Below, piece by piece: positions 1 through 64,000 of a stretch of DNA of 64,000 nucleotides. How positions within the stretch are numbered: the first letter of the stretch is position 1; each line of letters opens with the position of its first letter. The notes beneath the pieces were generated by a model that was given only the letters and a program-made list of their open reading frames with translations, ran no database searches and was not told the origin of the DNA. Origin of the DNA: Alphaproteobacteria bacterium (GTDB taxonomy: Bacteria > Pseudomonadota > Alphaproteobacteria > MPNO01 > UBA830); NCBI GenBank assembly GCA_964291215.2, contig OZ219791.1, positions 1,440,001 through 1,504,000 on the forward strand, in the 5' to 3' direction. The position numbers and the translations under genes are program-made.

Positions 1-106
1 GGAGATTTGACACTGCAGGCCGATTCGTTTAGTGGTGGTTATCGAGAACGACGAGGACCGCCAGTGGGCTACTTTGGATCAAAGGCGACGAGCGGGCTGT
101 GCCAGC

Positions 107-556
107 GATTACGCAACCTGATGTCTGGAAATTGTCGTGAAGCTCTCAGTCATCGAGCTGTTCCCATTTGATCTTGGTTTCGGTTTCCCATTTTTCGTCG
201 ATGAGGACTGCGGTTGAGAGGCGCTCCAACGAGGCGAGGTTCGGAAAGACCCTGACTTTGGAGGTGCGCCGCTTGAGTTCTTGCTGGATCGGTCGCTCGA
301 TGCCGTTCGAGGTTCGCATACGCTTGCGGTGAGCATCGGGCAAGATGAAGACAGCGAGCCCCGCATTGTTTTCCAGCTAGGAAGCCTGGATGCTTGTCTC
401 GATAGCTGGCCACGAGGGCGGCCAGTTCAACCTCGGCGGTTTGGAGTGAGGAGGCGTGGCTCCGAGCTGTTTTCCAATACGTTTCCTGATGTCGTTGTTC
501 GATGCACGGCGTTTTGTGCCAGGTGGAACTGGCAGCGCTGCCATGTCGCCGCGCCC
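107..556 (-). mobile_element. IS256-family transposase 3' remnant with terminal repeat
   Basis: Minus-strand fragments WQRCQFHLAQNA and HRKRMRTSNGIERPIQQELKRRTSKVRVFPN. Near-identical to 22512-22972. Frameshifted. Confidence 0.9.
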
Positions 557-726
557 GGCGCTGCGCCGCCCAGGCATCCAGATCCCGGCGGCGATAGCGC
601 ACCCGGTTGCCGAACCGGTGGAAGTCCGGCCCGCCCCCGCTCACCCGGTAGCCCTCCAGCGTGCGGGGCGAGAGCCCGAGCCGCCGCATGCCGCGTGTCC
701 ATGAATTCCGGTTCGATCGCGCCCAT
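557..726 (-). pseudogene. Excisionase-like HTH (HTH_17/AlpA-like) DNA-binding protein, frameshifted and truncated
   Basis: ATG at 726 after GGAGG. Reads MGAIEPEFMDTRHAA, then after a frameshift RLGLSPRTLEGYRVSGGGPDFHRFGNRVRYRRRDLDAWA. Fused to the IS256 remnant. Confidence 0.8.
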
Positions 727-885
727 CCCGCTCTCCTCCAGGTCCTTCCCGGCGCCGCCCGCAGCGGCCCGGCGCCACTCTGGAGACCGCCGCCCTGCCT
801 TGCAAAGGAATCGGTTAGGGGATTTCCATCGCCCCGGACATGCGCGCCAGCCCTGCCCCGGACCGCGGACATGCCGGATGCGCGC
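630..885. repeat. Cassette segment (HTH 5' region plus upstream DNA); inverted copy at about 22066-22331
   Basis: Reverse complement aligns with 22066-22331 (gcgcatccggc...ggaaatcccct...gggaaggacctggaggagagcgggatgggcgcgatcgaaccggaattcatgg). Confidence 0.9.
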
Positions 886-1195
886 CCCCTCGTCTGGCTG
901 CCCGCGCGGGGCTGGGCAAGGGCGCTGCGAGGAATGCGCGTGTTTGCCATGATCGGCGAAACGTTTGCCGATGGCAGGATGTCCGGCTGCCGGGCTGTCG
1001 GGCACGGCGCGTGTTGAAACCGGCCTGCGGATGGGTTATGGATTGCACCGGCGGGTTCGCTGCGGTCCTGCGGGCGCGGCGGCTTGGAATCAGGGACGGG
1101 AGGATTAGATCATGACGCGGATGCCGGGCGATGTCGGGATGCATGACCTGCGGCTCTTCGGGCGGAGCGCCTCACGCGCGCGCGAACTCGTTGTA

Positions 1196-1217
1196 CCCCC
1201 CCCCCCCCCCCCCCCCC
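1196..1217 (+). repeat. C22 homopolymer in the 5' region of the autotransporter (candidate phase-variation tract)
   Basis: 22 consecutive C, lying between an RBS-preceded ATG at 1112 and the signal peptide coding region. Confidence 0.85.
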
Positions 1218-1245
1218 TCAAGAGTCAGGGCGCGGGGCTGAGCCG

Positions 1246-4200
1246 GTGGGCGCCCCCGGGAGAACCGCCCGCCGCCTGAAGGCGGGACTCGCTGCCCTCT
1301 TCCTCATCGCGCTGGCCGCCGCCCTCGCGCCCCAGGACGCGCAAGCGCAATCGCCGGTCCTCACCGCCACGGCGGGCAACGAACAGGTGACGCTGAACTG
1401 GACGTATACCGGCAGCGGGCTAACCGGTTGGGGGTACAAGATCAATGGCGGTACATATACTTGGGCTGGGACACCCATCGTTATTCCAGCTTCCAACTCC
1501 GGCACCAGAAGCCACACGGTAACGGGCCTGACGAACGGAACCCCTTATCAGTTCATTGTCTACGCGCAGACTGATGCCAATACAGCTTTCCGTCAAAGCA
1601 ACCAGGTGAGCGCCACGCCGCAGGTGCCGGCCCCGACACTGATCTCCGGCCCGGACAGTACCATCAGAACCGCCGAGACGACGACGCAGGTGTGCTACAA
1701 CCTGCTTTCGGTCTCGCAGGGTGCGACCACGTACTTGGAGGCGCGTCAGGGCAAGACGGCCGTGACCGCGCATTCGGTGCTCTCCGACGCGAGCCTCGGC
1801 GTCGAGATCACGCAGGCTCCCGCCGGCATCACGAAGGGGCGCGGCGTCAACCTCAGTCCCTGCGTCAATCTGGGCAAGGGCACACATACCGTCACTTGGA
1901 GCTGGAGGGGCCAGGACGGCACCGCCACGGCGGTCACGACCTCCACCACCGTCACCATCACCGACCCCGCGCCCGCACAGGCGAAGCCGGCGCTTACGGC
2001 AACCGCGGGTGTCGGCAGTGTCACACTCACCTGGACTCGTACCGGCAACACTGGATTTGGATATTGGGTTTACCGACAGGGGGTCACCGGAGGAGGTTAC
2101 GGCGACTGGATCGATATACCGGGCGGCGCCACCATCAGAATCCACACGGTCACAGGGTTGACCGCCGGCACCTCCTATACCTTCCAGGTGGCAAGGGCGG
2201 AAGGTACCGGTCTTAACTTTTCCGTCTTCGCTAGTGGGGGAGGGTACTCGAACGCGGCCACGGCGACGCCAACGGCGGCCACGACGCCCGCCGCCCCGAC
2301 GAACCTGACGGCGACGCCCGGCGGCCCCGCGCAGGTGTTGCTGACGTGGACCAAGCCGGCCGGCACGATCACCGGCTACAAGCTGCGCTACGCCAAGACG
2401 CCGTCAAAGGGCAGCGCCACCTGGGCCGCCATGACGGGTTCGGGCGCGAACACCGTGAGGCACATGGTGACGGGTCTGGACAACGACGCCGAATACAGTT
2501 TCATGATCCGTGCGGTGAACGCCTCCGGCGACGGCGCCGCCACGGACTGGGTGACGGCGACGCCTGCGGACAGCTGCCCTGGCGTGGGAGCACCGACGAA
2601 CCTGAGCCTCGCGCCGCGTTCGGACGGGTTTGCCGTCACCTGGAATGCACCGACCGATATCTTACGCAACGGCTGGGAATTGTCTTACAAGAAGACCGGG
2701 GGAAGTTCGAGCTCTGTCACCATCTCGGATGCCGCCGCGACCAGCCGCACGCTGACCGGCCTGGAGGCCGGCACCGAATACGAGATCGCTCTTCAAGCGA
2801 CGCATCCTGTCAATCCCGATCCTACTGCGTCATGCCCTCCAGGCTCCCGCGCAAAAGCCACCGGCACGACCCTCGCGGCCGCGATGCCGACCATCACCCT
2901 CACCGCCGCGACGGGGGACGGGCAGGTGACGTTGTCCTGGACCTATACCAACGACGATGGGGAGGCGTTCGATCACTGGCGTTACGCGCAGAAGAAAGGC
3001 GGCGGAAGCTACAGCTTTGGCGTGGCGATTCCCGGCGGCAAGACCGTCCGAATGCACACCGTGACAGGTCTGGAAAACGGTGCCGTATACACTTTCAAGG
3101 TCTCACGCGGAGTTACGAGTCCTCCACCTGCGATGATCCAGTCAACAGCAGATCCTGACTCCAACGAAGTCACCGCCACACCCACGGCGGCCCCCACCGT
3201 CGCCGTCCCCGCCGCGCCGACGGGCCTGTCGGCGGAGGCGGGCAACCGTCAGGTGAAGCTGACGTGGACCGACCCGGACGACGATTCGATCACGCGGTAT
3301 CGGGTGCAGCAGAGGAAGGGCAGCGCTGCCTGGGGCAGCTGGACCGCGATTTCCGGTTCGGACGCCGACACCACGACCCACACGGTGACGGGTCTGGACA
3401 ACGACAGCGAGTACCGCTTCCGCATCCGGGCGCGGAACAGCGGCGGCAACGGCGCCGCGTCGGCGGTGGTGGAGGCGACGCCGTCGGCGTCGGCAGCGGT
3501 TCCCAAGCCGGTGCTGAGCGCCGAACCGGGTTACGCCAGGGTCACCCTGAGCTGGAGCGCCTTGTCGGGTGTGACGGTTGCGAGCTGGGGCTATCAGTAC
3601 AAGCCCGCGGGCGGCAGCTGGATCAGGACCCGGACGGTCACCGGCGGCAGCACGACGAGCACCACGGTGACGGGGCTGACGATCGGCACGGAATACACGT
3701 TCCGGCTGTTCGCCGCGGTCGGTCCCGGTGTGCAGTCGGTGTGGTCGGACCAGGTGAAGGCGACGCCGACGAATACGGTTCCCAAGCCGGTTCTGACGGC
3801 GGCCGGGGGCGATGCCTCGGTCACCCTGAGCTGGAGCGCCTTGACGGGCATTCCGATAACGAGCTGGGGCTACCAGTACAAGAGCACGGGCGGCTGGAAC
3901 ACGACCACGACGGTCACGGGCAGAAGCAGGACGAGCGTCCGGGTGACGGGGCTGACGAAGGGCACGGACTACACGTTCCGCCTGTTTGCGGCGGTCCGTC
4001 CCGGGGTGCAGTCGGTGTGGTCGGACCAGGTGACGGCGAAGACCGATCCGGCGGCCCCGGTTCTGACGGCGGCGACCTCGACGACGAACGGGCAGATCGA
4101 CCTGACCTGGACCCATGCCGGCGGCTCGAACGAGTTGTCGGATGCGGACGACTATGTGAAGGACGCGGCCAAGTTCCATTGGTGGAGAGCGCAGACCCGG

Positions 4201-7200
4201 CTGAAGGGGGCCAGCACCTGGACGGATCGCAGTCTCAACCAGGCGAGTGCCAGACAGAACCCGGGCTCTCGCAGCAATCGGCTTCTGCTGAACTATCCTG
4301 ACGGGGCATCGGTCGAGGTCCGGGTTCGGGCAACGGGCTATCGCATGGCGGGTGTCGCCGGGGGAACGGGCAACCTTCAGGGTCCCTGGTCGAACATTCG
4401 TACGGTGACCTTCAAGGACGACACCACGGCGGCGCTCACGCTGACCGGGACGCCGGTGACGGTGGCGCCCGGTTCCACGGCGACCTACACGGTGGCGCTG
4501 ACGAAGGCGTTTGCGGGGACGCTGCGGGTGACGAGCGACGCCACGGCGGCGGCGCGGGTGAGTCCGGCGAGCCTGACATTTACCACCAGCAACTACAACA
4601 CGGCGCGGACGGTGACGGTGACCGGTGTGGCGAACGGCACGGCGGTGATCAACCACGCCTTCCGGCTGACGGGAGCCACGGCGGATGCGATCCCGGATGC
4701 GGGCACGGTGGACGTGACGGTGGCCGATACGCCGGGGGTGACGGTATCGACGGCGGCGCTGACGGTGGCGGAAGGGGGCAGCAGGACGTACACGATGCGG
4801 CTGAACACGCCGCCATCATCGGATGTGACGATCACGGTGGCGGGCGCGTCGGGGGACGTGACGGTGGAACCGGCCAGCCTGACCTTCACCCGGACCGACT
4901 GGAACCAGCCGCAGACGGTAACGGTGAACGCAGGCACGGACACGGACACGAACACGGACCCCGCCGTGACGCTGACCCACGGTGCCTCGGGCGGCGGCTA
5001 CGGCTCGGTGAGCATCGCCGATGTGGTGGTGAGCGTGGCGGAGAAGGATGCGGTGCCGTTGAAGCCGGCCGGCCTTGCCGGCGCGGCGGGCAGCGGCTCG
5101 GTGACGCTGAGCTGGACCGACCCGGACAACCCGACCATCACGAAGTGGCAGGTGCGGCGGAAGGCCGGCAGCGGCGAGTGGGGCGAGTGGGAGGACATTC
5201 CCGGCTCCGGTGCGGGCACCACCAGCCACGAGGTGAGCGGTCTGACCAACGGCACCGCCTACCAGTTCGAGGTGCGCGCGGTGAACGGGGCCGGCAACGG
5301 GGCCGGCCCGGATGCGCCGGTGACGGCGACGCCGGTGGCGCCGGTGGCGCCCGGCGGAGGAGGCGGCGGCGGCGGAGGCGGCGGCACGACCCCCGCCGCA
5401 AGCGTGACGGTGACGCCGACCGCGCTGACGGTGGCGGAGGGCAGCAGCGCCGCCTACACGGTGGTGCTGGACGCGGAACCCTCGGGCGATGTCACGGTGA
5501 CGGTGGGCGGCGCGTCGGGCGACGTGACGGTGGAACCGGCCAGCCTGACCTTCACGACCGCCAACTGGGACACGGCGCAGACGGTGACGGTGCGCGCGGC
5601 CCGAGACGAGGACACGACGGACGACACGGCGACGCTGACCCACGGCGCCTCGGGCGGCGGCTACGGTTCGGTGACCATCGATTCGGTGGCGGTGACGGTG
5701 ACCGACACGACGCTGTTGCCGGTGCTGACGCTGGCGCAGGATCCTGCGGCGGTGACCGAGGGCGACGACATCCGCCTCGCGGTGACCGCCGACCGGGCGC
5801 TGACGGGCAGCCTGACGGTCAGCCTGACGCTGTCGGCGCGCAACGCAAGCGGCTTCGATGCCGGTGACGTTCCGGGCGGTCTGGGGCCGCGTTCGTTCGA
5901 TGCGGTGTTCGGCGCCGCGGGGCGCACCACGGGGGTGGTGACGATCCCGACGGCGGCCGATGCGGATACGGAGGGGGCGGAAGCCTACCGCATCACGCTG
6001 AACGACGGTGCGGGCTACGCGGTGGGGAGCGACGCGACGGCTGCGGGCGTGCTGCGCGACCGTGCGCCGGGGTCCGTGTCACGGGCGAACCGGGTGAATG
6101 CGGCGGTGCTGCCGCATGTGGCGGCGGCGGCGATGTCGCAGACGCTGGGGGCGGTGACGGGGCGCATCGAGGCGGCAGGCAGGCCGGGCAGCTCGCTGCG
6201 GTTCGGCGCCCTGCCGTCGTCGCCGGTCAGTCATGCCCGGTCCGCCCGGTCCGCCCGGTCCGCGCCGCCGCGCCCTGAGGAGCCGACCCTGAGCGAGATA
6301 CTGGACGGGGCGTCCTTCACGCTGGCGGCGGGCGCCGGGGAGGACGGGGCATCCGCGCCGCCGTTGGCGGTGTGGGGCCGGGGCGAGTGGCTGTCGCTGT
6401 CGGGTTCGGAGAAGGATGTCACCTGGGACGGCGGCCTGTGGTCGGCGCAGCTGGGGGCGGACCTGCGGGTGCGCCCGGACCTGCTGGCCGGGGCGGCGCT
6501 CTCCCATGCGCGGGGCGAGCTGGACACGCAGACGGGCGGGGTGAAGGGCGTGCACGAGACCACGATCACGTCGGTGCACCCCTATGCGGCGTGGCTGGCG
6601 CCGGACGGCTCGACCCTGTGGGCGAGCCTCGGCTACGGGACCGGCGAGGTGCGGATTACCGAGGAAGGCGCGGCGGCGCGCAGCGCCGGGCTGACGCATT
6701 GGAGCGTGTCTGCGGGCGGCCGCAGCGTCCTGGCCGAGGATGCAGAGCTGATCGAGGGCGGGATGACGCGCCTTGCGGTGAAGGGCGAGGGTTCGGCGGC
6801 GCGTCTGCGCACGGAGGCCGATGACGGCCTGGCGGGGCTGACGGCGAGGACGACGCGGCTGCGGCTGCTGCTGGAGGGATCGTACGAGCACGCGCTGGCG
6901 GGCGGTGCGACGCTGACGCCGGCGCTGGAGGCGGGGGTGCGCCATGACGGCGGCGGCGTTGGCGAAGGGGCGGGCCTTGAGGCCGGAGCGGGCGTGACCT
7001 GGCATGACCCGGCGGCGGGCCTGACGGCGGAGTTGCGCGCGCGGCTCCTGGCGGCGCACGAGGCGGACCGCGACGAGTGGGGGGTGAGCGCGCTTGTGCG
7101 CCTCGACCCCGGGGCCGACGGGCGCGGGACGTTCCTCGCCTTCGGCCCCGCGCACGGGCGCACGGAGAGCGGCCTCGGGCAGCTGTTCGACCTGCCCGCG

Positions 7201-7452
7201 GCCGCATCCGGCACGGCGCCGGAAGGGGCAGAGAGCCGTCTGGAGGCGGAGGTGGGCCACGGCTTCGGCCTGCCCGGTCCGGGGCCGTTGGCGGTGCTCA
7301 CCCCCTGGGCCGGACTCAGCCTGGCGGGCGCACGCACCCTGCGGCTCGGCGCGCGCTACCGCCTGGGCGCGGGGCTGTCTCTCGGCGTCGAGGGCGCGCA
7401 CCGGCCGGGCCCCGAAGACAGCCTCATGCTGCGCGGCGCGCTCCGCTGGTAG
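1246..7452 (+). CDS. Large autotransporter/adhesin: signal peptide, about 10 fibronectin type III domains, Calx-beta-like/Ig-like repeats, C-terminal beta-barrel
   Basis: 2068-aa ORF. Signal peptide ending AQA-Q; repeated V.L.W...HTVTGL.NG..Y.F.V motifs; barrel region (VWGRGEWLSL, GLEAGAG) ending in W. The true start is probably ATG 1112, upstream of the poly-C. Confidence 0.9.
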   Translation: MGAPGRTARRLKAGLAALFLIALAAALAPQDAQAQSPVLTATAGNEQVTLNWTYTGSGLTGWGYKINGGTYTWAGTPIVIPASNSGTRSHTVTGLTNGTPYQFIVYAQTDANTAFRQSNQVSATPQVPAPTLISGPDSTIRTAETTTQVCYNLLSVSQGATTYLEARQGKTAVTAHSVLSDASLGVEITQAPAGITKGRGVNLSPCVNLGKGTHTVTWSWRGQDGTATAVTTSTTVTITDPAPAQAKPALTATAGVGSVTLTWTRTGNTGFGYWVYRQGVTGGGYGDWIDIPGGATIRIHTVTGLTAGTSYTFQVARAEGTGLNFSVFASGGGYSNAATATPTAATTPAAPTNLTATPGGPAQVLLTWTKPAGTITGYKLRYAKTPSKGSATWAAMTGSGANTVRHMVTGLDNDAEYSFMIRAVNASGDGAATDWVTATPADSCPGVGAPTNLSLAPRSDGFAVTWNAPTDILRNGWELSYKKTGGSSSSVTISDAAATSRTLTGLEAGTEYEIALQATHPVNPDPTASCPPGSRAKATGTTLAAAMPTITLTAATGDGQVTLSWTYTNDDGEAFDHWRYAQKKGGGSYSFGVAIPGGKTVRMHTVTGLENGAVYTFKVSRGVTSPPPAMIQSTADPDSNEVTATPTAAPTVAVPAAPTGLSAEAGNRQVKLTWTDPDDDSITRYRVQQRKGSAAWGSWTAISGSDADTTTHTVTGLDNDSEYRFRIRARNSGGNGAASAVVEATPSASAAVPKPVLSAEPGYARVTLSWSALSGVTVASWGYQYKPAGGSWIRTRTVTGGSTTSTTVTGLTIGTEYTFRLFAAVGPGVQSVWSDQVKATPTNTVPKPVLTAAGGDASVTLSWSALTGIPITSWGYQYKSTGGWNTTTTVTGRSRTSVRVTGLTKGTDYTFRLFAAVRPGVQSVWSDQVTAKTDPAAPVLTAATSTTNGQIDLTWTHAGGSNELSDADDYVKDAAKFHWWRAQTRLKGASTWTDRSLNQASARQNPGSRSNRLLLNYPDGASVEVRVRATGYRMAGVAGGTGNLQGPWSNIRTVTFKDDTTAALTLTGTPVTVAPGSTATYTVALTKAFAGTLRVTSDATAAARVSPASLTFTTSNYNTARTVTVTGVANGTAVINHAFRLTGATADAIPDAGTVDVTVADTPGVTVSTAALTVAEGGSRTYTMRLNTPPSSDVTITVAGASGDVTVEPASLTFTRTDWNQPQTVTVNAGTDTDTNTDPAVTLTHGASGGGYGSVSIADVVVSVAEKDAVPLKPAGLAGAAGSGSVTLSWTDPDNPTITKWQVRRKAGSGEWGEWEDIPGSGAGTTSHEVSGLTNGTAYQFEVRAVNGAGNGAGPDAPVTATPVAPVAPGGGGGGGGGGGTTPAASVTVTPTALTVAEGSSAAYTVVLDAEPSGDVTVTVGGASGDVTVEPASLTFTTANWDTAQTVTVRAARDEDTTDDTATLTHGASGGGYGSVTIDSVAVTVTDTTLLPVLTLAQDPAAVTEGDDIRLAVTADRALTGSLTVSLTLSARNASGFDAGDVPGGLGPRSFDAVFGAAGRTTGVVTIPTAADADTEGAEAYRITLNDGAGYAVGSDATAAGVLRDRAPGSVSRANRVNAAVLPHVAAAAMSQTLGAVTGRIEAAGRPGSSLRFGALPSSPVSHARSARSARSAPPRPEEPTLSEILDGASFTLAAGAGEDGASAPPLAVWGRGEWLSLSGSEKDVTWDGGLWSAQLGADLRVRPDLLAGAALSHARGELDTQTGGVKGVHETTITSVHPYAAWLAPDGSTLWASLGYGTGEVRITEEGAAARSAGLTHWSVSAGGRSVLAEDAELIEGGMTRLAVKGEGSAARLRTEADDGLAGLTARTTRLRLLLEGSYEHALAGGATLTPALEAGVRHDGGGVGEGAGLEAGAGVTWHDPAAGLTAELRARLLAAHEADRDEWGVSALVRLDPGADGRGTFLAFGPAHGRTESGLGQLFDLPAAASGTAPEGAESRLEAEVGHGFGLPGPGPLAVLTPWAGLSLAGARTLRLGARYRLGAGLSLGVEGAHRPGPEDSLMLRGALRW
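3499..4045 (+). repeat. Tandem near-identical FN3 modules (period about 279 bp)
   Basis: gttcccaagccggt at 3499 and 3778; both encode VTLSWSAL...SWGYQYK...YTFRLFAAV.PGVQSVWSDQV. Confidence 0.85.
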
Positions 7453-7753
7453 GAAAACGCCCGGCGTGTCCTGACGATGGCGGCGCGGCGCTTCATCCGG
7501 GCGAACCTGTCGCAAGCATCGGTGGCGGCGCCATTCGCTCATGAAGGACCGGTCGCGTCGCGCGTGGAGATCGTCATGCGCAAGCGTTCCGCCAGACCCG
7601 TGGAGCAAGCTCCGGAACAAACCCCGCAAGGACGTCTGGTCCTTCGGAAGGGATTGGCGGCGCACCCTCAACCGATAGAATCCAGGCGACCGGGCATGCG
7701 TGCAACCGTGCTGACGTGAGCATGGCCTTTTTCACGGTCTGGCGGAACGCTTG

Positions 7754-7929
7754 TCGTCATGCCCTTCGGGCGATGGACCGTTTGTCGGCATGCGCGATTC
7801 GGCAACGCCTCTTTTCGGATCGATCCGGTCTCGGGCCGCTATCTGGAAACAGGTTTGATTTGCCGGAGGCCAGGAAAAACCAGTAAAATCAGCGCTGTAT
7901 AGAAGGTTCGAAATATCCCGTCTCATTGG
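7754..7929. repeat. Conserved ~175-bp non-coding element, copy A (inverted copy at 21725-21900)
   Basis: Reverse complement aligns with 21725-21900 (ttctatacagc.ctgattttactggtttttcc.ggcctccggcaaatcaa.cctgtttccagatagcggcccgagaccggatcgatccgaaa). Confidence 0.92.
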
Positions 7930-8077
7930 TGTCCGGGATGTCCCGAGCCGGGTAGGTAGACTTGGTTGTATACCCCTCTGGCACAGCGGCCCCATCGAAT
8001 GCAGCAACGATCCGGGATGTATAACGGTCGCCCGGATGCTAGACTGCCGACTGCCGACCAACCAGAGGCGTATAGAA

Positions 8078-8959
8078 ATGGTCAGGAGACCGCGCGACCG
8101 GATCGACTATTCGGCCATGGCCGACAGGGAATCGCTCGCACTGCCCGACGGCAAGCGGATCGCGGTCTGGGTCATCGTCAACATCGAGAACTGGAACATC
8201 GAAAAGCCGATGCCGCGCACGGTGCTCCCGCCGCCCGGCAACCAGGTTCACATCCCGGACATCCCCAACTGGTCCTGGCAGGAATATGGTATGCGGGTTG
8301 GATTCTGGCGCCTTCAGGAAGCCCTCACGTCGCGCGGCATTCCAGCAACACTGTCAGTCAACGGCTCGGTCTGCGGCCAGTACCCGCGGCTTGCGCAGGG
8401 TGCTCTCGATGCGGGCTGGGAATTCCTCGGACATGCGTACCACCAGCAGCCGACCCATCTCATAGAAGACCAGAAAAAGGACATCCGGCAAACCATTGAT
8501 GCGATCAGGGACTTCACCGGCAGCGCGCCCCGCGGCTGGATGGGGCCCGGCCTGACAGAGACTTTCGAGACGCCGGACTATCTCACCGAAGCGGGCATCG
8601 AATATGTCGCCGACTTCCCGATGGACGACCAGCCCTTCGAAATACGGACGGAAACCGGGCTTCTGGTGTCCATACCCTACACCGTCGAGCTGAACGACAT
8701 CCCGATAATGCTGGTCCAGCATCATCGAGCGGACGAATTCGTGCACCGATGCATGGACAGTTTCGAGCGGCTGCACCGCGAAGGGGCCGACAACGCCCGC
8801 ATAATGGCAATCGCGGTCCACCCCTACATCTCGGGAACGCCGTTCCGCATCAAGTATTTCGAGGAGGTGCTCGACCGCATCTCCGAAACCGAAGGCGTCG
8901 CGATGTGGACGGGAAGCCAGATACTCGACTGGTACAGGTCGGTGCGTCCCGAGACATGA
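8078..8959 (+). CDS. Polysaccharide deacetylase family protein (PuuE/allantoinase-like)
   Basis: NWSWQEYGMRVGFWR, EFLGH, PRGWMGPGLTET, IPYTVELNDI, IAVHPYISG. Confidence 0.85.
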   Translation: MVRRPRDRIDYSAMADRESLALPDGKRIAVWVIVNIENWNIEKPMPRTVLPPPGNQVHIPDIPNWSWQEYGMRVGFWRLQEALTSRGIPATLSVNGSVCGQYPRLAQGALDAGWEFLGHAYHQQPTHLIEDQKKDIRQTIDAIRDFTGSAPRGWMGPGLTETFETPDYLTEAGIEYVADFPMDDQPFEIRTETGLLVSIPYTVELNDIPIMLVQHHRADEFVHRCMDSFERLHREGADNARIMAIAVHPYISGTPFRIKYFEEVLDRISETEGVAMWTGSQILDWYRSVRPET

Positions 8960-9089
8960 TGCCGCCTGCCAGCACCGGTACCTCAACAACCCGATTCCGC
9001 ACCACCGGACTCAGCGGCCCGACGGACCTATTTTCCCGCGCCACAGAAACGGTCGGAACCCTCGGACGGCTTGGCTCGGGAGACCTCCC

Positions 9090-11438
9090 ATGACTGCGAT
9101 GATCGGCCGGTCACCCCGACGCAAGGAAGACCTGCGGCTTCTCACCGGCCGCGGCGTTTACGCCGACGACAATAACGCCGAAGGACAGGTGCATGCCGTC
9201 TTCGTCGTCTCGCCGCACGCCCATGCCGAAATCCGCGCCATCACGCCGCCGCCGGCAGCCGGGGATCCTGACATCCTCGCCGTGCTTACCGGCGCCGACT
9301 GGCTTGCCGATGGCCTCGGTGCCATTCCCCACAATCTCGGCTTCTCGAGCCCGCCCGACATCACGCTTTCGAACCGCGACGGCAGCGACCGCTACGTTGC
9401 GCCCCACTACCCGCTCCCTACGGATCGTGCGCGCCTAGTCGGAGAACCGGTAGCGATGGTCGTCGCCGAGACCGCTGAGCGCGCCCGCGATGTCGCCGAA
9501 CAGGTAATAGTGGACTATGCACCGCTGTCGCCGATCGTCGATACCGAAGGCGCGGCACAGGCGGATGCTCCGGTGCTCTGGCCCGATCACGGTTCTAACA
9601 TCGCCATCGACGCCGACATCAACGACCCGGACGCCACTGCGGCCATATTCGACGCAGCAACGCATGTCGTCTCGCTGAAGACAGCGCTGTCCCGGGTCTC
9701 CGGCGTCGCGATGGAACCGAGATCGTCCCTCGGACGCTACGGCGCGGATGAACGCTTCACGCTGATCACCACATCGGGCAGCATCTACCGCTACAAGCGC
9801 GAGCTCGCTGAGCTCCTGCAGGTCGAGGACGACCGGATCCGCGTGGTCATCGGCGATGTCGGCGGTTCCTACGGTCCCCGGAACGCGCTCTATATCGACC
9901 AGATCCTGGTGCTGTGGGCGGCGCGGCGGATCGGCCGCCCGGTCAAGTGGACCTCGAGCCGCACCGAAAGCATGCTGACCGACTATCAGGCGCGCGACCT
10001 CGTTGTCGATGCGGAGCTCGCACTCGATGATAACGGGCGCATGCTTGCCTTCAGGACCACCAACATCTCGAACATCGGCGCGTATTCGGCTTCGTGGATT
10101 CCCCTCGTGAAGGGAATCGAGATATCCACCTGCCTCTACAGCCCCGGGAGCGTGTCTGCCCGCGCCGTCGCGGTTCAGACCAATACGCCGCCGACCTATC
10201 CCTATCGCAGCGCGGGCCGGCCCGAGGTCATGTACGTAATCGAGCGGCTCCTCGACATGGCCGCCGAAAAGACCGGCACCGACCGCATCGAAATCCGCCG
10301 CCGGAACCTGATACTCCCCGAGGCGATGCCGTTCAGGAACGGTTTCGGCATGGTCTACGACTCGGGCGATTATCCCACTGCGCTCGACCATGCGATCACC
10401 CTCTCGGACTGGCACGGTTTCGAGGAGCGCCGCCGCTATTCGCTTGGCCGCGGCCGACTGCGCGGGATCGGCATGGCCCACTACGCGGACCTGTCGACCG
10501 GTTATCCGCGTGAATGGACCGAGATACATGTCCGCCCCAGCGGCGAAGTGGGACTTGAGATCGGGACCATGGCGACGGGACAGGGGCACGAGACGTCATT
10601 CAGCCAGATGCTCGCCGACGTGCTGCAGGTGCCCTACGACTCGGTATGCGTGCATTTCGGCGACACCGATCTCCTCAAGGACGGTGGCGGCACCCATTCC
10701 GGGCGCAGCATGCGGATGGGCGCGATCGTCATCTGCGACGCCAGTGAGCGGATCATCGCCCGCGGCCGCCGCATCGCGGCCCATGTCCTCGAGGCGGCCG
10801 AAGACGACATCGTCTATGCAGACGCCACCTTCACGGTGGCCGGGACCGACCGGTCGGTCGACATCTTTGGCATCGCGGCAGCCGCCGAGACCCGGACCGA
10901 TCTTCCCGACGGTCTTGGGGGACCCCTCTGCGAGGAGGCGGATGTCCACCTCCCACGCGCCGTCATCGGTGCGGGCTGTCACGTCTGCGAGGTCGAAATC
11001 GATCCCGAAACCGGCACCGCCGCGGTGGTCGGCTGGACCGCCGTCGACGATGTCGGCCGTGCCATCAACCCGATGACCCTCGACGGCCAGACCCATGGCG
11101 GCGTGATGCAGGGCGTAGGACAGGCTCTGATGGAGGACTGCGCCTATGACAGTAGTACCGGCCAGATGACCGGCGCGACCTTCATGGACTATGCGATGCC
11201 CCGTGCCGAAGACGCGCCGCCCTTCCGGACGGCGCTCCTGGAAGTGCCGAGCCCGTCGAACCCGCTCGGCATCAAGCCCGGCAGCGAAGGTGGCACCGCC
11301 GTGGCGCCAGCCGCCGTAGCCAACGCCATCGTCGACGCGCTGTCATCCCACGGCGTGACCCATATCGAACTCCCCGCAACGCCGGAGCGGATATGGCAGG
11401 CGATGCGTCAGGGGAACGAAGCCGTTCTGTCCGCCTGA
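9090..11438 (+). CDS. Xanthine dehydrogenase/CoxL-like molybdopterin-binding subunit
   Basis: RKEDLRLLTGRGVYADD, VGGSYG, YRSAGRPE, GQGHET, GRAINP...GQTHGG, SNPLGIKPGSEGG. Confidence 0.9.
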   Translation: MTAMIGRSPRRKEDLRLLTGRGVYADDNNAEGQVHAVFVVSPHAHAEIRAITPPPAAGDPDILAVLTGADWLADGLGAIPHNLGFSSPPDITLSNRDGSDRYVAPHYPLPTDRARLVGEPVAMVVAETAERARDVAEQVIVDYAPLSPIVDTEGAAQADAPVLWPDHGSNIAIDADINDPDATAAIFDAATHVVSLKTALSRVSGVAMEPRSSLGRYGADERFTLITTSGSIYRYKRELAELLQVEDDRIRVVIGDVGGSYGPRNALYIDQILVLWAARRIGRPVKWTSSRTESMLTDYQARDLVVDAELALDDNGRMLAFRTTNISNIGAYSASWIPLVKGIEISTCLYSPGSVSARAVAVQTNTPPTYPYRSAGRPEVMYVIERLLDMAAEKTGTDRIEIRRRNLILPEAMPFRNGFGMVYDSGDYPTALDHAITLSDWHGFEERRRYSLGRGRLRGIGMAHYADLSTGYPREWTEIHVRPSGEVGLEIGTMATGQGHETSFSQMLADVLQVPYDSVCVHFGDTDLLKDGGGTHSGRSMRMGAIVICDASERIIARGRRIAAHVLEAAEDDIVYADATFTVAGTDRSVDIFGIAAAAETRTDLPDGLGGPLCEEADVHLPRAVIGAGCHVCEVEIDPETGTAAVVGWTAVDDVGRAINPMTLDGQTHGGVMQGVGQALMEDCAYDSSTGQMTGATFMDYAMPRAEDAPPFRTALLEVPSPSNPLGIKPGSEGGTAVAPAAVANAIVDALSSHGVTHIELPATPERIWQAMRQGNEAVLSA

Positions 11439-11472
11439 CGACCGGGCCCGGGAGACCCCGCCCAGGGCGGCG

Positions 11473-12264
11473 CTACTCGTCGAAGCGGATAGCGCGTTTC
11501 TCGAGAAACGCCCGCATGCCCTCCCGGGCATCGTCGGATGTCTGGGTCAGCGCCGAGGCCAGCGATTCGACAAAATAGCCCTCGCTCTCGCCCATGCGGT
11601 CGATCCTCTGGATCGCATGCAGCATCATCTTGTTGGCAAGCGGCGCATTCCCGGCAATGGCCTCCGCAAGCTCCATCGCCTTACCGAAGGCCTCACCGCG
11701 GCCAACCAGATAGTGAGAGAGCCCGAGCTGCTGACCCTCCTCAGCATCGAGACGCCGTCCCGTCAGCATCATCTCGGTCATGCGGCCCGGACCGACGGTC
11801 CGCGCGACACGGATGCTCGCCCCGCCCCCGACATAGATGCCGCGCCGCCCCTCGGGCAGCTGATAGATGGTGCTCAGCTCGGCAACGCGCACATGGGTCG
11901 CGGTCGCGAGCTCAAGCCCGCCGCCCATCACCGCGCCATGCATCGCCGAGAGCGCGGGAAGGCCGCCATACTGGATCAGATCGAACGTCCTGTGCCAGTA
12001 GCGCGAATGCTCGAACGACTCGTCGACATCGCGTTCGCGATGCTCGGCGAGGTCGAGCCCGGCACAAAAATGGTCGCCGTTCGCCCGGATCACCACCGCC
12101 AGCGCGTCGGCGGGCGGTGCCGAGAAGAGCCGATTGAGATCGTGAATCAGCGTCTCGTTGACGGCATTGCGCTTCTCGGGACGATCGAGGGTGAGAACCG
12201 CGATCCGGTCCCGCATTTCGAGGGTCAGGAGATCGGATGAAAACACGGATTCGGGTTTCGCCAT
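11473..12264 (-). CDS. Enoyl-CoA hydratase/isomerase (crotonase) family protein
   Basis: LDRPEKRNA, HFCAGLDL, GAVMGGGLELA, LPEGRRGIYVGGG. Start taken at MAKPES. Confidence 0.88.
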   Translation of the reverse strand: MAKPESVFSSDLLTLEMRDRIAVLTLDRPEKRNAVNETLIHDLNRLFSAPPADALAVVIRANGDHFCAGLDLAEHRERDVDESFEHSRYWHRTFDLIQYGGLPALSAMHGAVMGGGLELATATHVRVAELSTIYQLPEGRRGIYVGGGASIRVARTVGPGRMTEMMLTGRRLDAEEGQQLGLSHYLVGRGEAFGKAMELAEAIAGNAPLANKMMLHAIQRIDRMGESEGYFVESLASALTQTSDDAREGMRAFLEKRAIRFDE

Positions 12265-12467
12265 AACAGAAGTTCCGACATGCAAGGGGACCGTTGGACA
12301 CCCCGTCCGACTGCAGAGTCCGGATCGGTCTCCGGTTCTCCGGCAACCGGATGGCGGCGAGCGGAGGCATGAATCCCGAGCGAAGGGCGTCGCGCAACCC
12401 TCTATAAGTGAACGGCAAGGCAGTGTAAACTCCGCCGCCACGACAACGCGGTGCGGGAGGGTAAGAC

Positions 12468-13232
12468 ATGGAAATCGGTGGCCATGGGGCAATCGTTGCA
12501 GGAGGAGCGTCCGGTCTGGGCGCAGCGACCGCGCGGGCACTGGCCAAGGTCGGTGCGAAGGTGGCCGTGCTCGACATCAACATGGATGTCGCCAGGGAGG
12601 TCGCTTCGGAGACCGGGGGGGCCGCCGTCGAGTGCGACGTAACCAGCCCGAAAAACGCCGAAGCAGCGATCAAAGCGGCGGCCGAGGCCGTCGGCCCGGC
12701 ACGCATTCTCGTTAACTGCGCCGGTATCGGACCCGCAGAGCGGATCGTCGGCCGCGAGGGCCCGCAACCGCTCGACCACTACGCGCGCTGCATCAACGTC
12801 AATGTCATCGGATCGTTCAACATGATGCGGCTGGTCGCGCACCGCATGACCGCGCTCAACCCGCTCGACGACGATGGCGAACGCGGACTGATCGTCAACA
12901 CCTCTTCGGTCGCGGCCTATGACGGACAGGTCGGACAGGCTGCCTATTCGTCGTCGAAAGGGGCGATTGCAAGCCTGACCCTGCCTGCCGCCCGTGAACT
13001 CGCCCGCTTCGGCATACGCGTCGTCGCGATCGCGCCCGGCGTATTCGAGACCCCGATGCTCCGCGGGCTGCCGCAACCGGCCCAGGAGGCCCTGGAGCGG
13101 GCAACGCCCTTCCCCTCGCGCCTCGGTACGCCGGAGGAATATGCAAGCTTCGTGCTGTCCATACTTGGGAACAAGATGCTGAACGGCGAAGTCGTGCGCC
13201 TCGACGGCGCGTTGCGTCTCGCCCACGGATAG
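12468..13232 (+). CDS. SDR, 3-hydroxyacyl-CoA dehydrogenase type II-like
   Basis: GGASGLG, VNCAGI, YDGQVGQAAYSSSKG, NGEVVRLDGALR. Confidence 0.9.
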   Translation: MEIGGHGAIVAGGASGLGAATARALAKVGAKVAVLDINMDVAREVASETGGAAVECDVTSPKNAEAAIKAAAEAVGPARILVNCAGIGPAERIVGREGPQPLDHYARCINVNVIGSFNMMRLVAHRMTALNPLDDDGERGLIVNTSSVAAYDGQVGQAAYSSSKGAIASLTLPAARELARFGIRVVAIAPGVFETPMLRGLPQPAQEALERATPFPSRLGTPEEYASFVLSILGNKMLNGEVVRLDGALRLAHG

Positions 13233-13246
13233 GACGACGCACAGCG

Positions 13247-15088
13247 ATGAGCGAAGACACGACGCCCCTTGTAGATATCAACGTCAAGCGCTTCGGCGTC
13301 GAGGTCGAGCGGCCGGCCAACGATGTCACCATCCTCAGGTGCCCCGAACCGCTCGCGGAGCTGCCCAACAACCTGATCGCCGTATTGCGCGACAGGACGG
13401 ATGAACACCCGGACAGGGACATGTTCTGCCAACGCGATCACGCCGGTCAGTGGCAGCGGACAACCTATGCCGAGGTGCACAGCGCAGCCGACTCGATCGC
13501 CCAGGCACTGATCGATGGCGGCCACGGGCCGGACCGTCCGGTTGCCGTGCTCTCGGACAATTCCATAGAGCAGGCGTTCGTCACCCTCGGCGCGATGACG
13601 GCGGGCATTCCTGTGCTGCCGGTGTCCCCGGCCTATTCGCTGATGAGCAGCGACCACGAAAAACTGAAGGACGTGATCGCACGCAACGATCCGTCGGTGA
13701 TCTTCGTGCAGGAACCGGCGCCGTTCGCCGACGCTCTCGCCGCCATCGACATGTCGGGACGCCGACTCGTCACCGCCGAATCGGCCGAAGACGCTCCCGG
13801 AGCCGATCCGCTCGCCGACTGGCTGGTGCGCCAGCCGACCGGCGCGGTCGAGGATGCGCTTGCGAAGGTCGGTCACGACACCGTCGCCAAGATCCTGCTT
13901 ACCTCGGGATCGACAGGAGCGCCGAAGGGTGTGCTCAATACCCACCTCATGATGGTTTCCAACCAGGTTGCCATGGCGCAGGTCTATGCCTTTCTGCGCG
14001 ACGAGCCGCCGGTGCTTCTTGACTGGCTGCCGTGGAACCACACGTTCGGCGCCAACAACAATTTCAACTCGGTCATCTACAACGGCGGCACGATGTATAT
14101 CGACGAAGGGCGTCCGCTACCGGGACGGATCGAGGCGACCATCGCCAACATGCGCGAAATCTCGCCGACGCTCTACCTTAACGTGCCGCGCGGCTTCGAT
14201 CTTCTGCTGCCGCTCCTCGAAACGGACGAGGCCGCGCGCCGCGGACTGTTTCGCAACCTGAAGCTCCTGTTCTTCGCCGGATCGGCCCTGCCGCGAAACG
14301 TCTGGGAGCGCCTCGACCGGCTCGCCCTCGACACGATAGGGGCGCGAGTCACGATCACGACCTCGCTCGGCTCGACCGAGACCGCGCCGGCCACCACCTA
14401 CATGAACTGGTACCCCTATTCTACCGCCAATGTTGGCCTCCCCCTGCCCGGCTGCGAGGTCAAGCTCGTGCCCAACGGCGACAAGCTCGAGGTCCGCATG
14501 CGCGGGCCCAACATCTCGCCGGGGTACAACAAGGAACCGGAATTGAGCGCCGCCGCCTTGGATGAGGACCAGTTCTTCCGCATCGGCGATGCCGCACGTT
14601 TCGAGGACCCCGACGATCCGGCCCAAGGCATCGTGTTCGACGGGCGCGTCGCCGAGAGCTTCAAGCTCACGACCGGGACATGGGTGCATGCCGGCCAGCT
14701 TCGCCTGCAGGCGATCGCGGCCGCCGCGCCGACGCTTCAGGACGCGGTGGTTACCGGACAGGACCGCAGCGAAGTCGGCCTCCTCGCATTTCCGAGCATT
14801 GCCGGCTGCCAGTCGCTGGCTGGCGGCGACCTGCCACCCGACGAGCTGGTGCGTAACCGCCGCGTGCATGAGGCGGTGCGCGACGGTCTCGCGCGCCACA
14901 ATGCCGAGAATCCCGGCAGCTCGACCCGAATCCGCAGGGTGCTCATGATGACCGAGCCGCCGCAGATAGACGCTGGTGAGATCACGGACAAGGGGTACAT
15001 CAACCAGCGGGCCGTTCTTGCGCGCCGCTCTGGCCTGATCGAGCAGCTCTATGAGGGACAGGGCGACGATATCGTCGTCATCGGCTGA
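13247..15088 (+). CDS. fcs: Feruloyl-CoA synthase-like acyl-CoA ligase
   Basis: [62 protein letters not shown]. Confidence 0.85.
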
Positions 15089-15120
15089 CGGCAGCAGCCG
15101 CAGGCCGGAAAGGAAGGATC

Positions 15121-16065
15121 ATGATCAAGGTAAGGGACATCGTGTTCGGGCGGCTGCAATCGCCGGATCTCGATCTGGCGGAGGAGTTTCTCACGGATTT
15201 CGGAATGATCCGCGCCGAACGCACAGCCGACAGGCTCTACATGCGCGGCACCGACCCAGAACCGTTCATCCATGTCACCCACTTGGGCGAGCCCCGATTC
15301 ATCGGCCTCGCCTTCAACGCCAGGAGCGAGGAGGATCTCAGGACCGTCGCCGCCAGCGAAAGCGCTTCGGGTATCGAGGATCTCGACGAGCCGGGCGGTG
15401 GCAGGCGCGTCCGCCTTACAGACCCGCATGGCTACCAAGTGGAGGTCGTCTGGGGACGCGAACCGGTCGACCCCGTCGACGTGTCCAGGTTCGCCGTCAA
15501 CACCGGTGCGGCGAAGGATCTCCGGGCCGGCGAACTGACCCGCATCGGCGCCGGCCCGTCGCACGTCAAGAGACTCGGACATGCGGTGATCATGACCACA
15601 GATCTCAGAGGCGGCACCAACTGGTACCGCGAAAATCTCGGTCTCGTCTCCTCCGACGAGGTCTATGTCGAGGGTGACCCGAACAAGGTCGTGGCCACCT
15701 TCAACCGCGTGGATGCCGGCCCCGAATATGTCGACCACCACACGTTCCTGTGCGTGGACGGCGACAAGGTCGGCCTCAACCACCTCGCTTTCGAGGTACA
15801 GGATATCGACGATGTCTTCGTGGGTCATGCACACCTGCACAGCCGCGAGAAATACAACCACATCTGGGGCACCGGTCGCCATGTGCTGGGCAGCCAGGTC
15901 TTCGACTACTGGCTCGACCCGTGGGACCGCGTGCACGAGCACTGGACCGACAGCGACCGCCTCAACGACCGCAATCCGCCCAATCTGGTTTCGGCCGAGG
16001 AAGGCTTCCAGTCCCAGTGGGGAGAGGCCGTGCCGGAACGCTTCATCGGCCATGCCACACCGTAA
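15121..16065 (+). CDS. Two-domain VOC/glyoxalase family protein (extradiol dioxygenase-like)
   Basis: DFGM, DPHGYQVEV, RLGHAV, DHHT, WGTGRHVLGSQVFDYWLDPW..VHEHWTD. Confidence 0.85.
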   Translation: MIKVRDIVFGRLQSPDLDLAEEFLTDFGMIRAERTADRLYMRGTDPEPFIHVTHLGEPRFIGLAFNARSEEDLRTVAASESASGIEDLDEPGGGRRVRLTDPHGYQVEVVWGREPVDPVDVSRFAVNTGAAKDLRAGELTRIGAGPSHVKRLGHAVIMTTDLRGGTNWYRENLGLVSSDEVYVEGDPNKVVATFNRVDAGPEYVDHHTFLCVDGDKVGLNHLAFEVQDIDDVFVGHAHLHSREKYNHIWGTGRHVLGSQVFDYWLDPWDRVHEHWTDSDRLNDRNPPNLVSAEEGFQSQWGEAVPERFIGHATP

Positions 16066-16110
16066 CGGCAGGCAGTTCCTGCCCGATATTTCCAGAACGA
16101 GGAGTCCGCG

Positions 16111-16896
16111 ATGCTAGCCAAGGTCAATGGTGTCAACATCAACTACGAAATCTCCGGCGACGACGGCAAGCCGTGGCTGACATTTTCCAATTCGCTCGCA
16201 ACCAACCTGCACATGTGGGATGAGCAGGCGGCCGCGCTCGCCAGCGAGTACCGCATCCTGCGCTATGACAAGCGGGGCCACGGCGGCTCGGAACCCGTCG
16301 AGGGGCCCTATAGCTTCGACGATCTCATCGGCGATGTGATCGGGCTCTGGGACCATCTCAGAATAGCGGCCTCGGCCTTCGTCGGGTTGTCGATCGGGGG
16401 CATGACCTCTCAGGGGCTACTTCTCGCACATGCGGACCGGGTCACGGCCACAGTGATGGCCAACACCATGGCGCTGTGCCGCCCGGAGGCGCTCTCGGCA
16501 TGGAAAGACCGGGTAGCCGCAGTCGGCGAGCATGGTATGCAGGCTGTTCTGCAGCCGACCATGGAGCGCTGGTTCACCGCGGGCTACCGGGCAAGCGGCG
16601 CCGCGCGCCTCGGCGATGTCGAGAAGATGATCCTTGGCACATCGGCTGCCGGTTATTGCGGCTGCGCGAGCGCCATACAGGAACTCGCCTATCTCGACAG
16701 GCTGGCGTCGCTCGACCACCCGGTACTGCTGATTTCCGGGACCCACGACGGCGGCACGCCTCCCGAAGGCATGAGGCTGATGCATGAGCGGATCGCCGGA
16801 TCGGAATATGTCGAGCTCGACGCGGCGCACATCTCGAACATCGAGAAGGCCGACTCGTTCACGGACCATGTCAGGACGTTCCTCGCAACGCACTGA
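16111..16896 (+). CDS. Alpha/beta hydrolase, 3-oxoadipate enol-lactonase (PcaD)-like
   Basis: FSNSLATNLHMWDEQ, RYDKRGHG, GLSIGG, AAHISNIE. Confidence 0.85.
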   Translation: MLAKVNGVNINYEISGDDGKPWLTFSNSLATNLHMWDEQAAALASEYRILRYDKRGHGGSEPVEGPYSFDDLIGDVIGLWDHLRIAASAFVGLSIGGMTSQGLLLAHADRVTATVMANTMALCRPEALSAWKDRVAAVGEHGMQAVLQPTMERWFTAGYRASGAARLGDVEKMILGTSAAGYCGCASAIQELAYLDRLASLDHPVLLISGTHDGGTPPEGMRLMHERIAGSEYVELDAAHISNIEKADSFTDHVRTFLATH

Positions 16897-16960
16897 AACT
16901 CTGCGCCGCCGGGCCGTCCCGGCGGCGCTTCCTCCATCTCCAGCACGGGAACGTTCAGTG

Positions 16961-17863
16961 ATGGCCGAAACAGCCGGAATAATCGGAATCGGAATCATGG
17001 GCAGCGCCATGGCGCGGGCCCTGGTGGGCAAGGGATTCCGGGTCGTCGGCTACGACGTCTCCGCCGACGCCCTCGAAAGCGCCCGGGCCGACGGCGTCGA
17101 GACCGCCGGTTCGGCGGCGGCGGTGGCCGAACAGGCACCCGTCATCATCCTGTCGCTTCCGAGTCCTGCCGCCCTCGCCGCCGTCGCCCGCGAGATCGCG
17201 GCATCGGCGGCCAGTGGCTGCGTGATCATGGAGGCGAGCACGTTCACGATTCCGGACAAGGAAGCCGCGCATAACGTGCTTGCCGCGGCCGGCCACACGC
17301 TGCTCGACTGCCCGCTCTCAGGGACCGGACAGCAGGCGCGGACCGGCGACCTCTCCGTGTTCACCAGCGGCGACCGGTCCGCGATCGAGAAATGCGTGCC
17401 GATGATCGAGGCGTTCAGCCGCGAGCACAAGTATTGCGGCGAGTTCGGCAACGGCAGCCGCATGAAGTTCGTCGCCAACCATCTGGTGACAATTCACAAT
17501 GTCGCGGCAGCTGAGGCGATGGTTCTCGGCATGAAGTCGGGGCTCGACCCGCAACTGATTTACGACGTGATCTCGACCAGCGCCGGCACCTCACGGATGT
17601 TCCAGCGCCGCGGCCAGATGATGGCGGAGAATGACTACGACGATGTCGGCATGTCGAACCGACTCTACCAGAAGGACCTCGACATCATCACCGCCTTTGC
17701 CGCCGAGGTGCGCTGTCCCGTCAACCTTTTTGCCGCCGCCGTGCAGCCCTACCGCGCCACGCTCGAGCAGGGGCTGGCCGAGAAGGACACCGCTGCGGTG
17801 TGCGCGGTTCTCGAGGACCAAGCCCGCGTCCGGCGCTCCGGAGAGGAACCAGGCAATGGCTGA
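16961..17863 (+). CDS. NAD(P)-dependent beta-hydroxyacid dehydrogenase
   Basis: GIIGIGIMGSAMA, DCPLSGTG, GNGSRMKFVAN, KDL. Confidence 0.88.
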   Translation: MAETAGIIGIGIMGSAMARALVGKGFRVVGYDVSADALESARADGVETAGSAAAVAEQAPVIILSLPSPAALAAVAREIAASAASGCVIMEASTFTIPDKEAAHNVLAAAGHTLLDCPLSGTGQQARTGDLSVFTSGDRSAIEKCVPMIEAFSREHKYCGEFGNGSRMKFVANHLVTIHNVAAAEAMVLGMKSGLDPQLIYDVISTSAGTSRMFQRRGQMMAENDYDDVGMSNRLYQKDLDIITAFAAEVRCPVNLFAAAVQPYRATLEQGLAEKDTAAVCAVLEDQARVRRSGEEPGNG

Positions 17864-18959
17864 TTTGTTCACGCCTCTCGCGGCCGGGCCCTTCGAGTTC
17901 CCGCACCGCGTCGTGATGGCACCGATGACCCGCAACCGCGCGGGTCCGGAAAACGTGCCGCACGCGCTCCATGCGACCTACTACCGCCAGCGCTCCGACG
18001 CCGCGCTGGTCATCACCGAAGCGACGCAGATCTGCCCCGAGGGGCTTGGATATCCGGGGACGCCGGGCATCCATTCCGCGGAACAGACGGCCGGGTGGGC
18101 TGCGGTCACCGATTCCGTTCATGAAGCCGGCGGGCTGATCTTTCTCCAGCTCTGGCATGTCGGCAGGATCTCTCATCCCGACCTGCAGCCCGGCGGACAG
18201 CTTCCGGTTGCGCCTTCGGCCATTCGGCCGGCCGGCGACGCGATGACGGCGTCCGGCATGAAGCCGTTCGTAACCCCCCGCGCGCTGGAAGCCGCCGAGC
18301 TTCCGCGCCTCGTCGAACAGTACGCCGAGGCCGCTGCCAATGCCGAACGCGCCGGATTCGACGGCGTCGAGATCCACGGCGCCAACGGCTACCTGCTCGA
18401 CCAGTTCACCCGTGATGGAACCAACCTCCGCAAAGACGACTATGGCGGCTCGATCGAGAACCGGTGCCGACTGCCTGTAGAGGTCGCCGAAGCCGTGGTC
18501 GGGATCTGGGGTGCGGATCGGGTGGGTTATCGGATATCGCCGTTCCAGCCCTTCAATGACATGTCGGACAGCGACCCCGCGGCCACCTTTGTTCACCTTG
18601 CGGAGGAGCTTGCGAAGAGGAACATCCTCTATCTGCATGTCGTGGAACTCGGCCGTCCGGGAGAAGGCGAAGGGCTGGCATTCGTCGAATCAAGGGACCC
18701 TCTGATGCGCAAATTGCGGAGGATCTGGTCGGGGATACTGATCGTGAACGGCGGTTACGACCGTGGCAGGTCCGATGCCGTGATCGGCGCCGGCGAGGCC
18801 GACATGGCCGCCTTTGCCACCGCCTTCATTGCCAATCCGGATCTTCCGGAGCGGCTTCTCGGCGGCGCGCCGCTCAACGAACCGGACCGGGCGACCTTCT
18901 ATGGTGGCGGTGCCGAAGGCTATACCGACTATCCGTTCCTCGAGGAGATAGACAGATGA
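17856..18959 (+). CDS. Old yellow enzyme family alkene reductase (NemA-like)
   Basis: MAPMTRNRA, QLWHVGRISH, GFDGVEIHGANGYLLDQF, FIANPDL, GYTDYP. Confidence 0.92.
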   Translation: MADLFTPLAAGPFEFPHRVVMAPMTRNRAGPENVPHALHATYYRQRSDAALVITEATQICPEGLGYPGTPGIHSAEQTAGWAAVTDSVHEAGGLIFLQLWHVGRISHPDLQPGGQLPVAPSAIRPAGDAMTASGMKPFVTPRALEAAELPRLVEQYAEAAANAERAGFDGVEIHGANGYLLDQFTRDGTNLRKDDYGGSIENRCRLPVEVAEAVVGIWGADRVGYRISPFQPFNDMSDSDPAATFVHLAEELAKRNILYLHVVELGRPGEGEGLAFVESRDPLMRKLRRIWSGILIVNGGYDRGRSDAVIGAGEADMAAFATAFIANPDLPERLLGGAPLNEPDRATFYGGGAEGYTDYPFLEEIDR

Positions 18960-19837
18960 AGATCGGCTGGATCGGAGCCGGCAACATGGGGCTTCCGATG
19001 TCCGGACACTTGGTCGAGGCCGGACACGAGGTGACGGCCTTTGATGTCGACGAGGGACGCCTTGCGCAGGTGGTAGCGCGCGGCGCGGTAATGGCACGTT
19101 CCGTCGCGGAAGCGGCCGCGGACGCAGAGGTGGTGTTTTCCTCGATTCCGGACGACGACGTGCTCCGCACTGTCGCGCTTGGTGCTGCGGGGGCGCTTGA
19201 GGCGAGTGCCGGCGACGCCACCTATGTCGACATGAGCACGGTGTCTCCGACGATCTCGAAAGAGGTTGCCGAAGCTGCCGCCGGGCGCGGCGTGTCCTAT
19301 CTGCGGGCGCCGGTTTCCGGGAGCGTCACCCTCGCCGAGTCTGGTACGCTCACCGTGATCGTGTCGGGTCCCGAAAGCGCCTTCGGGCGCTGCCGTCCGC
19401 TGTTCGAACGGCTTGGATCGAGGGTTTTCCATGTCGGGACCGGCGAACAGGCCCGCTATCTCAAGCTCGCGATCAACAACATGGTTCATGCCACAGCGGT
19501 GGCCATGGCCGAAACCCTTGCAGTCGGGCGCAGAGGCGGCTTGGACTGGGCGCAGATGCTTGAGGTGATCGCAGCGAGCGCCGTCGCCTCACCGCTTGTC
19601 CAGTACAAGTCGGAACGGATCCGGAATCGCGATTTCTTGCCGATGTCATTCGTCTCGACATCGATCAAGGACCAGGAGCTCTTCAACGCGGCCGCTGCAG
19701 AGGCCGGGGTGAGGCTCGATATTGCGCCGGCGCTTGCCAAGGTATTCCGCGAAATGATGGATTCGGAAGATCGCGACAAGGATTTCTTCGCAACCGTTCT
19801 CCGCGTCGAACGGAGGTCGGGGCTCGGGGAGCCGTGA
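18956..19837 (+). CDS. NAD(P)-dependent beta-hydroxyacid dehydrogenase
   Basis: IGWIGAGNMGLPM, DMSTVSP, APVSGS, KLAINN. Confidence 0.88.
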   Translation: MKIGWIGAGNMGLPMSGHLVEAGHEVTAFDVDEGRLAQVVARGAVMARSVAEAAADAEVVFSSIPDDDVLRTVALGAAGALEASAGDATYVDMSTVSPTISKEVAEAAAGRGVSYLRAPVSGSVTLAESGTLTVIVSGPESAFGRCRPLFERLGSRVFHVGTGEQARYLKLAINNMVHATAVAMAETLAVGRRGGLDWAQMLEVIAASAVASPLVQYKSERIRNRDFLPMSFVSTSIKDQELFNAAAAEAGVRLDIAPALAKVFREMMDSEDRDKDFFATVLRVERRSGLGEP

Positions 19838-19852
19838 TGCGACGACCGGTTT

Positions 19853-20131
19853 TCAGCCGTTGCGGCGGAAGAAACGGGTGAGGCGCGCTTCGCCCCAGAC
19901 ATCGTTCTGCTTGAACGGATGGCCAGCCACGAAAGCCTCGATTTCTTCTTTGCCACCGGCCTCGATCAGGAACATGGATCCGATCATCGTCTCGCCGTCC
20001 TCGGCGAGCAGCGGTCCCGACATGACGGTCTCGACCCCGCATTCCCGCTGGTACGCTCGGTGCTTTTCGACGAGGCGCTTGCGCGTCTCAACGCGGTCTG
20101 GCTTGTCGAGGATGTGGAGACAATAGAGCAT
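19853..20131 (-). CDS. YciI family protein
   Basis: LDKPD...HRAY...MSGPLLAEDGETMIGSMFLI. Confidence 0.82.
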   Translation of the reverse strand: MLYCLHILDKPDRVETRKRLVEKHRAYQRECGVETVMSGPLLAEDGETMIGSMFLIEAGGKEEIEAFVAGHPFKQNDVWGEARLTRFFRRNG

Positions 20132-20135
20132 TCCC

Positions 20136-20414
20136 CTATCCCTGACGGCGATAGAAGACGTTGACGTTGACGCTGTCCCACACGTCGGCATGATACAGCG
20201 GATCGTTTTTCTGGAAGGTGTCGATTTCCTCGCGGCTATCGGCATTCACGAGAAACAGGCTTCCGATCATCGCCTTGTTGGCGTCGTCCATGATCGGACC
20301 CGATATCACGATATCGATGGGCTCAGTGGCGAGATAAGCCCGGTGCGCGTCGATCGCCGCCAGACGGCGTTCAAGTGCGCCCGGCTTGTCGAGACAGTGT
20401 ATGACCCAGAGCAT
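20136..20414 (-). CDS. YciI family protein
   Basis: CLDKPGALERR...AHRAYL...SGP...MIGSLFLV...DPLY. Confidence 0.85.
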   Translation of the reverse strand: MLWVIHCLDKPGALERRLAAIDAHRAYLATEPIDIVISGPIMDDANKAMIGSLFLVNADSREEIDTFQKNDPLYHADVWDSVNVNVFYRRQG

Positions 20415-20639
20415 CGGCCCCTCCATTCGGCGTACGTCTCTCGCCCGCGTGCGACGCGGGGTGCTGAAAGACATCGCATGGCTCGACGGCATTCGCAAGG
20501 GATCGGCAACAGGATCGCGGCCGATCACGCCTGTTCCAAAGGGTGCAGTTCTCGTATGGCGAATCCAAATCATTGATTTAACGCGGTTGTGCGGTCGCGA
20601 GGCAGCGGCGAAAACGGGTTTTCGTGACTATCGCCCGTT

Positions 20640-21010
20640 TCAGGACAGGATTTTGTCACAACCCCCGCGGCATCGACAGGTGATCCGGGCGCTGCGCCAC
20701 CTTCGCGACACCGTGGCGCCAACGGGCCAACATCGACAGGGAACCGTTCTTCTTCCGCAAGCATCGCCACCGAATGCGCTACCGCGCGCTGAAGCAACCG
20801 GCTCGGGAATTGTCGAGGCGGCAAACAAGACCCTCGTCACACAGCGCATGAAACGCTCCGGCATGCGCTGGCGCATCGTCGGCGGACAATCACCTTCCGC
20901 GCCCTGCTCGAATCCGGCCGCTTCGAGAGCGCGTGGACGGCCATGATCGGTGCAGACGACGTACCAGCCAACGACAACATCAGCCCAAATCACACCCCGG
21001 CACTGGCCGC
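20640..21010 (+). mobile_element. ISKra4-like transposase C-terminal remnant
   Basis: GSGIVEAANKTLVTQRMKRSGMRW..GGQ motif, frameshifted. Confidence 0.7.
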
Positions 21011-21724
21011 ATGAGATGAACAAGTGGTACTGAGCCTGCAACTGTGCCATACGAAACTCCCACCCTTGGACGCTGAAGCTGCTGGCTGGCCGTCTGGTGG
21101 AGATGGAGATCGTCGAGAGCATTTCGAAGGAAACGGTACGGGGGCAATGGTTTGAAGTTGAATTACCTGATGTGTCTTCATGTCGAGATCAGATGTTTTC
21201 GACCCCGTTTGTCCACTTGTGAAGGCCGTGGTGCAACCATTTCGTCAATGTTCCCTATTTGTTTTATGAAGCCGTAGAACTGTCGGGCTTGCGCAGGAGA
21301 TCAGGGAACGCGGCGTCCGGCCACGCCATCGGCGGGTAAGGTAAGGGGAGACGCAAACGATCTTTCCGCGCTCAAGGTAACGGCGCTGGCGCACGACGAC
21401 ATGGCAGCGCTGCACCACGGGATGCGCGGCAAGCCCTGCCCGGACCCGGACAACCGCCAAGTATATGTGCAACTCGCCGACGATCTGCAGCATGGCGCTT
21501 TCGGGCGAACCGCCGCGTCCCTCAAGCAGGTCATGGGCCGTAGCGCGAGCGCCGGTTTCCTCCACCCGCGCTTCGCGCCTCCCGATCACTCCCCGGCCAG
21601 GCCGCGCGGCACGAACTCGCGCCAGCCGCCGTCGGCAAGCGCCTCTGCCTTCGGGACCCAGCGCCGCACCTGCGAGCGCATCCAGCTGTCGGAGGTCCAT
21701 GTCGCTGCCACGTCCTTCTTGCCC

Positions 21725-21900
21725 CCAATGTTGCAGGATATTTTGAATCTTCTATACAGCACTGATTTTACTGGTTTTTCCCGGCCTCCGGCAAATCAAG
21801 CCTGTTTCCAGATAGCGGCCCGAGACCGGATCGATCCGAAACGAGGCGTTGCCGGCTCGCGCATGCCGACAAACGGTCCATCGCCCGAAGGGCATGACGA
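21725..21900. repeat. Conserved ~175-bp non-coding element, copy B
   Basis: Inverted copy of 7754-7929. Confidence 0.92.
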
Positions 21901-22231
21901 TGATTCCGCTGCGGGATGACAACCCGGCCCGTCTCCCGCCGCGCGCGTGAAACGCCGTCGAGTCGTTCGGCGAGCGGACGGACAAGCCGGGACTGGCCGT
22001 ACATCCGCGGACACCGGTCCGAATGCGCCGGGCGGCAATCGTGTGGCGGCCGTGAGCTTCGGAGCGTGCGCATCCGGCGTGTCGGCGGTTCGGGGCAGGG
22101 CTGGCGCGCATGTCCGGGGCGGTGGAAATCCCCTGACCGATCCCTTTGCAAGGCAGGCCGGCGGTCTCCAGAGTGACGCCGGTTGCCGGGCCGTTGCGGG
22201 CGGCGCCGGGAAGGACCTGGAGGAGAGCGGG

Positions 22232-22331
22232 ATGGGCGCGATCGAACCGGAATTCATGGGCACGCGGCATGTGGCGGCGCGGCTCGGGCTCTCGCCCCGC
22301 ACGCTGGGGGCTGCCGGGTGAGCGGGGGCGC
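22232..22331 (+). pseudogene. Excisionase-like HTH remnant, second copy
   Basis: MGAIEPEFMGTRHVAARLGLSPRTL, then frameshift and truncation. Homologous to 557-726. Confidence 0.8.
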
Positions 22332-22511
22332 CCAAAGGGTAGCCAGAACGGCGCAAGCATGAGAAGGAAGAACGACAAGCCTGACTTGACTGCGACCGCC
22401 ACCGTTCCGGTCAATCCCGGCTGACCGAAAACCAGGTGCCCGGAGCCACGCCCAAGGCTGGTCGCGACTTGCCGAAACCCCTGGACAGAATCACTGAAAT
22501 CCGCAATCTTC

Positions 22512-23791
22512 GATTACGCAACCTGATGTCTGGAAATTGTCGAGAAGCTCTCAGTCATCGAGCTGTTCCCATTTGATGTATGCCTTGGTTTCGGTTTCCC
22601 ATTTTTCGTCGATGAGGACCGCGGTTGAGAGGCGCTCCAACGAGGCGAGGTTCGGAAAGACCCTGACTTTGGAGGTGCGCCGCTTGAGCTCTTGCTGGAT
22701 CGGCCGCTCGATACCGTTCGAGGTTCGCATACGTTTGCGGTGAGCATCGGGCAAGGTGAAGACAGCGAGCCCCGCATTCTTTTCCAGCCAGTCTGCGAAG
22801 CCTGGATGCTTGTCGCGATAGCTGGCCACGAGGGCGCCCAGTTCAGCCTCGGCGGTTTGGAGTGAGGACGCATGGCTCCGAGCTGTTTTCCAATACGTTT
22901 CCTGATGTCGTTGTTCGGTGCACGGCGTTTTGCGCCAGGTGGAACTGGCAGCGCTGCCATGTCGCCGCGCCCAGCACCGCGCGTCGTGCCGCTTTCAGCC
23001 CAGCATGGTCATCCGAGACGATGAAGGTCGTACCATGCAGGGCTAGCAAGCTTTCCAGGAAGGCTCTCCAATGGACCTCGGCCTCGGAGAGCGCCACAGA
23101 GAGCCCCAGAACGTGCCTGCAGCCCCTGTTCCGATGGCCGAGAGTACCCCGCGCGACATCGCGCACAACGCCGTCATGGCGGGCTTTTTCGTAGCGCGCA
23201 TCGAGGATCAGGTATTTCATCAGCCCAAGGGGCCGGTTGCGCCAGGCGGCGAGTTCTTCATCGAGCAACCTGGTGGCCCGGCTGACCTGAGAAGAGGACA
23301 GGCTCCCGAACTCGCGCATTACATCCTGCCGTGTGGAAACACCCTTGATGTACATCTCGGCTACGGCGCGAGAAGATCGCTGGCCGCGTTCAAGCGACTG
23401 GGGATAGAACGGGTCGTTCCCGTGACCGTTTGGCACCTGAACGGCAACAGTGGGGGTGTCGATCCGTTTGTAGCCGTTGGCATAGCCCTGTCGCTCCGGC
23501 GTCCGTTCGTAGTGGCCCGCTTTCAAGTACTGCTCGCGCTCGATTTGCATCGCAAGCTCGAAGAGCTGACCAAAGACCCGCCCCAGATCCGTTGCTCCGT
23601 TTGCGATCAGATGTTCCAAAACAGCCTCAATCGTCGTAGTGTGTCGCAGGTCCATTCGCTTCCTCCATGAAGGTTTACAGCTCCATGGGATAGCACGATG
23701 GCGCCGCGTTTCACTGGGGGGCTAGCCCCCCAGTGAAACGCCTCAAAGCGCAAACCTCAGACAAATTTCCAGACATCAAGTTACAGTACCC
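22512..23791 (-). mobile_element. IS256-family element, full span but decayed
   Basis: Transposase 23655 to about 22551 (EMYIKGVSTR, ILDARYEK, SDDHAGL, WQRCQFH). Imperfect TIRs gggtactgtaacttgatgtctggaaatttgtc / gattacgcaacctgatgtctggaaattgtc. Confidence 0.92.
23706..23741. repeat. Perfect 36-bp palindrome in the IS256 5' UTR
   Basis: gcgtttcactggggggctagccccccagtgaaacgc. A second copy near 24518-24552 has one G fewer. Confidence 0.9.
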
Positions 23792-23821
23792 AATCTTTCT
23801 TCGTTGAGGAAAGGAAGAGCA

Positions 23822-24167
23822 ATGCAGGATCTCGCGGAAAGAATACCAGATACTGAACAGTTTCTGGTCCTGGAATCGGAGGAACTCGGCGCAAAGCTGT
23901 TGTTTGTGCTGCGTCAACGGATCAAGAAAGGCGGCAAGTCGGTGCATCTTGGCAATTTCTTGAACGACATGACAGTAACTGGAAACCGCAAACGCGTATC
24001 CGATATTTGGTCCGTCGAGAAATTCGAGAAATCAGAAGAAGAGATAAAGGTCGCCATTTGTGAGGCTTGGGCATGGCTGGAGGCGCAGGGGATGCTCATC
24101 CCGAGCCCTGACATTAATGGCCAACACAGTTTCCGCATCCTGAGTCGACGGGCACATCAATACGAAC
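23822..24167 (+). pseudogene. N-terminal part of a TIGR02391-like protein, truncated by IS30
   Basis: MQDLAERIPDTEQFLVLESEELGAKLL...AICEAWAWLEAQGMLIP...LSRRA. AT-richer DNA than the flanks. Confidence 0.55.
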
Positions 24168-24467
24168 CCCCGTTCCATAGTGAAGTGCAACACATGATGG
24201 GCTATGGCCATGTGTTTTTAGACGCATGATGTTGCGGAGCGGTAGCGGCGAGAGTTCCTGTACAAGATGGAGGGAGCTTGTTCATGTCCAAAGGCTACCG
24301 TCACCTACGAAGAGCGATGCCAGATTGAGGCAGAAAAGCGGTCTTTCACAAGGTGCGATTGCTCGGCAGCTGGGCCGTTCAACAATTTTCCGGGAGATCA
24401 AGCGCAACACCGGGGGACGGGGTTATCGTCACAAGCAGGCGCAAAGGATGGCAGAAACGCGCGTAGT
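24167..24467 (+). mobile_element. IS30-family 5' remnant
   Basis: End sequence ccccgttccatagtgaagtgcaacac; SGLSQGAIARQLGRSTIFREIKRN. Near-identical to 55560-55860. Confidence 0.88.
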
Positions 24468-24800
24468 GGGTACTGTAACTTGATGTCTGGAAATTTGTCT
24501 GAGGTTTGCGCTTTGAGGCGTTTCACTGGGGGCTAGCCCCCCAGTGAAACGCGGCGCCATCGTGCTATCCCATGGAGCTGTAAACATTCATGGAGGAAGC
24601 GAATGGACCTGCGACACACTACGACGATCGGGACTGTTTTGGAACACCTGATCGCAAACGGAGCAACGGATCTGGGGCGGGTCTTTGGCCAGCTCTTCGA
24701 GCTTGCGATGCAAATCGAGCGCGAGCAGCACTTGAAAGCGAGCCACTACGAACGGACACCGGAGCGACAGGGCTATGCCAACGGCTACAAGCGGAACGAC
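24468..24800 (+). mobile_element. IS256-family 5' remnant, divergent from 22512-23791
   Basis: Inverted copy of about 23460-23791; MDLRHTTTIGTVLEHLIANG...GYANGYK. Confidence 0.9.
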
Positions 24801-24994
24801 AATTCCGGCGGGACGGAGAGGTGGTTCCGCTGAGCGGCCTAGGCGAAATGCTTGACGGGCTGTAGCGAAGGACCCTGATCCGGAACCGCGCTCTTCTCCC
24901 AGAATCGGCGCATCCGTGAAGTTGCACCGTCTGCGCAAACGGTGCGATCCGGCCGGCAACCACATCTGAAACCGGCGATGCCGCTCCGGGGTGA

Positions 24995-25915
24995 CTATCC
25001 CGACGGGCGGAAGGGCCGCGCCAGCGATGCAGGGAAGTGGAGCATGAGAATCTGCCGGTTGCGGGAAATGATCACGAGAACCGCGATGGTAGCAAGATAG
25101 GGAAGCGCGGACAGGAGTTGCGAGGGAATCGCAAGGCCAAGCGCCTGGCCCTGCAACTGCAGGATGGTCACGCCGCCGAACAGCCATGCCCCCGCCATCA
25201 CCCGGAACGGCCGCCAGGTCGCGAACACGACGAGTGCGAGCGCGATCCATCCCCGGCCCGCTGTCATATTTTCGACCCAGAGCGGAGTATAGGCAATGGA
25301 CAGATAGGCGCCGCCCAGTCCGGCCATCAGGCCGCCGAACAGCACCGCAAGATAGCGGATTGCGATTACCGAATAACCGATCGCATGCGACGACTGCGGC
25401 GATTCCCCGATGGTGCGGACCACGAGGCCGGACTTGGTGCGATACAGTACCCAGGTGATCACACCGAACAGGATGAAGGACAGGTAGACAAGCGGGTCGT
25501 ACTGGAAGAGCAGTGGCCCGATCACGGGTATGTCGGCAAGGATGGGAATATGAAACGCCGACAGTGCTTCGACCGGGGTGCTGCCGAAGCCGCGCCCGAT
25601 CGAGGCCGAGACGCCGGAGCCGAAGATCGTCAGCGCTAGTCCCGCCGCGTACTGGTTGGTCATGAAGGTCAGCGCGAGGATGCCGAAGATCAGGGACGCT
25701 GCCGCGCCCGCCGCCGCCGCCGCCGCTATCGCCACCGACATGGGAAATCCCGCAAACGACACCCATACCGCCACCGCCGCACCGATAAGCATCATGCCCT
25801 CGATGCCAAGATTGACGACCCCCGACTTTTCGACAACGAGCTCGCCGAGAGCTGCGAATATCAGCGGCGTCGCGGCAATCACCGTTCCCGTAAATATGGC
25901 GGTGAACAGGTCCAT
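24995..25915 (-). CDS. Nucleoside/purine (CUT2-type) ABC transporter permease
   Basis: ATPLIFAALGELVVEKSGVVNLGIEGMML, GRGWIALALVVFATW, ALPY. Confidence 0.92.
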   Translation of the reverse strand: MDLFTAIFTGTVIAATPLIFAALGELVVEKSGVVNLGIEGMMLIGAAVAVWVSFAGFPMSVAIAAAAAAGAAASLIFGILALTFMTNQYAAGLALTIFGSGVSASIGRGFGSTPVEALSAFHIPILADIPVIGPLLFQYDPLVYLSFILFGVITWVLYRTKSGLVVRTIGESPQSSHAIGYSVIAIRYLAVLFGGLMAGLGGAYLSIAYTPLWVENMTAGRGWIALALVVFATWRPFRVMAGAWLFGGVTILQLQGQALGLAIPSQLLSALPYLATIAVLVIISRNRQILMLHFPASLARPFRPSG

Positions 25916-25920
25916 GGGCT

Positions 25921-26997
25921 TTAGCGTCCCGCAAGCTTGATGCGATAGAAGATGAGGAAATCGGCAGCCAGCAGGAAGAACAGCAGCATGCCCTGGAATA
26001 TCCGTGTCAGTGACGACGGCATGCCCAGGCTCAACTGGACCGCTTCGCCGCCAAGATAAAGGAGCGCCAGCAGCAGCCCGCCGAACACGATTCCGAACGC
26101 GTTCAGGCGGCCGATGAATGCGACGATGATGGCGGCGAACCCGTATCCCGGAGAAATCTGCGGCGACAGTTGCCCGAGCGGACCCGCTGCCTCGGCCATG
26201 CCGGCAATGCCGGCGGCCGCGCCGCCGATGAGAAGGCCGAACCAGATCGAAGCCGAGTCCGAGAAACCCGCATAGCGCGCCGCCGCCGGCGCCTCGCCAC
26301 TGACCGCCATCTGGTAGCCAAGAAAACTGCGGCCGCTGAAGATCCACATCGCGAATACTGCGACCACGGTGATGAAGATCGAACCGTTGACACGGTAGGC
26401 GCCATGCAGCGGATCGAACATGGCCGTCGGCGGCAGGAGTGCCGTCTGCGGGTAGTTGAATCCGGCCGGATCGCGCCACGGCCCGTGAACCAGATAGGAG
26501 AGCAACAGCGTCGCCACGTAGGTGAGCATCAGGGTGACAAGTATCTCGTTGGTGTTGTAGCGATCGCGCAGAAATGCCGGTATCGCCGCCCACAGCATTC
26601 CGCCGGCCATGCCAGCGACCAGCATCAGGGGAAGGACCGCCGCGCTTTCGCGGTCGGGGAAGAAGAGGCCCACCCCCGTCGCCATGATGGCGCCGATTAC
26701 GAGTTGCCCCTCGGCCCCGATATTCCAGACATTGGCGCGAAACCCGATCGCGAGCCCAAGCGCGATCAGGATCAGCGGCGACGCCTTCAGAAGCAGTTCC
26801 GAGACCCCGTTGAGAGAACTCACCGGTTCGACGAAAAACGCCTCGAACGCGGCCACCGGGTCATGACCAAGTGCGGCAAACAGGATCGAGCCGCACAGAA
26901 TCGTGAGCGCGGTCGCCATCACGGGCGCGGCGATCCGCATCGTCGCCGAAGGTTCGGTGCGCCGATCGATGACCGGCCAGAGCGGAAGAGCTCCCAT
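25921..26997 (-). CDS. Nucleoside/purine ABC transporter permease
   Basis: FRANVWNIGAEGQL, NEILVTLMLTY, GYGFAAIIVAFIGRL. Confidence 0.92.
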   Translation of the reverse strand: MGALPLWPVIDRRTEPSATMRIAAPVMATALTILCGSILFAALGHDPVAAFEAFFVEPVSSLNGVSELLLKASPLILIALGLAIGFRANVWNIGAEGQLVIGAIMATGVGLFFPDRESAAVLPLMLVAGMAGGMLWAAIPAFLRDRYNTNEILVTLMLTYVATLLLSYLVHGPWRDPAGFNYPQTALLPPTAMFDPLHGAYRVNGSIFITVVAVFAMWIFSGRSFLGYQMAVSGEAPAAARYAGFSDSASIWFGLLIGGAAAGIAGMAEAAGPLGQLSPQISPGYGFAAIIVAFIGRLNAFGIVFGGLLLALLYLGGEAVQLSLGMPSSLTRIFQGMLLFFLLAADFLIFYRIKLAGR

Positions 26998-27005
26998 CGA
27001 ACGCC

Positions 27006-28538
27006 TCAGGCCCGGGCGCGGGTCATGAGAAGCCCGACTTCCTCGTAAGTCGTCTGCCCGCGCTCAAGCGAGCGCGACAGCGAGCCTTCGCACATGACCA
27101 GGATCCGGTCGCAGATCTCGAACAACTCGTCGAGCTCCTCCGAGATCACGAGGATTGCCGCTCCCGTCCGGCTGATATCGATGAGAGTCTGGCGTATGTA
27201 TGCCGCCGCGCCGACATCGACGCCCCAGGTTGGCTGCGACACCAGAAGGATGCCGGGCCGCAGCTCGATCTCACGCCCCACAATGTACTTCTGGAGGTTG
27301 CCGCCCGACAAACTCTGGGCGAGGCTGTTGACGCCGTTGGTCCGGACATTAAACTTCTCGATGACGTTGCCGGCATATCCCCGCGCGCGACGGCGGTCCA
27401 CCAGGCCGCGCCGTATCATGCCGGTCCGGTGACCGGTAAGGATCGCGTTCTCGCTGAGCTGGTGGGGCGGAACGGCGCCGCGGCCAAGCCGTTCCTCGGG
27501 CACGAACGCAAATCCGAGCCGCCGCCGCCGCCCTGCACCGAGATGGGCAACGGGCTTTCCGAACATACTTATCGCGTCAGGCGTGGCATTTAGCGTCCGC
27601 TCTCCGCTCAGCAGGCCGGCAAGCTCAGCCTGGCCGTTGCCCGATATGCCGGCAATCCCGACGATCTCTCCGCCGAAGACCTCGAAAGAGACATCTGCGA
27701 TGCGGGTGCCGAACCGGTCGGCGGGCTCCGCCGACAGGTTCCGCACCTTGAGGACCGGCTCTGCGCTGCGTTCCGCAGGCTCTGCGTGAGTCTCGGGAAG
27801 CTCGGTTCCGACCATCAGCCGCGCGATGTCCTCCGTCGAGGCAGCCCGGGGATCGACCGTGCCGACAACCCTGCCGTTCCTCAGCACCGTCGCGGTGTCG
27901 CAGAGTTCCTGCACTTCATGCAGCTTGTGGCTGATGTAGAGGATGCTGCATCCCTCGCCAGCCAGCTGGCGAAGCGTCTCGAACAGCCGCGGCACGGCCT
28001 GCGGCGCCAGCACCGATGTGGGCTCGTCGAGAATCAGCAGGCGCGGGCTCTGAAGCAGGCAGCGCACGATCTCGACGCGCTGGCGTTCACCGACCGAAAG
28101 CGTGTGGACCAGCCGCCCGGGATCGATCGGCAGGCCGTAGCGCTCGGACACTTCCGAGATCTTCCCCGAGAGCGCGTCGAGGTCGAACCTGCCCCCGACC
28201 GAGAGCGCGATGTTCTCGACCACGGTGACCGATTCGAACAGCGCGAAATGCTGGTAGACCATCTCGATGCCGAGCGCACGCGACACCGCAGGGTTGTGGG
28301 CGCGGATCGGTTCGCCGTCGCACAGGATTTCCCCCTCGTCGGCAAGCACGGCGCCGTAGATGATCTTCATCAGGGTGCTCTTGCCGGCGCCGTTCTCGCC
28401 GAGCACCGCATGGATCTCGCCCGGCATGACGGACGCAGAAATCCCGTCATTGGCGACGACGCCGGGATAGCGCTTGCGGATGCCGCGCAGTTCCAGCCGT
28501 GGAATCATGTCTGCGAACCGGCGCCCGGACCCGGTCAT
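27006..28538 (-). CDS. ABC transporter ATP-binding protein (tandem domains, CUT2)
   Basis: GENGAGKST, LSVGERQRVEI, ILDEPT, LSGGNLQK, QPTWGVDVGA. Confidence 0.93.
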   Translation of the reverse strand: MTGSGRRFADMIPRLELRGIRKRYPGVVANDGISASVMPGEIHAVLGENGAGKSTLMKIIYGAVLADEGEILCDGEPIRAHNPAVSRALGIEMVYQHFALFESVTVVENIALSVGGRFDLDALSGKISEVSERYGLPIDPGRLVHTLSVGERQRVEIVRCLLQSPRLLILDEPTSVLAPQAVPRLFETLRQLAGEGCSILYISHKLHEVQELCDTATVLRNGRVVGTVDPRAASTEDIARLMVGTELPETHAEPAERSAEPVLKVRNLSAEPADRFGTRIADVSFEVFGGEIVGIAGISGNGQAELAGLLSGERTLNATPDAISMFGKPVAHLGAGRRRRLGFAFVPEERLGRGAVPPHQLSENAILTGHRTGMIRRGLVDRRRARGYAGNVIEKFNVRTNGVNSLAQSLSGGNLQKYIVGREIELRPGILLVSQPTWGVDVGAAAYIRQTLIDISRTGAAILVISEELDELFEICDRILVMCEGSLSRSLERGQTTYEEVGLLMTRARA

Positions 28539-28578
28539 GGCGCCCCGCCGTGCGGGGCGCCATGGACACGTCGAGAGT

Positions 28579-29667
28579 CTAGCCGAGCTTGCCGATCATG
28601 CCGGCAACGAACCAGTCGAACTTGCGAATGTCGGGATTGGACAGGACGCCGCCCTTGGCGACCCGCACCTTGCCCGCCTGGTCCTTGATCTCGCCGGCAT
28701 AGGGATGAAGCTTGCCGTTCCTGATCGACTTCTCGGTTGCCGCCAGCTTAGCGCGGACATCGGCGGGAATGGCATTGTTGTAGGGCGACATTCTGACGAC
28801 GCCCTCGGCAAGGCCCTGCCATCTGACCGTGGACTTCCACGTTCCGGCCGCAACCGCCTTGGCAGCGGCAACATAGACGCTGCTCCAGTCGAGCATGAAG
28901 GCCGTGAGATGGGTCTTGGGCGCGAACTTCGCCATGTCGCTGGCATAGCCGACCGACCAGGCTCCCTTCTCGCCGGCTACCTGGACGCCGGTGGCAGTAT
29001 CCGTCATCGAGCAGATGACGTCGCAACCTTGGGAAATCAGCGTGTTGGTCGCCTCCTTCTCCTTGCCCGGATCGAACCACGAATTCAGGAAGATCGCGCT
29101 GCAGGTGATCTTGGGATTGACGCTCTGGGCGCCGAGAAGCAGGGCATTCGCCGGACCGACGATATCGGGAATCGGGAAACCGCCCACAAAGCCGATCTTC
29201 GCGGCCTTGGACACGTGCCCCGCGGCCACGCCGGCGACATAGGTGCCCTCGTAGTACTTGGCCTCGAACGTACCGAGATTCGGAAGATGGACGATTCCCG
29301 AGCAGTGCTCAAAGGCGACCTTCGGAAAGCGCGGCGCGACCTTCTGCATCGGCGTGCCGTGCGAGAAACTGGTCCCGAAGATGAGCTGGTGTCCGTTGCT
29401 CGCCAGCTGCCGGAAGACGCGCTCGGCGTCCTGGGGCTTGAAGATGTTGTCGATGACGGTGATCTTGACCTTGTCGCCGAGCGCCTCCCGGATCGCGTCG
29501 ACGCCGAGGCTGTGCTGCTTGGTCCAGCCGATTTCGGACACCGGCGAAACATAGACGACCCCGACCCTCAGCGGGTCGGCAGCAACGGCATGGGACGCAA
29601 GGCCGGTGCTAACTAGCGCAGAACCGGCGGCGGCCATGAATTCACGGCGTGTCGTTGACAGTTTCAT
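28579..29667 (-). CDS. BMP-family (purine/nucleoside) substrate-binding protein with Tat signal
   Basis: TRREF Tat motif; IFGTSF, YYEGTYVAGVAAG, GFVGGFPIP, NSWFDPGKE. Confidence 0.9.
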   Translation of the reverse strand: MKLSTTRREFMAAAGSALVSTGLASHAVAADPLRVGVVYVSPVSEIGWTKQHSLGVDAIREALGDKVKITVIDNIFKPQDAERVFRQLASNGHQLIFGTSFSHGTPMQKVAPRFPKVAFEHCSGIVHLPNLGTFEAKYYEGTYVAGVAAGHVSKAAKIGFVGGFPIPDIVGPANALLLGAQSVNPKITCSAIFLNSWFDPGKEKEATNTLISQGCDVICSMTDTATGVQVAGEKGAWSVGYASDMAKFAPKTHLTAFMLDWSSVYVAAAKAVAAGTWKSTVRWQGLAEGVVRMSPYNNAIPADVRAKLAATEKSIRNGKLHPYAGEIKDQAGKVRVAKGGVLSNPDIRKFDWFVAGMIGKLG

Positions 29668-29984
29668 TTGGGCCTCCACTTTGTCTTGTTGCGGGCTTCC
29701 TCGAACGGTCCGTGGCGGATCCGCTGCCGGTCGGACCTGCAGCCGGCCCCGCCCGTCCCGCGCCATCGCTCTCGGGAACGGACGGAGTCCGATCATCAGT
29801 CTTATAGCCGCCAAACCCCGGCAATGACAGATGCTGCACGAGCTGATTCCGCCATCGAGCCAATCCCGTCCACCGGGTTCTCCACAGGCAGCGTTCCGCC
29901 GCACCAAGCCAATGCCTCTGCGCTTGAGTTAGGAAGGATCCCGCAACATAATCCCGCAGCCTACCCCAGCACCGGAACGCAGGC

Positions 29985-30839
29985 ATGGATCTCGCATCGA
30001 ACGCAGGACTGTTTGCGGATTGGCACGTGGTCGCCGACCTTGAGAACCTCCGCCAATCCGGCAGCCACGAGACACGGCTGTTCGGAGAGCATCTTGCGAT
30101 ATCGCGACCCGGCGACGGTTTTCCCGCCGTCGTTCTTGCCGGCGGGAAAACCGTCGCGGCACAGGAGAAGTACGGCTTCGTCTGGGCGAGCCTCGGAGAG
30201 CCGGCTGCCGACATCATCGATATCCCCGAAGCGGAAGAGGGCGACCGCCATATCGTGACCGGGGGCTCGATCGCCGTCCACGCATCGGGATTGCGGGTGG
30301 TCGAGAACTTTCTCGACATGGGGCATTTTCCGTTCGTGCATGCTGGCTGGCTCGGCACCGAGCCGCACACCGAGGTTCCCGCCTACGAGGTTGCCTTCGC
30401 CGGAGACGACCAGATTCTGGCGACCGACTGCAGGTTCTTCCAGCCGGTCGCCTCGCCGACCGCAGAGAGCGGCTTCATGGTCGACTACGTCTACCGCGTG
30501 TTCCGACCCTACAGCGTCGCCCTTTACAAGAGCAACCCGACGCAGCCGGACCGCAAGGACTTCATCGCCCTGTTCGTCCAGCCGGTCGACGAGGAACGCT
30601 GCGTCGCCCATCCGTTCCTGTGCTATCTGATGGACGGAATCGACTGCGCCACGGTGCGCTGGTTCATGCAGTTGATCTTCGCCCAGGACAAGCCGATCCT
30701 CGAGAACCAGCTTCCGAAGAAGCTGCCGCTTGACCCGCGCACCGAGACTCCCGTCCGGGCCGATGCCGTCTCGGTGTCCTACCGGCGCTGGCTGCGGGAC
30801 CGGCGGGTAAGCTACGGCGCCGTTCCGCAGGCGGTCTGA
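29985..30839 (+). CDS. NdmC-like N-demethylase catalytic subunit (Rieske-less oxygenase domain)
   Basis: Mononuclear Fe motifs ENFLDMGHFPFVH and QDKPILENQ; no CxH...CxxH Rieske motif. Confidence 0.8.
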   Translation: MDLASNAGLFADWHVVADLENLRQSGSHETRLFGEHLAISRPGDGFPAVVLAGGKTVAAQEKYGFVWASLGEPAADIIDIPEAEEGDRHIVTGGSIAVHASGLRVVENFLDMGHFPFVHAGWLGTEPHTEVPAYEVAFAGDDQILATDCRFFQPVASPTAESGFMVDYVYRVFRPYSVALYKSNPTQPDRKDFIALFVQPVDEERCVAHPFLCYLMDGIDCATVRWFMQLIFAQDKPILENQLPKKLPLDPRTETPVRADAVSVSYRRWLRDRRVSYGAVPQAV

Positions 30840-30843
30840 AGCC

Positions 30844-31755
30844 ATGGCCGCAGAACACGCATCCCGCACGCCCGAAAAGGGCGCCATAGCCGAACCCGCA
30901 TGCGCGGATCCGGTCGTGCTTGACCTGTGGCATGCAATCGGCGCAGTGGACGAGGCGTCAGAAGTGCAGCACACGGAACTTCTGGGCCAGCCGCTGTCAT
31001 ACCGGATCGACGCAAGTGGGACTCCCCGGGTTCGGCCGCATGGCGATCCGGGAGATGGTGCCGCCCTGCCGGCATGCACCGCCTACGGCTATGTCTGGTG
31101 CAGTCTCGGCACGCCTGCGAGCGAGCTGTTTCCGATTCCGGAATATGAGGAAAAGGATCGTCGCAACCTCAACGCCGCGAGCATCGGCGTGCACGTGTCA
31201 GCACCGCGCGCGATCGAGAATTTTCTCGACCTCGGCCATTTCCCATTCGTGCATACCGGCATCCTCGGCGTCGAACCGCACACCGAGGTCAGGGAATACC
31301 GGGTCGAGGTCAGCGACGACAACCGTGAGATCGTCGCCACGAACTGCATGTTCTATCAGCCAAGGGCGGCGCCAACGTCGGAGTTCGGAGCGGATGTCGA
31401 ATACGTATACCGGGTGCCCCATCCCTTCTGTTCGGTGCTCTACAAGTCGAGCCCTCTCGATCCGGAGCGCATGGACATCATCGCTCTTTTCTGCCAGCCC
31501 CTCGACGAGCAGCGCACCCGCGCCCACATGCTTCTCAGCATCCTTGACGAGGACAACGAAGACCGCGAGATCCGGGCGTTCCAGCAGATGATATTCGGCC
31601 AGGACAAGCCGATTCTGGAAAACCAGTATCCGAAGAAGCTGCCGCTCGATCCGTGCGCGGAGACCCCGATCCGGGCCGACAAGTCAGCCATCTTCTACCG
31701 CCGCTGGCTGAGCCAACTCGGACTGACCTACGGCGTGGTCCCGGCCTCGTCATGA
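30844..31755 (+). CDS. Second NdmC-like Rieske-less oxygenase subunit
   Basis: ENFLDLGHFPFVH and QDKPILENQ; paralogous to the upstream gene; no Rieske motif. Confidence 0.8.
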   Translation: MAAEHASRTPEKGAIAEPACADPVVLDLWHAIGAVDEASEVQHTELLGQPLSYRIDASGTPRVRPHGDPGDGAALPACTAYGYVWCSLGTPASELFPIPEYEEKDRRNLNAASIGVHVSAPRAIENFLDLGHFPFVHTGILGVEPHTEVREYRVEVSDDNREIVATNCMFYQPRAAPTSEFGADVEYVYRVPHPFCSVLYKSSPLDPERMDIIALFCQPLDEQRTRAHMLLSILDEDNEDREIRAFQQMIFGQDKPILENQYPKKLPLDPCAETPIRADKSAIFYRRWLSQLGLTYGVVPASS

Positions 31756-33563
31756 GCACCGCGGGCGCAACCCCCGACCCCGGAGCCGTCTGGGCCGACA
31801 TGGCCGGCGCGGATCCCGCGCGGGCGTGGCATCCTGTAGCGGCCGTGCATGACCTTCCCTACCGGCACGTCTTTCATGGCCAGCTGCTGGGACGCGAGCT
31901 TGCGATCTGGCGCGCCGACGACGGCTATGTGAACGCTTGGGAGAACCGCTGCCTGCATCGCGGCGTGCGCCTTTCCATCGGCGTCAATGATGGCCGCGAA
32001 CTCAAGTGCCAGTATCACGGCTGGCGCTACGCCAACCGGACGGCGGGCTGCACCTACATCCCCGCCCACCCGGCCGACGCGCCGGCGCGGACGATCTGCA
32101 ACCGCACGTTTCCGGCGGTCGAACGCCACGGACTGGTATGGTCGGGCGAAGCGCCCGAAGGCGATGTCCCCGACCATTGCGGGTTCGCGGAGCCGCTGGC
32201 GCTGCGCGGCATCGCCGTCAACGCGCCTCCGGCTCTGGTCGCAGAGCATCTCGCCGGATACCGGTTCCTGCCGTGCGGACGGCTCGACGCCGACGACGCC
32301 GACATCGATGCCACCGTCGTTTCTCCCTGGGCCGTTCGGCTGAACGCCTCCGTCGACGGCAATTCGACCGGCCTTCTGCTCCTGGTGCAGCCGGTGGATT
32401 CGCATCGCTCCGTGATTCGCGGGGTGGTCGACCGGGGCGGCGGCGGTGCGCCGGACAGCGCAATCCTGCGCCACCACAACGGACGCCTTGGGGCATTGCG
32501 CGACGTCATCGAGAGCGAGGCTGCGAAACTGGAGATGCCGGAGCCGCTGGAACCGACGGTCGAACGGTTGTCGCCTGACCTCGCGGGAATCCCGGAACCC
32601 CCGAAAGGCGGCCGGCAGGCGGCGCTCCGCGTCGAGGTGGCGCGGAAATGGCGCGCTGCCGAGGGCATAAGCGGCTTTCGTCTGGTTCCGGTCTCGGGCA
32701 TCCTGCCGACGTTCCAGCCCGGGGCCCATGTCGACGTTCACATGCCGAACGGCCTGATCCGGCAGTATTCCCTCGTCAATGGTCCTGGCGAGACCGACGG
32801 GTTCGTCATCGGCGTGAAGCTCGAGCCCGAGTCGGCAGGCGGCTCGCTGTGCATGCACGAGGCGGTGCGCGAGGGTGACGTGCTCGCGGTCTCCGAGCCG
32901 CGGAACAATTTCACGCTGCGCCGAGACGCAACGCGCTCGCTCCTGATCGCCGGCGGCATCGGGATCACGCCGCTCCTGTCGATGGCGCGAACGCTCGATC
33001 ACGGCGACCTCGGGTACGAACTTCACTATTTCGTGCAGAACGAGGAACAGATCGCGTTCCGCGACATCCTCGATGGCCTCGGCGACCGGGTCCGCCTGCA
33101 TCTCGGCCTCGGGGCAGCCGAAACGAGTGCGGCCCTCCGCCGTCTACTTGCCGACCGCGAGGATCGCATGCATGTCTATCTCTGCGGTCCAGGACCGATG
33201 CTGGAGGCGGCGAGGAGCGCCGCCGAACAGCAGGGTTGGCCCGACAAGGCGGTGCATTTCGAGTATTTCGCAAATCCCAACGAGATCGATGACCGTTCGT
33301 CCTTCGAGATCGACCTTGCGCGCTCGTGCCTGACGCTCAATGTGCCGGCCGGCAGGACGATCCTCGAAATCCTGCGCGAGAACGGCGTCGATCTTCCCTC
33401 GTCCTGTGAACAGGGAGCGTGCGGAACGTGCGCTGTCCCGGTCCTCGAGGGGCAACCGGACCACCAGGACGTCTATCTGAGCGATGCGGAAAAAGCCGCC
33501 GGCGACCGTATCATGACCTGCGTCTCGCGTACCGGATCCGACCGGCTCGTACTCGATATCTGA
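31752..33563 (+). CDS. ndmD: NdmD-like reductase: N-terminal Rieske domain, flavin/NAD-binding domain, C-terminal plant-type [2Fe-2S]
   Basis: CLHRG...CQYHGW; RQYSL; AGGIGITP; YLCGP; SCEQGACGTC...C. ATGA overlap with the upstream gene. Confidence 0.8.
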   Translation: MSTAGATPDPGAVWADMAGADPARAWHPVAAVHDLPYRHVFHGQLLGRELAIWRADDGYVNAWENRCLHRGVRLSIGVNDGRELKCQYHGWRYANRTAGCTYIPAHPADAPARTICNRTFPAVERHGLVWSGEAPEGDVPDHCGFAEPLALRGIAVNAPPALVAEHLAGYRFLPCGRLDADDADIDATVVSPWAVRLNASVDGNSTGLLLLVQPVDSHRSVIRGVVDRGGGGAPDSAILRHHNGRLGALRDVIESEAAKLEMPEPLEPTVERLSPDLAGIPEPPKGGRQAALRVEVARKWRAAEGISGFRLVPVSGILPTFQPGAHVDVHMPNGLIRQYSLVNGPGETDGFVIGVKLEPESAGGSLCMHEAVREGDVLAVSEPRNNFTLRRDATRSLLIAGGIGITPLLSMARTLDHGDLGYELHYFVQNEEQIAFRDILDGLGDRVRLHLGLGAAETSAALRRLLADREDRMHVYLCGPGPMLEAARSAAEQQGWPDKAVHFEYFANPNEIDDRSSFEIDLARSCLTLNVPAGRTILEILRENGVDLPSSCEQGACGTCAVPVLEGQPDHQDVYLSDAEKAAGDRIMTCVSRTGSDRLVLDI

Positions 33564-33570
33564 AGCGGCA

Positions 33571-34218
33571 ATGGCTCTCACGCTCTACGATTACGAACTG
33601 TCGGGGAACTGCTACAAGCTGCGTCTCCTGATGAACATTCTCGGAGTGGACTACGTCACGGTCCCGATCGACTTCTATCCGGGCCGGGAACACAAGTCTA
33701 CGGAATTCCTTGAGAAGAATCCGCTCGGGCAGTTGCCCGTGATCGATGACGACGGTTTGGTGCTGCGCGATGCTCAGGCCATCCTCGTCTATCTCGCCTC
33801 GAAGTTCGATCCGTCGGAGCAGTGGTATCCGGTCGGAGATGTCCGGCTTCTCGGCGAAGTCAGCCAATGGCTGGCATTCGCCGACGGCATCACCGCGACA
33901 TCTTCCGCAGCGCGGCTGCATGACGGCCTATTCTACGACTTCGACATCGAGGCCTGCCGCTCGGAAGCACATCGGCTGTTCCGGATCCTCGACGAGCAAC
34001 TGTGGTTTTCGGAGGCCGAGAATTCGGGCTGGATCTGCAGCGCCCGGCATCCGACGATCGCAGACATCGCCTGTTTCCCTTACGTGATCCTCTCGGAGGA
34101 GGGCGGCATCTCCCGGCAGGACTATCCGGCCATCCGGCGGTGGACAGACCGGATGAAGCGCATTCCGGCCTTCGTCGTGATGCCTGGCGTCTTTCCTGCC
34201 GGGCCCGACCGGACCTGA
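33571..34218 (+). CDS. Glutathione S-transferase-like protein (NdmE-like)
   Basis: LYDYELSGNCYKLRL, NPLGQLPVI, DAQAILVYLA, PTIADIACFPY. 7 bp after the ndmD-like gene. Confidence 0.85.
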   Translation: MALTLYDYELSGNCYKLRLLMNILGVDYVTVPIDFYPGREHKSTEFLEKNPLGQLPVIDDDGLVLRDAQAILVYLASKFDPSEQWYPVGDVRLLGEVSQWLAFADGITATSSAARLHDGLFYDFDIEACRSEAHRLFRILDEQLWFSEAENSGWICSARHPTIADIACFPYVILSEEGGISRQDYPAIRRWTDRMKRIPAFVVMPGVFPAGPDRT

Positions 34219-34404
34219 CTGATTGTCGCAGCGAAATGAGCGACAGCAACCATTGCTGTCCGCCGGATTCCCGGTTCTTCGGCTGGACGCCGGGGTCCCC
34301 GGACGGTAGGAACAGGCAATTCGTTGCCCAACGCCTTGAGGCGACGCCAAAGGCAAGCCAGCATCCGAAATCCGGTCGCGAACGCGACGACGGACGGACG
34401 AGAC

Positions 34405-35490
34405 ATGACCGACGGAAAGCTTGAGAGACTGATCGGCCATGCGCCGGTCAAGGACCTCCGGATCGCACGCGGCGGTTCCGGACTGACCGGTCCCGGCATG
34501 TCATTGCCCGGCGAAGGCTCCGTGCTCGTGATCTCGACCCGGTCGCAGAGCGCCGCCGCGAAGAGGATCATCGGACGACTCGGCCCGCGGTTTGGCGCAT
34601 GGATAGGCGAAGCGGTTATGCATGTTCCCGAAGCCGACGCAGATCGGGCCGTAGAACTGGCGTCGCAGTGCGGCGCCGGAAACGTGATCGCGATCGGTGG
34701 CGGCTCGGCTATCGGCCTCGCCAAGGCCGTCGCCCTTCGGAAGACCGTCGCCATCGTCGCGATCCCGTCGACTTATTCCGGATCCGAGATGACGGACATC
34801 TGGGGAATTACGCAAAAGGCGGGCAAGGTCACCGGACGGGACACACGCGTCGTGCCGGCGGTGGCAATCTATGACGCCGAGTTGATGCGAACACTGCCGC
34901 CGACAATCGCCGGGCCGAGCGGCATCAACACGATCGCCCACTCGGTCGAGGCGCTCTACGCCCAGAACGGGACCCAACTGCTTTCGGAAATCGCCGAGGA
35001 AGGCATCAAGCGGATGGCGGCGGCGCTCCGGGTGATCTGCGGGCCCGGGCGCGAGACCGACGCTCTGGAGCCAGCGCTCGACGAGGCAATCCTCGGCACC
35101 ATCCTTTGCGGAAGCGCACTGGCAAAGGCGACGATGGGCATACATCACAAATTGTGTCACGTCCTCGGCGGAACCTTCGGCCTGCCGCACGCGGAAACCC
35201 ACACCGTGATCCTCTCCCATGCAGCGGCCTACAACAGCGAGGCCGCGCCGGAGGCCATGGACGCCATATGCCGCGCGCTCGGTTCTGATTCCGCGCCCGC
35301 GGGCCTTCAGGAACTCGCACGCGAGGTCGGCGCACCGACCAGTCTCAGCGACATAGGCTTCAAGGAACGAAATCTCGACCGGGCTGCTGACATCGCAACA
35401 GAATCGCCGTATTACAACCCGCGTCCCGTCGATCGTGGCAGCGTCCGCGCTCTGCTCGACGACGCGTTTCATGGACGGGATGCAGCCTGA
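34405..35490 (+). CDS. Maleylacetate reductase-like iron-containing alcohol dehydrogenase
   Basis: AVMHVP, GGGSAIGLAKA, PSTYSGSEMT, HHKLCHVLGGTFGLPHAETH, YYNPRP. Confidence 0.88.
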   Translation: MTDGKLERLIGHAPVKDLRIARGGSGLTGPGMSLPGEGSVLVISTRSQSAAAKRIIGRLGPRFGAWIGEAVMHVPEADADRAVELASQCGAGNVIAIGGGSAIGLAKAVALRKTVAIVAIPSTYSGSEMTDIWGITQKAGKVTGRDTRVVPAVAIYDAELMRTLPPTIAGPSGINTIAHSVEALYAQNGTQLLSEIAEEGIKRMAAALRVICGPGRETDALEPALDEAILGTILCGSALAKATMGIHHKLCHVLGGTFGLPHAETHTVILSHAAAYNSEAAPEAMDAICRALGSDSAPAGLQELAREVGAPTSLSDIGFKERNLDRAADIATESPYYNPRPVDRGSVRALLDDAFHGRDAA

Positions 35491-35522
35491 AGGCGTGTTC
35501 GAAACCCGGGAGATCAAAAGAC

Positions 35523-35987
35523 ATGGCCGAAGCCAGACCGAAGACCGAAATCACCATGAGGATGTCCGCCAGCTGCCCGCACCACGCGCGGAGCGATATC
35601 AGCGTGCGGGACCTTGAAAGCGTGATTGACGAACCAGCCGAACGCGGCGGCACCAATCTCGGCCTCACGCCCACCGAGACTCTGATCGCATCGCTCATCG
35701 GCTGCACGAACGTCATCACGCAGCGGATCTCGGAAGGTTACGGGCTTCACATCGATGCCATGAACATCGACGCCCAGGCGCAATTCGACCGGCGCGGCGT
35801 CATGCTCCAAGAAGAGGTCGGTGTGCCGTTCCCGGAGATCACGCTGACGATCTCGATCACGACTCCGGATGCGGCTGCGGATTTCGACAAAGTCCGCGCC
35901 GATCTTGGAAAGTTCTGTCCGATCGCCAAGGTGATCCGCCAGTCGGGCACCGTCATCAACGAGAACTGGGAGATTTCCGTGTCCTGA
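35523..35987 (+). CDS. OsmC/Ohr-like family protein
   Basis: IDEPAERGGTNLGLTPTETLIASLIGC...FCPI. Confidence 0.85.
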   Translation: MAEARPKTEITMRMSASCPHHARSDISVRDLESVIDEPAERGGTNLGLTPTETLIASLIGCTNVITQRISEGYGLHIDAMNIDAQAQFDRRGVMLQEEVGVPFPEITLTISITTPDAAADFDKVRADLGKFCPIAKVIRQSGTVINENWEISVS

Positions 35988-36018
35988 ACCGGCGCGGAAA
36001 CTCCGCCCGCAACGATCC

Positions 36019-36654
36019 GTGGAAGATGACATGGTACGGATAACACCGGTTGTGCGCGAGAACGCGCCAGAGCTCGAGGATGTCTTCCAGCACGCGGAAA
36101 AGGCGCTCGGTTTCGTGCCCACCAGCTTCTTCGCCATGTCCCGGGCCCCCGACATTCTCAGCGCCTTCACGCGACTGTCGCGGGAAGTGATCGGAATACC
36201 CGGCACGGTTCCGCTGCCGCTCAAGCGCATGGTCGCCTACATGGCCAGCCGCTCCGCTGGCTGCCAGTACTGTTCGGCGCACACCGCCGAGTCGGCCGCT
36301 GCCGTCGACGGCGTGGCGCCGGAGAAGATCGCCGCGATCTGGAGCTATGAGACGAGCCCGCTCTTCGACGAGGCGGAACGGGCCGCGCTGCGGATGGCTC
36401 AGGGGGCCGGTGCCTCTCCCAATGCGGTCTCGGACGACGATTTCGACGACCTCCGGAAGCATTTCGACGACGATCAGATCGTCGAACTCGTTGCCGCTGT
36501 CTGCCTGTTCGGCTGGCTCAATCGCTGGAACGACACCATTGCGACGGATCTTGAGGAGCGGCCGCTCGAATTCGGCCTGGCGAACCTGACCGGAAGCGGG
36601 TGGACGCCCGGCAAGCACGCGCCCATCGACGACCGCCGGGAGACGCGCTCTTGA
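36019..36654 (+). CDS. Carboxymuconolactone decarboxylase/AhpD-like protein
   Basis: LGFVP, SAGCQYCSAH, FDEAERAAL, FGWLNRWND. Confidence 0.85.
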   Translation: MEDDMVRITPVVRENAPELEDVFQHAEKALGFVPTSFFAMSRAPDILSAFTRLSREVIGIPGTVPLPLKRMVAYMASRSAGCQYCSAHTAESAAAVDGVAPEKIAAIWSYETSPLFDEAERAALRMAQGAGASPNAVSDDDFDDLRKHFDDDQIVELVAAVCLFGWLNRWNDTIATDLEERPLEFGLANLTGSGWTPGKHAPIDDRRETRS

Positions 36655-37493
36655 ACCACACGCCACGCGAGGGCCCCCAGGGTCCGGACGCCTACCCGTC
36701 CCTTGACGGCCGGTCGGTCATCGTGACCGGCGGCGGCCAGGGGTTGGGGCGGAGCATGGCGCTCGCCGAACGCGGTGCCAACGTCACCATCGCCGTGGCA
36801 CGCGAGACCGAGACGCTCGACAATACTGTCAACGACGCGGCTGGGCTTCCCGGCACCGTCCAGGGCATCCGAGGAGATATCCGGAGTCCCGGAGACTGCG
36901 CCGATATCGTCCGCTTCGCCCTGGACAGCTTTGGACGCATCGAGGCACTGGTAAACAACGCCGCACGCGGCACCTACTACGTGAGCGAAGCCGCCGGCGG
37001 TAGGGGAGCCAGGTTCTGGGAGGCGGACCGCGACCGCTGGGCGGAAGCGCTGACCATCAACGTCATCGGCACGTTCCACATGACGGCGGCCGCAGCGCCC
37101 CACATGACGGCGCAGGCATTCGGCCGCATCGTCAACGTTTCGACCAGCGACCGGTCGATGGTCCGCCCGACCAACACGCCCTACGGTCCTTCAAAGGCGG
37201 CGCTCGAATCCATGAGTAAGGCGTGGGCCGGGGAGATCGAGGAACATGGCGTGACCGTGAACATCCTGCTGCCGGGAGGGGCGGCGGATACACGGATGGC
37301 GACCGGGGTGACCCGCAGGCCGCTTCTTCCCGCGGGCATCATGAACGCGGCAATTCTGTGGCTGTGCTCGGACCGGTCGGGCGGCCATACCGGCGGCCGC
37401 TATATCGGCGAGGACTGGGACACGGGCGCGGAACCGGACGACGCCGCATCGGGAGCCCGCCAGCCATCGCACGATCTGCCGGCGATCATGTAA
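36651..37493 (+). CDS. Short-chain dehydrogenase/reductase
   Basis: TGGGQGLG, LVNNAA, YGPSKAALE. TTG start overlapping the upstream stop. Confidence 0.82.
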   Translation: MNHTPREGPQGPDAYPSLDGRSVIVTGGGQGLGRSMALAERGANVTIAVARETETLDNTVNDAAGLPGTVQGIRGDIRSPGDCADIVRFALDSFGRIEALVNNAARGTYYVSEAAGGRGARFWEADRDRWAEALTINVIGTFHMTAAAAPHMTAQAFGRIVNVSTSDRSMVRPTNTPYGPSKAALESMSKAWAGEIEEHGVTVNILLPGGAADTRMATGVTRRPLLPAGIMNAAILWLCSDRSGGHTGGRYIGEDWDTGAEPDDAASGARQPSHDLPAIM

Positions 37494-37514
37494 CCCGAAA
37501 CGCCCGGCCCGATC

Positions 37515-37838
37515 CTACCGGACGGTGGATTTCTCGGTGGGCGTGATCCGCGTCACGACCATGGCGTCGCGGTCAAGCATCTCGGGAAGACGTGGAGCGA
37601 TATCGTTCTTCCAGAAATCGCTCTCGTATACCGCTTCGTAGAGCCTTTCGCGCTCGGCCTCGCTCTCGAAACGCCGCAGCCAGATATAGACCGAGTCGTC
37701 CGCCTCGCCGCGGAAGCTCCCGCAGATGACGGCGCCCTTGGAGACTTGGAACGGGATAATCTCGTTCTCCATGACCTGCAGCCATTGATCCATCTTGCTG
37801 GGACGGACCTTGTACTGGCGAAGTTCGTAGAATGACAT
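37515..37838 (-). CDS. NIPSNAP family protein
   Basis: MSFYELRQY...YIWLRRFESEAERERLYEAVYESDFW. Confidence 0.85.
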   Translation of the reverse strand: MSFYELRQYKVRPSKMDQWLQVMENEIIPFQVSKGAVICGSFRGEADDSVYIWLRRFESEAERERLYEAVYESDFWKNDIAPRLPEMLDRDAMVVTRITPTEKSTVR

Positions 37839-38021
37839 TGCTGATCTCCCGCAGGATTTGGACCGGCCTCAGCGGCCCGGGAAGGTGCAGCCGGACATTG
37901 GATCCGGACGTGCCCCGGCGCATGGCTAGCAGCCAGCCGGAAGTGTGACGGCGGAGCGCCGAACTCGCCCGTCCGGCAATGAAGAACCCGGGAGCTGCAA
38001 TCGGGACCCCCGAATGGAGAA

Positions 38022-38098
38022 TGGTCGGAGTGAGTGGATTCGAACCACCGGCCCCTGCCTCCCGAAGACAGTGCTCTACCAGGCTGAGCTACACTCCG
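38022..38098 (-). tRNA. tRNA-Pro (anticodon CGG)
   Basis: CGGAGTGTAGCTCAGCCTGGTAGAGCACTGTCTTCGGGAGGCAGGGGCCGGTGGTTCGAATCCACTCACTCCGACCA; 77 nt, cloverleaf, CCA end. Confidence 0.97.
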
Positions 38099-38411
38099 AT
38101 CCGCTGGCGTTATACCGGCCCGTCGTAGAGTTGGCAACATGCCGGCGTCAGGGCTTTTCTTTTGTCATGTTTCGTCCGACGAGGGGGCGTTGTAGGCAGA
38201 TCTGGAGGTCCATTCGGGGGCGGATTTCGTTGTCGATATGCCGGTTCCGACCTTGAGACGGTGCCACCAACTTCAAGAACGGCCACTCTGACACGGTTGT
38301 CCGCCGCCGATCGCGACAACAGAATGGTCCTGATGTCGGCGTCCGGTTCCAGGATGTTCCCACGCTAAATTCTGTGTATCTGCTCACCCCGCCTCTACGG
38401 AGGGGTGAGCA

Positions 38412-40300
38412 GATACCGACCAAGTATATCGGCGGGCACGAAAATTCGATCGGTGGGCTGATCGTGGACGGCAGCAACTTCCCGTGGGACGAGTTCCCCG
38501 AGTACTAGTAGTCCACCGATATTGCATTGATGATTTTTTGTGGGTAGTGTTCCTGTGTCGGCATCCGTTGGAATCTGGACAGTGTCGATATCCACACGGG
38601 TAAGATGCCGAACAGGCAGGCAGCCCCATGCGCAGGTCCGGACAACGGGCATGCTCGCAGGTCTTCGGCGCAATGACAGGAGCGTGGCCAACTCTCAGGG
38701 CAGAAAGCTCTACCGGGTGACCCTTTCAGCGCAGGAGCGCCAGGATCTGAAGGCGATCGTCGACGGCACCGGGGCTGCCTGGCGTCGGCGCCGGGCACAA
38801 ATCCTGATGCTGAGGGGCGCTCGGCTTGTCGATGCCGACATTGCGCTGGGCATCGGCACGGCGACGGTCGAACGCTTGCGCTGCGTCCTGGAGGAGCTGG
38901 ACGCAGCCCTCAGCCGCAAGGAGCAGGTGAACCGTCGGCCAAAACGGGGGCGATGGAGGCGAAGCTGATCGCCCTGCTCGTCCCCGCCCGAGGGCTGTGC
39001 CCGCTGAAGCTGCTTGCCGGCCGTCTGGTGGAGATCGTCGAGCGCATTTCGGAAGAGACGGTCAGGAAGACGCTAAAAAAGAGATCAAGCCGTGGCTAAA
39101 CTGGTGCATTCCACCGCACCGGAGCGCACAGTTCGTGGCGGCGGATGTGCTTGACATTTATCAGCGGGACTTTGCCGGGGACGAGGTGCTGGTGTGCGAG
39201 ACCAGCCGGCAGCAGACGAAAAAAACTCGCATCCCCCGGTCAGCCGGAGGTGGTCGACTATGAATATGAGCGCAACGGCACGGCCAACCTCTTCATGGCC
39301 TTTGCGCCCAACGAGAACTGGCGCACGGTGAAAGTCACCGACCGCCGCGGGACTGGACGCACTTCATCCGGGAGCTTGCCGACGACCATTTCCCCGACAA
39401 GAAGATCGTGCTGGACAATCTGAACACGCACAGTCCCGCATCACTATATGAAGCCTTCGAGCCCGAGGAGGCGGGTACGAAAGCGGTTCGAGTTTCGCTA
39501 TACGCCGAAGCATGGAAGCTGGCTCAACATGGCCGAGATCGGCGCGCTGTCGCGGCAGTGCCTTCGGCGACGCATTCCCGACCGTGACACCATGCGGCGG
39601 GAGACGGCAGCATGGGTGGAACGGCGCAATGCGGCCGATGTCACTGTCGACTGGCGTTTCACGAGGAAGGATGCCCGGACGAAACTGAAGTCTCTATATC
39701 CGTCAATACAATAATGTTAGGCTACTAGCCCGCCTTGAACACCCCGGATCCTTCCTATCACGGCGCTGTTCGGGTGGAGGCGGTGAAACCGATCGGACCG
39801 GCCTCCTAACATCATCAAGGCGCGCACCACGCTGCTGCGCGATCTGGAACGCGCTGTCGCCGTTCAGCGCGTTCCAGATCATCCAGGGCTTCGAACGCTG
39901 GCGCTGCGCGTCCGCGAGCACAGTTGCAACGCGCAGGCGGTGGCCGACCATCTTGCGGGCTATGCGACAGGGGCGAACGTGATCCATCCGAGTCGGCAGG
40001 ACGGCGAGTCTAAGGTGCCGTGCCGACACCTACCTCTCCGGTGGCTGTGGCGGGCTGGTCGGGTTGGAACTCAGGGACGGACGGGAGGCCGGACGCCGCT
40101 CTATCGACGCGCTCATGATGTTCTACCATGTCGCCGATATCGGCGTTGTCCGCTCGCTCGCGGTCTATCCGGCGAGCACGACCCACAGCCAGCTGTCGCC
40201 GGAAGACTAGCTGGCCTCGGGCGTATCGGACGGTTGCGTCTGACTTTCCGTCGGGATAGAGCACATCATCACGGACCTCGACCAGGCGCTCGCTCGCGCC
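38412..40300 (+). pseudogene. metY: O-acetylhomoserine sulfhydrylase remnant split by IS630
   Basis: TKYIGGH.NSIGGLIVDGSNFPW before the IS and PALNTPDPSYHGAV after it; later FYHVADIG..RSLAVYPASTTHSQLS and VRLSVGIEH. Confidence 0.82.
38505..39728 (+). mobile_element. IS630-family element, decayed
   Basis: TIRs ctagtagtccaccgatattgcattga / tcaatacaataatgttaggctactag; DYEYERNGTANLF, LDNLNTH, YTPKHGSWLNMAEI, DWRFT..DARTKLKSLYP. Confidence 0.92.
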
Positions 40301-40481
40301 GACGCCTGGCCCTGCCGTTCCGAGAGCGGCGCCGCCACGCCGCGTTGCAGGCCCGGCTCTTGGGAGGTCGATGTCGACATTTCGGAACGGCGGATATTGA
40401 CGTCGGGCGACGATGCCCGCACTATCGATTCCGGCATGCGCAGGCACGGTCGGCGCGGCGGAAACGGGGAGGAGGGGAACC

Positions 40482-41096
40482 ATGCCGAGAGGCGTGATCG
40501 ACCATGACGGGCTGCAAGCGCCGGAAACTCGCGCACTGCGTGCTGCGGAGCCGCCCCTAGGCATGCCGTTCGAGATCAGGAAGATCGGCCACGTGGTGCT
40601 GATGGTGCAGGACATCGAGCGATCAGTCGACTTCTACACCAGAATTCTCGGTTTCCGGGTTTCGGACGTCTATACGGATTCCATGATGCCTGGCCGCATG
40701 GTGTTCATGCGCTGCAACGCCGACCATCACGGCGTGGCGCTGATCGGCGGCGCCCGGGAGCCGGCCAACAGCAACGAACTCAATCATCTCGCATTCGAGG
40801 TCGCGAGCCTCGACGAGGTGCTGCGGGCGCGCGAGCATCTGAAGGCCAACGGTGTGAAGATCATCTTCGACGGTCGTCGGCGCGCCGGCTGCCAGGTCGC
40901 GGTCGAGTTTCTCGATCCCGACAACCATGTCCTCGAGATCTACTGGGGCATCGACCAGATCGGCACCGGTGCCGACGCGCGCGCTCCGGAAGGTTGGCGC
41001 GAAGAGATGTCGCTCGAGGACGCAATCGACAATCCGCCGGCCGGCCAGGACACGAGCCTGCGCGATCCGTCGCTTCGGGCCCGCCGGAGCGGTTGA
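40482..41096 (+). CDS. VOC/glyoxalase family protein
   Basis: KIGHVVL...FYTRILGF, DHHGVAL, NHLAFEV, EFLDPDNHVLEIYW. Confidence 0.85.
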   Translation: MPRGVIDHDGLQAPETRALRAAEPPLGMPFEIRKIGHVVLMVQDIERSVDFYTRILGFRVSDVYTDSMMPGRMVFMRCNADHHGVALIGGAREPANSNELNHLAFEVASLDEVLRAREHLKANGVKIIFDGRRRAGCQVAVEFLDPDNHVLEIYWGIDQIGTGADARAPEGWREEMSLEDAIDNPPAGQDTSLRDPSLRARRSG

Positions 41097-41188
41097 ACGC
41101 AGGCGAGCGGGCGGCAGGGGTCCGCACTGTCCCGCCCGGCGTGGCTGGGTTATATTAGGCGCTCGTCAAGCCGATGCGATGATGACAC

Positions 41189-42511
41189 ATGGTTTCTGCG
41201 CCAGAACTCGGCCCTGCTGCCCTTGTCCGGCCCGGCCGGGTACACCGCCGCATCTACAGCGATCCCTCGATATTCGAACGGGAAATGAACTACGTGTTCG
41301 GCCGGGCATGGATATATGTCGGCCATGAAAGCGAAATCCGGGAACCCGGCGATTTCGTAAGGACGCGGATCGGCCGCAAGCCGATGGTAATGACCCGCGA
41401 CGAGGACGGCCGGATTTGCGTTATCCACAACCAGTGCGCGCACCGCGGCGCCATGGTCGTCGCCGAAGATCGCGGCAATGCGGCCGAGTTCGTCTGCTGC
41501 TATCATGGCTGGACTTATGGCACCGATGGCAGGCTGGCGCGGGTGCCGCTCCGGCACGGCTATCCGCAGGACTTCGATCCCGAAGATCCGCGGACAGCTA
41601 TGGTCCGCGCCCCCCGGGTTGCCAGCTATCGCGGCTTCGTGTTCGCCTCCCTCGCACCCGACGGCCCGCCGCTCGAGGAGTTCCTCGGACACATGACAAC
41701 CTCGTTCGACGACATGGTCGACCGCGCGCCGGACGGGGAAATCGAGGTTGCCGGTGGCATCTTCAAACACGCCTATGACGGCAACTGGAAGCTCTATCTG
41801 GAGAACCTGTGCGACGCTGCGCACCCGCTTTTTGTCCACCAGTCCTCGATAGCCGCCGCGCACGATCAAGACGAAGATGTCCATACCGACGGTTTCGGCG
41901 AGATTGCCGTGCGTCAGATGCGCCAGAACGGGGCGCCCTACAAGTTCTGGCAGGAGCAGGTCGGCATCTGGACCTACCCGAATGGGCATTCCTTCCTTGG
42001 CGACTATCATGACGACGAGAAACTCGTCGCCGCCAGGCGCGATCCGGTCTTTGCCGACTATATTGCGGCACTGGAGGCGAAGAAGGGCACGGATGAGGCT
42101 CGGCGTATTCTCGAAGTGACGCGCTGGAATTCCAATGTCTATCCCAACCTGTCCTTCATGAGCCAGTTCCGGCAACTCCGCGTCATCCATCCAGTTACAG
42201 TGAACCGGACCGAAGTCCACACCTATTCCTTCCGCCTCAAGGGGGCGCCGGAAGAGATGTTCGAGAACACGATCGCGTTCGCAAACGTCACCAACGGCAC
42301 CGGCTCGCTGGTCCTGACCGACGATCTCGAGACGTATGGCCGCATCGGCGACGGGGTCACGAGCGAAGGTGCGGAATGGATCGAGGTCGGGCGCGGATAC
42401 ACGACCGACCTGCCCGACGACCATGGCGGTATCCGGGGCAGCGACTCCACGAGCGAAGTTTATATCCGGAACATGTATGACGCCTGGCTCGGCTACATGG
42501 CCGCGGCATGA
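41189..42511 (+). CDS. Aromatic ring-hydroxylating Rieske oxygenase alpha subunit
   Basis: CAHRG...CCYHGW, NWK...EN..DAAHPLFVH, DDLE. Confidence 0.92.
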   Translation: MVSAPELGPAALVRPGRVHRRIYSDPSIFEREMNYVFGRAWIYVGHESEIREPGDFVRTRIGRKPMVMTRDEDGRICVIHNQCAHRGAMVVAEDRGNAAEFVCCYHGWTYGTDGRLARVPLRHGYPQDFDPEDPRTAMVRAPRVASYRGFVFASLAPDGPPLEEFLGHMTTSFDDMVDRAPDGEIEVAGGIFKHAYDGNWKLYLENLCDAAHPLFVHQSSIAAAHDQDEDVHTDGFGEIAVRQMRQNGAPYKFWQEQVGIWTYPNGHSFLGDYHDDEKLVAARRDPVFADYIAALEAKKGTDEARRILEVTRWNSNVYPNLSFMSQFRQLRVIHPVTVNRTEVHTYSFRLKGAPEEMFENTIAFANVTNGTGSLVLTDDLETYGRIGDGVTSEGAEWIEVGRGYTTDLPDDHGGIRGSDSTSEVYIRNMYDAWLGYMAAA

Positions 42512-42542
42512 ACGGACCTGACCAGCCTGGCGCGCGTATGCC

Positions 42543-43022
42543 ATGAACGCCGCCGCTCCCCAAGAAATCGAGGCCTTTCTGGTCGCCGAGGCGCGCCTGC
42601 TCGACGAGCGCCGGTGGGCCGATTGGCTGGCGCTGTTCGATGACGAGGCCTGGTACTGGGTCCCGATCGAGGAAGGCCAGCCGGATCCGCGGCGGACCGT
42701 GTCGCTGATCTATGACGACCGCCAGCTTCTCGAGACCCGGATACGCCGGCTTGCCAGCGCACAGCCGCACGCCCAGACGCCGCAATCGAGGACCAGCCGC
42801 ATTGTTGCAAACGCGACCGTCGAGAAGGAGGAGGCCGGAACGGTCACCGTACGGTCCAAGTTCGAGATGATCGAATTCCGGCGCGACGCGCAGCGCCTGT
42901 TCGGCGGGACCCAGTGGCACGGCCTGAAGCATGACGGAAGCACGAGTTTCGTCATCACATGGAAGAAAGTCGAACTTGTCAACTGCGATGGCGTGCTTGA
43001 CGGAATCAACATTCCGTTTTAG
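42543..43022 (+). CDS. Aromatic ring-hydroxylating oxygenase beta subunit
   Basis: [21 protein letters not shown]...[13 protein letters not shown]. Confidence 0.9.
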
Positions 43023-43066
43023 TTTGCCGCCACATCCGTAGTCCGGTACCCGACCAACAAGGAGAC

Positions 43067-43432
43067 ATGATCATGAAGAAATCAGCCATAGCCACAGCCC
43101 TGCTGACCGGCGTTGCCGTAGCAGCCATGAGCAACCAGGTGGCGGCGAAGCCCAACGACAAGCTGACGCTCGCCGAGGCGGCACCCGCGGCGGTGCAGGC
43201 CGCATTCAAGAAGTGGGTCGGCGGCGAGGCTCTGGGCGACGGACGCAAGGACAAGTGCTACGGGATCTCGCTTGCAGGCCAGAACGACTGCAAGGCCGGC
43301 GCGGGAACCAGCTGCGAAGGCTCGTCGACGGCGGATTTCCAGGGCAATGCCTGGTCCCATGCGCCCGCTGGAAGCTGCAAGTTTATCGTGACCCCCAAGG
43401 GCCCCGGCTCGCTTTCCGAGATCAAGCGCTGA
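43067..43432 (+). CDS. DUF2282 (BufA1-like) RiPP precursor with signal peptide
   Basis: [31 protein letters not shown]...PAGSC.....PKGPGSL; four Cys. Confidence 0.9.
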
Positions 43433-43481
43433 CGCAATAGCGGAGCGTCCGCGCCATCTCCACCGACCCCGGCCGGACGCC

Positions 43482-44336
43482 GTGGACACGGCCAGTCCAA
43501 TCGGAGCCGGGGTCGGTCTGAAGCCGGCCCACATCGAAAGCGCCCTCGGCCATCGCGAATCCGGGCTCTGGTTCGAGGTCCATACGGAAAACTACATGAT
43601 CGCAGGCGGGCCGCGGCTGGAACAGTTGCGGCAGATCCGCGAGATCTTCCCAGTAAGCCTCCATGGCGTCGGCGCGTCGCTCGGCGGAACGGATCAGCTT
43701 GACCGCCGGCACTTAGCAGCGACGAGGCGACTGGTCGACGAGTTCGAACCCGTCCTCGTATCCGAGCACGCCGTATGGTCGGCGGCCGACGGCATCTGGT
43801 TCGCCGATCTCCTGCCGGTCCCGAGGACCGGCGACGCGCTGCGCCATCTGGCGTCCCGCGTACAGCAATACCAGGAAGCTGTCGGCCGGCAGATCCTGCT
43901 CGAGAATCCGACCAACTATCTCCCGTTTGTCAGCGAGATCGACGAACCTGAGTTCCTCAACGAAGTCGCCACCCGCAGCGGATGCGGGCTGCTCCTCGAC
44001 GTCAACAATATCTTTCTCAGCGCCTGCAATTGCGGCATCGACCCCAAACGGTACATCACGGCGCTGGCTGGCGACCGCATCGGTGAAATTCACATCGCCG
44101 GCTTCGAGCCCGACGAGAATCTCGGCCAAGAACTGCTGATCGACACCCATTCCGCACCGGTGAGCAGCGCGGTGTGGGAGCTTCTAGATTTCGCGCTCAG
44201 GCATCTCGGCCCGAGACCCGTGCTTCTCGAACGCGACAACAAGCTGCCGCCCTGGAACACGCTGATGAACGAGCGACGACGCGCCGCCGACGCGCTCCGC
44301 CGCCTGCGGTCAGCACCGGAAGCGATCCTTGCTTGA
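43482..44336 (+). CDS. DUF692 multinuclear non-heme iron oxidase (BufB-like)
   Basis: GVGLKPAH, WFEVHTENY, SLHGVG, SEH, LENP, LLDVNN, EIHIAG, IDTH, LERD. Confidence 0.93.
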   Translation: MDTASPIGAGVGLKPAHIESALGHRESGLWFEVHTENYMIAGGPRLEQLRQIREIFPVSLHGVGASLGGTDQLDRRHLAATRRLVDEFEPVLVSEHAVWSAADGIWFADLLPVPRTGDALRHLASRVQQYQEAVGRQILLENPTNYLPFVSEIDEPEFLNEVATRSGCGLLLDVNNIFLSACNCGIDPKRYITALAGDRIGEIHIAGFEPDENLGQELLIDTHSAPVSSAVWELLDFALRHLGPRPVLLERDNKLPPWNTLMNERRRAADALRRLRSAPEAILA

Positions 44337-45090
44337 AACCTACACCCGGGCCTTTGCCGCCTACATGCGGAGCGGAATTGTGGGCGCACTGTCGGACTAT
44401 TGCGACCCCTGCGCCGATCCTGTCCGGCTCCAAGTCTACCGCAACGGCTTTCTCAAGGCGTGCACGGACGCGCTCAGGGCAAGCTATCCGGCGGTCGAGC
44501 ACATTGTCGGAGAGGACAGCTTTGCGACACTGGCACGCCCCTTCATCGAAACCAAACCACCGCGCACGGCCAGCCTTGTCGGATATGGCAGCGATTTCCC
44601 AACCTTCCTCGCGCAGTCCGCGGAGGTCCACGGACTACCCTACCTTGCTTCGTTCGCCACCCTCGACTGGGCCTGGTTGGAGGTCTATTTCGCCGAGGAT
44701 CCGCCCGTCTCGCCGGATGTTCCGGAGGGCCTTGACGCCGGGGACGACCCGGCGCGCATACTCGAGCGGCGTGGCGGCCTTGCGTCATGGGCGCGGCTGG
44801 TCGCGCTCGACTACGGCGCCCTCGACATATGGATGCGGATCCGGGACGACGAGCTCGACCGCCGGACCAAAATCGCGGCGGAGCCCGAGCACATCCTCGT
44901 CTGGCGCAACGGCATGGAGATCCACCACCGTAGCCTGCCGCCGGCCGAGTACGCGTTTCTTGCCGACCTCGCGGCGGGCTGGCCCTGCGGCGACGCCGCT
45001 ACGTCAGCGCTTGAGGCCGATGTGGAATTCGATCTCGCCAACGCCTTCGCGACGCTGCTTCATCATCAGATCGTGGTGTTCCGAGACTGA
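44329..45090 (+). CDS. DUF2063 partner protein (BufC-like)
   Basis: RLQVYRNG...AL...YPAV...VG...F, YG..FP.FL, PYL...A.LDWA. Confidence 0.88.
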   Translation: MLETYTRAFAAYMRSGIVGALSDYCDPCADPVRLQVYRNGFLKACTDALRASYPAVEHIVGEDSFATLARPFIETKPPRTASLVGYGSDFPTFLAQSAEVHGLPYLASFATLDWAWLEVYFAEDPPVSPDVPEGLDAGDDPARILERRGGLASWARLVALDYGALDIWMRIRDDELDRRTKIAAEPEHILVWRNGMEIHHRSLPPAEYAFLADLAAGWPCGDAATSALEADVEFDLANAFATLLHHQIVVFRD

Positions 45091-45252
45091 CGGTCTCCGG
45101 CACCACCAGACGCGGCCCCGGCGGCGTGCGACACTGAAGCCTGCGGCAGGTAGCCGGTCTCGGGGTCCGAACCTGCCGGTTGCACGGCAGCGCCGGTTGT
45201 TCTAGCGTCAGGATCGCAGCGGCGGCGCAACATGGACAGGAGCAGCGGAGCC

Positions 45253-45777
45253 ATGATCTCGACATATCGAGCGTTGTTCGTTCGCAGTTTCCAGCAACTC
45301 GAACCGCTCTCGCTACTGTGCCTCAGGCTTGCCATAGCGAAGGTGTTCTGGGATTCCGGGGTGACCAAGTGGAACGGTTTTCTCGATTTCAACGCCGGCA
45401 AGTTCGACCTGTTCCTTTACGAGTTCTTCTGTCCGAAGCCGCCGCGGGCAGGAGCGCTGCAGCTCTGCGATCCGAATACCCTTGAGTACACCCAGGGCTC
45501 CTTCATGGTCACCGCCGTCAAGGCGCTGGCGGTGCTGGCAGGGGTGGTCGAAATCGTCCTTCCCATACTGCTCGTGGTCGGGCTCCTGAGCCGCCTGTCC
45601 GCACTCGGGCTTTTCGGTATGACCATCTTCATCCAGCTCGCCGTGTTTCCCAGCTGGGAACATTGGTGGAACCCCGCCGTCTGGTGGGCGGTCATCCTGC
45701 TGCTCCTGATAACGCGCGGGCCCGGCTCCTGGTCCCTCGACCACCTGTTCCGTCTGGAAGGTCATTCGTGGAGGTGA
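45253..45777 (+). CDS. DoxX family membrane protein (BufD-like)
   Basis: RLAIAKVFWDSGVTKW, EIVLPILLVVGLLSRLSALGL, GPGSWSLD. Start could be 45232. Confidence 0.88.
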   Translation: MISTYRALFVRSFQQLEPLSLLCLRLAIAKVFWDSGVTKWNGFLDFNAGKFDLFLYEFFCPKPPRAGALQLCDPNTLEYTQGSFMVTAVKALAVLAGVVEIVLPILLVVGLLSRLSALGLFGMTIFIQLAVFPSWEHWWNPAVWWAVILLLLITRGPGSWSLDHLFRLEGHSWR

Positions 45778-45924
45778 CCTGGACAGCCGACTGCCTTAAC
45801 CCAAGTTGGCACTTTTTGCGTCAGTTGAAGGGGAAATTTATGCGGCAGCCTCACTCGATATACCTTATGTTAGCATTTTCGTGACATTGCCTACTATATT
45901 TACGATTTCCTGTCCGAGATGGCC

Positions 45925-47140
45925 GGTGTAGTGCCAGAATATTGCCGATTCGCTCGACCCCGCCGCCAAATCCGGTATATCCTCGTCAACACAAAAGGCT
46001 CCAGACAATATGTTCATCAGGGCAACCAAAACCCGCAGCACCGCAGACGGCAAACCCGTTTACCGGCTCGTGCTTTCTCAGCGCACCGACGACAAGGTCA
46101 GGCAGCGCACCCTGCCTCGGTACCGACTGTCCGGTGGCGCGCAAGAACCGGAAGGAGGTTACCGCCGAAGCGCTGCTCCACGGCCACCCGCCACTGTTCG
46201 AAGCCGCGTGCAGGCCGCAGCCGAGAACATCGTCAACAAGGGCCCGGAGGTTCCGCGCCGATGCTCTGGAGGAAGACGCACGCAAATTGCGACCGTCAAC
46301 CTCGACAGCCTCGAGCACGAGAACCCGCGTTCGGTCGGCTGCCTGTGCCTCGAGGCGCGATCTCGGCTTCACGACCTCGGCATCACGGGCCGCGAGTGCG
46401 CTGATCGTCGCCAGGATGATCCGCCAGCGAGCGCTGGCTGCGCGATGACAGCGCGACCGCGGAGCTTCCGGAGCGCAAGGCGCGCAAGACGCCGTACCGA
46501 ATCGGCGACCTGCGTCACCGGGCCGCCATCCGGAAGGAACTGTTCAACCACGAGCGCGCGCTGCATCCCCGACACCATCGCCTTTTACGACCTCACCAAT
46601 GTTCACGGCCGCGCCGACGGCAAGCTCCCCCGCTTCGGGCGCTCGAAGCAGAAGCGCAATGATTGCCCCACGCTGGCGCTCGACGGCGCGGGCTTTCGGT
46701 GCAGTTGCGAGGTCTTGCCGGGCAACGTGGCCGGGCACGGATGCGCTGGCGAGGCTGGAGGCGGGCCCGGCGGCAAAGCCGACGGTAGTCATAGACGCCG
46801 GCACCGAGGCGAACATCGCGTGGCGAGCACGACTGGATCGCGGGCGGCGCCGCCCGAGGGTGGGCCCGAGGCTGATCACCAGCACCAACCACGAGGTGCA
46901 GGCGCCTTGCCAGCGAGGATGGCGCGGCTCCACGTGGTCAGCGAGAGCAGGAAGAGGGCCGAGGACGCCATTCCTGGCTGTAGGGCTTCGAGGCGGCAAA
47001 GTTCCACCTCTCGGCCAAGGGCCGGCGCCACGACAAGGTGCCGGAGAGCGGTCTCAAGCAGCGCTTCTCCACCGTCGCCCGGCACTACGAGATCACTGTC
47101 GAGAAGGCCGGCGCTAACGCAACTGCCGCTTCAGCCATAG
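45925..47140 (+). mobile_element. IS1634-family transposase remnant
   Basis: MFIRATKTR...YRLV.SQR...KVRQRTL, FYDLTN, RFGRSKQKRNDCP, VLPGNV; heavily deleted. Confidence 0.75.
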
Positions 47141-47154
47141 GCCGCAATACGACA

Positions 47155-48758
47155 AGCATCCATGTTTCCTTGCAAGGCTTTCGCGGGTGTCCGCGGTGGT
47201 GTTTTCCGTGGTTGTCCACAGGCGGTCCGGGGTTCCGCCTTGTCGATGTCCTGCGAGCGAGGCGACATGCAGCTTGTGGTCCCGGCGGCGGGTTGCCGTC
47301 CGTTGCTCATGGTCACGTGAGCGCGGCCACCTTGCCGCCCAGCGTCCCCGGGCATGGTAACGTTACCGTGGTCAATGGGGTTCCGGGTGTCCCGTCCGTA
47401 GCCGCGCGGCGGTTCGATGTCCTTGAGAGCCTCAATGTCGGCCTCGACGATGATCTGCAGACGTTCTCCGTAAGCCGTGTCGCGCAGGGAGTCGGGGAGA
47501 CTGTCGAAACTGTCCCGATAGTGCTCCTGCAATGCACCGAGCCACCGCATCGCGCCAGCGTTGCGCACGGGAACGACGGGGCTTTCGGTGGTGGACGGCG
47601 GAGATTTGCGGCGTTCCCGATAACGGCGCTGCTTCTCGGCAGGGGCGAGAGCCATGAGAGTGTCTCCTTCGCTCACTCACCGGTGCTTCGGGCGACCAGC
47701 AGCGCTGCTGTCGCAGCAAGGTGTTCGCCAGCACGTTGCGCATCACGGCGACAATCGCGACCTTGCTTGCCGGCGGTCTCGAGGCGTTCGAACACCAGGT
47801 CCGCGTTGAAGCGTGCCGGTTGCGGCCATGAACAGGAGATCGCGTGGCCTTCTGCGCCCGCCTCGGATGTGTCGGGCACCGTGGCCGTCGGCCATCGGCG
47901 CCATCCCGATCAAGGCTGCCGACGCTGCCGAGTTCGGGCATCCAGAAGGGCGGCGGCGGTCACCGGACCGGGGATCGAGGTCAGGATGCCGTACCTCTGC
48001 TCGGGATCACGGACGATCACCGCTTTGATTGCCGCACCGGCAATCATCGAAATCGGCCGCCGAGGCCCTTGTGACGGTCTCGCCATCCACCTCATCTGCC
48101 ACCTGCCTGGCGTCGACAAGCGCGGCACCAAGAGATCCTCCAGGCTCTTGAGGAAGGCACCCTGAGGAGCTACAGGCTCGAGATCGCACCGTGCCGATCC
48201 TGGCCAGCGTCGACGCGATTGGCCAGATGGCCCAACGCTTCGGCGAAGCCCGCAGCGGGCAGGACAACCTCGAAGCCCCGGTCATGAAGACACTGGTAAA
48301 CCCTGCGGTGATAGCGGCCTGTCGCCTCCATCACCACACGGGTCACCTCGGAGGCTGCGAAGCTACGTGCCCGCCAGCTCGTGGCGTCGTTCGCAAAACG
48401 ACGCGCTGCCGCACGGACTGGCCTTGCTGACCCCTGCTACTACCTTGACCATTGTCCCTTGCTCCTCGTCTCATGATGATACGGCTTAAACTCGGGCATC
48501 CATTCAGGACGCAAGGGACGCCAAGGGAGGTTGGTCGACCACGCTCGGGAACGGCTCTGCAAGGCCAAGGCGGAAACGGCAACCTTCGCGGAGATCGTTT
48601 GATCCCCGCACCCCTGTGCATGCTCGCACAGGGAAGCGGAATCTCTCTGCAACCATAGACCGGGCACCCTCCCACAGTCGAGGTTATCCACATTTTCCCG
48701 CCCCCGACCGCTGTGGGTGATTGCATCATCACTGGGACAAAACCTGGTCATATAAGGC
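47155..48758 (-). mobile_element. IS110-family element with long 5' non-coding region and downstream passenger ORF, copy 1 (decayed)
   Basis: ATG 48452 MVKVVAGV; fragments LTSIPGPVTAAALL, MPELGSVGSL, HIRGGRR, KVAIVAVMR. Homologous in inverted orientation to 56751-58094. Confidence 0.8.
47385..47655 (-). pseudogene. Small passenger protein of the IS110 element
   Basis: RBS AAGGAG; MALAPAEKQRRYRERRK...RSRAQRWRDAVA...LQEHY...DSLPDSLRDTAYGERLQII...IEPPRGYGRD, frameshifted. Homologue at about 57770-57900. Confidence 0.6.
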
Positions 48759-48928
48759 GGAAAACCTGAGCATGATTGCCGAGCCGGGTGTCGGGAAGGG
48801 ACGACATCTTCAACGCCGAGATCCCTCCCGCCTGCCAGCGCGACCTGTGGGCGGGCAAATCCGGCTCCTTGGCCGAACGCTGCGATGGCTGCTATCCTGG
48901 CGACAGACAAAAGCCGAAGGAGCAACAG

Positions 48929-49732
48929 GTGCAGGTCGACATAGGCAACCACACGCTCAACTGTGAAATAAGCGGCTCCGACGGTGCCCCCTGGATGATG
49001 TTCAGCCACGCGCTCGGCAACAACCTCAATCTCTGGAACGACCAGGTGTCCCTGCTGCAGGACCAATTCCGGATCCTGCGTTATGACCAGCGCGGCCACG
49101 GCAGATCGGACGCGCCTCCCGGTCCGTATTCCTTCGCCGACCTCATGGCCGACGCCGTGGCGCTTCTCGATCATTTCGACATAGACAAAACCCACTGGGT
49201 CGGACTCTCGATCGGCGGCATGCTCGGCTACGGCCTCGCCCAGGAACACGGAAACCGGCTGCTGTCGCTGACCGCCTGCGCCGCCCGGCCCGACGCGCCG
49301 CCCGACTACGCCGGCTATTTCCAGTATCGTATTGACACCGTCCGCGCCAGCGGGATGGAGGGTATCGTCGAGCCGACGATCGAGCGGTGGTTCACGCCGG
49401 CGACCCGCCAGCAGAACCCGTCCTCACTGGACGACATCCGCGCGGCGCTCCGCGCCACCAGCCCGGCCGGGCACGAGGGGTGCTGCGAAGCCCTGAAACG
49501 CCTCGCCTTCGGAGCCGGCCTCGCGAGGATCAGCGTGCCGACATTGATCATCGGCGGCGCCGAGGACAAGGGCGCGCCACCCGAAATTCTTGCCGAGGCT
49601 GCCAAGGCCATACCGGACTGCCGCCATGTCGTGGTACCACGCGCAGGACACATCTCCAACATAGAGAACCCCGCAAGTTTCAACGAGGCGCTCGAAGGGT
49701 TCCTCTCGGAAGTGACGATGGTTGCGGCCTGA
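48929..49732 (+). CDS. Alpha/beta hydrolase, PcaD-like
   Basis: GTG start after AGGAG; FSHALG, RYDQRGHG, GLSIGG, AGHISNIENP. Confidence 0.85.
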   Translation: MQVDIGNHTLNCEISGSDGAPWMMFSHALGNNLNLWNDQVSLLQDQFRILRYDQRGHGRSDAPPGPYSFADLMADAVALLDHFDIDKTHWVGLSIGGMLGYGLAQEHGNRLLSLTACAARPDAPPDYAGYFQYRIDTVRASGMEGIVEPTIERWFTPATRQQNPSSLDDIRAALRATSPAGHEGCCEALKRLAFGAGLARISVPTLIIGGAEDKGAPPEILAEAAKAIPDCRHVVVPRAGHISNIENPASFNEALEGFLSEVTMVAA

Positions 49733-49736
49733 AGCC

Positions 49737-50252
49737 ATGACAGCACCCGCCGGCCCGCGCGGCGCCGAAATCATCGATGCATTGAAATCGGCACACGTAA
49801 CGCATGTCGCCGCCCTTCCCGACATCACGACCAGCGCCGGGCTGCTGTGGCCGCTGTCAAGGGATCGCGACCTAAATCTCATCCGCCTCAGCAAGGAAGA
49901 CGAGGGCGTCTCGATCTGCGCGGGACTGGCCTTCTGCGATCGGCGCGCCGTGTTGCTCATGCAGCAGACCGGGCTCATGGATTCGCTCAATGCGGTGCGC
50001 GCAATCGCGGTGGAATACGGCCAGCCGGTCTGCATGCTGGTCGGCCTCCTCGGCAAGGAACCCGATCGCGCGCCGCAGGATTCGGAGAGTTACGGCGTGC
50101 GGATCATAGAACCGGTCCTCGACGCCATGGGCATCGACCGTCTGCTGATCGAGAGTTCGGACGACATCGCCCGCCTGGCGCCCGCCATCGACCGCGCCTA
50201 TGCCGAATCGCGCCCTGTGGCGGCACTGATCGGAAGGACCGTCAGGGAATGA
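49737..50252 (+). CDS. TPP-dependent decarboxylase alpha subunit (ComD/sulfopyruvate decarboxylase-like)
   Basis: VAALPD, KEDEGVSICAGL, LLMQQTGLMDSLNA. Confidence 0.78.
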   Translation: MTAPAGPRGAEIIDALKSAHVTHVAALPDITTSAGLLWPLSRDRDLNLIRLSKEDEGVSICAGLAFCDRRAVLLMQQTGLMDSLNAVRAIAVEYGQPVCMLVGLLGKEPDRAPQDSESYGVRIIEPVLDAMGIDRLLIESSDDIARLAPAIDRAYAESRPVAALIGRTVRE

Positions 50253-50845
50253 TGCAGCGCAGGGCCTGTTTCGAGAAGATTGCCGAAATGCGCAATGGCG
50301 CCGTCGTGGTCCCAACCTATTCGTCGGCATTCGAATGGCACCGGGTCGACCCCAATCCGCTGAATTTCGTGAGCGTCGGTGCCATGGGTCAGGCCTCCTC
50401 GCACGCCCTGGGGCTCGCGCTCGGAATGCCACATCACCGGATCATCGTGCTTGATGGCGACGGCAGCCTCCTGATGAACCTTTCCAGCCTCGTGACCGTC
50501 GCCAATGCGGCGCCAGTGAGGCTCGTTCACTTCGTGGTTGAGAACGGCACCTACGAGGCCAACGGTGGCCACCCGATACCGGCGCGCGAACGAATCGACT
50601 TCGCGGGCCTGGCGCGCGCCGCCGGCTACGCGGAAGCCCGCAGCTTCGACGGCCTCAACCGTTTCGCGTCCGAACTGCCGGAACTTCTGGAGATGCCGGG
50701 TCCGGTATTCGCCGCCCTCAGGGTCGAGGCAGGAGACGCGCCGCAACTCGCATACGACTATGCATGGCTGCACAGCCCGGACCGCAGGCGGGAGTTCAGG
50801 GACGCAATCAGGCCCATCCTCGCGGCCGGGGCCGCAAGGACCTGA
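50249..50845 (+). CDS. TPP-dependent decarboxylase beta subunit (ComE-like)
   Basis: GAMGQASSHALGLALG, LDGDGSLLMNL, ENGTYEANGG. ATGA overlap. Confidence 0.8.
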   Translation: MMQRRACFEKIAEMRNGAVVVPTYSSAFEWHRVDPNPLNFVSVGAMGQASSHALGLALGMPHHRIIVLDGDGSLLMNLSSLVTVANAAPVRLVHFVVENGTYEANGGHPIPARERIDFAGLARAAGYAEARSFDGLNRFASELPELLEMPGPVFAALRVEAGDAPQLAYDYAWLHSPDRRREFRDAIRPILAAGAART

Positions 50846-50862
50846 AGATTCCGCGAACGCAG

Positions 50863-51720
50863 TCAGCCTTTTCTGGCGCCCTCGCGTTCCGCGAAGTCGA
50901 AATAGAGATCCCGCGCCAACGTGGCGATCGGACCGATCTGGTAGTCGCTGTCGGCGACCCGCACCACGGGCAAGATCTTGGAGTAGTTTCCGGTGAGAAA
51001 CACTTCATCGGCGTCGAACAAATCGTCAAGCGCGAGCGTCGCCTCCTCGACCGGCGTGCCGGCATCCGACAGGAGTTCGATCACCCTCCGGCGGGTCAGG
51101 CCCGAAAGAAAGCAGCCATTGGCGGCCGGAGTCTTTGCAACCCCGTCCTTGGCAAGAAACAAGTTGTTGACAGCGAACTCCGCGACGTTGCCCAGCGCAT
51201 CGAGGACCACGGCGGTGTTGAATCCCTTCTCCTTGGCTTCCCGCAGGGCTCGGCCAACGTTCGGATAGAGGCACGACGCCTTGGCGTTGGTGGGGGCGGT
51301 CTCCGGTGTCGGACGCCTGTAGCTTGAGACGCATGCGGTCACACCGTGCCACATGGGAAGCGGAGCATCGAATATGGTCAGGATGAAACGTGAGGACGCG
51401 GGATCCGGCGTGATGAAGCCGTCCTCGAAATACATCAGGGGGCGAACATAGAGTTCGGCGTCTTTCGGGAACCGCTCGATTCCCTCCCAGGAGAGCGCAA
51501 CCATCTCCTCGGCGGACATCGGCACGTTCATGTGAAACGTCCGCGCCGATTCCATCATCCGCGCACAGTGCCGGTCGAGATCGGGAGCCAAGCGCCGGAA
51601 TGCGCGGGCGCCATCGAAGACAGACGACGCCATCCACCACGAATGACTCATCGGCCCAAGGAGGGGCGGGTTGCCCTCGATCCACTCCCCGTCGATCCAG
51701 GTGATCGTCCCGAGACTCAT
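50863..51720 (-). CDS. Branched-chain amino acid aminotransferase (class IV)
   Basis: SSVFDGARAF, LYVRP, AKASCLYPN, FLSGLTRRRVI, ADEVFLTGN. Confidence 0.9.
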   Translation of the reverse strand: MSLGTITWIDGEWIEGNPPLLGPMSHSWWMASSVFDGARAFRRLAPDLDRHCARMMESARTFHMNVPMSAEEMVALSWEGIERFPKDAELYVRPLMYFEDGFITPDPASSRFILTIFDAPLPMWHGVTACVSSYRRPTPETAPTNAKASCLYPNVGRALREAKEKGFNTAVVLDALGNVAEFAVNNLFLAKDGVAKTPAANGCFLSGLTRRRVIELLSDAGTPVEEATLALDDLFDADEVFLTGNYSKILPVVRVADSDYQIGPIATLARDLYFDFAEREGARKG

Positions 51721-52184
51721 TGCGCTGCCATCTCCGCAGGCATGTTCGGGGAGGCTCGGTCGTCAAGACAGGCCCTGGCGTAGGAGTGAATCCGCAGTAC
51801 CATCGCTTGGAGTCCGTTAGCGCGGCTGCCGCTCAGATGGGAGCCGAGTTCGAGAATCTCGAAGAATGCTGCCGACGTGTCGATGATTTCCCGGGGCGTA
51901 CGGTCCGAATAGACCCGCAGCAGGAGCGCGATCAGGCCGCGGACGATGGTCGCGTCCGAATCGGCGGCAAAATGGACATGTCCGTCACGGCACCAGGCAT
52001 GCAGCCAGACTCGGGACTGGCAGCCCGGCACCAGATGGGCGTCGTCCTTGAGGCCGTCAGGCAAGTCGTGGAGATTCCGCCCCATCTCGATGATGTACTC
52101 ATAGCGCTGAATCCAGTCGTCAAAGAAGGCGAATTCCTCAACGATGTCCTGTTTCGTGCGCTCGATGGCAGACAGGTCCGTCAT
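51717..52184 (-). CDS. sufE: Fe-S cluster sulfur acceptor SufE
   Basis: DDWIQRYEYIIEMG, VPGCQSRVWL, ADSDATIVRGL, LSGSRANGL. Confidence 0.92.
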   Translation of the reverse strand: MTDLSAIERTKQDIVEEFAFFDDWIQRYEYIIEMGRNLHDLPDGLKDDAHLVPGCQSRVWLHAWCRDGHVHFAADSDATIVRGLIALLLRVYSDRTPREIIDTSAAFFEILELGSHLSGSRANGLQAMVLRIHSYARACLDDRASPNMPAEMAAQ

Positions 52185-52237
52185 GGCTAGGGATATAGCG
52201 GGTTTCTCGACGCAATGAAACCGGCCCGGGCATTTGC

Positions 52238-52432
52238 CCACGACGATCCCATGCTAATTCAGAGACGCGAAATCCGAATGCGTTGGGGCTCGGCTCATCA
52301 CAGATCGCCTCTTTGATCGCAATTTTCGTGCCAAGAAGGCCCCATCGAGCCTTGGCGGCACGATTGCAGTGCGACGCAAACTGAGAAAATCTCGCCAGTC
52401 GTCGCCGGATTAGCAGCGTGGGATCACCGTGG
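52238..52432. mobile_element. ~195-bp MITE-like element, copy 1
   Basis: TIRs ccacgacgatcccatgct / agcgtgggatcaccgtgg; flanked by a catttgc direct repeat. Homologous to 61925-62118. Confidence 0.85.
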
Positions 52433-52575
52433 CATTTGCCACGCGGCAGTCAATTTTGCTGTGTGCTGCTCACCGGAGGTTTCACAGGCCCGTTTTTCCG
52501 GGTTTTCTGGCTTTGGGGCCGTCAGGCGGCGCCACCGCGCCCGACAGCGCCTGCGGGCGCGACAGCAGCCTGCGC

Positions 52576-52890
52576 CTACCAGCGGATGCCGGAGCGCAGC
52601 ATAACCCCGTGCTGGACCGGAGTGTCCGCATCGTTGTCGTTGGCGGACTCCCTCCGCGTTGCGTCGAGGCTGACCTCGAAGCCGGGACTGTCCCGGATCA
52701 CGGAGGTCACGCGCCAGCCGATGCGGTAGTCGCGCGCACTGGCGCCGAGAGCTGGAAGCCGACGTTCGGCGTCAGGCCCTGCGCGCCGACCACAGCCGCT
52801 CCGCGCCGCTCTCCGGCGCTCCGTATGCCGGCGCCAGGCTGAACGAGAGGGCGCGACCCCGCTCGCCGGGAGCCAGGCGCACCGCCCGAC
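52576..52890 (-). pseudogene. C-terminal remnant of another autotransporter beta-barrel
   Basis: RDYRIGWRVTS...FEVSLDATRRESANDN...HGVMLRSGIRW then stop; terminal W as in ORF 1246-7452. Confidence 0.7.
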
Positions 52891-52909
52891 GCGCCTCACT
52901 AGCGGTCTT

Positions 52910-54330
52910 TCAACCGGACACCGTCGAGTCGATCGATTTCAGCATACCGAGATCCCGCATCATTCGGTAGTGTTCGACGAATTGGAGGAGGATTGAGTAT
53001 CTCTGCCAGAGTTTCTGAGTTCCTGGCCGGGGTTGGCGTTTGCTGGGGATGAAGCCTGCCAGGCGCGCGATGTCGATGGCGAAGGCTTCGATGGTCAGTT
53101 CCGGATCGGGAGGCGCGCGCGGTTTGCGTTTGTTGTGCTGCCTGTCGGTCATGTGGATGTTGAGGACCGTGATCTCGTCGCGGTGGATAATGCGGCTGGC
53201 CAGCGTGTTGAGCTCCGAGCGTGCGAGACGCTCGACGGTCATGACGTGATATGCGGTGATGGCATCGAAGGTTAGGCATTTCTTCAGGTCGTCGTCCTGG
53301 TCGAGGTACCGGTCCTCGGTTCGCATGCCGACCTGCAGGGCCTTGAGGTACTCTCCAATCAACCATCGCCTCTCGTAGAAGGAGACGGTGTCGAGGGCAT
53401 CGGCCGCGGTGACCTCGCCTTCGGTAGTGAGCAGCATCCAGTCGAGAGGATCTGCCGGTGGGCCGGGTTCCGTGACATGCACGACCATCACAGGCAGCGG
53501 CGGCGTTCCCCGGGACTTGCTGCCCGGTGGGGCAAGGTCGACCCTTGCCATGCGGACTTCGACGCGCACATCCTTGCGCTCCTTGCGGCGACGCGGCCCT
53601 CCGCAGGCTGCGGTGTCGATCGGCTTCGTCGCGATGCACGGCTCATCGGGCATGTGGTCCCAAAGGTCCCGGTGCGCGCCCGTTGTGGTAACCACGCGCC
53701 GCCGTGTCGAGCGCCTGACGCGCACCAGCAGACCAGCCCTGTGCTCGGTGCTCCGGGCCAGCAGGTCCCGGATGTTGCCTTCATGGTTACGAGATCACGG
53801 TGGGGAGATCACGGATCACCGGCACTTTTGTCGAGGGACAGGCCAGTTCCACGGCCCTGTCGTACCCGCCGGCTCTCCTTGTCGTCCGCCTCGTGCCCCG
53901 GCCGCCGCCGGAAGTCGGCATCGAAATGGAACAGGCCGAGGGCACAGCCGCCTTCGGTGAAGGCGACCCCGGCATGGGCCGCAATATCAAGAGCACCCGA
54001 GCCGCCGCGACCGATGTCGACAAGACCCGCCTCCAGGCCATTGTAATTCAGGAACATCGTGTCCTGGATGGCAAGGACCCGGCGCTGCGGACGGCAGCGC
54101 TCCACCATCGCTTCCTGATGCTCCTCGAGGATATGGTCCATCGGTCACCTTCGGGTTCGACAACAGGCGGCAGGCCGCCTTCTGCTCCGCCCCGCCGGGG
54201 AAGATCACCGGCAGGATCTCTCCGGGACGATCATTCCACGCCCATGGTGATAAGGCGGTCGCGGATGCGCACACGGCGATCCCACGCCAGGTTTGTTGGA
54301 AGGGTCGGTTTCGCTTGTTCCAGATGATTC
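52910..54330 (-). mobile_element. IS4-family (IS50/Tn5-like) transposase remnant
   Basis: LLSNPKV, LAIQDT..LNY, LDWMLLTT, YERRWLIGEYLKALQVG, ARLAGF...PGTQKLW. Confidence 0.85.
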
Positions 54331-54439
54331 GCATTTTTGCCGACTTTTTGTGAAGCGGCGCAGTATCCGTTGTCGTGGAGGCAGCGGATTTTTTTGAGAC
54401 GACTCCGAAGGGTTTTGCGCTCCGGGATGTGGTTGTGCG

Positions 54440-55558
54440 CCTTGCGCGGCCTGATGTCGCTGGAATCGTGCGGTTGACGGTATCCTGGTTTCAAGCAGTT
54501 TGCCGGTCGAGGTCTGCGTGTTCACCTGGCGCGGGCGGTGGATTGGTGCTGCGGGCTGGCAGACGGGCGCCCTCAGCTGCGCGGGACCGCTGGATTGGCT
54601 GGCGCCGCGAGGAACAGTTCAGGCGGTTGCCGGGAACAACACGAGGTTTGTTGTTCCTGGTGGTCGTTTCCGGGCCTCTTTTGCGTTGTCGCGGATGGTG
54701 CGGCGGCGACCGGGAGGCTGCCGTTGCTTGTTGCGGAGAAGTTTGTCTCGCCGACGAAGTTCAGCGGCACCATGTACAAGGCGGCGAACCGGGAGTGCGT
54801 TGGCAGGAGCCATGCGCGCGCCAGCGGGCGCCGACCGGGGAGGCGAAGGATCCTTACGTTTTTCCGCTGCGTCGTGACGCGGGATCGTTCGCCGCTTCCT
54901 GCGGCGTGGGAGTTGCGGGCGCCGCCGGTCGGCGCAGGAGTTGCGCTCGATTTATCAGCGGCGCTTTCCGGCGCGCGCAGGGGCACCGCATCGCCTCGGT
55001 GCTGTGCGTGATTTTGCTGGCTTGCGAACCGGCACGGTTGCGGCGGCGCACTACGACGCAGAAGGAGCTGGAGCAGCGTGGAAGAACAGGGACAAGCCGG
55101 TCTCCACCGTGCACCGGGTGCTGCAGAACACCGACCCGGGATGGATCGAGGACGCGGCGCGCAGCCGCAGGTCGGCAACGCGGTCGACGGCAAGCGCACC
55201 GGCGAGGATCATTACGAGACGGTCTCGCTGGCCGGTATTCGATCCTCAACTGTCACGGCGGGGAGATCGCTGCCGTCCACGCCGCGACGGCGCCGGCCGT
55301 CTGCTCACCCTCGACGCGCTCCACACCACCCGCGAGGCTGATCGTCGAGACCCATCGCGCGGACTGATGGTCAAGGGCAACGCGCCTTCGAGAGCATCAA
55401 CTGGAAGACCGCGAGCGCTACAGCGAAAAGCCCGCGCATGGCCGCCAGCGCACCATCTTCACCCCGCTGGCGAAGATGATCAACTAGTCAAGCAGATCTT
55501 CCGCGTCACCCGGCGCGTCGAATTCAGGAAATCCGGAAAACCGAACACGCCATGACCT
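54440..55558 (+). mobile_element. ISAs1-family transposase with DUF4338-like N-terminal domain, 5' part (decayed)
   Basis: ARDRWIGW, NNTRF, E.FV.P.KF.GT.YKAAN (DUF4338-like); VDGKR, GGEIAAV, TLDALHT, VKGN (ISAs1). Confidence 0.7.
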
Positions 55559-55559
55559 C

Positions 55560-56751
55560 CCCCGTTCCATAGTGAAGTGCAACACATGATGGGCTGTGGC
55601 CATGTGTTTTTAGACGCATGATGTTGCGGAGCTGTCCAGCAGCGGCGAGAGTTCCTGTACAAGATGGAGGGAGCTTGTTCATGTCCAAAGGCTACCGTCA
55701 CCTACGAAGAGCGATGTCAGATTGAGGCAGAAAAGCGGTCTTTCACAAGGTGCGATTGCTCGGCAGCTGGGCCGTTCAACAATTTTCCGAGAGATCAAGC
55801 GCAACACCGGGGGACGGGGTTACCGTCACAAGCAGGCGCAAAGGATGGCAGAAACGCGCCGCAGGGCCGCCTCGTCTGTTTCTTGGCGGTTGACGCCTCA
55901 ACGATGAGCTGAAGCTCAGAAAAAGCTGCGGGAGGGCCCCGAGCAGCGGCCGTTTTCGACTGGAAGGCCGTGAACGGATCCATGATCGCCGAAGATCGGA
56001 GAGCCGGGGGCGTCTTGTGGAAGAAGCTTCGGCGGCGCGGCAAGAAGCCGAACTGGAAGGGCGGATGCCATTCCGGCCGGGTGGACATTTCCGAGCGCCC
56101 TGCGGAGGCAAAGGAACGGATCGGCGACTGGGAGCCATCATCGGCAAAGCTCACAGTGGAGCTGTCGTGTCGCTCGTGCCACGAAATACACCTTGCTGGG
56201 TGGACAGAAAGACACGGTTGGTATGATCCGCCTGCTCGGCTCTGGTGCGCTATTGGTCCACACAATCACAACGGCAAGGAGTTCGCAGACCACAGGCGTG
56301 TCGCACTTGACGCAGATTTCTTCTTCGCCTTTCCATTCCTGGGAGCGCGGCTTGAATGAGCACACCAACGGCCTGGTGCGGGAGTACTTCCCGAAGGGCA
56401 CGGACTTTCGCGCGACATGCAACGAAGATGTTCAGAAGGTGCGGCTCAACACTCGGAAAGTCCTGGGATCGCCGACGGAGGTAATCTTGAAGTGAAACCG
56501 CGCTGACCATCTGCGCCATGTTCCGCAGCCGCAACGTGCAGCAGGGTCCATGCCGCGCGACGGCGAAATAGTGGCTTGAAGCCGACAAAGGCGTTGCATA
56601 AGCTCGATGTTGAAGGAACTGAAGCTGTTCCCAAGCGGAATCGAGAGGGGCAGAGGGGAAAAATTTGCGCAACACCCGGCCCTCATCTCCGTTCGGGCTA
56701 CGCCCTCACTGCGATGAGGGCCGGGTGTTGCACTTCAGACTGGAAGTGGGG
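55560..56751 (+). mobile_element. IS30-family element, both ends present, transposase decayed
   Basis: TIRs ccccgttccatagtgaagtgcaacac / gtgttgcacttcagactggaagtgggg; RIGDWE, NGKEF, HSWERGLNEHTNGLVREYFPKGTDF. Confidence 0.92.
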
Positions 56752-58094
56752 CCTTATATGACTAGGTTTTGTCCCCTTGATGATGAAATCATCCACAGCA
56801 GTTGGGGGCGGGAAAATGTGGATCTGTGGGAGAGCTATGGTTGCAGAGAGATTCCGCTCCTCTGTGCGAACACGCACAGGGGAGCGGGGATCAAACGATC
56901 TCCGCGGAGGTTGCCGTTTTAACCTTGACAGAGCCGCGACCGAGTGTGGTCGGCCAACCTCCCTTGACGTCCCTCGCTGGATGCTTGGGTTTGAACCCGT
57001 ATCATCGTAAGGCGAGGAGCAAGGGACGATGGTCAAGGTAGTAGCAGGGGTCAGCCAGTCTGGACATCTGGCGCATTGTTTTGCGAACGACGCCACGAGC
57101 TGGCGGGCAGGTGGCTTCGCGGCCTCGGGGTGAGCTGGGTGGTGGGCGACAGGCCGCTATCACCGCAAGGTTCACCAGTGTCTTCATGACCGGGGCTTCG
57201 AGGTTATTCTCGTCAACCCGTTGCGGGCTTCGCCGAGGCGATGGGCCAACCGCGTCGACGCCAAGATCGGCTGGGCGATCTTGAGTCTGTGGCTCCGCCT
57301 TCCTCAAGAGCCTGGAGGATCTCCTGGTGCCGCGCTTGTCGACGCCAAGCAGGTGGCAGATGAGGTGGATGGCGAGACCGTCACAAGGGCCTCGGCGGCC
57401 GATCTCGATGATCGCATTGCCGGCGCGGCGACCAAAGCGGTGATCGGCGGTGATCCCGAGCAGAGGTACGCCATCCTGACCTCGATCCGGTGACCGCCGC
57501 GGCCCTTCTTTGCTGGATGCCCGAACTCGGCAGTGTCGGCAGCCTTGATCGGGGTGGCGCCAACGACCACGGTGCTAGGCACATCCGTGGCGGGCGCCGA
57601 AGGCCACGTGATCTCCTGCTCATGGCCGCAACCGGCACGCTTCAACGCGGACCTGGTGCGCCTCAAGACTGCCGGCAAGCAAGGTCGCGATTGTCGCCGT
57701 GATGCGCAAGCTCTGGCGAACACCTTGCTGCGACAGCAGCGTTGCCTGAAGCACCGGTGAGTGAGCGAAGGAGACACGGCCCTGCCGAGAGCGCGATCGG
57801 GACTGTCTCGACAGTCTCCCTCTACGACACGACTTGGGGAGAATGTCTGCAGATCATCGTCGAGGTCGACATCAAGGAGATCGAACCGCCTTGGGACACC
57901 TGGAACCCGGACGGTCACGTGCCCGGGGACGGCAAGGTAGCCGCGTTCACGTGACTAATGGACGGCAACCCGCCGCCGGGACCACAAGCTTCATGTCGCC
58001 TCGCTCGCAGAGCAAATCCCACACCGCTTGCGGACAACCACAGAAAACATCACCACAGACACCCGCAAAAACCTTGCCAAGAAACATGGATGCT
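56751..58094 (+). mobile_element. IS110-family element with passenger, copy 2 (decayed)
   Basis: Inverted homologue of 47155-48758; ATG 57029; ILTSI, VTAAALLCWMPELGSVGSL, RHIRGGRR. Confidence 0.8.
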
Positions 58095-58545
58095 CGGTCG
58101 AACGCGCCTCGCCGCAACAGTTGCTCGCATGGAATCGCGGACACTGGGTGGTCGAGAGCCATCATCATGTCCGCGACGCCACCTTCCGCGAAGACGACCC
58201 CATGCTCCGAACGCGCCCGCAAACAACGCGATCACCCTTGCAATCATCATCCGCAACAAGCGCAAGCTGCGCAAACCCTTCAACAGCTTCCCACCATGGC
58301 AACAAGCGCAAGCAGGTCCTGCACGCAATCACAAGACCAGGCTGACCGCGCCTTTCTCCCCGACAGAAACCGCAAGCTTTCGAGCCCGGCAACCAAGGCC
58401 TCTCGCTCGCCCCGGATACGCCGACCAATCGCGCCCCGCGCCGCAACAGCGCGTCAGCAAATCTCAAAATCGCAGCCTCGAACGCGTCGACCCGCGCCGC
58501 GATCAGGACTCTGATCACATCACATCAACAAGCATGAGATCACTT
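58095..58545 (+). mobile_element. ISAs1-family transposase 3' part
   Basis: VERASPQQLLAWNRGHWVVESHHHVRDATFRED; continues the reading broken at 55558. Confidence 0.78.
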
Positions 58546-58549
58546 TGGC

Positions 58550-59097
58550 TTGGAGATTTCCCGGGACGGGGCGCCAGAGAAGAAAACGCCTTGCTCGAGA
58601 CGCTGGGAGCGCTGTTTCCAATCATCCTCCTTCTGATGTACGAGGTGATGGCTGGCCTGCTCCGCAGCTACTGAAAACCCCTCGTAGCAATCCTTGGCGT
58701 CCCGGTTGTCTGCGGTGGAGCGGTGTTCGGCCGCTGGATGCTGGGATGAGATCTGGTCGCTGTTTCTCTGTTCGGCATGATCGACATCGTAGGGATGATA
58801 GTGAACGACGCGCTGGTCCTGATCGACGGTTACAATATGATCCGCCGCGAGTACCCCGCCATTCCGGCCATCGCGGCCGCGTCCGGCGCCACGCGCGATC
58901 GTTTCCGTGCCGTGTTTCTGACCTCTCTGACGACCGTGCTCGGGCTCTCGCCCCTCCTCTACGAGCGCAGCGACGAACTCCTGTTCCTCGTGCCATTTGC
59001 GGTCAGCATGCTGGGCGGCCTTATCGTCGCGGCTGCCTCGATCCTGTTCCTGCTGCCGGCGATGGTGATGCTGGTCGAGGGCCGTCGGGAAGTCTGA
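58550..59097 (+). pseudogene. C-terminal remnant of an AcrB/RND efflux permease
   Basis: GMIVNDALVLID, RDRFRAVFLTSLTTVLGLSPLL, VPFAVSMLGGL; internal stops and frameshifts upstream. Confidence 0.8.
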
Positions 59098-59463
59098 CGC
59101 CTCTCGCTTGCCGGGGGCGACGGCTCATACCGTTGCCGCGCTGCTCGGGTCCCGGCACGGCGCCGAACATGGCATTGCGCCGCCGGCCCCGTCCGCGGGC
59201 TCCGATCATCCGAACCGGCTTTTGATCCATCCGGCCGATTGCCGGAGGCTCTTTCCCGGACCCGCAATAGCGGTAAGATCGGAACGGTGCCGACAACCGC
59301 CTGCCGGGTCGGTCGCACATGACGGCTGGTTGTTGCGGGCCGGCGAGGGAACGGATCACGCCAGTCGCCGATGCGGCAAAATGCGAAGAAAACGCCTCCG
59401 ATCGTGTTTCCGATTCGGCCGATTCAGGATAGCCTCCGGCAATCTGGAGTCGGAGCCGTCATC

Positions 59464-60660
59464 TTGGCAGACATTCATTCAAGCCTCATGCCGTTCCTCT
59501 GGATGTTGCCGCCGGAGGCATCTCACCGGCTGGCGATTTCCGCTCTCAAATGGGGTTTTGGGCCGCGCGACCGAAATCTGGATGATCCCGTTCTCGCAAC
59601 ATCGGTCTGGGGACTCGACTTCCGGAATCCCGTCGGCCTCGCCGCAGGGTTCGACAAGGGCGCAGAGGTGCCTGACGCCATGATGGCGGCCGGATTTGGG
59701 TTCGCCGAGGCCGGCACCGTCACGCCGCTGCCTCAGCCCGGCAATGTGCGCCCCCGGCTGTTCCGACTCTCCGCCGACCAGGCCGTGATCAACCGCTTCG
59801 GTTTCAACAGCGAAGGACTCGAACCCTTCGTGAGGCGCATTTCGCGGCGCCGACGCGGCGCGGGACCGTTCGGCGCCAATATCGGCAGGAACAAGTCGAG
59901 CAGCAACGGCGCGGCCGACTACGAGATCTGCATCGAGGCGGTGGCGCCTCACGTCGACTTCATCGTCATCAACATCTCGTCGCCCAACACCCCGGGATTG
60001 CGCGCGATGCAGAAGCCCGAGGCGCTGTCGTGCCTCCTCGCCAGCGCGGTCGCGGCCCGCAACCGCGCGGCAGCGGGCTACGGCCGGCAGCCGCCGCTTA
60101 TTACCAAGATTTCGCCGGACCTTGCCGGGAATGAACTCGAAGAACTCGCCGATGTCGCGCTCGAGGCAGGCGTCGACGGCCTGACTGTGGTCAACACCAC
60201 CGTAGCGCGCCCCGGCGGCATGTCCGATCCCGGGCGGCACGAGGCCGGCGGCCTGAGCGGCGCCCCGTTGTTTCCGATGGCCATCAACGCGGTCAGCAGG
60301 GTGTATGGGAGAACGCGGGGACGCATTCCGATCATCGGTTCGGGCGGCGTCGCCTCCGGCGCCGATGCCTATGCCATGATCCGCGCAGGCGCCTCGCTGA
60401 TTCAGTTCTACACGGCAATGGTGTTCCACGGACCGGGACTCGTCCGCCAGATCAAATCGGATCTCGCCCGGCATCTGCAGCGCGATGGATTCGCGGCCGT
60501 CGCAGACGCCGTCGGCGCCGATGCAGGACGGAAGCGGCCGCGGGCAAGGCCTGACGCACCGCGCCCGGAGGAGGCGTGCGGGACCGGTATTCCGGTTCCG
60601 GCGCTTGCGGGCGCCGTGGCGGCGCACTACCCCGGGGAAGGCGCCGAAGCGCATCCGTGA
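59464..60660 (+). CDS. pyrD: Quinone-dependent dihydroorotate dehydrogenase
   Basis: NPVGLAAGFDK, GTVTPLPQPGN, INRFGFNS, NISSPNTPGLR, KISPD, GGLSG. Start uncertain. Confidence 0.95.
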   Translation: MADIHSSLMPFLWMLPPEASHRLAISALKWGFGPRDRNLDDPVLATSVWGLDFRNPVGLAAGFDKGAEVPDAMMAAGFGFAEAGTVTPLPQPGNVRPRLFRLSADQAVINRFGFNSEGLEPFVRRISRRRRGAGPFGANIGRNKSSSNGAADYEICIEAVAPHVDFIVINISSPNTPGLRAMQKPEALSCLLASAVAARNRAAAGYGRQPPLITKISPDLAGNELEELADVALEAGVDGLTVVNTTVARPGGMSDPGRHEAGGLSGAPLFPMAINAVSRVYGRTRGRIPIIGSGGVASGADAYAMIRAGASLIQFYTAMVFHGPGLVRQIKSDLARHLQRDGFAAVADAVGADAGRKRPRARPDAPRPEEACGTGIPVPALAGAVAAHYPGEGAEAHP

Positions 60661-60791
60661 CCGCATCCTGCCGTCTGGCGGGAGAGGCTGCCGGCGCCTA
60701 TCATGCCCCTTCGAGCAGCGAATTGCAGGCGCAGTTCGTGCATCGATCCGACGCCGCCACCCGGAAGATGCGGAGTGTCCCCGGAGGCCGG

Positions 60792-61700
60792 ATGACGCTG
60801 AAAACCACCGACAACGATCTGGCGGCCTTCAGGGCCGGAGCAAATCTCCGGTCGCGATTCGAGACGCTGACGGTGTGAAAGAACAATAACCAGCGCGCCC
60901 CGCACAAGCCGCTCCTCGCACTCTGGGCCATCGGGCGCTGCCTTCGCAGCGAAGACCGGTTTGCCGGCTACCGGGCCGTTGACGAGGATCTTCGGAAGCT
61001 GCTGAAGGAGTTCGGACCACCCCGCAAGTCCCTTCATCCCGAGTTGCCGTTCTGGCACCTGCAGCGTGACGGCGTATGGGAAATCCCGGACCGGGGCCGG
61101 ATTTCCCTGGGTAAGGGCGGTAGCTTGCCCCGCAGGTTCCTCATGGAACAGGACATCGCCGACGGTTTCCCGTACCCGATCTACCGGGCATTTCGCAACA
61201 ACCCCGCTCTCGCCATCGAAACCGCCCATGTGCTCGCGGTCGCGCACTTTCCGGACACCCGCCGGGGTGAAGTCCTCGCGGCCGTCGGTCTCGATCCCGA
61301 GATCGGCCCCGACGGTCTTGTCGCGACGGCCGGCGGGAGCCGCACACGCGACCCCCGTTTCCGCGAGAACGTGCTCGCCGCCTGCGGCCACCGGTGCGCC
61401 GTCTGCAGTTTCGCCATCCGCCTCCCCGACAAGGTGCTCGCGCTCGACGCCGCGCACATCCGCTGGCACGGGGCCGACGGCCCGGACAAGGTCGGAAACG
61501 GCATGGCGCTCTGCGTCATGAATCACAAGCTCTTCGACACGGACGCCTTCACGGTCGTCCCCGGCGATCTAACGGTGATCGTTGCACGCTCGGTCAGCGG
61601 TTCGGGATCGAAGAGATGGCTTGGCAGATTCGACCGGCAGCCGCTCCGGGTGAAGCCCGAACGCGAGCCGCCCGAAGCCACCCATTTCAAGTGGTATGGT
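60792..61700 (+). pseudogene. SBD-HNH type (phosphorothioate-dependent-like) restriction endonuclease with one premature TGA and a truncated end
   Basis: RAPHKPLLALW, PFWHLQRDGVW, RDPRFRENVL, CAVC, DAAHIRW, NGMALC..NHKLFD. In-frame TGA at 60876-60878. Confidence 0.75.
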
Positions 61701-61739
61701 AACTGCTCGCCCCTGCTAATCATTGATCGCCTTTTCTGA

Positions 61740-62307
61740 TGGCGTTCGCATCCAGGAACTCGCCGCCGATCCGGTCCTCGACGCTCTTCCGTCCCGGGAG
61801 AAGCACTGGCTCGACATCCTGCGCATGATCGCCTACCGCGCCGAAACCCGGAGGATGACGGCCGCGGCGAAGGAGCAGGGCAGGAAACCGCGCCCGCAAA
61901 GACCCCTCCGCGCCCTCCTGCAGACCACGGTGATCCCATGCTGATTCCGAGACGCGAAATCCGAATGTGTTGGGGCTCGCGTTATCACGGATCGCCCCTT
62001 GATCGCAATTTTTCGCGCCGAGAAAGTCTCATCGAGCCTTGGCGGCACGATTGCAGCGCAACGCAGACCGAAAAATCTCGCCGGTCGCCGCTGGATTAGC
62101 AGCGTGGGATCGCCGTGGCCTGCAGGCCGACGCTGAAATCCTCTCCGAACTCGAACCGGGGTCCTCCGGGTGCGCATCCCCGAATCCGCCTGCAACGCCG
62201 GCGATGCCGCCATCGTGGGGCTGCTGAAGGAATTCAACAAAACCGGCACCTGCGTTCTCGGAACCGAACTCCGCATGGTCTACGATCTGCCTCCGAAGCC
62301 CGCCTGA
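61740..62307 (+). pseudogene. Transposase C-terminal remnant interrupted by a MITE
   Basis: LDILRMIAYRAETR...LRALLQ, MITE, then ADAEIL...LLKEFNKTGTCVLGTELRMVYDL. Confidence 0.65.
61925..62118. mobile_element. ~194-bp MITE-like element, copy 2
   Basis: TIRs ccacggtgatcccatgctg / cagcgtgggatcgccgtgg; cctgcag repeated on both flanks. Confidence 0.88.
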
Positions 62308-62704
62308 GCGGCCGCCGGAGGGCCATGGTTCTAGCCTGCCAATTCTCCCGAGGTCATGACATCTGAAGCTGCACCGCCGAACTCCTCAGCCGGCACGATG
62401 GAACCCGCGCCGCGGGCTCGGCACCGCGTTGCTGACCCGGCGCCACCAGCCGGAAAGCAAGACCGGCCGAAGACCGGAACGGTTCTTGCCCACCGGAACC
62501 CGCACCTCCGGTTCCCGGCAATGGGTCAGGGAAGGGGACAAGAAAAGATGCTTGGCCTGAACGCCGTCAGGAACGGCAATTCATGACCAGCAGGGGTGAG
62601 CAGTTACGTGGTATGTCTCCGAGGTCTTTCGCGATCCGGATATTGCCGCCTGACCGGTGCGGAACCCTGCCGCGACCGTCCCGCGGAACGCCGCGTCTTG
62701 CGGA

Positions 62705-63316
62705 TCAGTTCGGGGTCCGGCCGGCCCTCAGATAGTGGCGGATCAGGGCGAGGGCTTCCGGCGCATCCCATTCCGCCGGTCCCGCAAGCCGGCCGAGCTC
62801 CTTGCCGTCACGCCCGACCAGTAGAGTCGTCGGCAGACCCCGGATCCGGCTTGCGAACATGAACCGGGATCCCGCGTCGTGTAGGAGGCGCATGTGCATC
62901 AAACCCAGCCGGGCGCGGAACGGGGCGATACGGTCCCATCCACTGCGATCCTCGGACAACCCGAGGACCACGAGATCCCGGCCATCAAACTCCGCCTGAA
63001 GACGGTCGAGGGACGGCATCTCGCGCACGCAGGGTCCGCACCACGTCGCCCAAAAATTCACCAGAACCAGCCTGCCCCGGAAATCCGCGAGCGACACCCT
63101 GCTTCCATCCTCGTCAACGAACACGCTTGCGGGCGGCGTCACGGGCTCCGCCGCCGGCTCGAACTTCTGCATCCATCCCGCAAGCGGCGGCCCGGCCGGC
63201 TCCGCCCGGGAACTTGATTGCCCGCAGAGAGATGCCATTATCAGGCTCGCTGCGAGCACGACGCCCGCGGCCACACGCATTCGGGCAATCGGCAACAGTC
63301 TGCAAGCAGCCATCAT
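62705..63316 (-). CDS. tlpA: TlpA family thiol:disulfide interchange protein
   Basis: [30 protein letters not shown]; divergent from argH. Start uncertain. Confidence 0.88.
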
Positions 63317-64000
63317 GGGCAAGAAGGATCCCCCTGCACCTGCGTCCGGCCAGATGTCGGCCGGTCCCCTGGACCGTTCCGCCCCCAACAGCATGTGGGG
63401 CGGGAGGTTCACCAGTGCGCCTGACACGCTCATGGAAGGAATTAACGCATCCATCGGTTTTGACAAGGCCCTGCATGCGCAGGATATCGCCGGTTCGCGC
63501 GCCCACACCGAGATGCTCGCCGCAGCCGGCATCCTCCCGGCCGAGGATGCCGCCGCAATTTGCGCCGGACTCGACCAGATCGTTGCGGAGATCGAGGCCG
63601 GCGAATTCGACTTCCGGACCGAGCTTGAAGACATTCACATGAACATCGAGGCCCGCCTCGGCGAACTCATCGGCGGCGCGGCGGGACGCCTGCATACCGC
63701 GCGTTCCCGCAACGACCAGGTGGCAACCGACCTGCGCCTCTGGCTGCGTGATGCCGTCGATGGATGCGACGCAGCGCTGGCCGCGCTGCAGTCGACCCTC
63801 ATAGACAAGGCCGAGGCGCATGCGGACTGGGTAATGCCGGGCTTCACCCATCTGCAGGCCGCACAGCCGGTGACGGTAGGGCATCACATGCTCGCCTATG
63901 TCGAGATGTTCGGACGCGACCGGGGCCGGCTGGCGGACGCCCGCAAGAGGCTCAACGAATCGCCGCTCGGGGCGGGGGCGCTGGCCGGCACGTCGTTCGC
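63315..64000 (+). CDS. argH: Argininosuccinate lyase (runs off the window end)
   Basis: [62 protein letters not shown]. Confidence 0.96.

Follow-up and report, generated by a model that had tools for sequence, protein, structure and literature searches.

The window examined here is a 64,000-nucleotide stretch of an alphaproteobacterial genome (G000), in which relics of several insertion sequence (IS) families are riddled with short gaps, often at the same sites in different copies. It raises the question of whether these gaps are true deletions, what kind of process could produce them and why separate copies share them.

Gap-rich elements of the window

An IS256-family 3′ fragment (106..566, minus strand), which carries a short allele at 168, is 94% identical to positions 22511–22982 of a longer IS256-family copy (22511..23791, minus strand; Pfam Transposase_mut, E = 4.5e-43). 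The latter is one of 75 near-full IS256 copies and has 12 deletions, comprising eight of 6 bp, three of 7 bp and one of 12 bp. A composite at 24167..24801 (plus strand) joins an IS30-like 5′ fragment (24167–24462) to an IS256 5′ fragment (24467–24801). The IS630-family copy (38505..39734, plus strand) belongs to a family with 56 near-full copies; it has 22 deletions, 17 of them 5–7 bp long, and retains DDE_3 and HTH_32 fragments scoring below the Pfam cut-off. A gap-rich repeat with about 25 copies (45793..47154, plus strand) has no Pfam match, and the name IS1634 given to it in an earlier note on this DNA is unconfirmed. The adjoining eroded IS110-family copy (47155..48758, minus strand; DEDD_Tnp_IS110 fragment, E = 6.9e-05) has about 65 matches in the genome; a second IS110-family copy (56752..58094, plus strand) is inverted relative to it and has a different set of gaps. 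A miniature element (MITE) of about 192 bp at 52238..52433 occurs about 113 times, flanked by target duplications of 9 bp. The first part of an element presumed from its motifs to be ISAs1-like (54272..55558, plus strand) contains 40 deletions, 31 of 5–7 bp, and the element resumes at about 58093–58548. The next copy (55559..56751, plus strand; 45 near-full copies in the family) has 15 deletions, 14 of 5–7 bp; it is taken to be IS30-like on account of its motifs and a 2–3 bp target duplication.

Deletions in the IS256, IS630, IS30-like and ISAs1-like copies were counted against the merged sequence of each family, and the IS1634-like and IS110 relics were assessed by BLAST gap counts and a genome-wide scan. 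The earlier note had described all the relics as alike. This is true of the four counted elements, where nearly all deletions are 5–7 bp long, and fails for the single-copy metY-like relic (39755..40293, plus strand; Cys_Met_Meta_PP fragments). Aligned over 554 bp with one intact paralogue (68% identical), this relic has 1–2 bp indels, stops and one 9-bp gap; it shows ordinary decay and serves as a control without the dense deletion pattern. The allele pairs cited in the note were all located: IS256 TTGATGTATGCCTTGG at 22573 (+) versus TTGATCTTGG at 168 (+), IS110 at 48431 (−) and 57050 (+), and IS30 at 55629 and 24237 (+). At a shared IS256 gap, the lysine codon is AAA at 23479 (−) and AAG at 24779 (+).

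Length, polarity and reach of the deletions

A genome-wide scan of G000 repeats yielded 4,861 distinct indels, 2,470 of which are 5–7 bp long, with a mode of 6 bp. The counts for lengths of 1 to 8 bp are 566, 154, 102, 86, 523, 1236, 711 and 224, respectively. Indels of 2–4 bp are rare (342), lengths of 5 and 7 bp are each five- to seven-fold commoner than 3 bp, and a second hump appears at 11–13 bp. The power law with an excess of multiples of three that characterises ordinary decay does not describe this spectrum, and it does describe that of the control genome G004. The gaps are deletions, since merging the rare long alleles of the 75 IS256 copies restores a stop-free frame of 400 codons. 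Each of these copies has 5–25 deletions (mean 17.7) and about 4 private substitutions. The same polarity was found when a transposase locus of the related genome G001 (L202) was compared with its G000 relic: 16 of the 19 gaps on the G000 side are 5–7 bp long, and no gap on the G001 side exceeds 3 bp.

The deletions extend beyond IS elements. In 79,976 bp of single-copy non-coding DNA, G000 has 41 gaps of 5–8 bp versus 2 in a 93%-identical sister (binomial p = 2e-10). In 377,640 bp of predicted ORFs there are 23 versus 1 in-frame gaps of 6 bp (binomial p = 3e-6), and gaps of 5, 7 or 8 bp in the G000 ORFs number just 4; selection removes losses of 5 and 7 bp from genes and tolerates some of 6 bp, each of which trims two residues from a protein. 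The process is thus genome-wide and not IS-specific, and the idea of an anti-transposon system is not supported as stated, though high-copy elements are hit hardest: IS256 copies have about 14 deletions/kb versus 0.5/kb in single-copy non-coding DNA, an approximately 25-fold difference. Whole IS families have been disabled, with none of the 75 IS256 copies having fewer than 5 deletions.

Among the relatives compared, the trait is present in G000 and G002 and absent from G001 and G004; repeat pairs were too few for scoring in G003 (4) and G001 (2). Repeats of the congener G002 show the same signature with a shifted mode (62, 79 and 7 indels of 5, 6 and 7 bp) and the same weak start motif, S|RYC: the G000 motif scores +0.24 ± 0.17 on 59 G002 sites versus −0.63 in controls. 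Both are missing from a third member of the genus, G004, where the counts of 0, 15 and 2 follow the published pattern of pseudogene decay. In this genus, the genomes of 6.1 Mb are the two that bear the signature.

The deletion observation is real and wider than the account given in the earlier note, which rightly recognised an unusually strong deletion process recurring at the same sites. The length peak, polarity, presence in single-copy DNA and ORFs, sister asymmetry, motif, fine-scale mosaic and rise with copy number are established. Among the mostly open-access main texts searched, no description of a 5–7 bp deletion signature was found.

Deletion sites, repair genes and exchange between copies

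The start motif is weak, SRYC occurring at 45% of sites versus 23%, an approximately two-fold enrichment. Its log-likelihood is 312 at 438 sites versus 28–37 in three matched controls, and codon phases are mixed, so a codon-phase artefact was rejected. At 68 single-copy sites, whose sequence was taken from the sister at 7% divergence, the motif barely exceeds background (1.05 versus 0.86), and over 114 sites its score does not predict the number of deleted copies (rho 0.13, p = 0.17). Sites of 6-bp deletions have a roughly symmetric Y-S-S-R core. Microhomology, which the earlier note regarded as guiding the process, is partly enriched: of 816 sites, 27% have none, 27% have 1 bp and 27% have at least 3 bp (7% expected), with at least 2 bp, as most junctions of microhomology-mediated (alternative) end joining would have, in 46% (19% expected). 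With 0–1 bp at 54% of sites, the defining trait is the fixed length of 5–7 bp and not microhomology. Replichore bias is absent (odds ratio 1.06 over 131 sites; 20:19 in single-copy sites), with the origin placed near C2 600 kb from GC skew, and a lagging-strand primer gap was rejected on this ground; a transcription-strand effect was rejected for want of coding-strand bias (42:35 versus 1233:1066). Hairpin skipping was dismissed because stems at the 816 sites equal those at shifted controls, mismatch-triggered cutting because SNPs are not in excess inside deleted intervals (0.030 versus 0.038), and a methylation motif because rare C>T changes differ only about two-fold between contexts. No periodic signal was found in the flanks of deletion sites.

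The repair genes of G000 give no sign of the slippage without repair that had been proposed. Frames of 981 and 670 aa are open for mutS and mutL, and dnaQ, recJ, xseA, polA and recA are intact; a mismatch-repair-deficient mutator was rejected, as 6-bp indels also outnumber 1-bp indels in repeats. Open frames were found for recA, ruvABC, recG, recQ, recF, recR, recN, radA, uvrC, uvrD, mfd, ligA, xthA, nth, mutM, mutY, rarA, gyrB, parE and topA, and near-full-length matches for rnhA, rnhB, dnaQ and dinB. GyrA and ParC are open, GyrA with solely conservative changes. Searches with E. coli recO, ung, sbcC and sbcD gave no match, a result that does not establish their absence. Neither Ku (PF02735) nor ATP-dependent ligase (PF01068) was detected in any of five genomes, contrary to the Ku/LigD end joining suggested earlier, and TopIB (PF01028) was likewise found in none of the five. 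NucS (PF01939) has no match in G000, and a G002 protein with this domain has no G000 homologue. No tested gene family sets the pair with the trait (G000, G002) apart from the pair lacking it (G001, G004), and no enzyme was pinned down; cas1 (four of five genomes) and reverse transcriptase (three of five) do not track the trait. CRISPR self-targeting of IS elements was discarded, none of the 96 spacers from one array, with the second cas1 locus left out, matching outside the array. Changes convergent between G000 and G002 in TopA, PolA, part of MutS and GyrA were set aside as isolated and mostly conservative, for example, an L-to-F change in PolA at about residue 542.

IS copies are mosaics of one another. 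The r² between SNPs falls from 0.28 at 0–10 bp to 0.09 at 20–40 bp and 0.04 farther away, and 73% of 66 SNP pairs spaced 10–20 bp fail the four-gamete test; ectopic gene conversion shuffles alleles over 20–40 bp, in a pattern that no tree describes. Since SNPs are shuffled among copies on the same fine scale, gene conversion explains most of the shared gaps that the earlier note had taken as hints of independent events. Some true recurrence is suggested by same-site length variants (21 versus 3.7 expected), many of which lie within G or C runs. The AAA/AAG difference could instead be a single later transition.

Whether conversion favours the short allele was judged from frequencies and local ages. 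In four families, singleton and common alleles number 52:101 for deletions and 950:143 for SNPs; an excess of common deletion alleles is also expected from an old burst. Private SNPs stand at 0.87 of the copy's expectation near deleted alleles, 1.33 (1.15–1.54) near rare long alleles and 1.04 near rare SNP alleles; the deficit beside deleted alleles is as strong at 35–60 bp (0.85) as close by. The frequency spectrum and these local tests lean towards conversion biased to the short allele. Over 679 tiles, the ratio of 5–8 bp gaps to substitutions climbs with copy number from 0.04 to 0.23, a trend confounded by functional paralogues among the low-copy repeats. The heavier deletion load of IS copies likely reflects overwriting between copies, with the shorter version favoured.

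Mechanism, rival readings and known systems

The best explanation, held with moderate confidence, is that the G000 lineage has undergone genome-wide 5–7 bp deletion by a putative excise-and-rejoin mutator, whose effect gene conversion between copies would amplify by favouring deletions. Deletions would most often start at the weak S|RYC site, where a putative enzyme likely excises a few nucleotides from one strand and then seals that strand across the gap. Loops of up to about 4 nt are corrected by MutS, and longer ones escape it. A looped intermediate on one strand is suggested by the lower cut-off of the spectrum at 5 bp in the presence of intact MutS and MutL, and an upper limit near 8 nt would follow if longer pieces stay annealed. 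Frequent short-patch conversion between IS copies would then spread each deletion, probably with the short allele favoured.

Several other readings compete with this account. It is unlikely that gyrase or topoisomerase IV, perhaps trapped by a poison that the host makes, gives a staggered double-strand cut whose ends lose 1–2 nt and are sealed independently of Ku, in the manner of the human TOP2A K743N signature, conversion still perhaps spreading the alleles. The 6–8 bp deletions of ID_TOP2A (10.1101/2020.05.22.111666), the roughly symmetric Y-S-S-R core and the absence of strand bias would suit such a cut, and by destroying its own site it would also push conversion towards the short allele. 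The spectrum, however, lacks a 2–4 bp duplication peak (154 indels of 2 bp, 102 of 3 bp and 86 of 4 bp), the flanks lack a periodic signal, GyrA and ParC are open with only conservative changes in GyrA, and neither Ku nor ATP-dependent ligase was found in the five genomes; compared by eye, the determinants −4G, −2A and −1T given in PMC10117906 misfit the S at the −2 equivalent. An old burst of deletion followed by unbiased conversion and descent, with alleles common through age and not favour, is quite unlikely. Singletons at new sites are few, 5–8 bp gaps are absent from a young family (about 13 copies, 99.7% identical), and two intact IS256 copies 41 substitutions apart show no gap in 1,350 bp, all of which accords with a burst. 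A burst does not accord with the locally older patches occupied by rare long alleles, with the contrast between 0.5/kb and about 14/kb on the same branch, or with a single event in strain run X3, where single-copy DNA has lost 6 bp at C1:612,726, a deletion absent from G000 and runs X1 and X2.

Sequence hotspots at which copies are deleted independently, a reading raised in the earlier note, are improbable as the main cause. SNP–deletion linkage at 0–20 bp is indeed below SNP–SNP linkage (r² 0.13 and 0.05 versus 0.28 and 0.21), 59 of 90 minor alleles overlap the major site where about 20% would be expected, and the excess of length variants points the same way. Many same-length variants, however, are one transition away from the major allele, the motif is just two-fold enriched and predicts no frequency, and copies with more private substitutions do not carry more deletions (r 0.07, −0.04, −0.30 and −0.55); the far lighter erosion of single-copy DNA and the metY relic suggests that single-copy sequences of the same context stay undeleted. 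Off-target cutting by abundant transposase, perhaps with an IEE-type primase-polymerase, is very improbable. Both signature genomes are the 6.1-Mb ones, two decayed G000 pieces resemble an AEP-TOTE primase domain, and PMC9943667 reports end-joining activity of IEE. AEP-TOTE nevertheless has no match in G002, G004 has many IS copies and no signature, and among families whose ends were detected, an incomplete inventory, none has GC-rich 5–7 bp target duplications; those found are 2–3, about 4, 8 (often AT-rich), 9 and 10 bp long. The chance of an assembly or polishing artefact is negligible, and for the deletions themselves this reading is largely refuted. In its favour, short-read contigs break in repeats and so carry no information on allele phasing inside single high-copy elements. 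Against it, an X1 contig matches window positions 39700–45827, including the metY-like relic, without a difference (X1 may be the source sample), IS alleles of the long as well as the short kind appear in three short-read runs, ORFs are purged of frameshifting sizes, and a second genome has the signature with a shifted mode.

Set beside the excise-and-rejoin account, a broader proposal is offered tentatively: an undescribed bacterial DNA-erosion system in which about 6 bp would be clipped at S|RYC by a nuclease or strand-transfer enzyme, acquired or activated independently by two species of the genus, and short-patch conversion would drive the clipped allele through every repeat. Such a system would resemble fungal RIP in that more copies bring faster decay. 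Since standard repair genes are intact in the cells bearing the signature, an undescribed DNA-processing step is implied. With relatives that have the trait (G000, G002) and lack it (G001, G004), its cause can be sought by genome comparison, and deletion-biased gene conversion in bacteria becomes directly testable.

EndoMS/NucS cuts mismatches with a 5-nt stagger. It would yield deletions of about 5 bp in heteroduplexes, but G000 has no PF01939 match and no SNP excess inside its deleted intervals. ID4/ID-TOP1 (PMC8866115) couples sequential cleavage of one strand to realigned religation with size-limited deletion and is the model that the best explanation resembles; it differs in producing 2–5 bp deletions at a TNT motif in repeats and in needing TopIB, whereas PF01028 was detected in none of the five genomes and rnhB is present. 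ID_TOP2A (10.1101/2020.05.22.111666) shares a narrow class of 6–8 bp deletions apart from other indels, but adds 2–4 bp duplications and transcription tracking; G000 has no duplication peak and its motif misfits topoisomerase. In Wolbachia, as covered by part of PMC3205602, many non-functional IS copies likewise persist and exchange sequence, with no fixed deletion size there, whereas in G000 linkage decays within 20–40 bp and a far larger share of deletion alleles than of SNP alleles is common. Bacterial pseudogenes, according to Danneels et al. (2018, PMC6054270), similarly lose neutral DNA in short pieces, partly at microhomologies and in genomes mostly without Ku/LigD; their deletion sizes obey a power law, with multiples of three in excess, that matches G004 and not G000 (mode 6) or G002. 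Against such assumed power-law spectra, the signature stands out by a lineage-specific sharp size peak with a start motif.

Deletions in the insertion sequence copies

The window is C2:1440001–1504000 of the genome under study, G000 (6.15 Mb in two contigs, C1 and C2; 64% GC). This genome has a dihydroorotate dehydrogenase whose nearest named relatives are alphaproteobacterial, and an 18-mer test places about 36% of it within or close to repeats. The insertion sequence (IS) relics of the window have from 20 to more than 100 homologues each. The names IS256, IS630, IS110 and metY are backed by Pfam; IS30, IS1634 and ISAs1 are presumed from motifs. All sequence pairs quoted in the earlier note were found where it placed them. 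In 75 aligned near-full IS256 copies, the gaps keep to fixed sites, most of them measure 6 bp, and they occur in mosaic combinations. They are deletions, as had been proposed, since merging the rare long alleles (those lacking the deletion) reopens a stop-free frame of 400 codons (393 from the first Met). Each IS256 copy carries 5 to 25 deletions of 5–14 bp (mean 17.7 in 1,229 bp) and about four private substitutions. Mean deletions per copy are 16.8 in IS630 (56 copies), 14.7 in IS30-like (45) and 32.0 in ISAs1-like elements (34). In a G000 relic compared with one transposase locus of the sister genome G001 (93% identity), 16 of the 19 G000-side gaps are 5–7 bp long. The metY relic, thought to be eroded in the same way, is an exception, with indels of 1–2 bp and a single 9-bp gap.

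Upstream of the IS256 transposase start, CTAG is flanked by poly-G and poly-C runs whose lengths differ between copies; this region could fold as a hairpin. A different IS256 family has two intact copies (C1:885013–886362 and C2:3220124–3221473), 97% identical with 41 substitutions and zero gaps. A young 2.36-kb element, which we take to be IS66-like, is located at C2:2470786–2473143 and in about 12 other places, its copies being 99.7% identical. It has GTAA at its ends, is flanked by AT-rich target duplications of 8 bp and carries frames of 463 and 234 codons, the latter with a DPPY motif as in adenine methyltransferases. Gaps of 5–8 bp are absent from this element and present in its older, 84%-identical relatives. 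In the window, a poly-C run (about 1195–1218) lies just upstream of a gene for a 2,068 aa fibronectin type III repeat protein (1246–7452, forward strand), of which several almost identical copies lie elsewhere (about 99% over 1 kb), with no 5–8 bp gaps among the closest. Genes for DUF2282, MbnB/TglH/ChrH (DUF692), DUF2063 and DoxX stand in a row at 43067–45777 (forward strand), presumably a bufferin-type RiPP cluster.

Size spectrum and distribution

An alignment-free scan, comparing 12+12-mer anchors with and without 1–40 bp in between, yielded 4,861 distinct indel alleles among G000 repeats. Lengths 1–7 occur 566, 154, 102, 86, 523, 1,236 and 711 times and lengths 8–13 occur 224, 178, 64, 114, 184 and 101 times; the hump at 11–13 bp would be expected from pairs of adjacent events. 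Clustering of 1,697 non-tandem 5–7 bp alleles, each in at least four copies, left 816 independent sites. Microhomology is 0 bp at 27% of these (52% expected) and at least 3 bp at 27% (7% expected); hairpins are not enriched at deletion sites. An orientation-free motif fit gave S at −1, RYC from the deletion start onward and R at +4, scoring 312 versus 28–37 for matched pseudo-deletions, with SRYC itself enriched only two-fold.

For single-copy DNA, 472,562 of the 780,286 bases sampled from the congener G001 (about one-sixth of the G001 genome) were aligned to G000; gaps were excluded if fewer than 9 of the 12 flank bases matched, and ORFs were predicted with a simple GC3 rule. With polarity assumed from the repeat data, 79,976 bp of single-copy non-coding DNA lack 41 pieces of 5–8 bp in G000 and 2 in G001, and 1–4 bp gaps number 92 and 67. 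Predicted ORFs (377,640 bp) contain 23 and 1 gaps of 6 bp, many of these events falling in linkers or close to termini, and only four G000 gaps of 5, 7 or 8 bp. Deletions in single-copy DNA number about 0.5 per kb; assuming that both branches contributed equally to the divergence, this is about one per 90 substitutions. The 5–7 bp feature is real and genome-wide, and the process extends beyond IS copies.

In regions chosen mostly around transposase hits, repeat gaps of 1–8 bp number 32, 4, 9, 0, 62, 79, 7 and 3 in the congener G002 (240 kb sampled) and 37, 5, 12, 5, 0, 15, 2 and 0 in the congener G004 (400 kb); 20 random 20-kb pieces of G000 gave 78, 27, 15, 7, 130, 278, 147 and 20. With the G000 motif, 59 G002 sites score above matched controls. 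By these spectra and scores, two species of the genus carry the trait, the mode being 5–6 in G002 and 6–7 in G000; the trait was not seen in repeats within the 400 kb of G004 or in the aligned single-copy DNA of G001. In three short-read runs from a single study, the contigs include long as well as short IS alleles. A contig of run X1, which may be the source sample, matches window positions 39700–45827 exactly, and run X3, at about 1% divergence, shows one deletion of 6 bp in single-copy sequence.

Sharing of gaps among copies

Gaps shared between copies had been read as hints of independent events. SNPs are mosaic among IS copies to the same degree as deletions: r2 has fallen almost to background at about 40 bp, and all four haplotypes occur in 73% of SNP pairs 10–20 bp apart. 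The SNP mosaic is the product of gene conversion or repeated crossover among copies; matching target duplications are also missing in 22 of 47 IS256 and 19 of 39 IS30-like copies. Independence probably holds in part, since length variants at the same sites number 21 versus 3.7 by chance, which points to some recurrence of deletion events.

Most deletion alleles are common (52 are singletons and 101 occur in at least 10 copies), and most SNP alleles are rare (950 and 143). The gap-to-substitution ratio climbs six-fold with copy number (679 tiles scored of 700, from 4,283), and private SNPs lie in patches around rare long alleles at 1.33 times the expected level. Together, these trends suggest conversion biased toward the short allele. 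Against a clean bias, however, the shortage of private SNPs next to deleted alleles persists farther away, SNP–deletion linkage is below SNP–SNP linkage, and the excess of length variants points to recurrent events. An old burst of deletions followed by unbiased conversion, which would dispense with the bias suggested by the allele frequencies, is one of the two main rivals but seems quite improbable.

The generating step

Slippage without repair, as the earlier note proposed, is not supported, the standard repair set being intact, MutS/MutL included. No match to Ku, ATP-dependent ligase, NucS or TopIB was found in G000, which argues against Ku end joining. Deletions show neither replichore nor coding-strand bias. 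Mismatch-triggered cutting was rejected, there being no SNP excess inside deleted intervals. Among the transposon families detected, no target duplication matches the deletions. None of 96 CRISPR spacers is self-targeting.

The CRISPR array (C1:574173–581180; 97 repeats, 96 identical) adjoins a 599-codon cas1-containing frame, and its spacers match nothing elsewhere in the genome; C2:2067161 holds another cas1. Two decayed pieces (C2:1964090 and C1:2487141–2487533) resemble the AEP-TOTE primase domain of IEE-type proteins. A 1,716-codon frame (C2:2752621–2755770), matched by both RecQ and UvrD queries, is apparently a fused helicase. In G002, a 424-codon frame (C1:2511838–2515047) has a NucS_C-like nuclease domain; no homologue was found in G000.

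Mismatch repair has a loop-size limit, and larger one-strand loops escape it. A putative enzyme would excise a short piece of one strand and then rejoin the ends; the one-strand loop would escape mismatch repair, a step proposed because the lower limit is sharp at 5 bp despite intact MutS/MutL. Release of a short oligonucleotide would set the upper limit, which is also sharp, and conversion between copies would then favour the short allele. The two size limits favour one-strand excision and rejoining. A trimmed topoisomerase II break, the other main rival, is an unlikely source of the deletions. The whole account, one-strand excision and rejoining by a putative enzyme with biased conversion, is on balance somewhat probable.

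The feature does not fit most of the known deletion processes tested, and its signature was not found in the literature searched, a collection mostly without subscription papers. Indels of bacterial pseudogenes show a power-law size distribution and an excess of 3n lengths (PMC6054270), whereas G000 repeats peak at 6 bp. The TOP1 model (PMC8866115) involves release of a short oligonucleotide, a likeness that fits the sharp upper limit in G000.

Follow-up and report, generated by a model that had tools for sequence, protein, structure and literature searches.

Two Rieske-less oxygenase subunits on one NdmDE-like scaffold: a widespread alphaproteobacterial module and candidate N-demethylase of methylated purines

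Why should an operon place two catalytic oxygenase genes before a single reductase gene, and on what would their products act? NdmCDE, the 7-methylxanthine N7-demethylase of Pseudomonas putida CBB5 (PMC4408171, PMC10380055), is reported to assemble as 3C:3D:3E, E being required for the complex (PMC10380055). A related operon lies in a window of 64,000 nucleotides from an alphaproteobacterial genome, where two catalytic genes, C1 and C2, precede one D and one E (Table 1). As the preliminary description of this DNA had stated, the four genes are tightly coupled: C1 and C2 are 4 bp apart, C2 and D share a 4-bp ATGA overlap, and D and E are separated by 7 bp. The BMP-family ABC importer described as divergent from them is likewise borne out by the minus-strand ORFs and their domain matches.

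Table 1. Genes and intergenic region of the module (positions in the window)
Feature	Position	Strand	Length
C1, Rieske-less mononuclear-iron oxygenase subunit	29985..30839	+	284 aa
C2, second Rieske-less oxygenase subunit, own clade	30844..31755	+	303 aa
D, NdmD-like Rieske-reductase fusion	31752..33563	+	603 aa
E, NdmE-like GST-fold protein	33571..34218	+	215 aa
BMP/PnrA-family solute-binding protein	28579..29667	-	
ABC ATPase, two ABC_tran domains	27006..28538	-	
ABC permease 1 (BPD_transp_2)	25921..26997	-	
ABC permease 2 (BPD_transp_2)	24995..25924	-	
Divergent intergenic region	29668..29984	none	317 bp

The true start of the BMP gene is the ATG at 29667, which is accompanied by a ribosome-binding site; the TTG at 29907 belongs to a longer mechanical ORF. 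Between the divergent genes lies one weak sigma-70-like site (29924-29952, + strand). With the queries used, neither a GntR gene nor a convincing remnant of one was found in this region, and no orthologue elsewhere in the host genome. Against two genomes of the same genus, dN/dS was determined for C1, C2, D, E and BMP; it ranges from 0.07 to 0.29 over these five genes and is 0.11-0.29 for C1 and C2 alone. As most of 80 related loci also share the arrangement, it is not due to chance.

C1 and C2 are 50% identical and share the motifs ENFLD(M/L)GHFPFVH and QDKPILENQ. Pfam recognizes only the catalytic domain, VanA_C, in each, without a Rieske domain, C1 adding a sub-threshold match to KshA_C. 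The iron ligands are His114, His119 and Asp235 in C1, with Asp111 as the bridging residue, and His132, His137 and Asp254 in C2. Of the homologues, 119/119 of C1 type and at least 119/120 of C2 type keep this triad, and 118/119 and 119/120, respectively, keep the bridging Asp. A motif check in the alignment found the Rieske CxH...CxxH in none of the 119 and none of the 120, confirming the first impression that both subunits retain the iron ligands and lack the Rieske motif.

D contains Rieske (residues 26-108), NAD-binding (398-488) and Fer2 (527-593) domains. Its N-terminal half, roughly residues 20-285, corresponds to an oxygenase subunit that has degenerated: the Rieske motif is intact, the helix-grip domain is shrunken and the iron motif is gone; fused to it is a flavin/NAD/[2Fe-2S] module of the phthalate dioxygenase reductase type. 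The degeneration is complementary to that of C, D keeping the Rieske centre and C the iron site. E matches the GST domain and is 77% identical to its Sinorhizobium meliloti orthologue. Domain matches thus uphold the original assignment of the third gene as a fusion of Rieske, flavin/NAD reductase and [2Fe-2S] domains, followed by a GST.

C1, C2 and NdmC/CdnC form separate clades of a single Rieske-less family (support 99 in FastTree, with a long-branch warning at the root), apart from O-demethylase-like proteins; a grouping with NdmC rather than with O-demethylases was what the preliminary description had anticipated. The family joins NdmA/B-type and HpxD rows and stands apart from 11 VanA-like proteins of the host (support 100), one of which was checked and is nearest to dicamba O-demethylase. 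DdmC is not among the phmmer matches to C1 or C2 at E<=1. Eight HpxD-like rows lacking the anchoring motif were left out of the quick tree. In two trees neither C1 nor C2 falls inside the CdnC clade, and tests of branching order gave a p-AU of 0.56 for C1 with C2 and 0.50 for C1 with NdmC, and a support of 25 for C2 with NdmC. A recent local duplication of C is rejected (AU test, p 7e-6). C1 and C2 are an ancient and widespread pair, not a local duplicate.

The operon has the hallmarks of an NdmCDE-type split Rieske system: a Rieske-less iron subunit, a Rieske-reductase, an adjacent GST and grouping with NdmC/CdnC. It is not of the HpxD or SxtT/GxtA type, in which Rieske centre and iron site share one chain and the PDR-type reductase is separate, nor of the VanA/DdmC type, as there is no complete Rieske subunit and no grouping with such proteins. 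The earlier statement that the operon matches NdmCDE therefore stands for architecture and family; it does not extend to demonstrated orthology or activity, since C1 and C2 are 44-48% identical to CdnC and form clades of their own. Identities to HpxD (26-31%) and NdmA/B (26-29%) are lower. That no NdmA or NdmB was visible holds genome-wide: the host has no orthologue, the best matches being at most 35% identical and mostly across the Rieske domain. Among five carrier genomes, best matches to ndmA/ndmB reach 30-32% in two, and three have no match.

The arrangement C-C'-D-E plus BMP, for which a survey of synteny had been proposed, recurs across 80 GTDB loci picked by similarity to C1, which are kin: C2 adjoins C1 in 77, E is present in 78, and the importer and a GntR gene (lost in this genome) are each found in 71. 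An oddity of one genus is rejected, as the module occurs in many alphaproteobacterial genera of soil and sea, its carriers including legume symbionts, S. meliloti 1021 and the marine genera Ruegeria, Hoeflea and Pelagibius. It is thus a widespread alphaproteobacterial module, not peculiar to this genome. On pSymA of S. meliloti 1021 the order is BMP-GntR<>C1-C2-D-E (L001, NC_003037.1, about 825,909-832,313), C1 and C2 being 63-64% identical to those of the window; the genes are presumably SMa1500-1509. SMa1507 appears in a proteomics study of acid stress (PMC4941405). In a sample of 301 rhizobial genomes, 14 of the 16 with a C2-type gene carry C1 and C2 in tandem. A class-wide sample of 400 other genomes gave a C-type match at E<=1e-60 in seven, none of them tandem; the two-C form is therefore patchy outside rhizobia and roseobacters.

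The neighbouring genes bear on the chemistry. frmA, encoding formaldehyde dehydrogenase, lies downstream of E in 35/80 loci (26/55 where there is at least 1.5 kb of room) and frmB is found in 13/80. Together with guanine deaminase and the purine-type binding protein, they support a context of demethylation and of purines in related loci. Formaldehyde is also a product of O-demethylation. The absence of frmA at 45/80 loci, this window among them, counts against a demethylase reading; frmA, guaD and xdhB are present elsewhere in the host genome, each above NCBIfam cut-offs. Purine-catabolic neighbours are rare, guanine deaminase (guaD) occurring in 4/80 loci and an HpxD-like gene in 5/80, which counts against a purine reading.

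It had been suggested that the two subunits may differ in regiospecificity, and their pockets do differ, reading Met228/Pro210/Val178 in C1 and Gln247/Met229/Ser197 in C2. The column of NdmA N282 and NdmB Q289, reported as a demonstrated regiospecificity switch (bioRxiv 10.1101/2021.12.17.472166), holds Met in 119/119 C1-type against Gln in 120/120 C2-type homologues. At the column of SxtT Met255, the reported selectivity position of SxtT/GxtA (PMC7293229), Pro stands in 114/119 C1-type and Met in 116/120 C2-type sequences. As a control, the NdmA/B-type pair of Paraburkholderia caffeinilytica CF1 reads N/F versus Q/L in the same alignment. The pair in CdnC is Gln/Thr, and the Met228 and Pro210 of C1 have no counterpart among the NdmA/B/C-type rows examined.

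On balance it is somewhat more likely than not that C1 and C2 serve a single D/E scaffold as interchangeable heads and N-demethylate mono-methylated purines, which perhaps derive from RNA turnover. Each would plug into the same scaffold of reductase (D) and GST (E), and the divergent transporter would import two different methylated purine bases as their substrates. By extension from NdmCDE and Rieske chemistry, electrons would pass from NADH through flavin and a plant-type [2Fe-2S] cluster to the Rieske centre on the D pseudo-subunit, and via the bridging Asp to the iron of C1 or C2; the N-methyl group would be hydroxylated in an O2-dependent step and released as formaldehyde. FrmA and FrmB would then take up the formaldehyde, while GuaD or XdhB would receive the demethylated xanthine or guanine. 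More speculatively, C2, with Gln like CdnC and NdmB, might act on 7- or 3-methylxanthine or -guanine, and C1, with Met, at another position such as N1, the methylpurines coming from RNA turnover rather than caffeine. In the literature searched, no activity is reported for any member of the C1 or C2 clade.

The importer raises the question of whether the substrates are purines at all. Its binding protein, 38% identical to the CF1 counterpart, has as its closest solved relatives the guanine-binding AtzT and 3S99, in which adenine is modelled. In favour of a purine, the Tyr45/Trp194 aromatic sandwich of AtzT and its Ser97 and Phe98 contacts are kept, as W, W, S and F, in 70/70 BMP orthologues. 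Four polar contacts differ (E165D, N169P, N218M and N220D), and are also fixed in 70/70; the guanine-edge contacts Glu165, Asn218 and Asn220 are thus absent, Asp, Met and Asp taking their places. The changes point to a ligand that differs from guanine or is a modified form of it and, as four contacts depart from guanine-binding AtzT, may not be a purine. AtzT itself is reported to bind a triazine (PMC6834077). Demethylation of non-purine N- or O-methylated heterocycles, such as methylated pyrimidines, pteridines, pyridones or guanidine alkaloids, would accommodate these substitutions; linkage to frmA/frmB indicates formaldehyde release only, and the best structural matches of C1 and C2, SxtT/GxtA, act on a guanidinium alkaloid. 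It is nevertheless unlikely, given that CdnC/NdmC is the closest relative for which a function has been reported and that related loci repeatedly place genes for guanine deaminase, adenosine-deaminase-like or HpxD-like proteins next to the module.

SxtT/GxtA, the top solved structures for both subunits by sequence and fold, ahead of NdmA/B, are ring hydroxylases, which counts against N-demethylation. One or both subunits might instead act on a purine-like base by hydroxylating its ring carbons, without demethylation, a reading to which the HpxD-type rows in the same wider tree group and the unmatched pocket of C1 also lend themselves. It is somewhat less likely again, as co-oriented frmA/frmB in many genera would be unexpected for pure hydroxylation and identity to CdnC far exceeds that to HpxD.

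A compact pathway for plant methylxanthines (theobromine, theophylline or caffeine), with C1 and C2 in place of NdmA and NdmB, is improbable. Two regiospecific heads could take off successive methyl groups, as the NdmA/B heterohexamer is reported to do (PMC9939785, PMC10380055), and many carriers are plant-associated rhizobia; however, coffee and tea alkaloids would not be expected among legume symbionts and marine genera, and NdmCDE is reported to be specific for mono-methylated 7-methylxanthine (PMC10380055).

Least probable is an obligate C1-C2 heteromer with one subunit mainly structural, the strict form of the hetero-oligomer raised in the preliminary description: near-universal tandem pairing would suit it, but both subunits keep all catalytic ligands, L099 and L114 have the two genes in reverse order, a pair of C2-like genes occurs in one genome, and D and E persist at loci that have lost one or the other C gene (C2 alone in L002, through a deletion in C1, L007, L141 and L143; C1 alone in L093, L109 and L123), although such loci could be decaying, one having a frameshifted D and another lacking the reductase half of D.

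Returning to interchangeable N-demethylase heads, a broader proposal is possible, if doubtful: that the module is the missing general route of many Alphaproteobacteria for recycling ring-N-methylated purine bases (such as guanine or xanthine methylated at N1 or N7) from RNA turnover, through swappable heads (C1, C2 and sometimes a third) on a catalytically dead Rieske pseudo-subunit of the reductase, and that caffeine N7-demethylation is a late offshoot of the family at large. NdmCDE has so far been treated as an oddity of caffeine metabolism. The two-headed form, with its importer, regulator and formaldehyde genes, offers a hypothesis testable in S. meliloti 1021 and in a growth assay already established with E. 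coli guaB. If correct, it would fill a gap in the bacterial disposal of methylated purine bases and provide methylxanthine biocatalysis with further regiospecific N-demethylases; the architecture of NdmCDE would then be explained by duplicated Rieske subunits that degenerated in complementary ways. A search of the full texts of openly accessible papers found none characterising a two-NdmC operon.

Among known systems, chlorophyllide a oxygenase of Micromonas is likewise reported as a Rieske oxygenase spread over two polypeptides, but differs in substrate and lineage, and a reductase fusion or GST partner is not part of the account available from PMC9615114. SxtT and GxtA (PDB 6WN3/6WNC) are, like C1 and C2, a pair of paralogues, and residue 255 governs their selectivity; unlike C1 and C2, these enzymes and the xanthine hydroxylase HpxD (about 25-31% identity) are complete Rieske subunits that hydroxylate ring C-H bonds and have no D or E. 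The NdmA/NdmB alpha3-alpha'3 heterohexamer (PDB 6ICK/6ICL) combines two paralogues of different regiospecificity, which differ at the same pocket column as C1 and C2, with one NdmD, but in NdmA and NdmB the Rieske cluster is part of the oxygenase chain itself, and no GST is required.

Clusters homologous to ndmCDE are reported from Sinorhizobium and Mesorhizobium, in 18 organisms, with 'function unknown' since 2013 (PMC4408171, citing Summers 2013), and are very likely the same loci as the module described here. As far as that account extends, it presents the single-C form, with no mention of a second catalytic gene, importer, formaldehyde genes or substrate. NdmCDE itself, whose structure is unsolved (PMC13237722), was represented here by the matching genes on CF1 plasmid p1 (L003), to which identity is 44-48% for C, 39% for D and 62% for E. 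Both systems combine a Rieske-less iron subunit, a Rieske-reductase fusion and a GST partner in the order C-D-E, and GntR and frmA/frmB lie near relatives of this module as they do near NdmCDE. The present module is without ndmA and ndmB, its pockets depart from the Gln/Thr of CdnC, and it has a dedicated BMP-ABC importer and a second catalytic gene, C1 and C2 each belonging to an ancient clade of its own.

The NdmCDE-type system of the window is real, intact and conserved, and its two-headed form is uncharacterised; its likeliest explanation is a set of interchangeable N-demethylase heads on one scaffold, probably acting on methylated purine bases. The window sequence bears out the four plus-strand genes of the preliminary description, with their spacing and motifs: two Rieske-less oxygenase subunits (C1 and C2), an NdmD-like Rieske-reductase fusion (D) and an NdmE-like GST (E). 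Pfam finds VanA_C but no Rieske domain in C1 and C2, Rieske, NAD-binding and Fer2 domains in D, GST in E, and Bmp, ABC_tran and BPD_transp_2 in the divergent transporter; an NCBIfam search returned no family name for C1 or C2. The two subunits are 50% identical, with dN/dS of 0.11-0.29 against two same-genus genomes.

Coordinates of the module, its neighbours and related arrangements
Feature	Sequence	Position	Strand
Insert missing from syntenic same-genus genome G001 (L029)	window	20500-24960	
Broken insertion-sequence-like element, inside the insert	window	~22510-23790	
BMP-ABC importer	window	24995-29667	-
C1	window	29985-30839	+
C2	window	30844-31755	+
D	window	31752-33563	+
E	window	33571-34218	+
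Fe-containing alcohol dehydrogenase-like, OsmC-like, CMD/alkylhydroperoxidase-like and SDR genes, after E	window	34414-37838	
Glyoxalase/VOC-family gene, then complete ring-hydroxylating Rieske alpha subunit (Pfam)	window	40413-42511	
Second multi-head design, genome G711	L145	5197-6063	
Second multi-head design, genome G711	L146	4811-8470	
Third catalytic paralogue, C3	L088	3803-4741	

The C1/C2 pair is old and widespread. A GTDB scan returned at least 552 relatives, and in the best 80 of these by similarity to C1, C2 adjoins C1 in 77, D has a long match in 77 (one frameshifted) and E is present in 78, while an orthologous BMP protein and a divergent GntR gene each occur in 71; contig ends truncate two of the loci. 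The C1-C2-D-E plus BMP arrangement recurs in most of these loci, although, as kin share gene order, the counts show conservation and not independent origins. Both subunits have many 60-70% identical homologues in Mesorhizobium and related genera, and the full module lies on pSymA of S. meliloti 1021. A reverse-direction search of 301 genomes of one rhizobial family found a C-type match in 61 and a C2-type gene in 16; fourteen of the latter, centre genome included, have an adjacent partner (48-54% identity), and of the remaining two genomes the first carries a pair of C2-like genes and the second a lone gene. In a class-wide sample, 7 of 400 genomes have a C-type gene and none a tandem. In trees, the C1 clade (support 99) is separate from C2 and its offshoots (94-97). 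A sister relationship of the window's two C genes was rejected (p-AU 7e-6), and AU tests favoured no order among C1, C2 and NdmC.

Judged by their residues, C1 and C2 both look catalytic, with different pockets. Among the top homologue matches, all 119 C1-type proteins and at least 119 of 120 C2-type ones retain the iron triad; the bridging Asp is present in 118/119 and 119/120, respectively. Known pocket residues were transferred through HMMER alignments, with numbering offsets derived in this analysis; as a control, N/F versus Q/L was recovered in the NdmA/B-type pair of Paraburkholderia caffeinilytica CF1. The columns of NdmA F168, F174, V285 and F286 are essentially identical across both clades, and those of F223 and L248 are Tyr and Ile in both. 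The column of NdmA N282/NdmB Q289, a reported selectivity determinant (bioRxiv 10.1101/2021.12.17.472166), is Met in 119/119 C1 and Gln in 120/120 C2, as in CdnC, the NdmC-type protein of CF1. That of SxtT Met255, also a reported determinant (PMC7293229), is Pro in 114/119 C1, Met in 116/120 C2 and Thr in CdnC, and that of SxtT Gln226 is Val in 115/119 C1 and Ser in 111/120 C2.

The preliminary description had placed two catalytic subunits on one D/E scaffold, either as separate heads or as a hetero-oligomer. The former is favoured; the latter, if obligate, is disfavoured, since there are loci with C2 only (L002, with a ~660 bp deletion in C1, L007, L141 and L143) and with C1 only (L093, L109, which has a C2 remnant, and L123), which argues for interchangeable heads. 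Such loci could be decaying ones.

Other layouts occur. In G711, an amidohydrolase follows each of two Rieske-less subunits of the Rhizobium type, one of which is also followed by a guanine-deaminase-like gene; a single free Rieske pseudo-subunit gene and a single GST gene lie between the two. Similar pairs, ~15 kb apart, occur in the 301-genome sample. The paralogue C3 (pocket His/Ile/Leu; also in L115, L117 and L121) sits upstream of a BMP-ABC importer other than the one above, and a serine hydroxymethyltransferase gene is close by: a version with three heads and one-carbon capture. Loci L031-L037, of the window's family, hold a different system with one C, accompanied by a free Rieske pseudo-subunit and a GST and lacking a fused reductase; it runs divergently from a distant complete Rieske oxygenase.

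The N-terminal half of D appears to be a pseudo-subunit complementary to C, its cluster kept and its iron site lost. In profile comparison, its 266 N-terminal residues are homologous to C1 (probability 91) and C2 (probability 96), which retain the frame of the Rieske domain but not the portion that binds the cluster. Over 224 residues, the model of D (pLDDT 79, low across the cluster-binding stretch) aligns with complete subunits of Rieske oxygenases (SxtT, Z 17.5, rmsd 4.1), and residues 126-241 match helix-grip folds (Z ~10). Given the 3:3:3 stoichiometry reported for NdmCDE (PMC10380055), each pseudo-subunit could feed one C, and the three positions could hold C1 or C2, singly or mixed. The window's own genome encodes at least 15 VanA_C-type Rieske oxygenases that are complete or nearly so, and tblastn found no close PDR-type reductase there besides D, which might also serve them.

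As to the reaction, 35 of the best 80 of at least 552 relatives, in several genera, have a same-strand frmA downstream of E (26 of the 55 with enough downstream sequence), and 13 have frmB; of these genes, two examples, an frmB and the frmA of the host, score above NCBIfam cut-offs. These co-oriented genes point to formaldehyde release. The window's genome lacks an adjacent frmA and GntR; its frmA is ~45 kb upstream of C1, with guaD and xdhB elsewhere. A purine connection is suggested by neighbouring genes: 4/80 loci, and also L007, L141 and L146, have a guanine-deaminase-family gene, 5 have HpxD-like oxygenases and 3 an adenosine-deaminase-like gene. The deaminase of L049 is a divergent paralogue, as it passes TIGR02967 and fails NF006679. 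Against methylpurine demethylation count the scarcity of such neighbours and the best structural matches, which are hydroxylases. The nearest solved relatives of the BMP protein are AtzT, which holds guanine (Kd ~110 nM; PMC6834077), and 3S99, modelled with adenine. The aromatic sandwich is retained, while AtzT Glu165, Asn169, Asn218 and Asn220 become Asp, Pro, Met and Asp in 70/70 orthologues, changes compatible with a modified base without naming one. RNA-derived N1/N7-methylpurines are speculative candidates, suggested by common RNA modifications and the lack of NdmA/B.

Around the module, the genes listed after E are shared with G001 only and lie outside the conserved unit. The insertion-sequence-like element has at least 39 other matches in the genome (90-96% identity), which suggests heavy IS expansion. 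On Klebsiella and Acinetobacter plasmids, insertion sequences flank ndm-like genes (L006, ndmB-like-C-D-E; L134, a distant complete oxygenase with frmR/frmA).

The match to NdmCDE proposed earlier holds for architecture, and probably, by analogy, for chemistry. It does not extend to a caffeine-type cluster: no NdmA/B orthologue was found in the window's whole genome, as the preliminary description had noted for the window, nor in five other carrier genomes. C1 and C2 are members of the NdmC family, in clades of their own and at most possible NdmC orthologues. Among solved structures SxtT/GxtA come first and NdmA/B second, above dicamba and guaiacol O-demethylases, which score lower by fold and by sequence are absent or negligible. 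A 41-row FastTree likewise groups the subunits with the NdmC type and not with O-demethylases: C1, C2, CdnC and a Rhizobium-type group form one Rieske-less clade (support 99), which with NdmA/B-type and HpxD rows splits, at support 100 and with a warning of long branches, from 11 VanA-like proteins of the host, one of which, when checked, was closest to dicamba O-demethylase. According to a 2015 review, 18 organisms, most of them Sinorhizobium or Mesorhizobium, carry clusters homologous to ndmCDE whose function is unknown, and its consulted text mentions no second ndmC (PMC4408171); full-text searches of open-access main texts listed no paper characterising a two-C operon. Standing in for CBB5 NdmC, the comparison set was the 174.6-kb plasmid of CF1, which, according to a review, carries complete demethylation genes (PMC10380055). 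Its C gene is 47.6% identical to C1 and 44.3% to C2, and its D and E counterparts 39% and 62% to D and E, whereas its NdmA/B-type genes reach only 26-29% to C1/C2.
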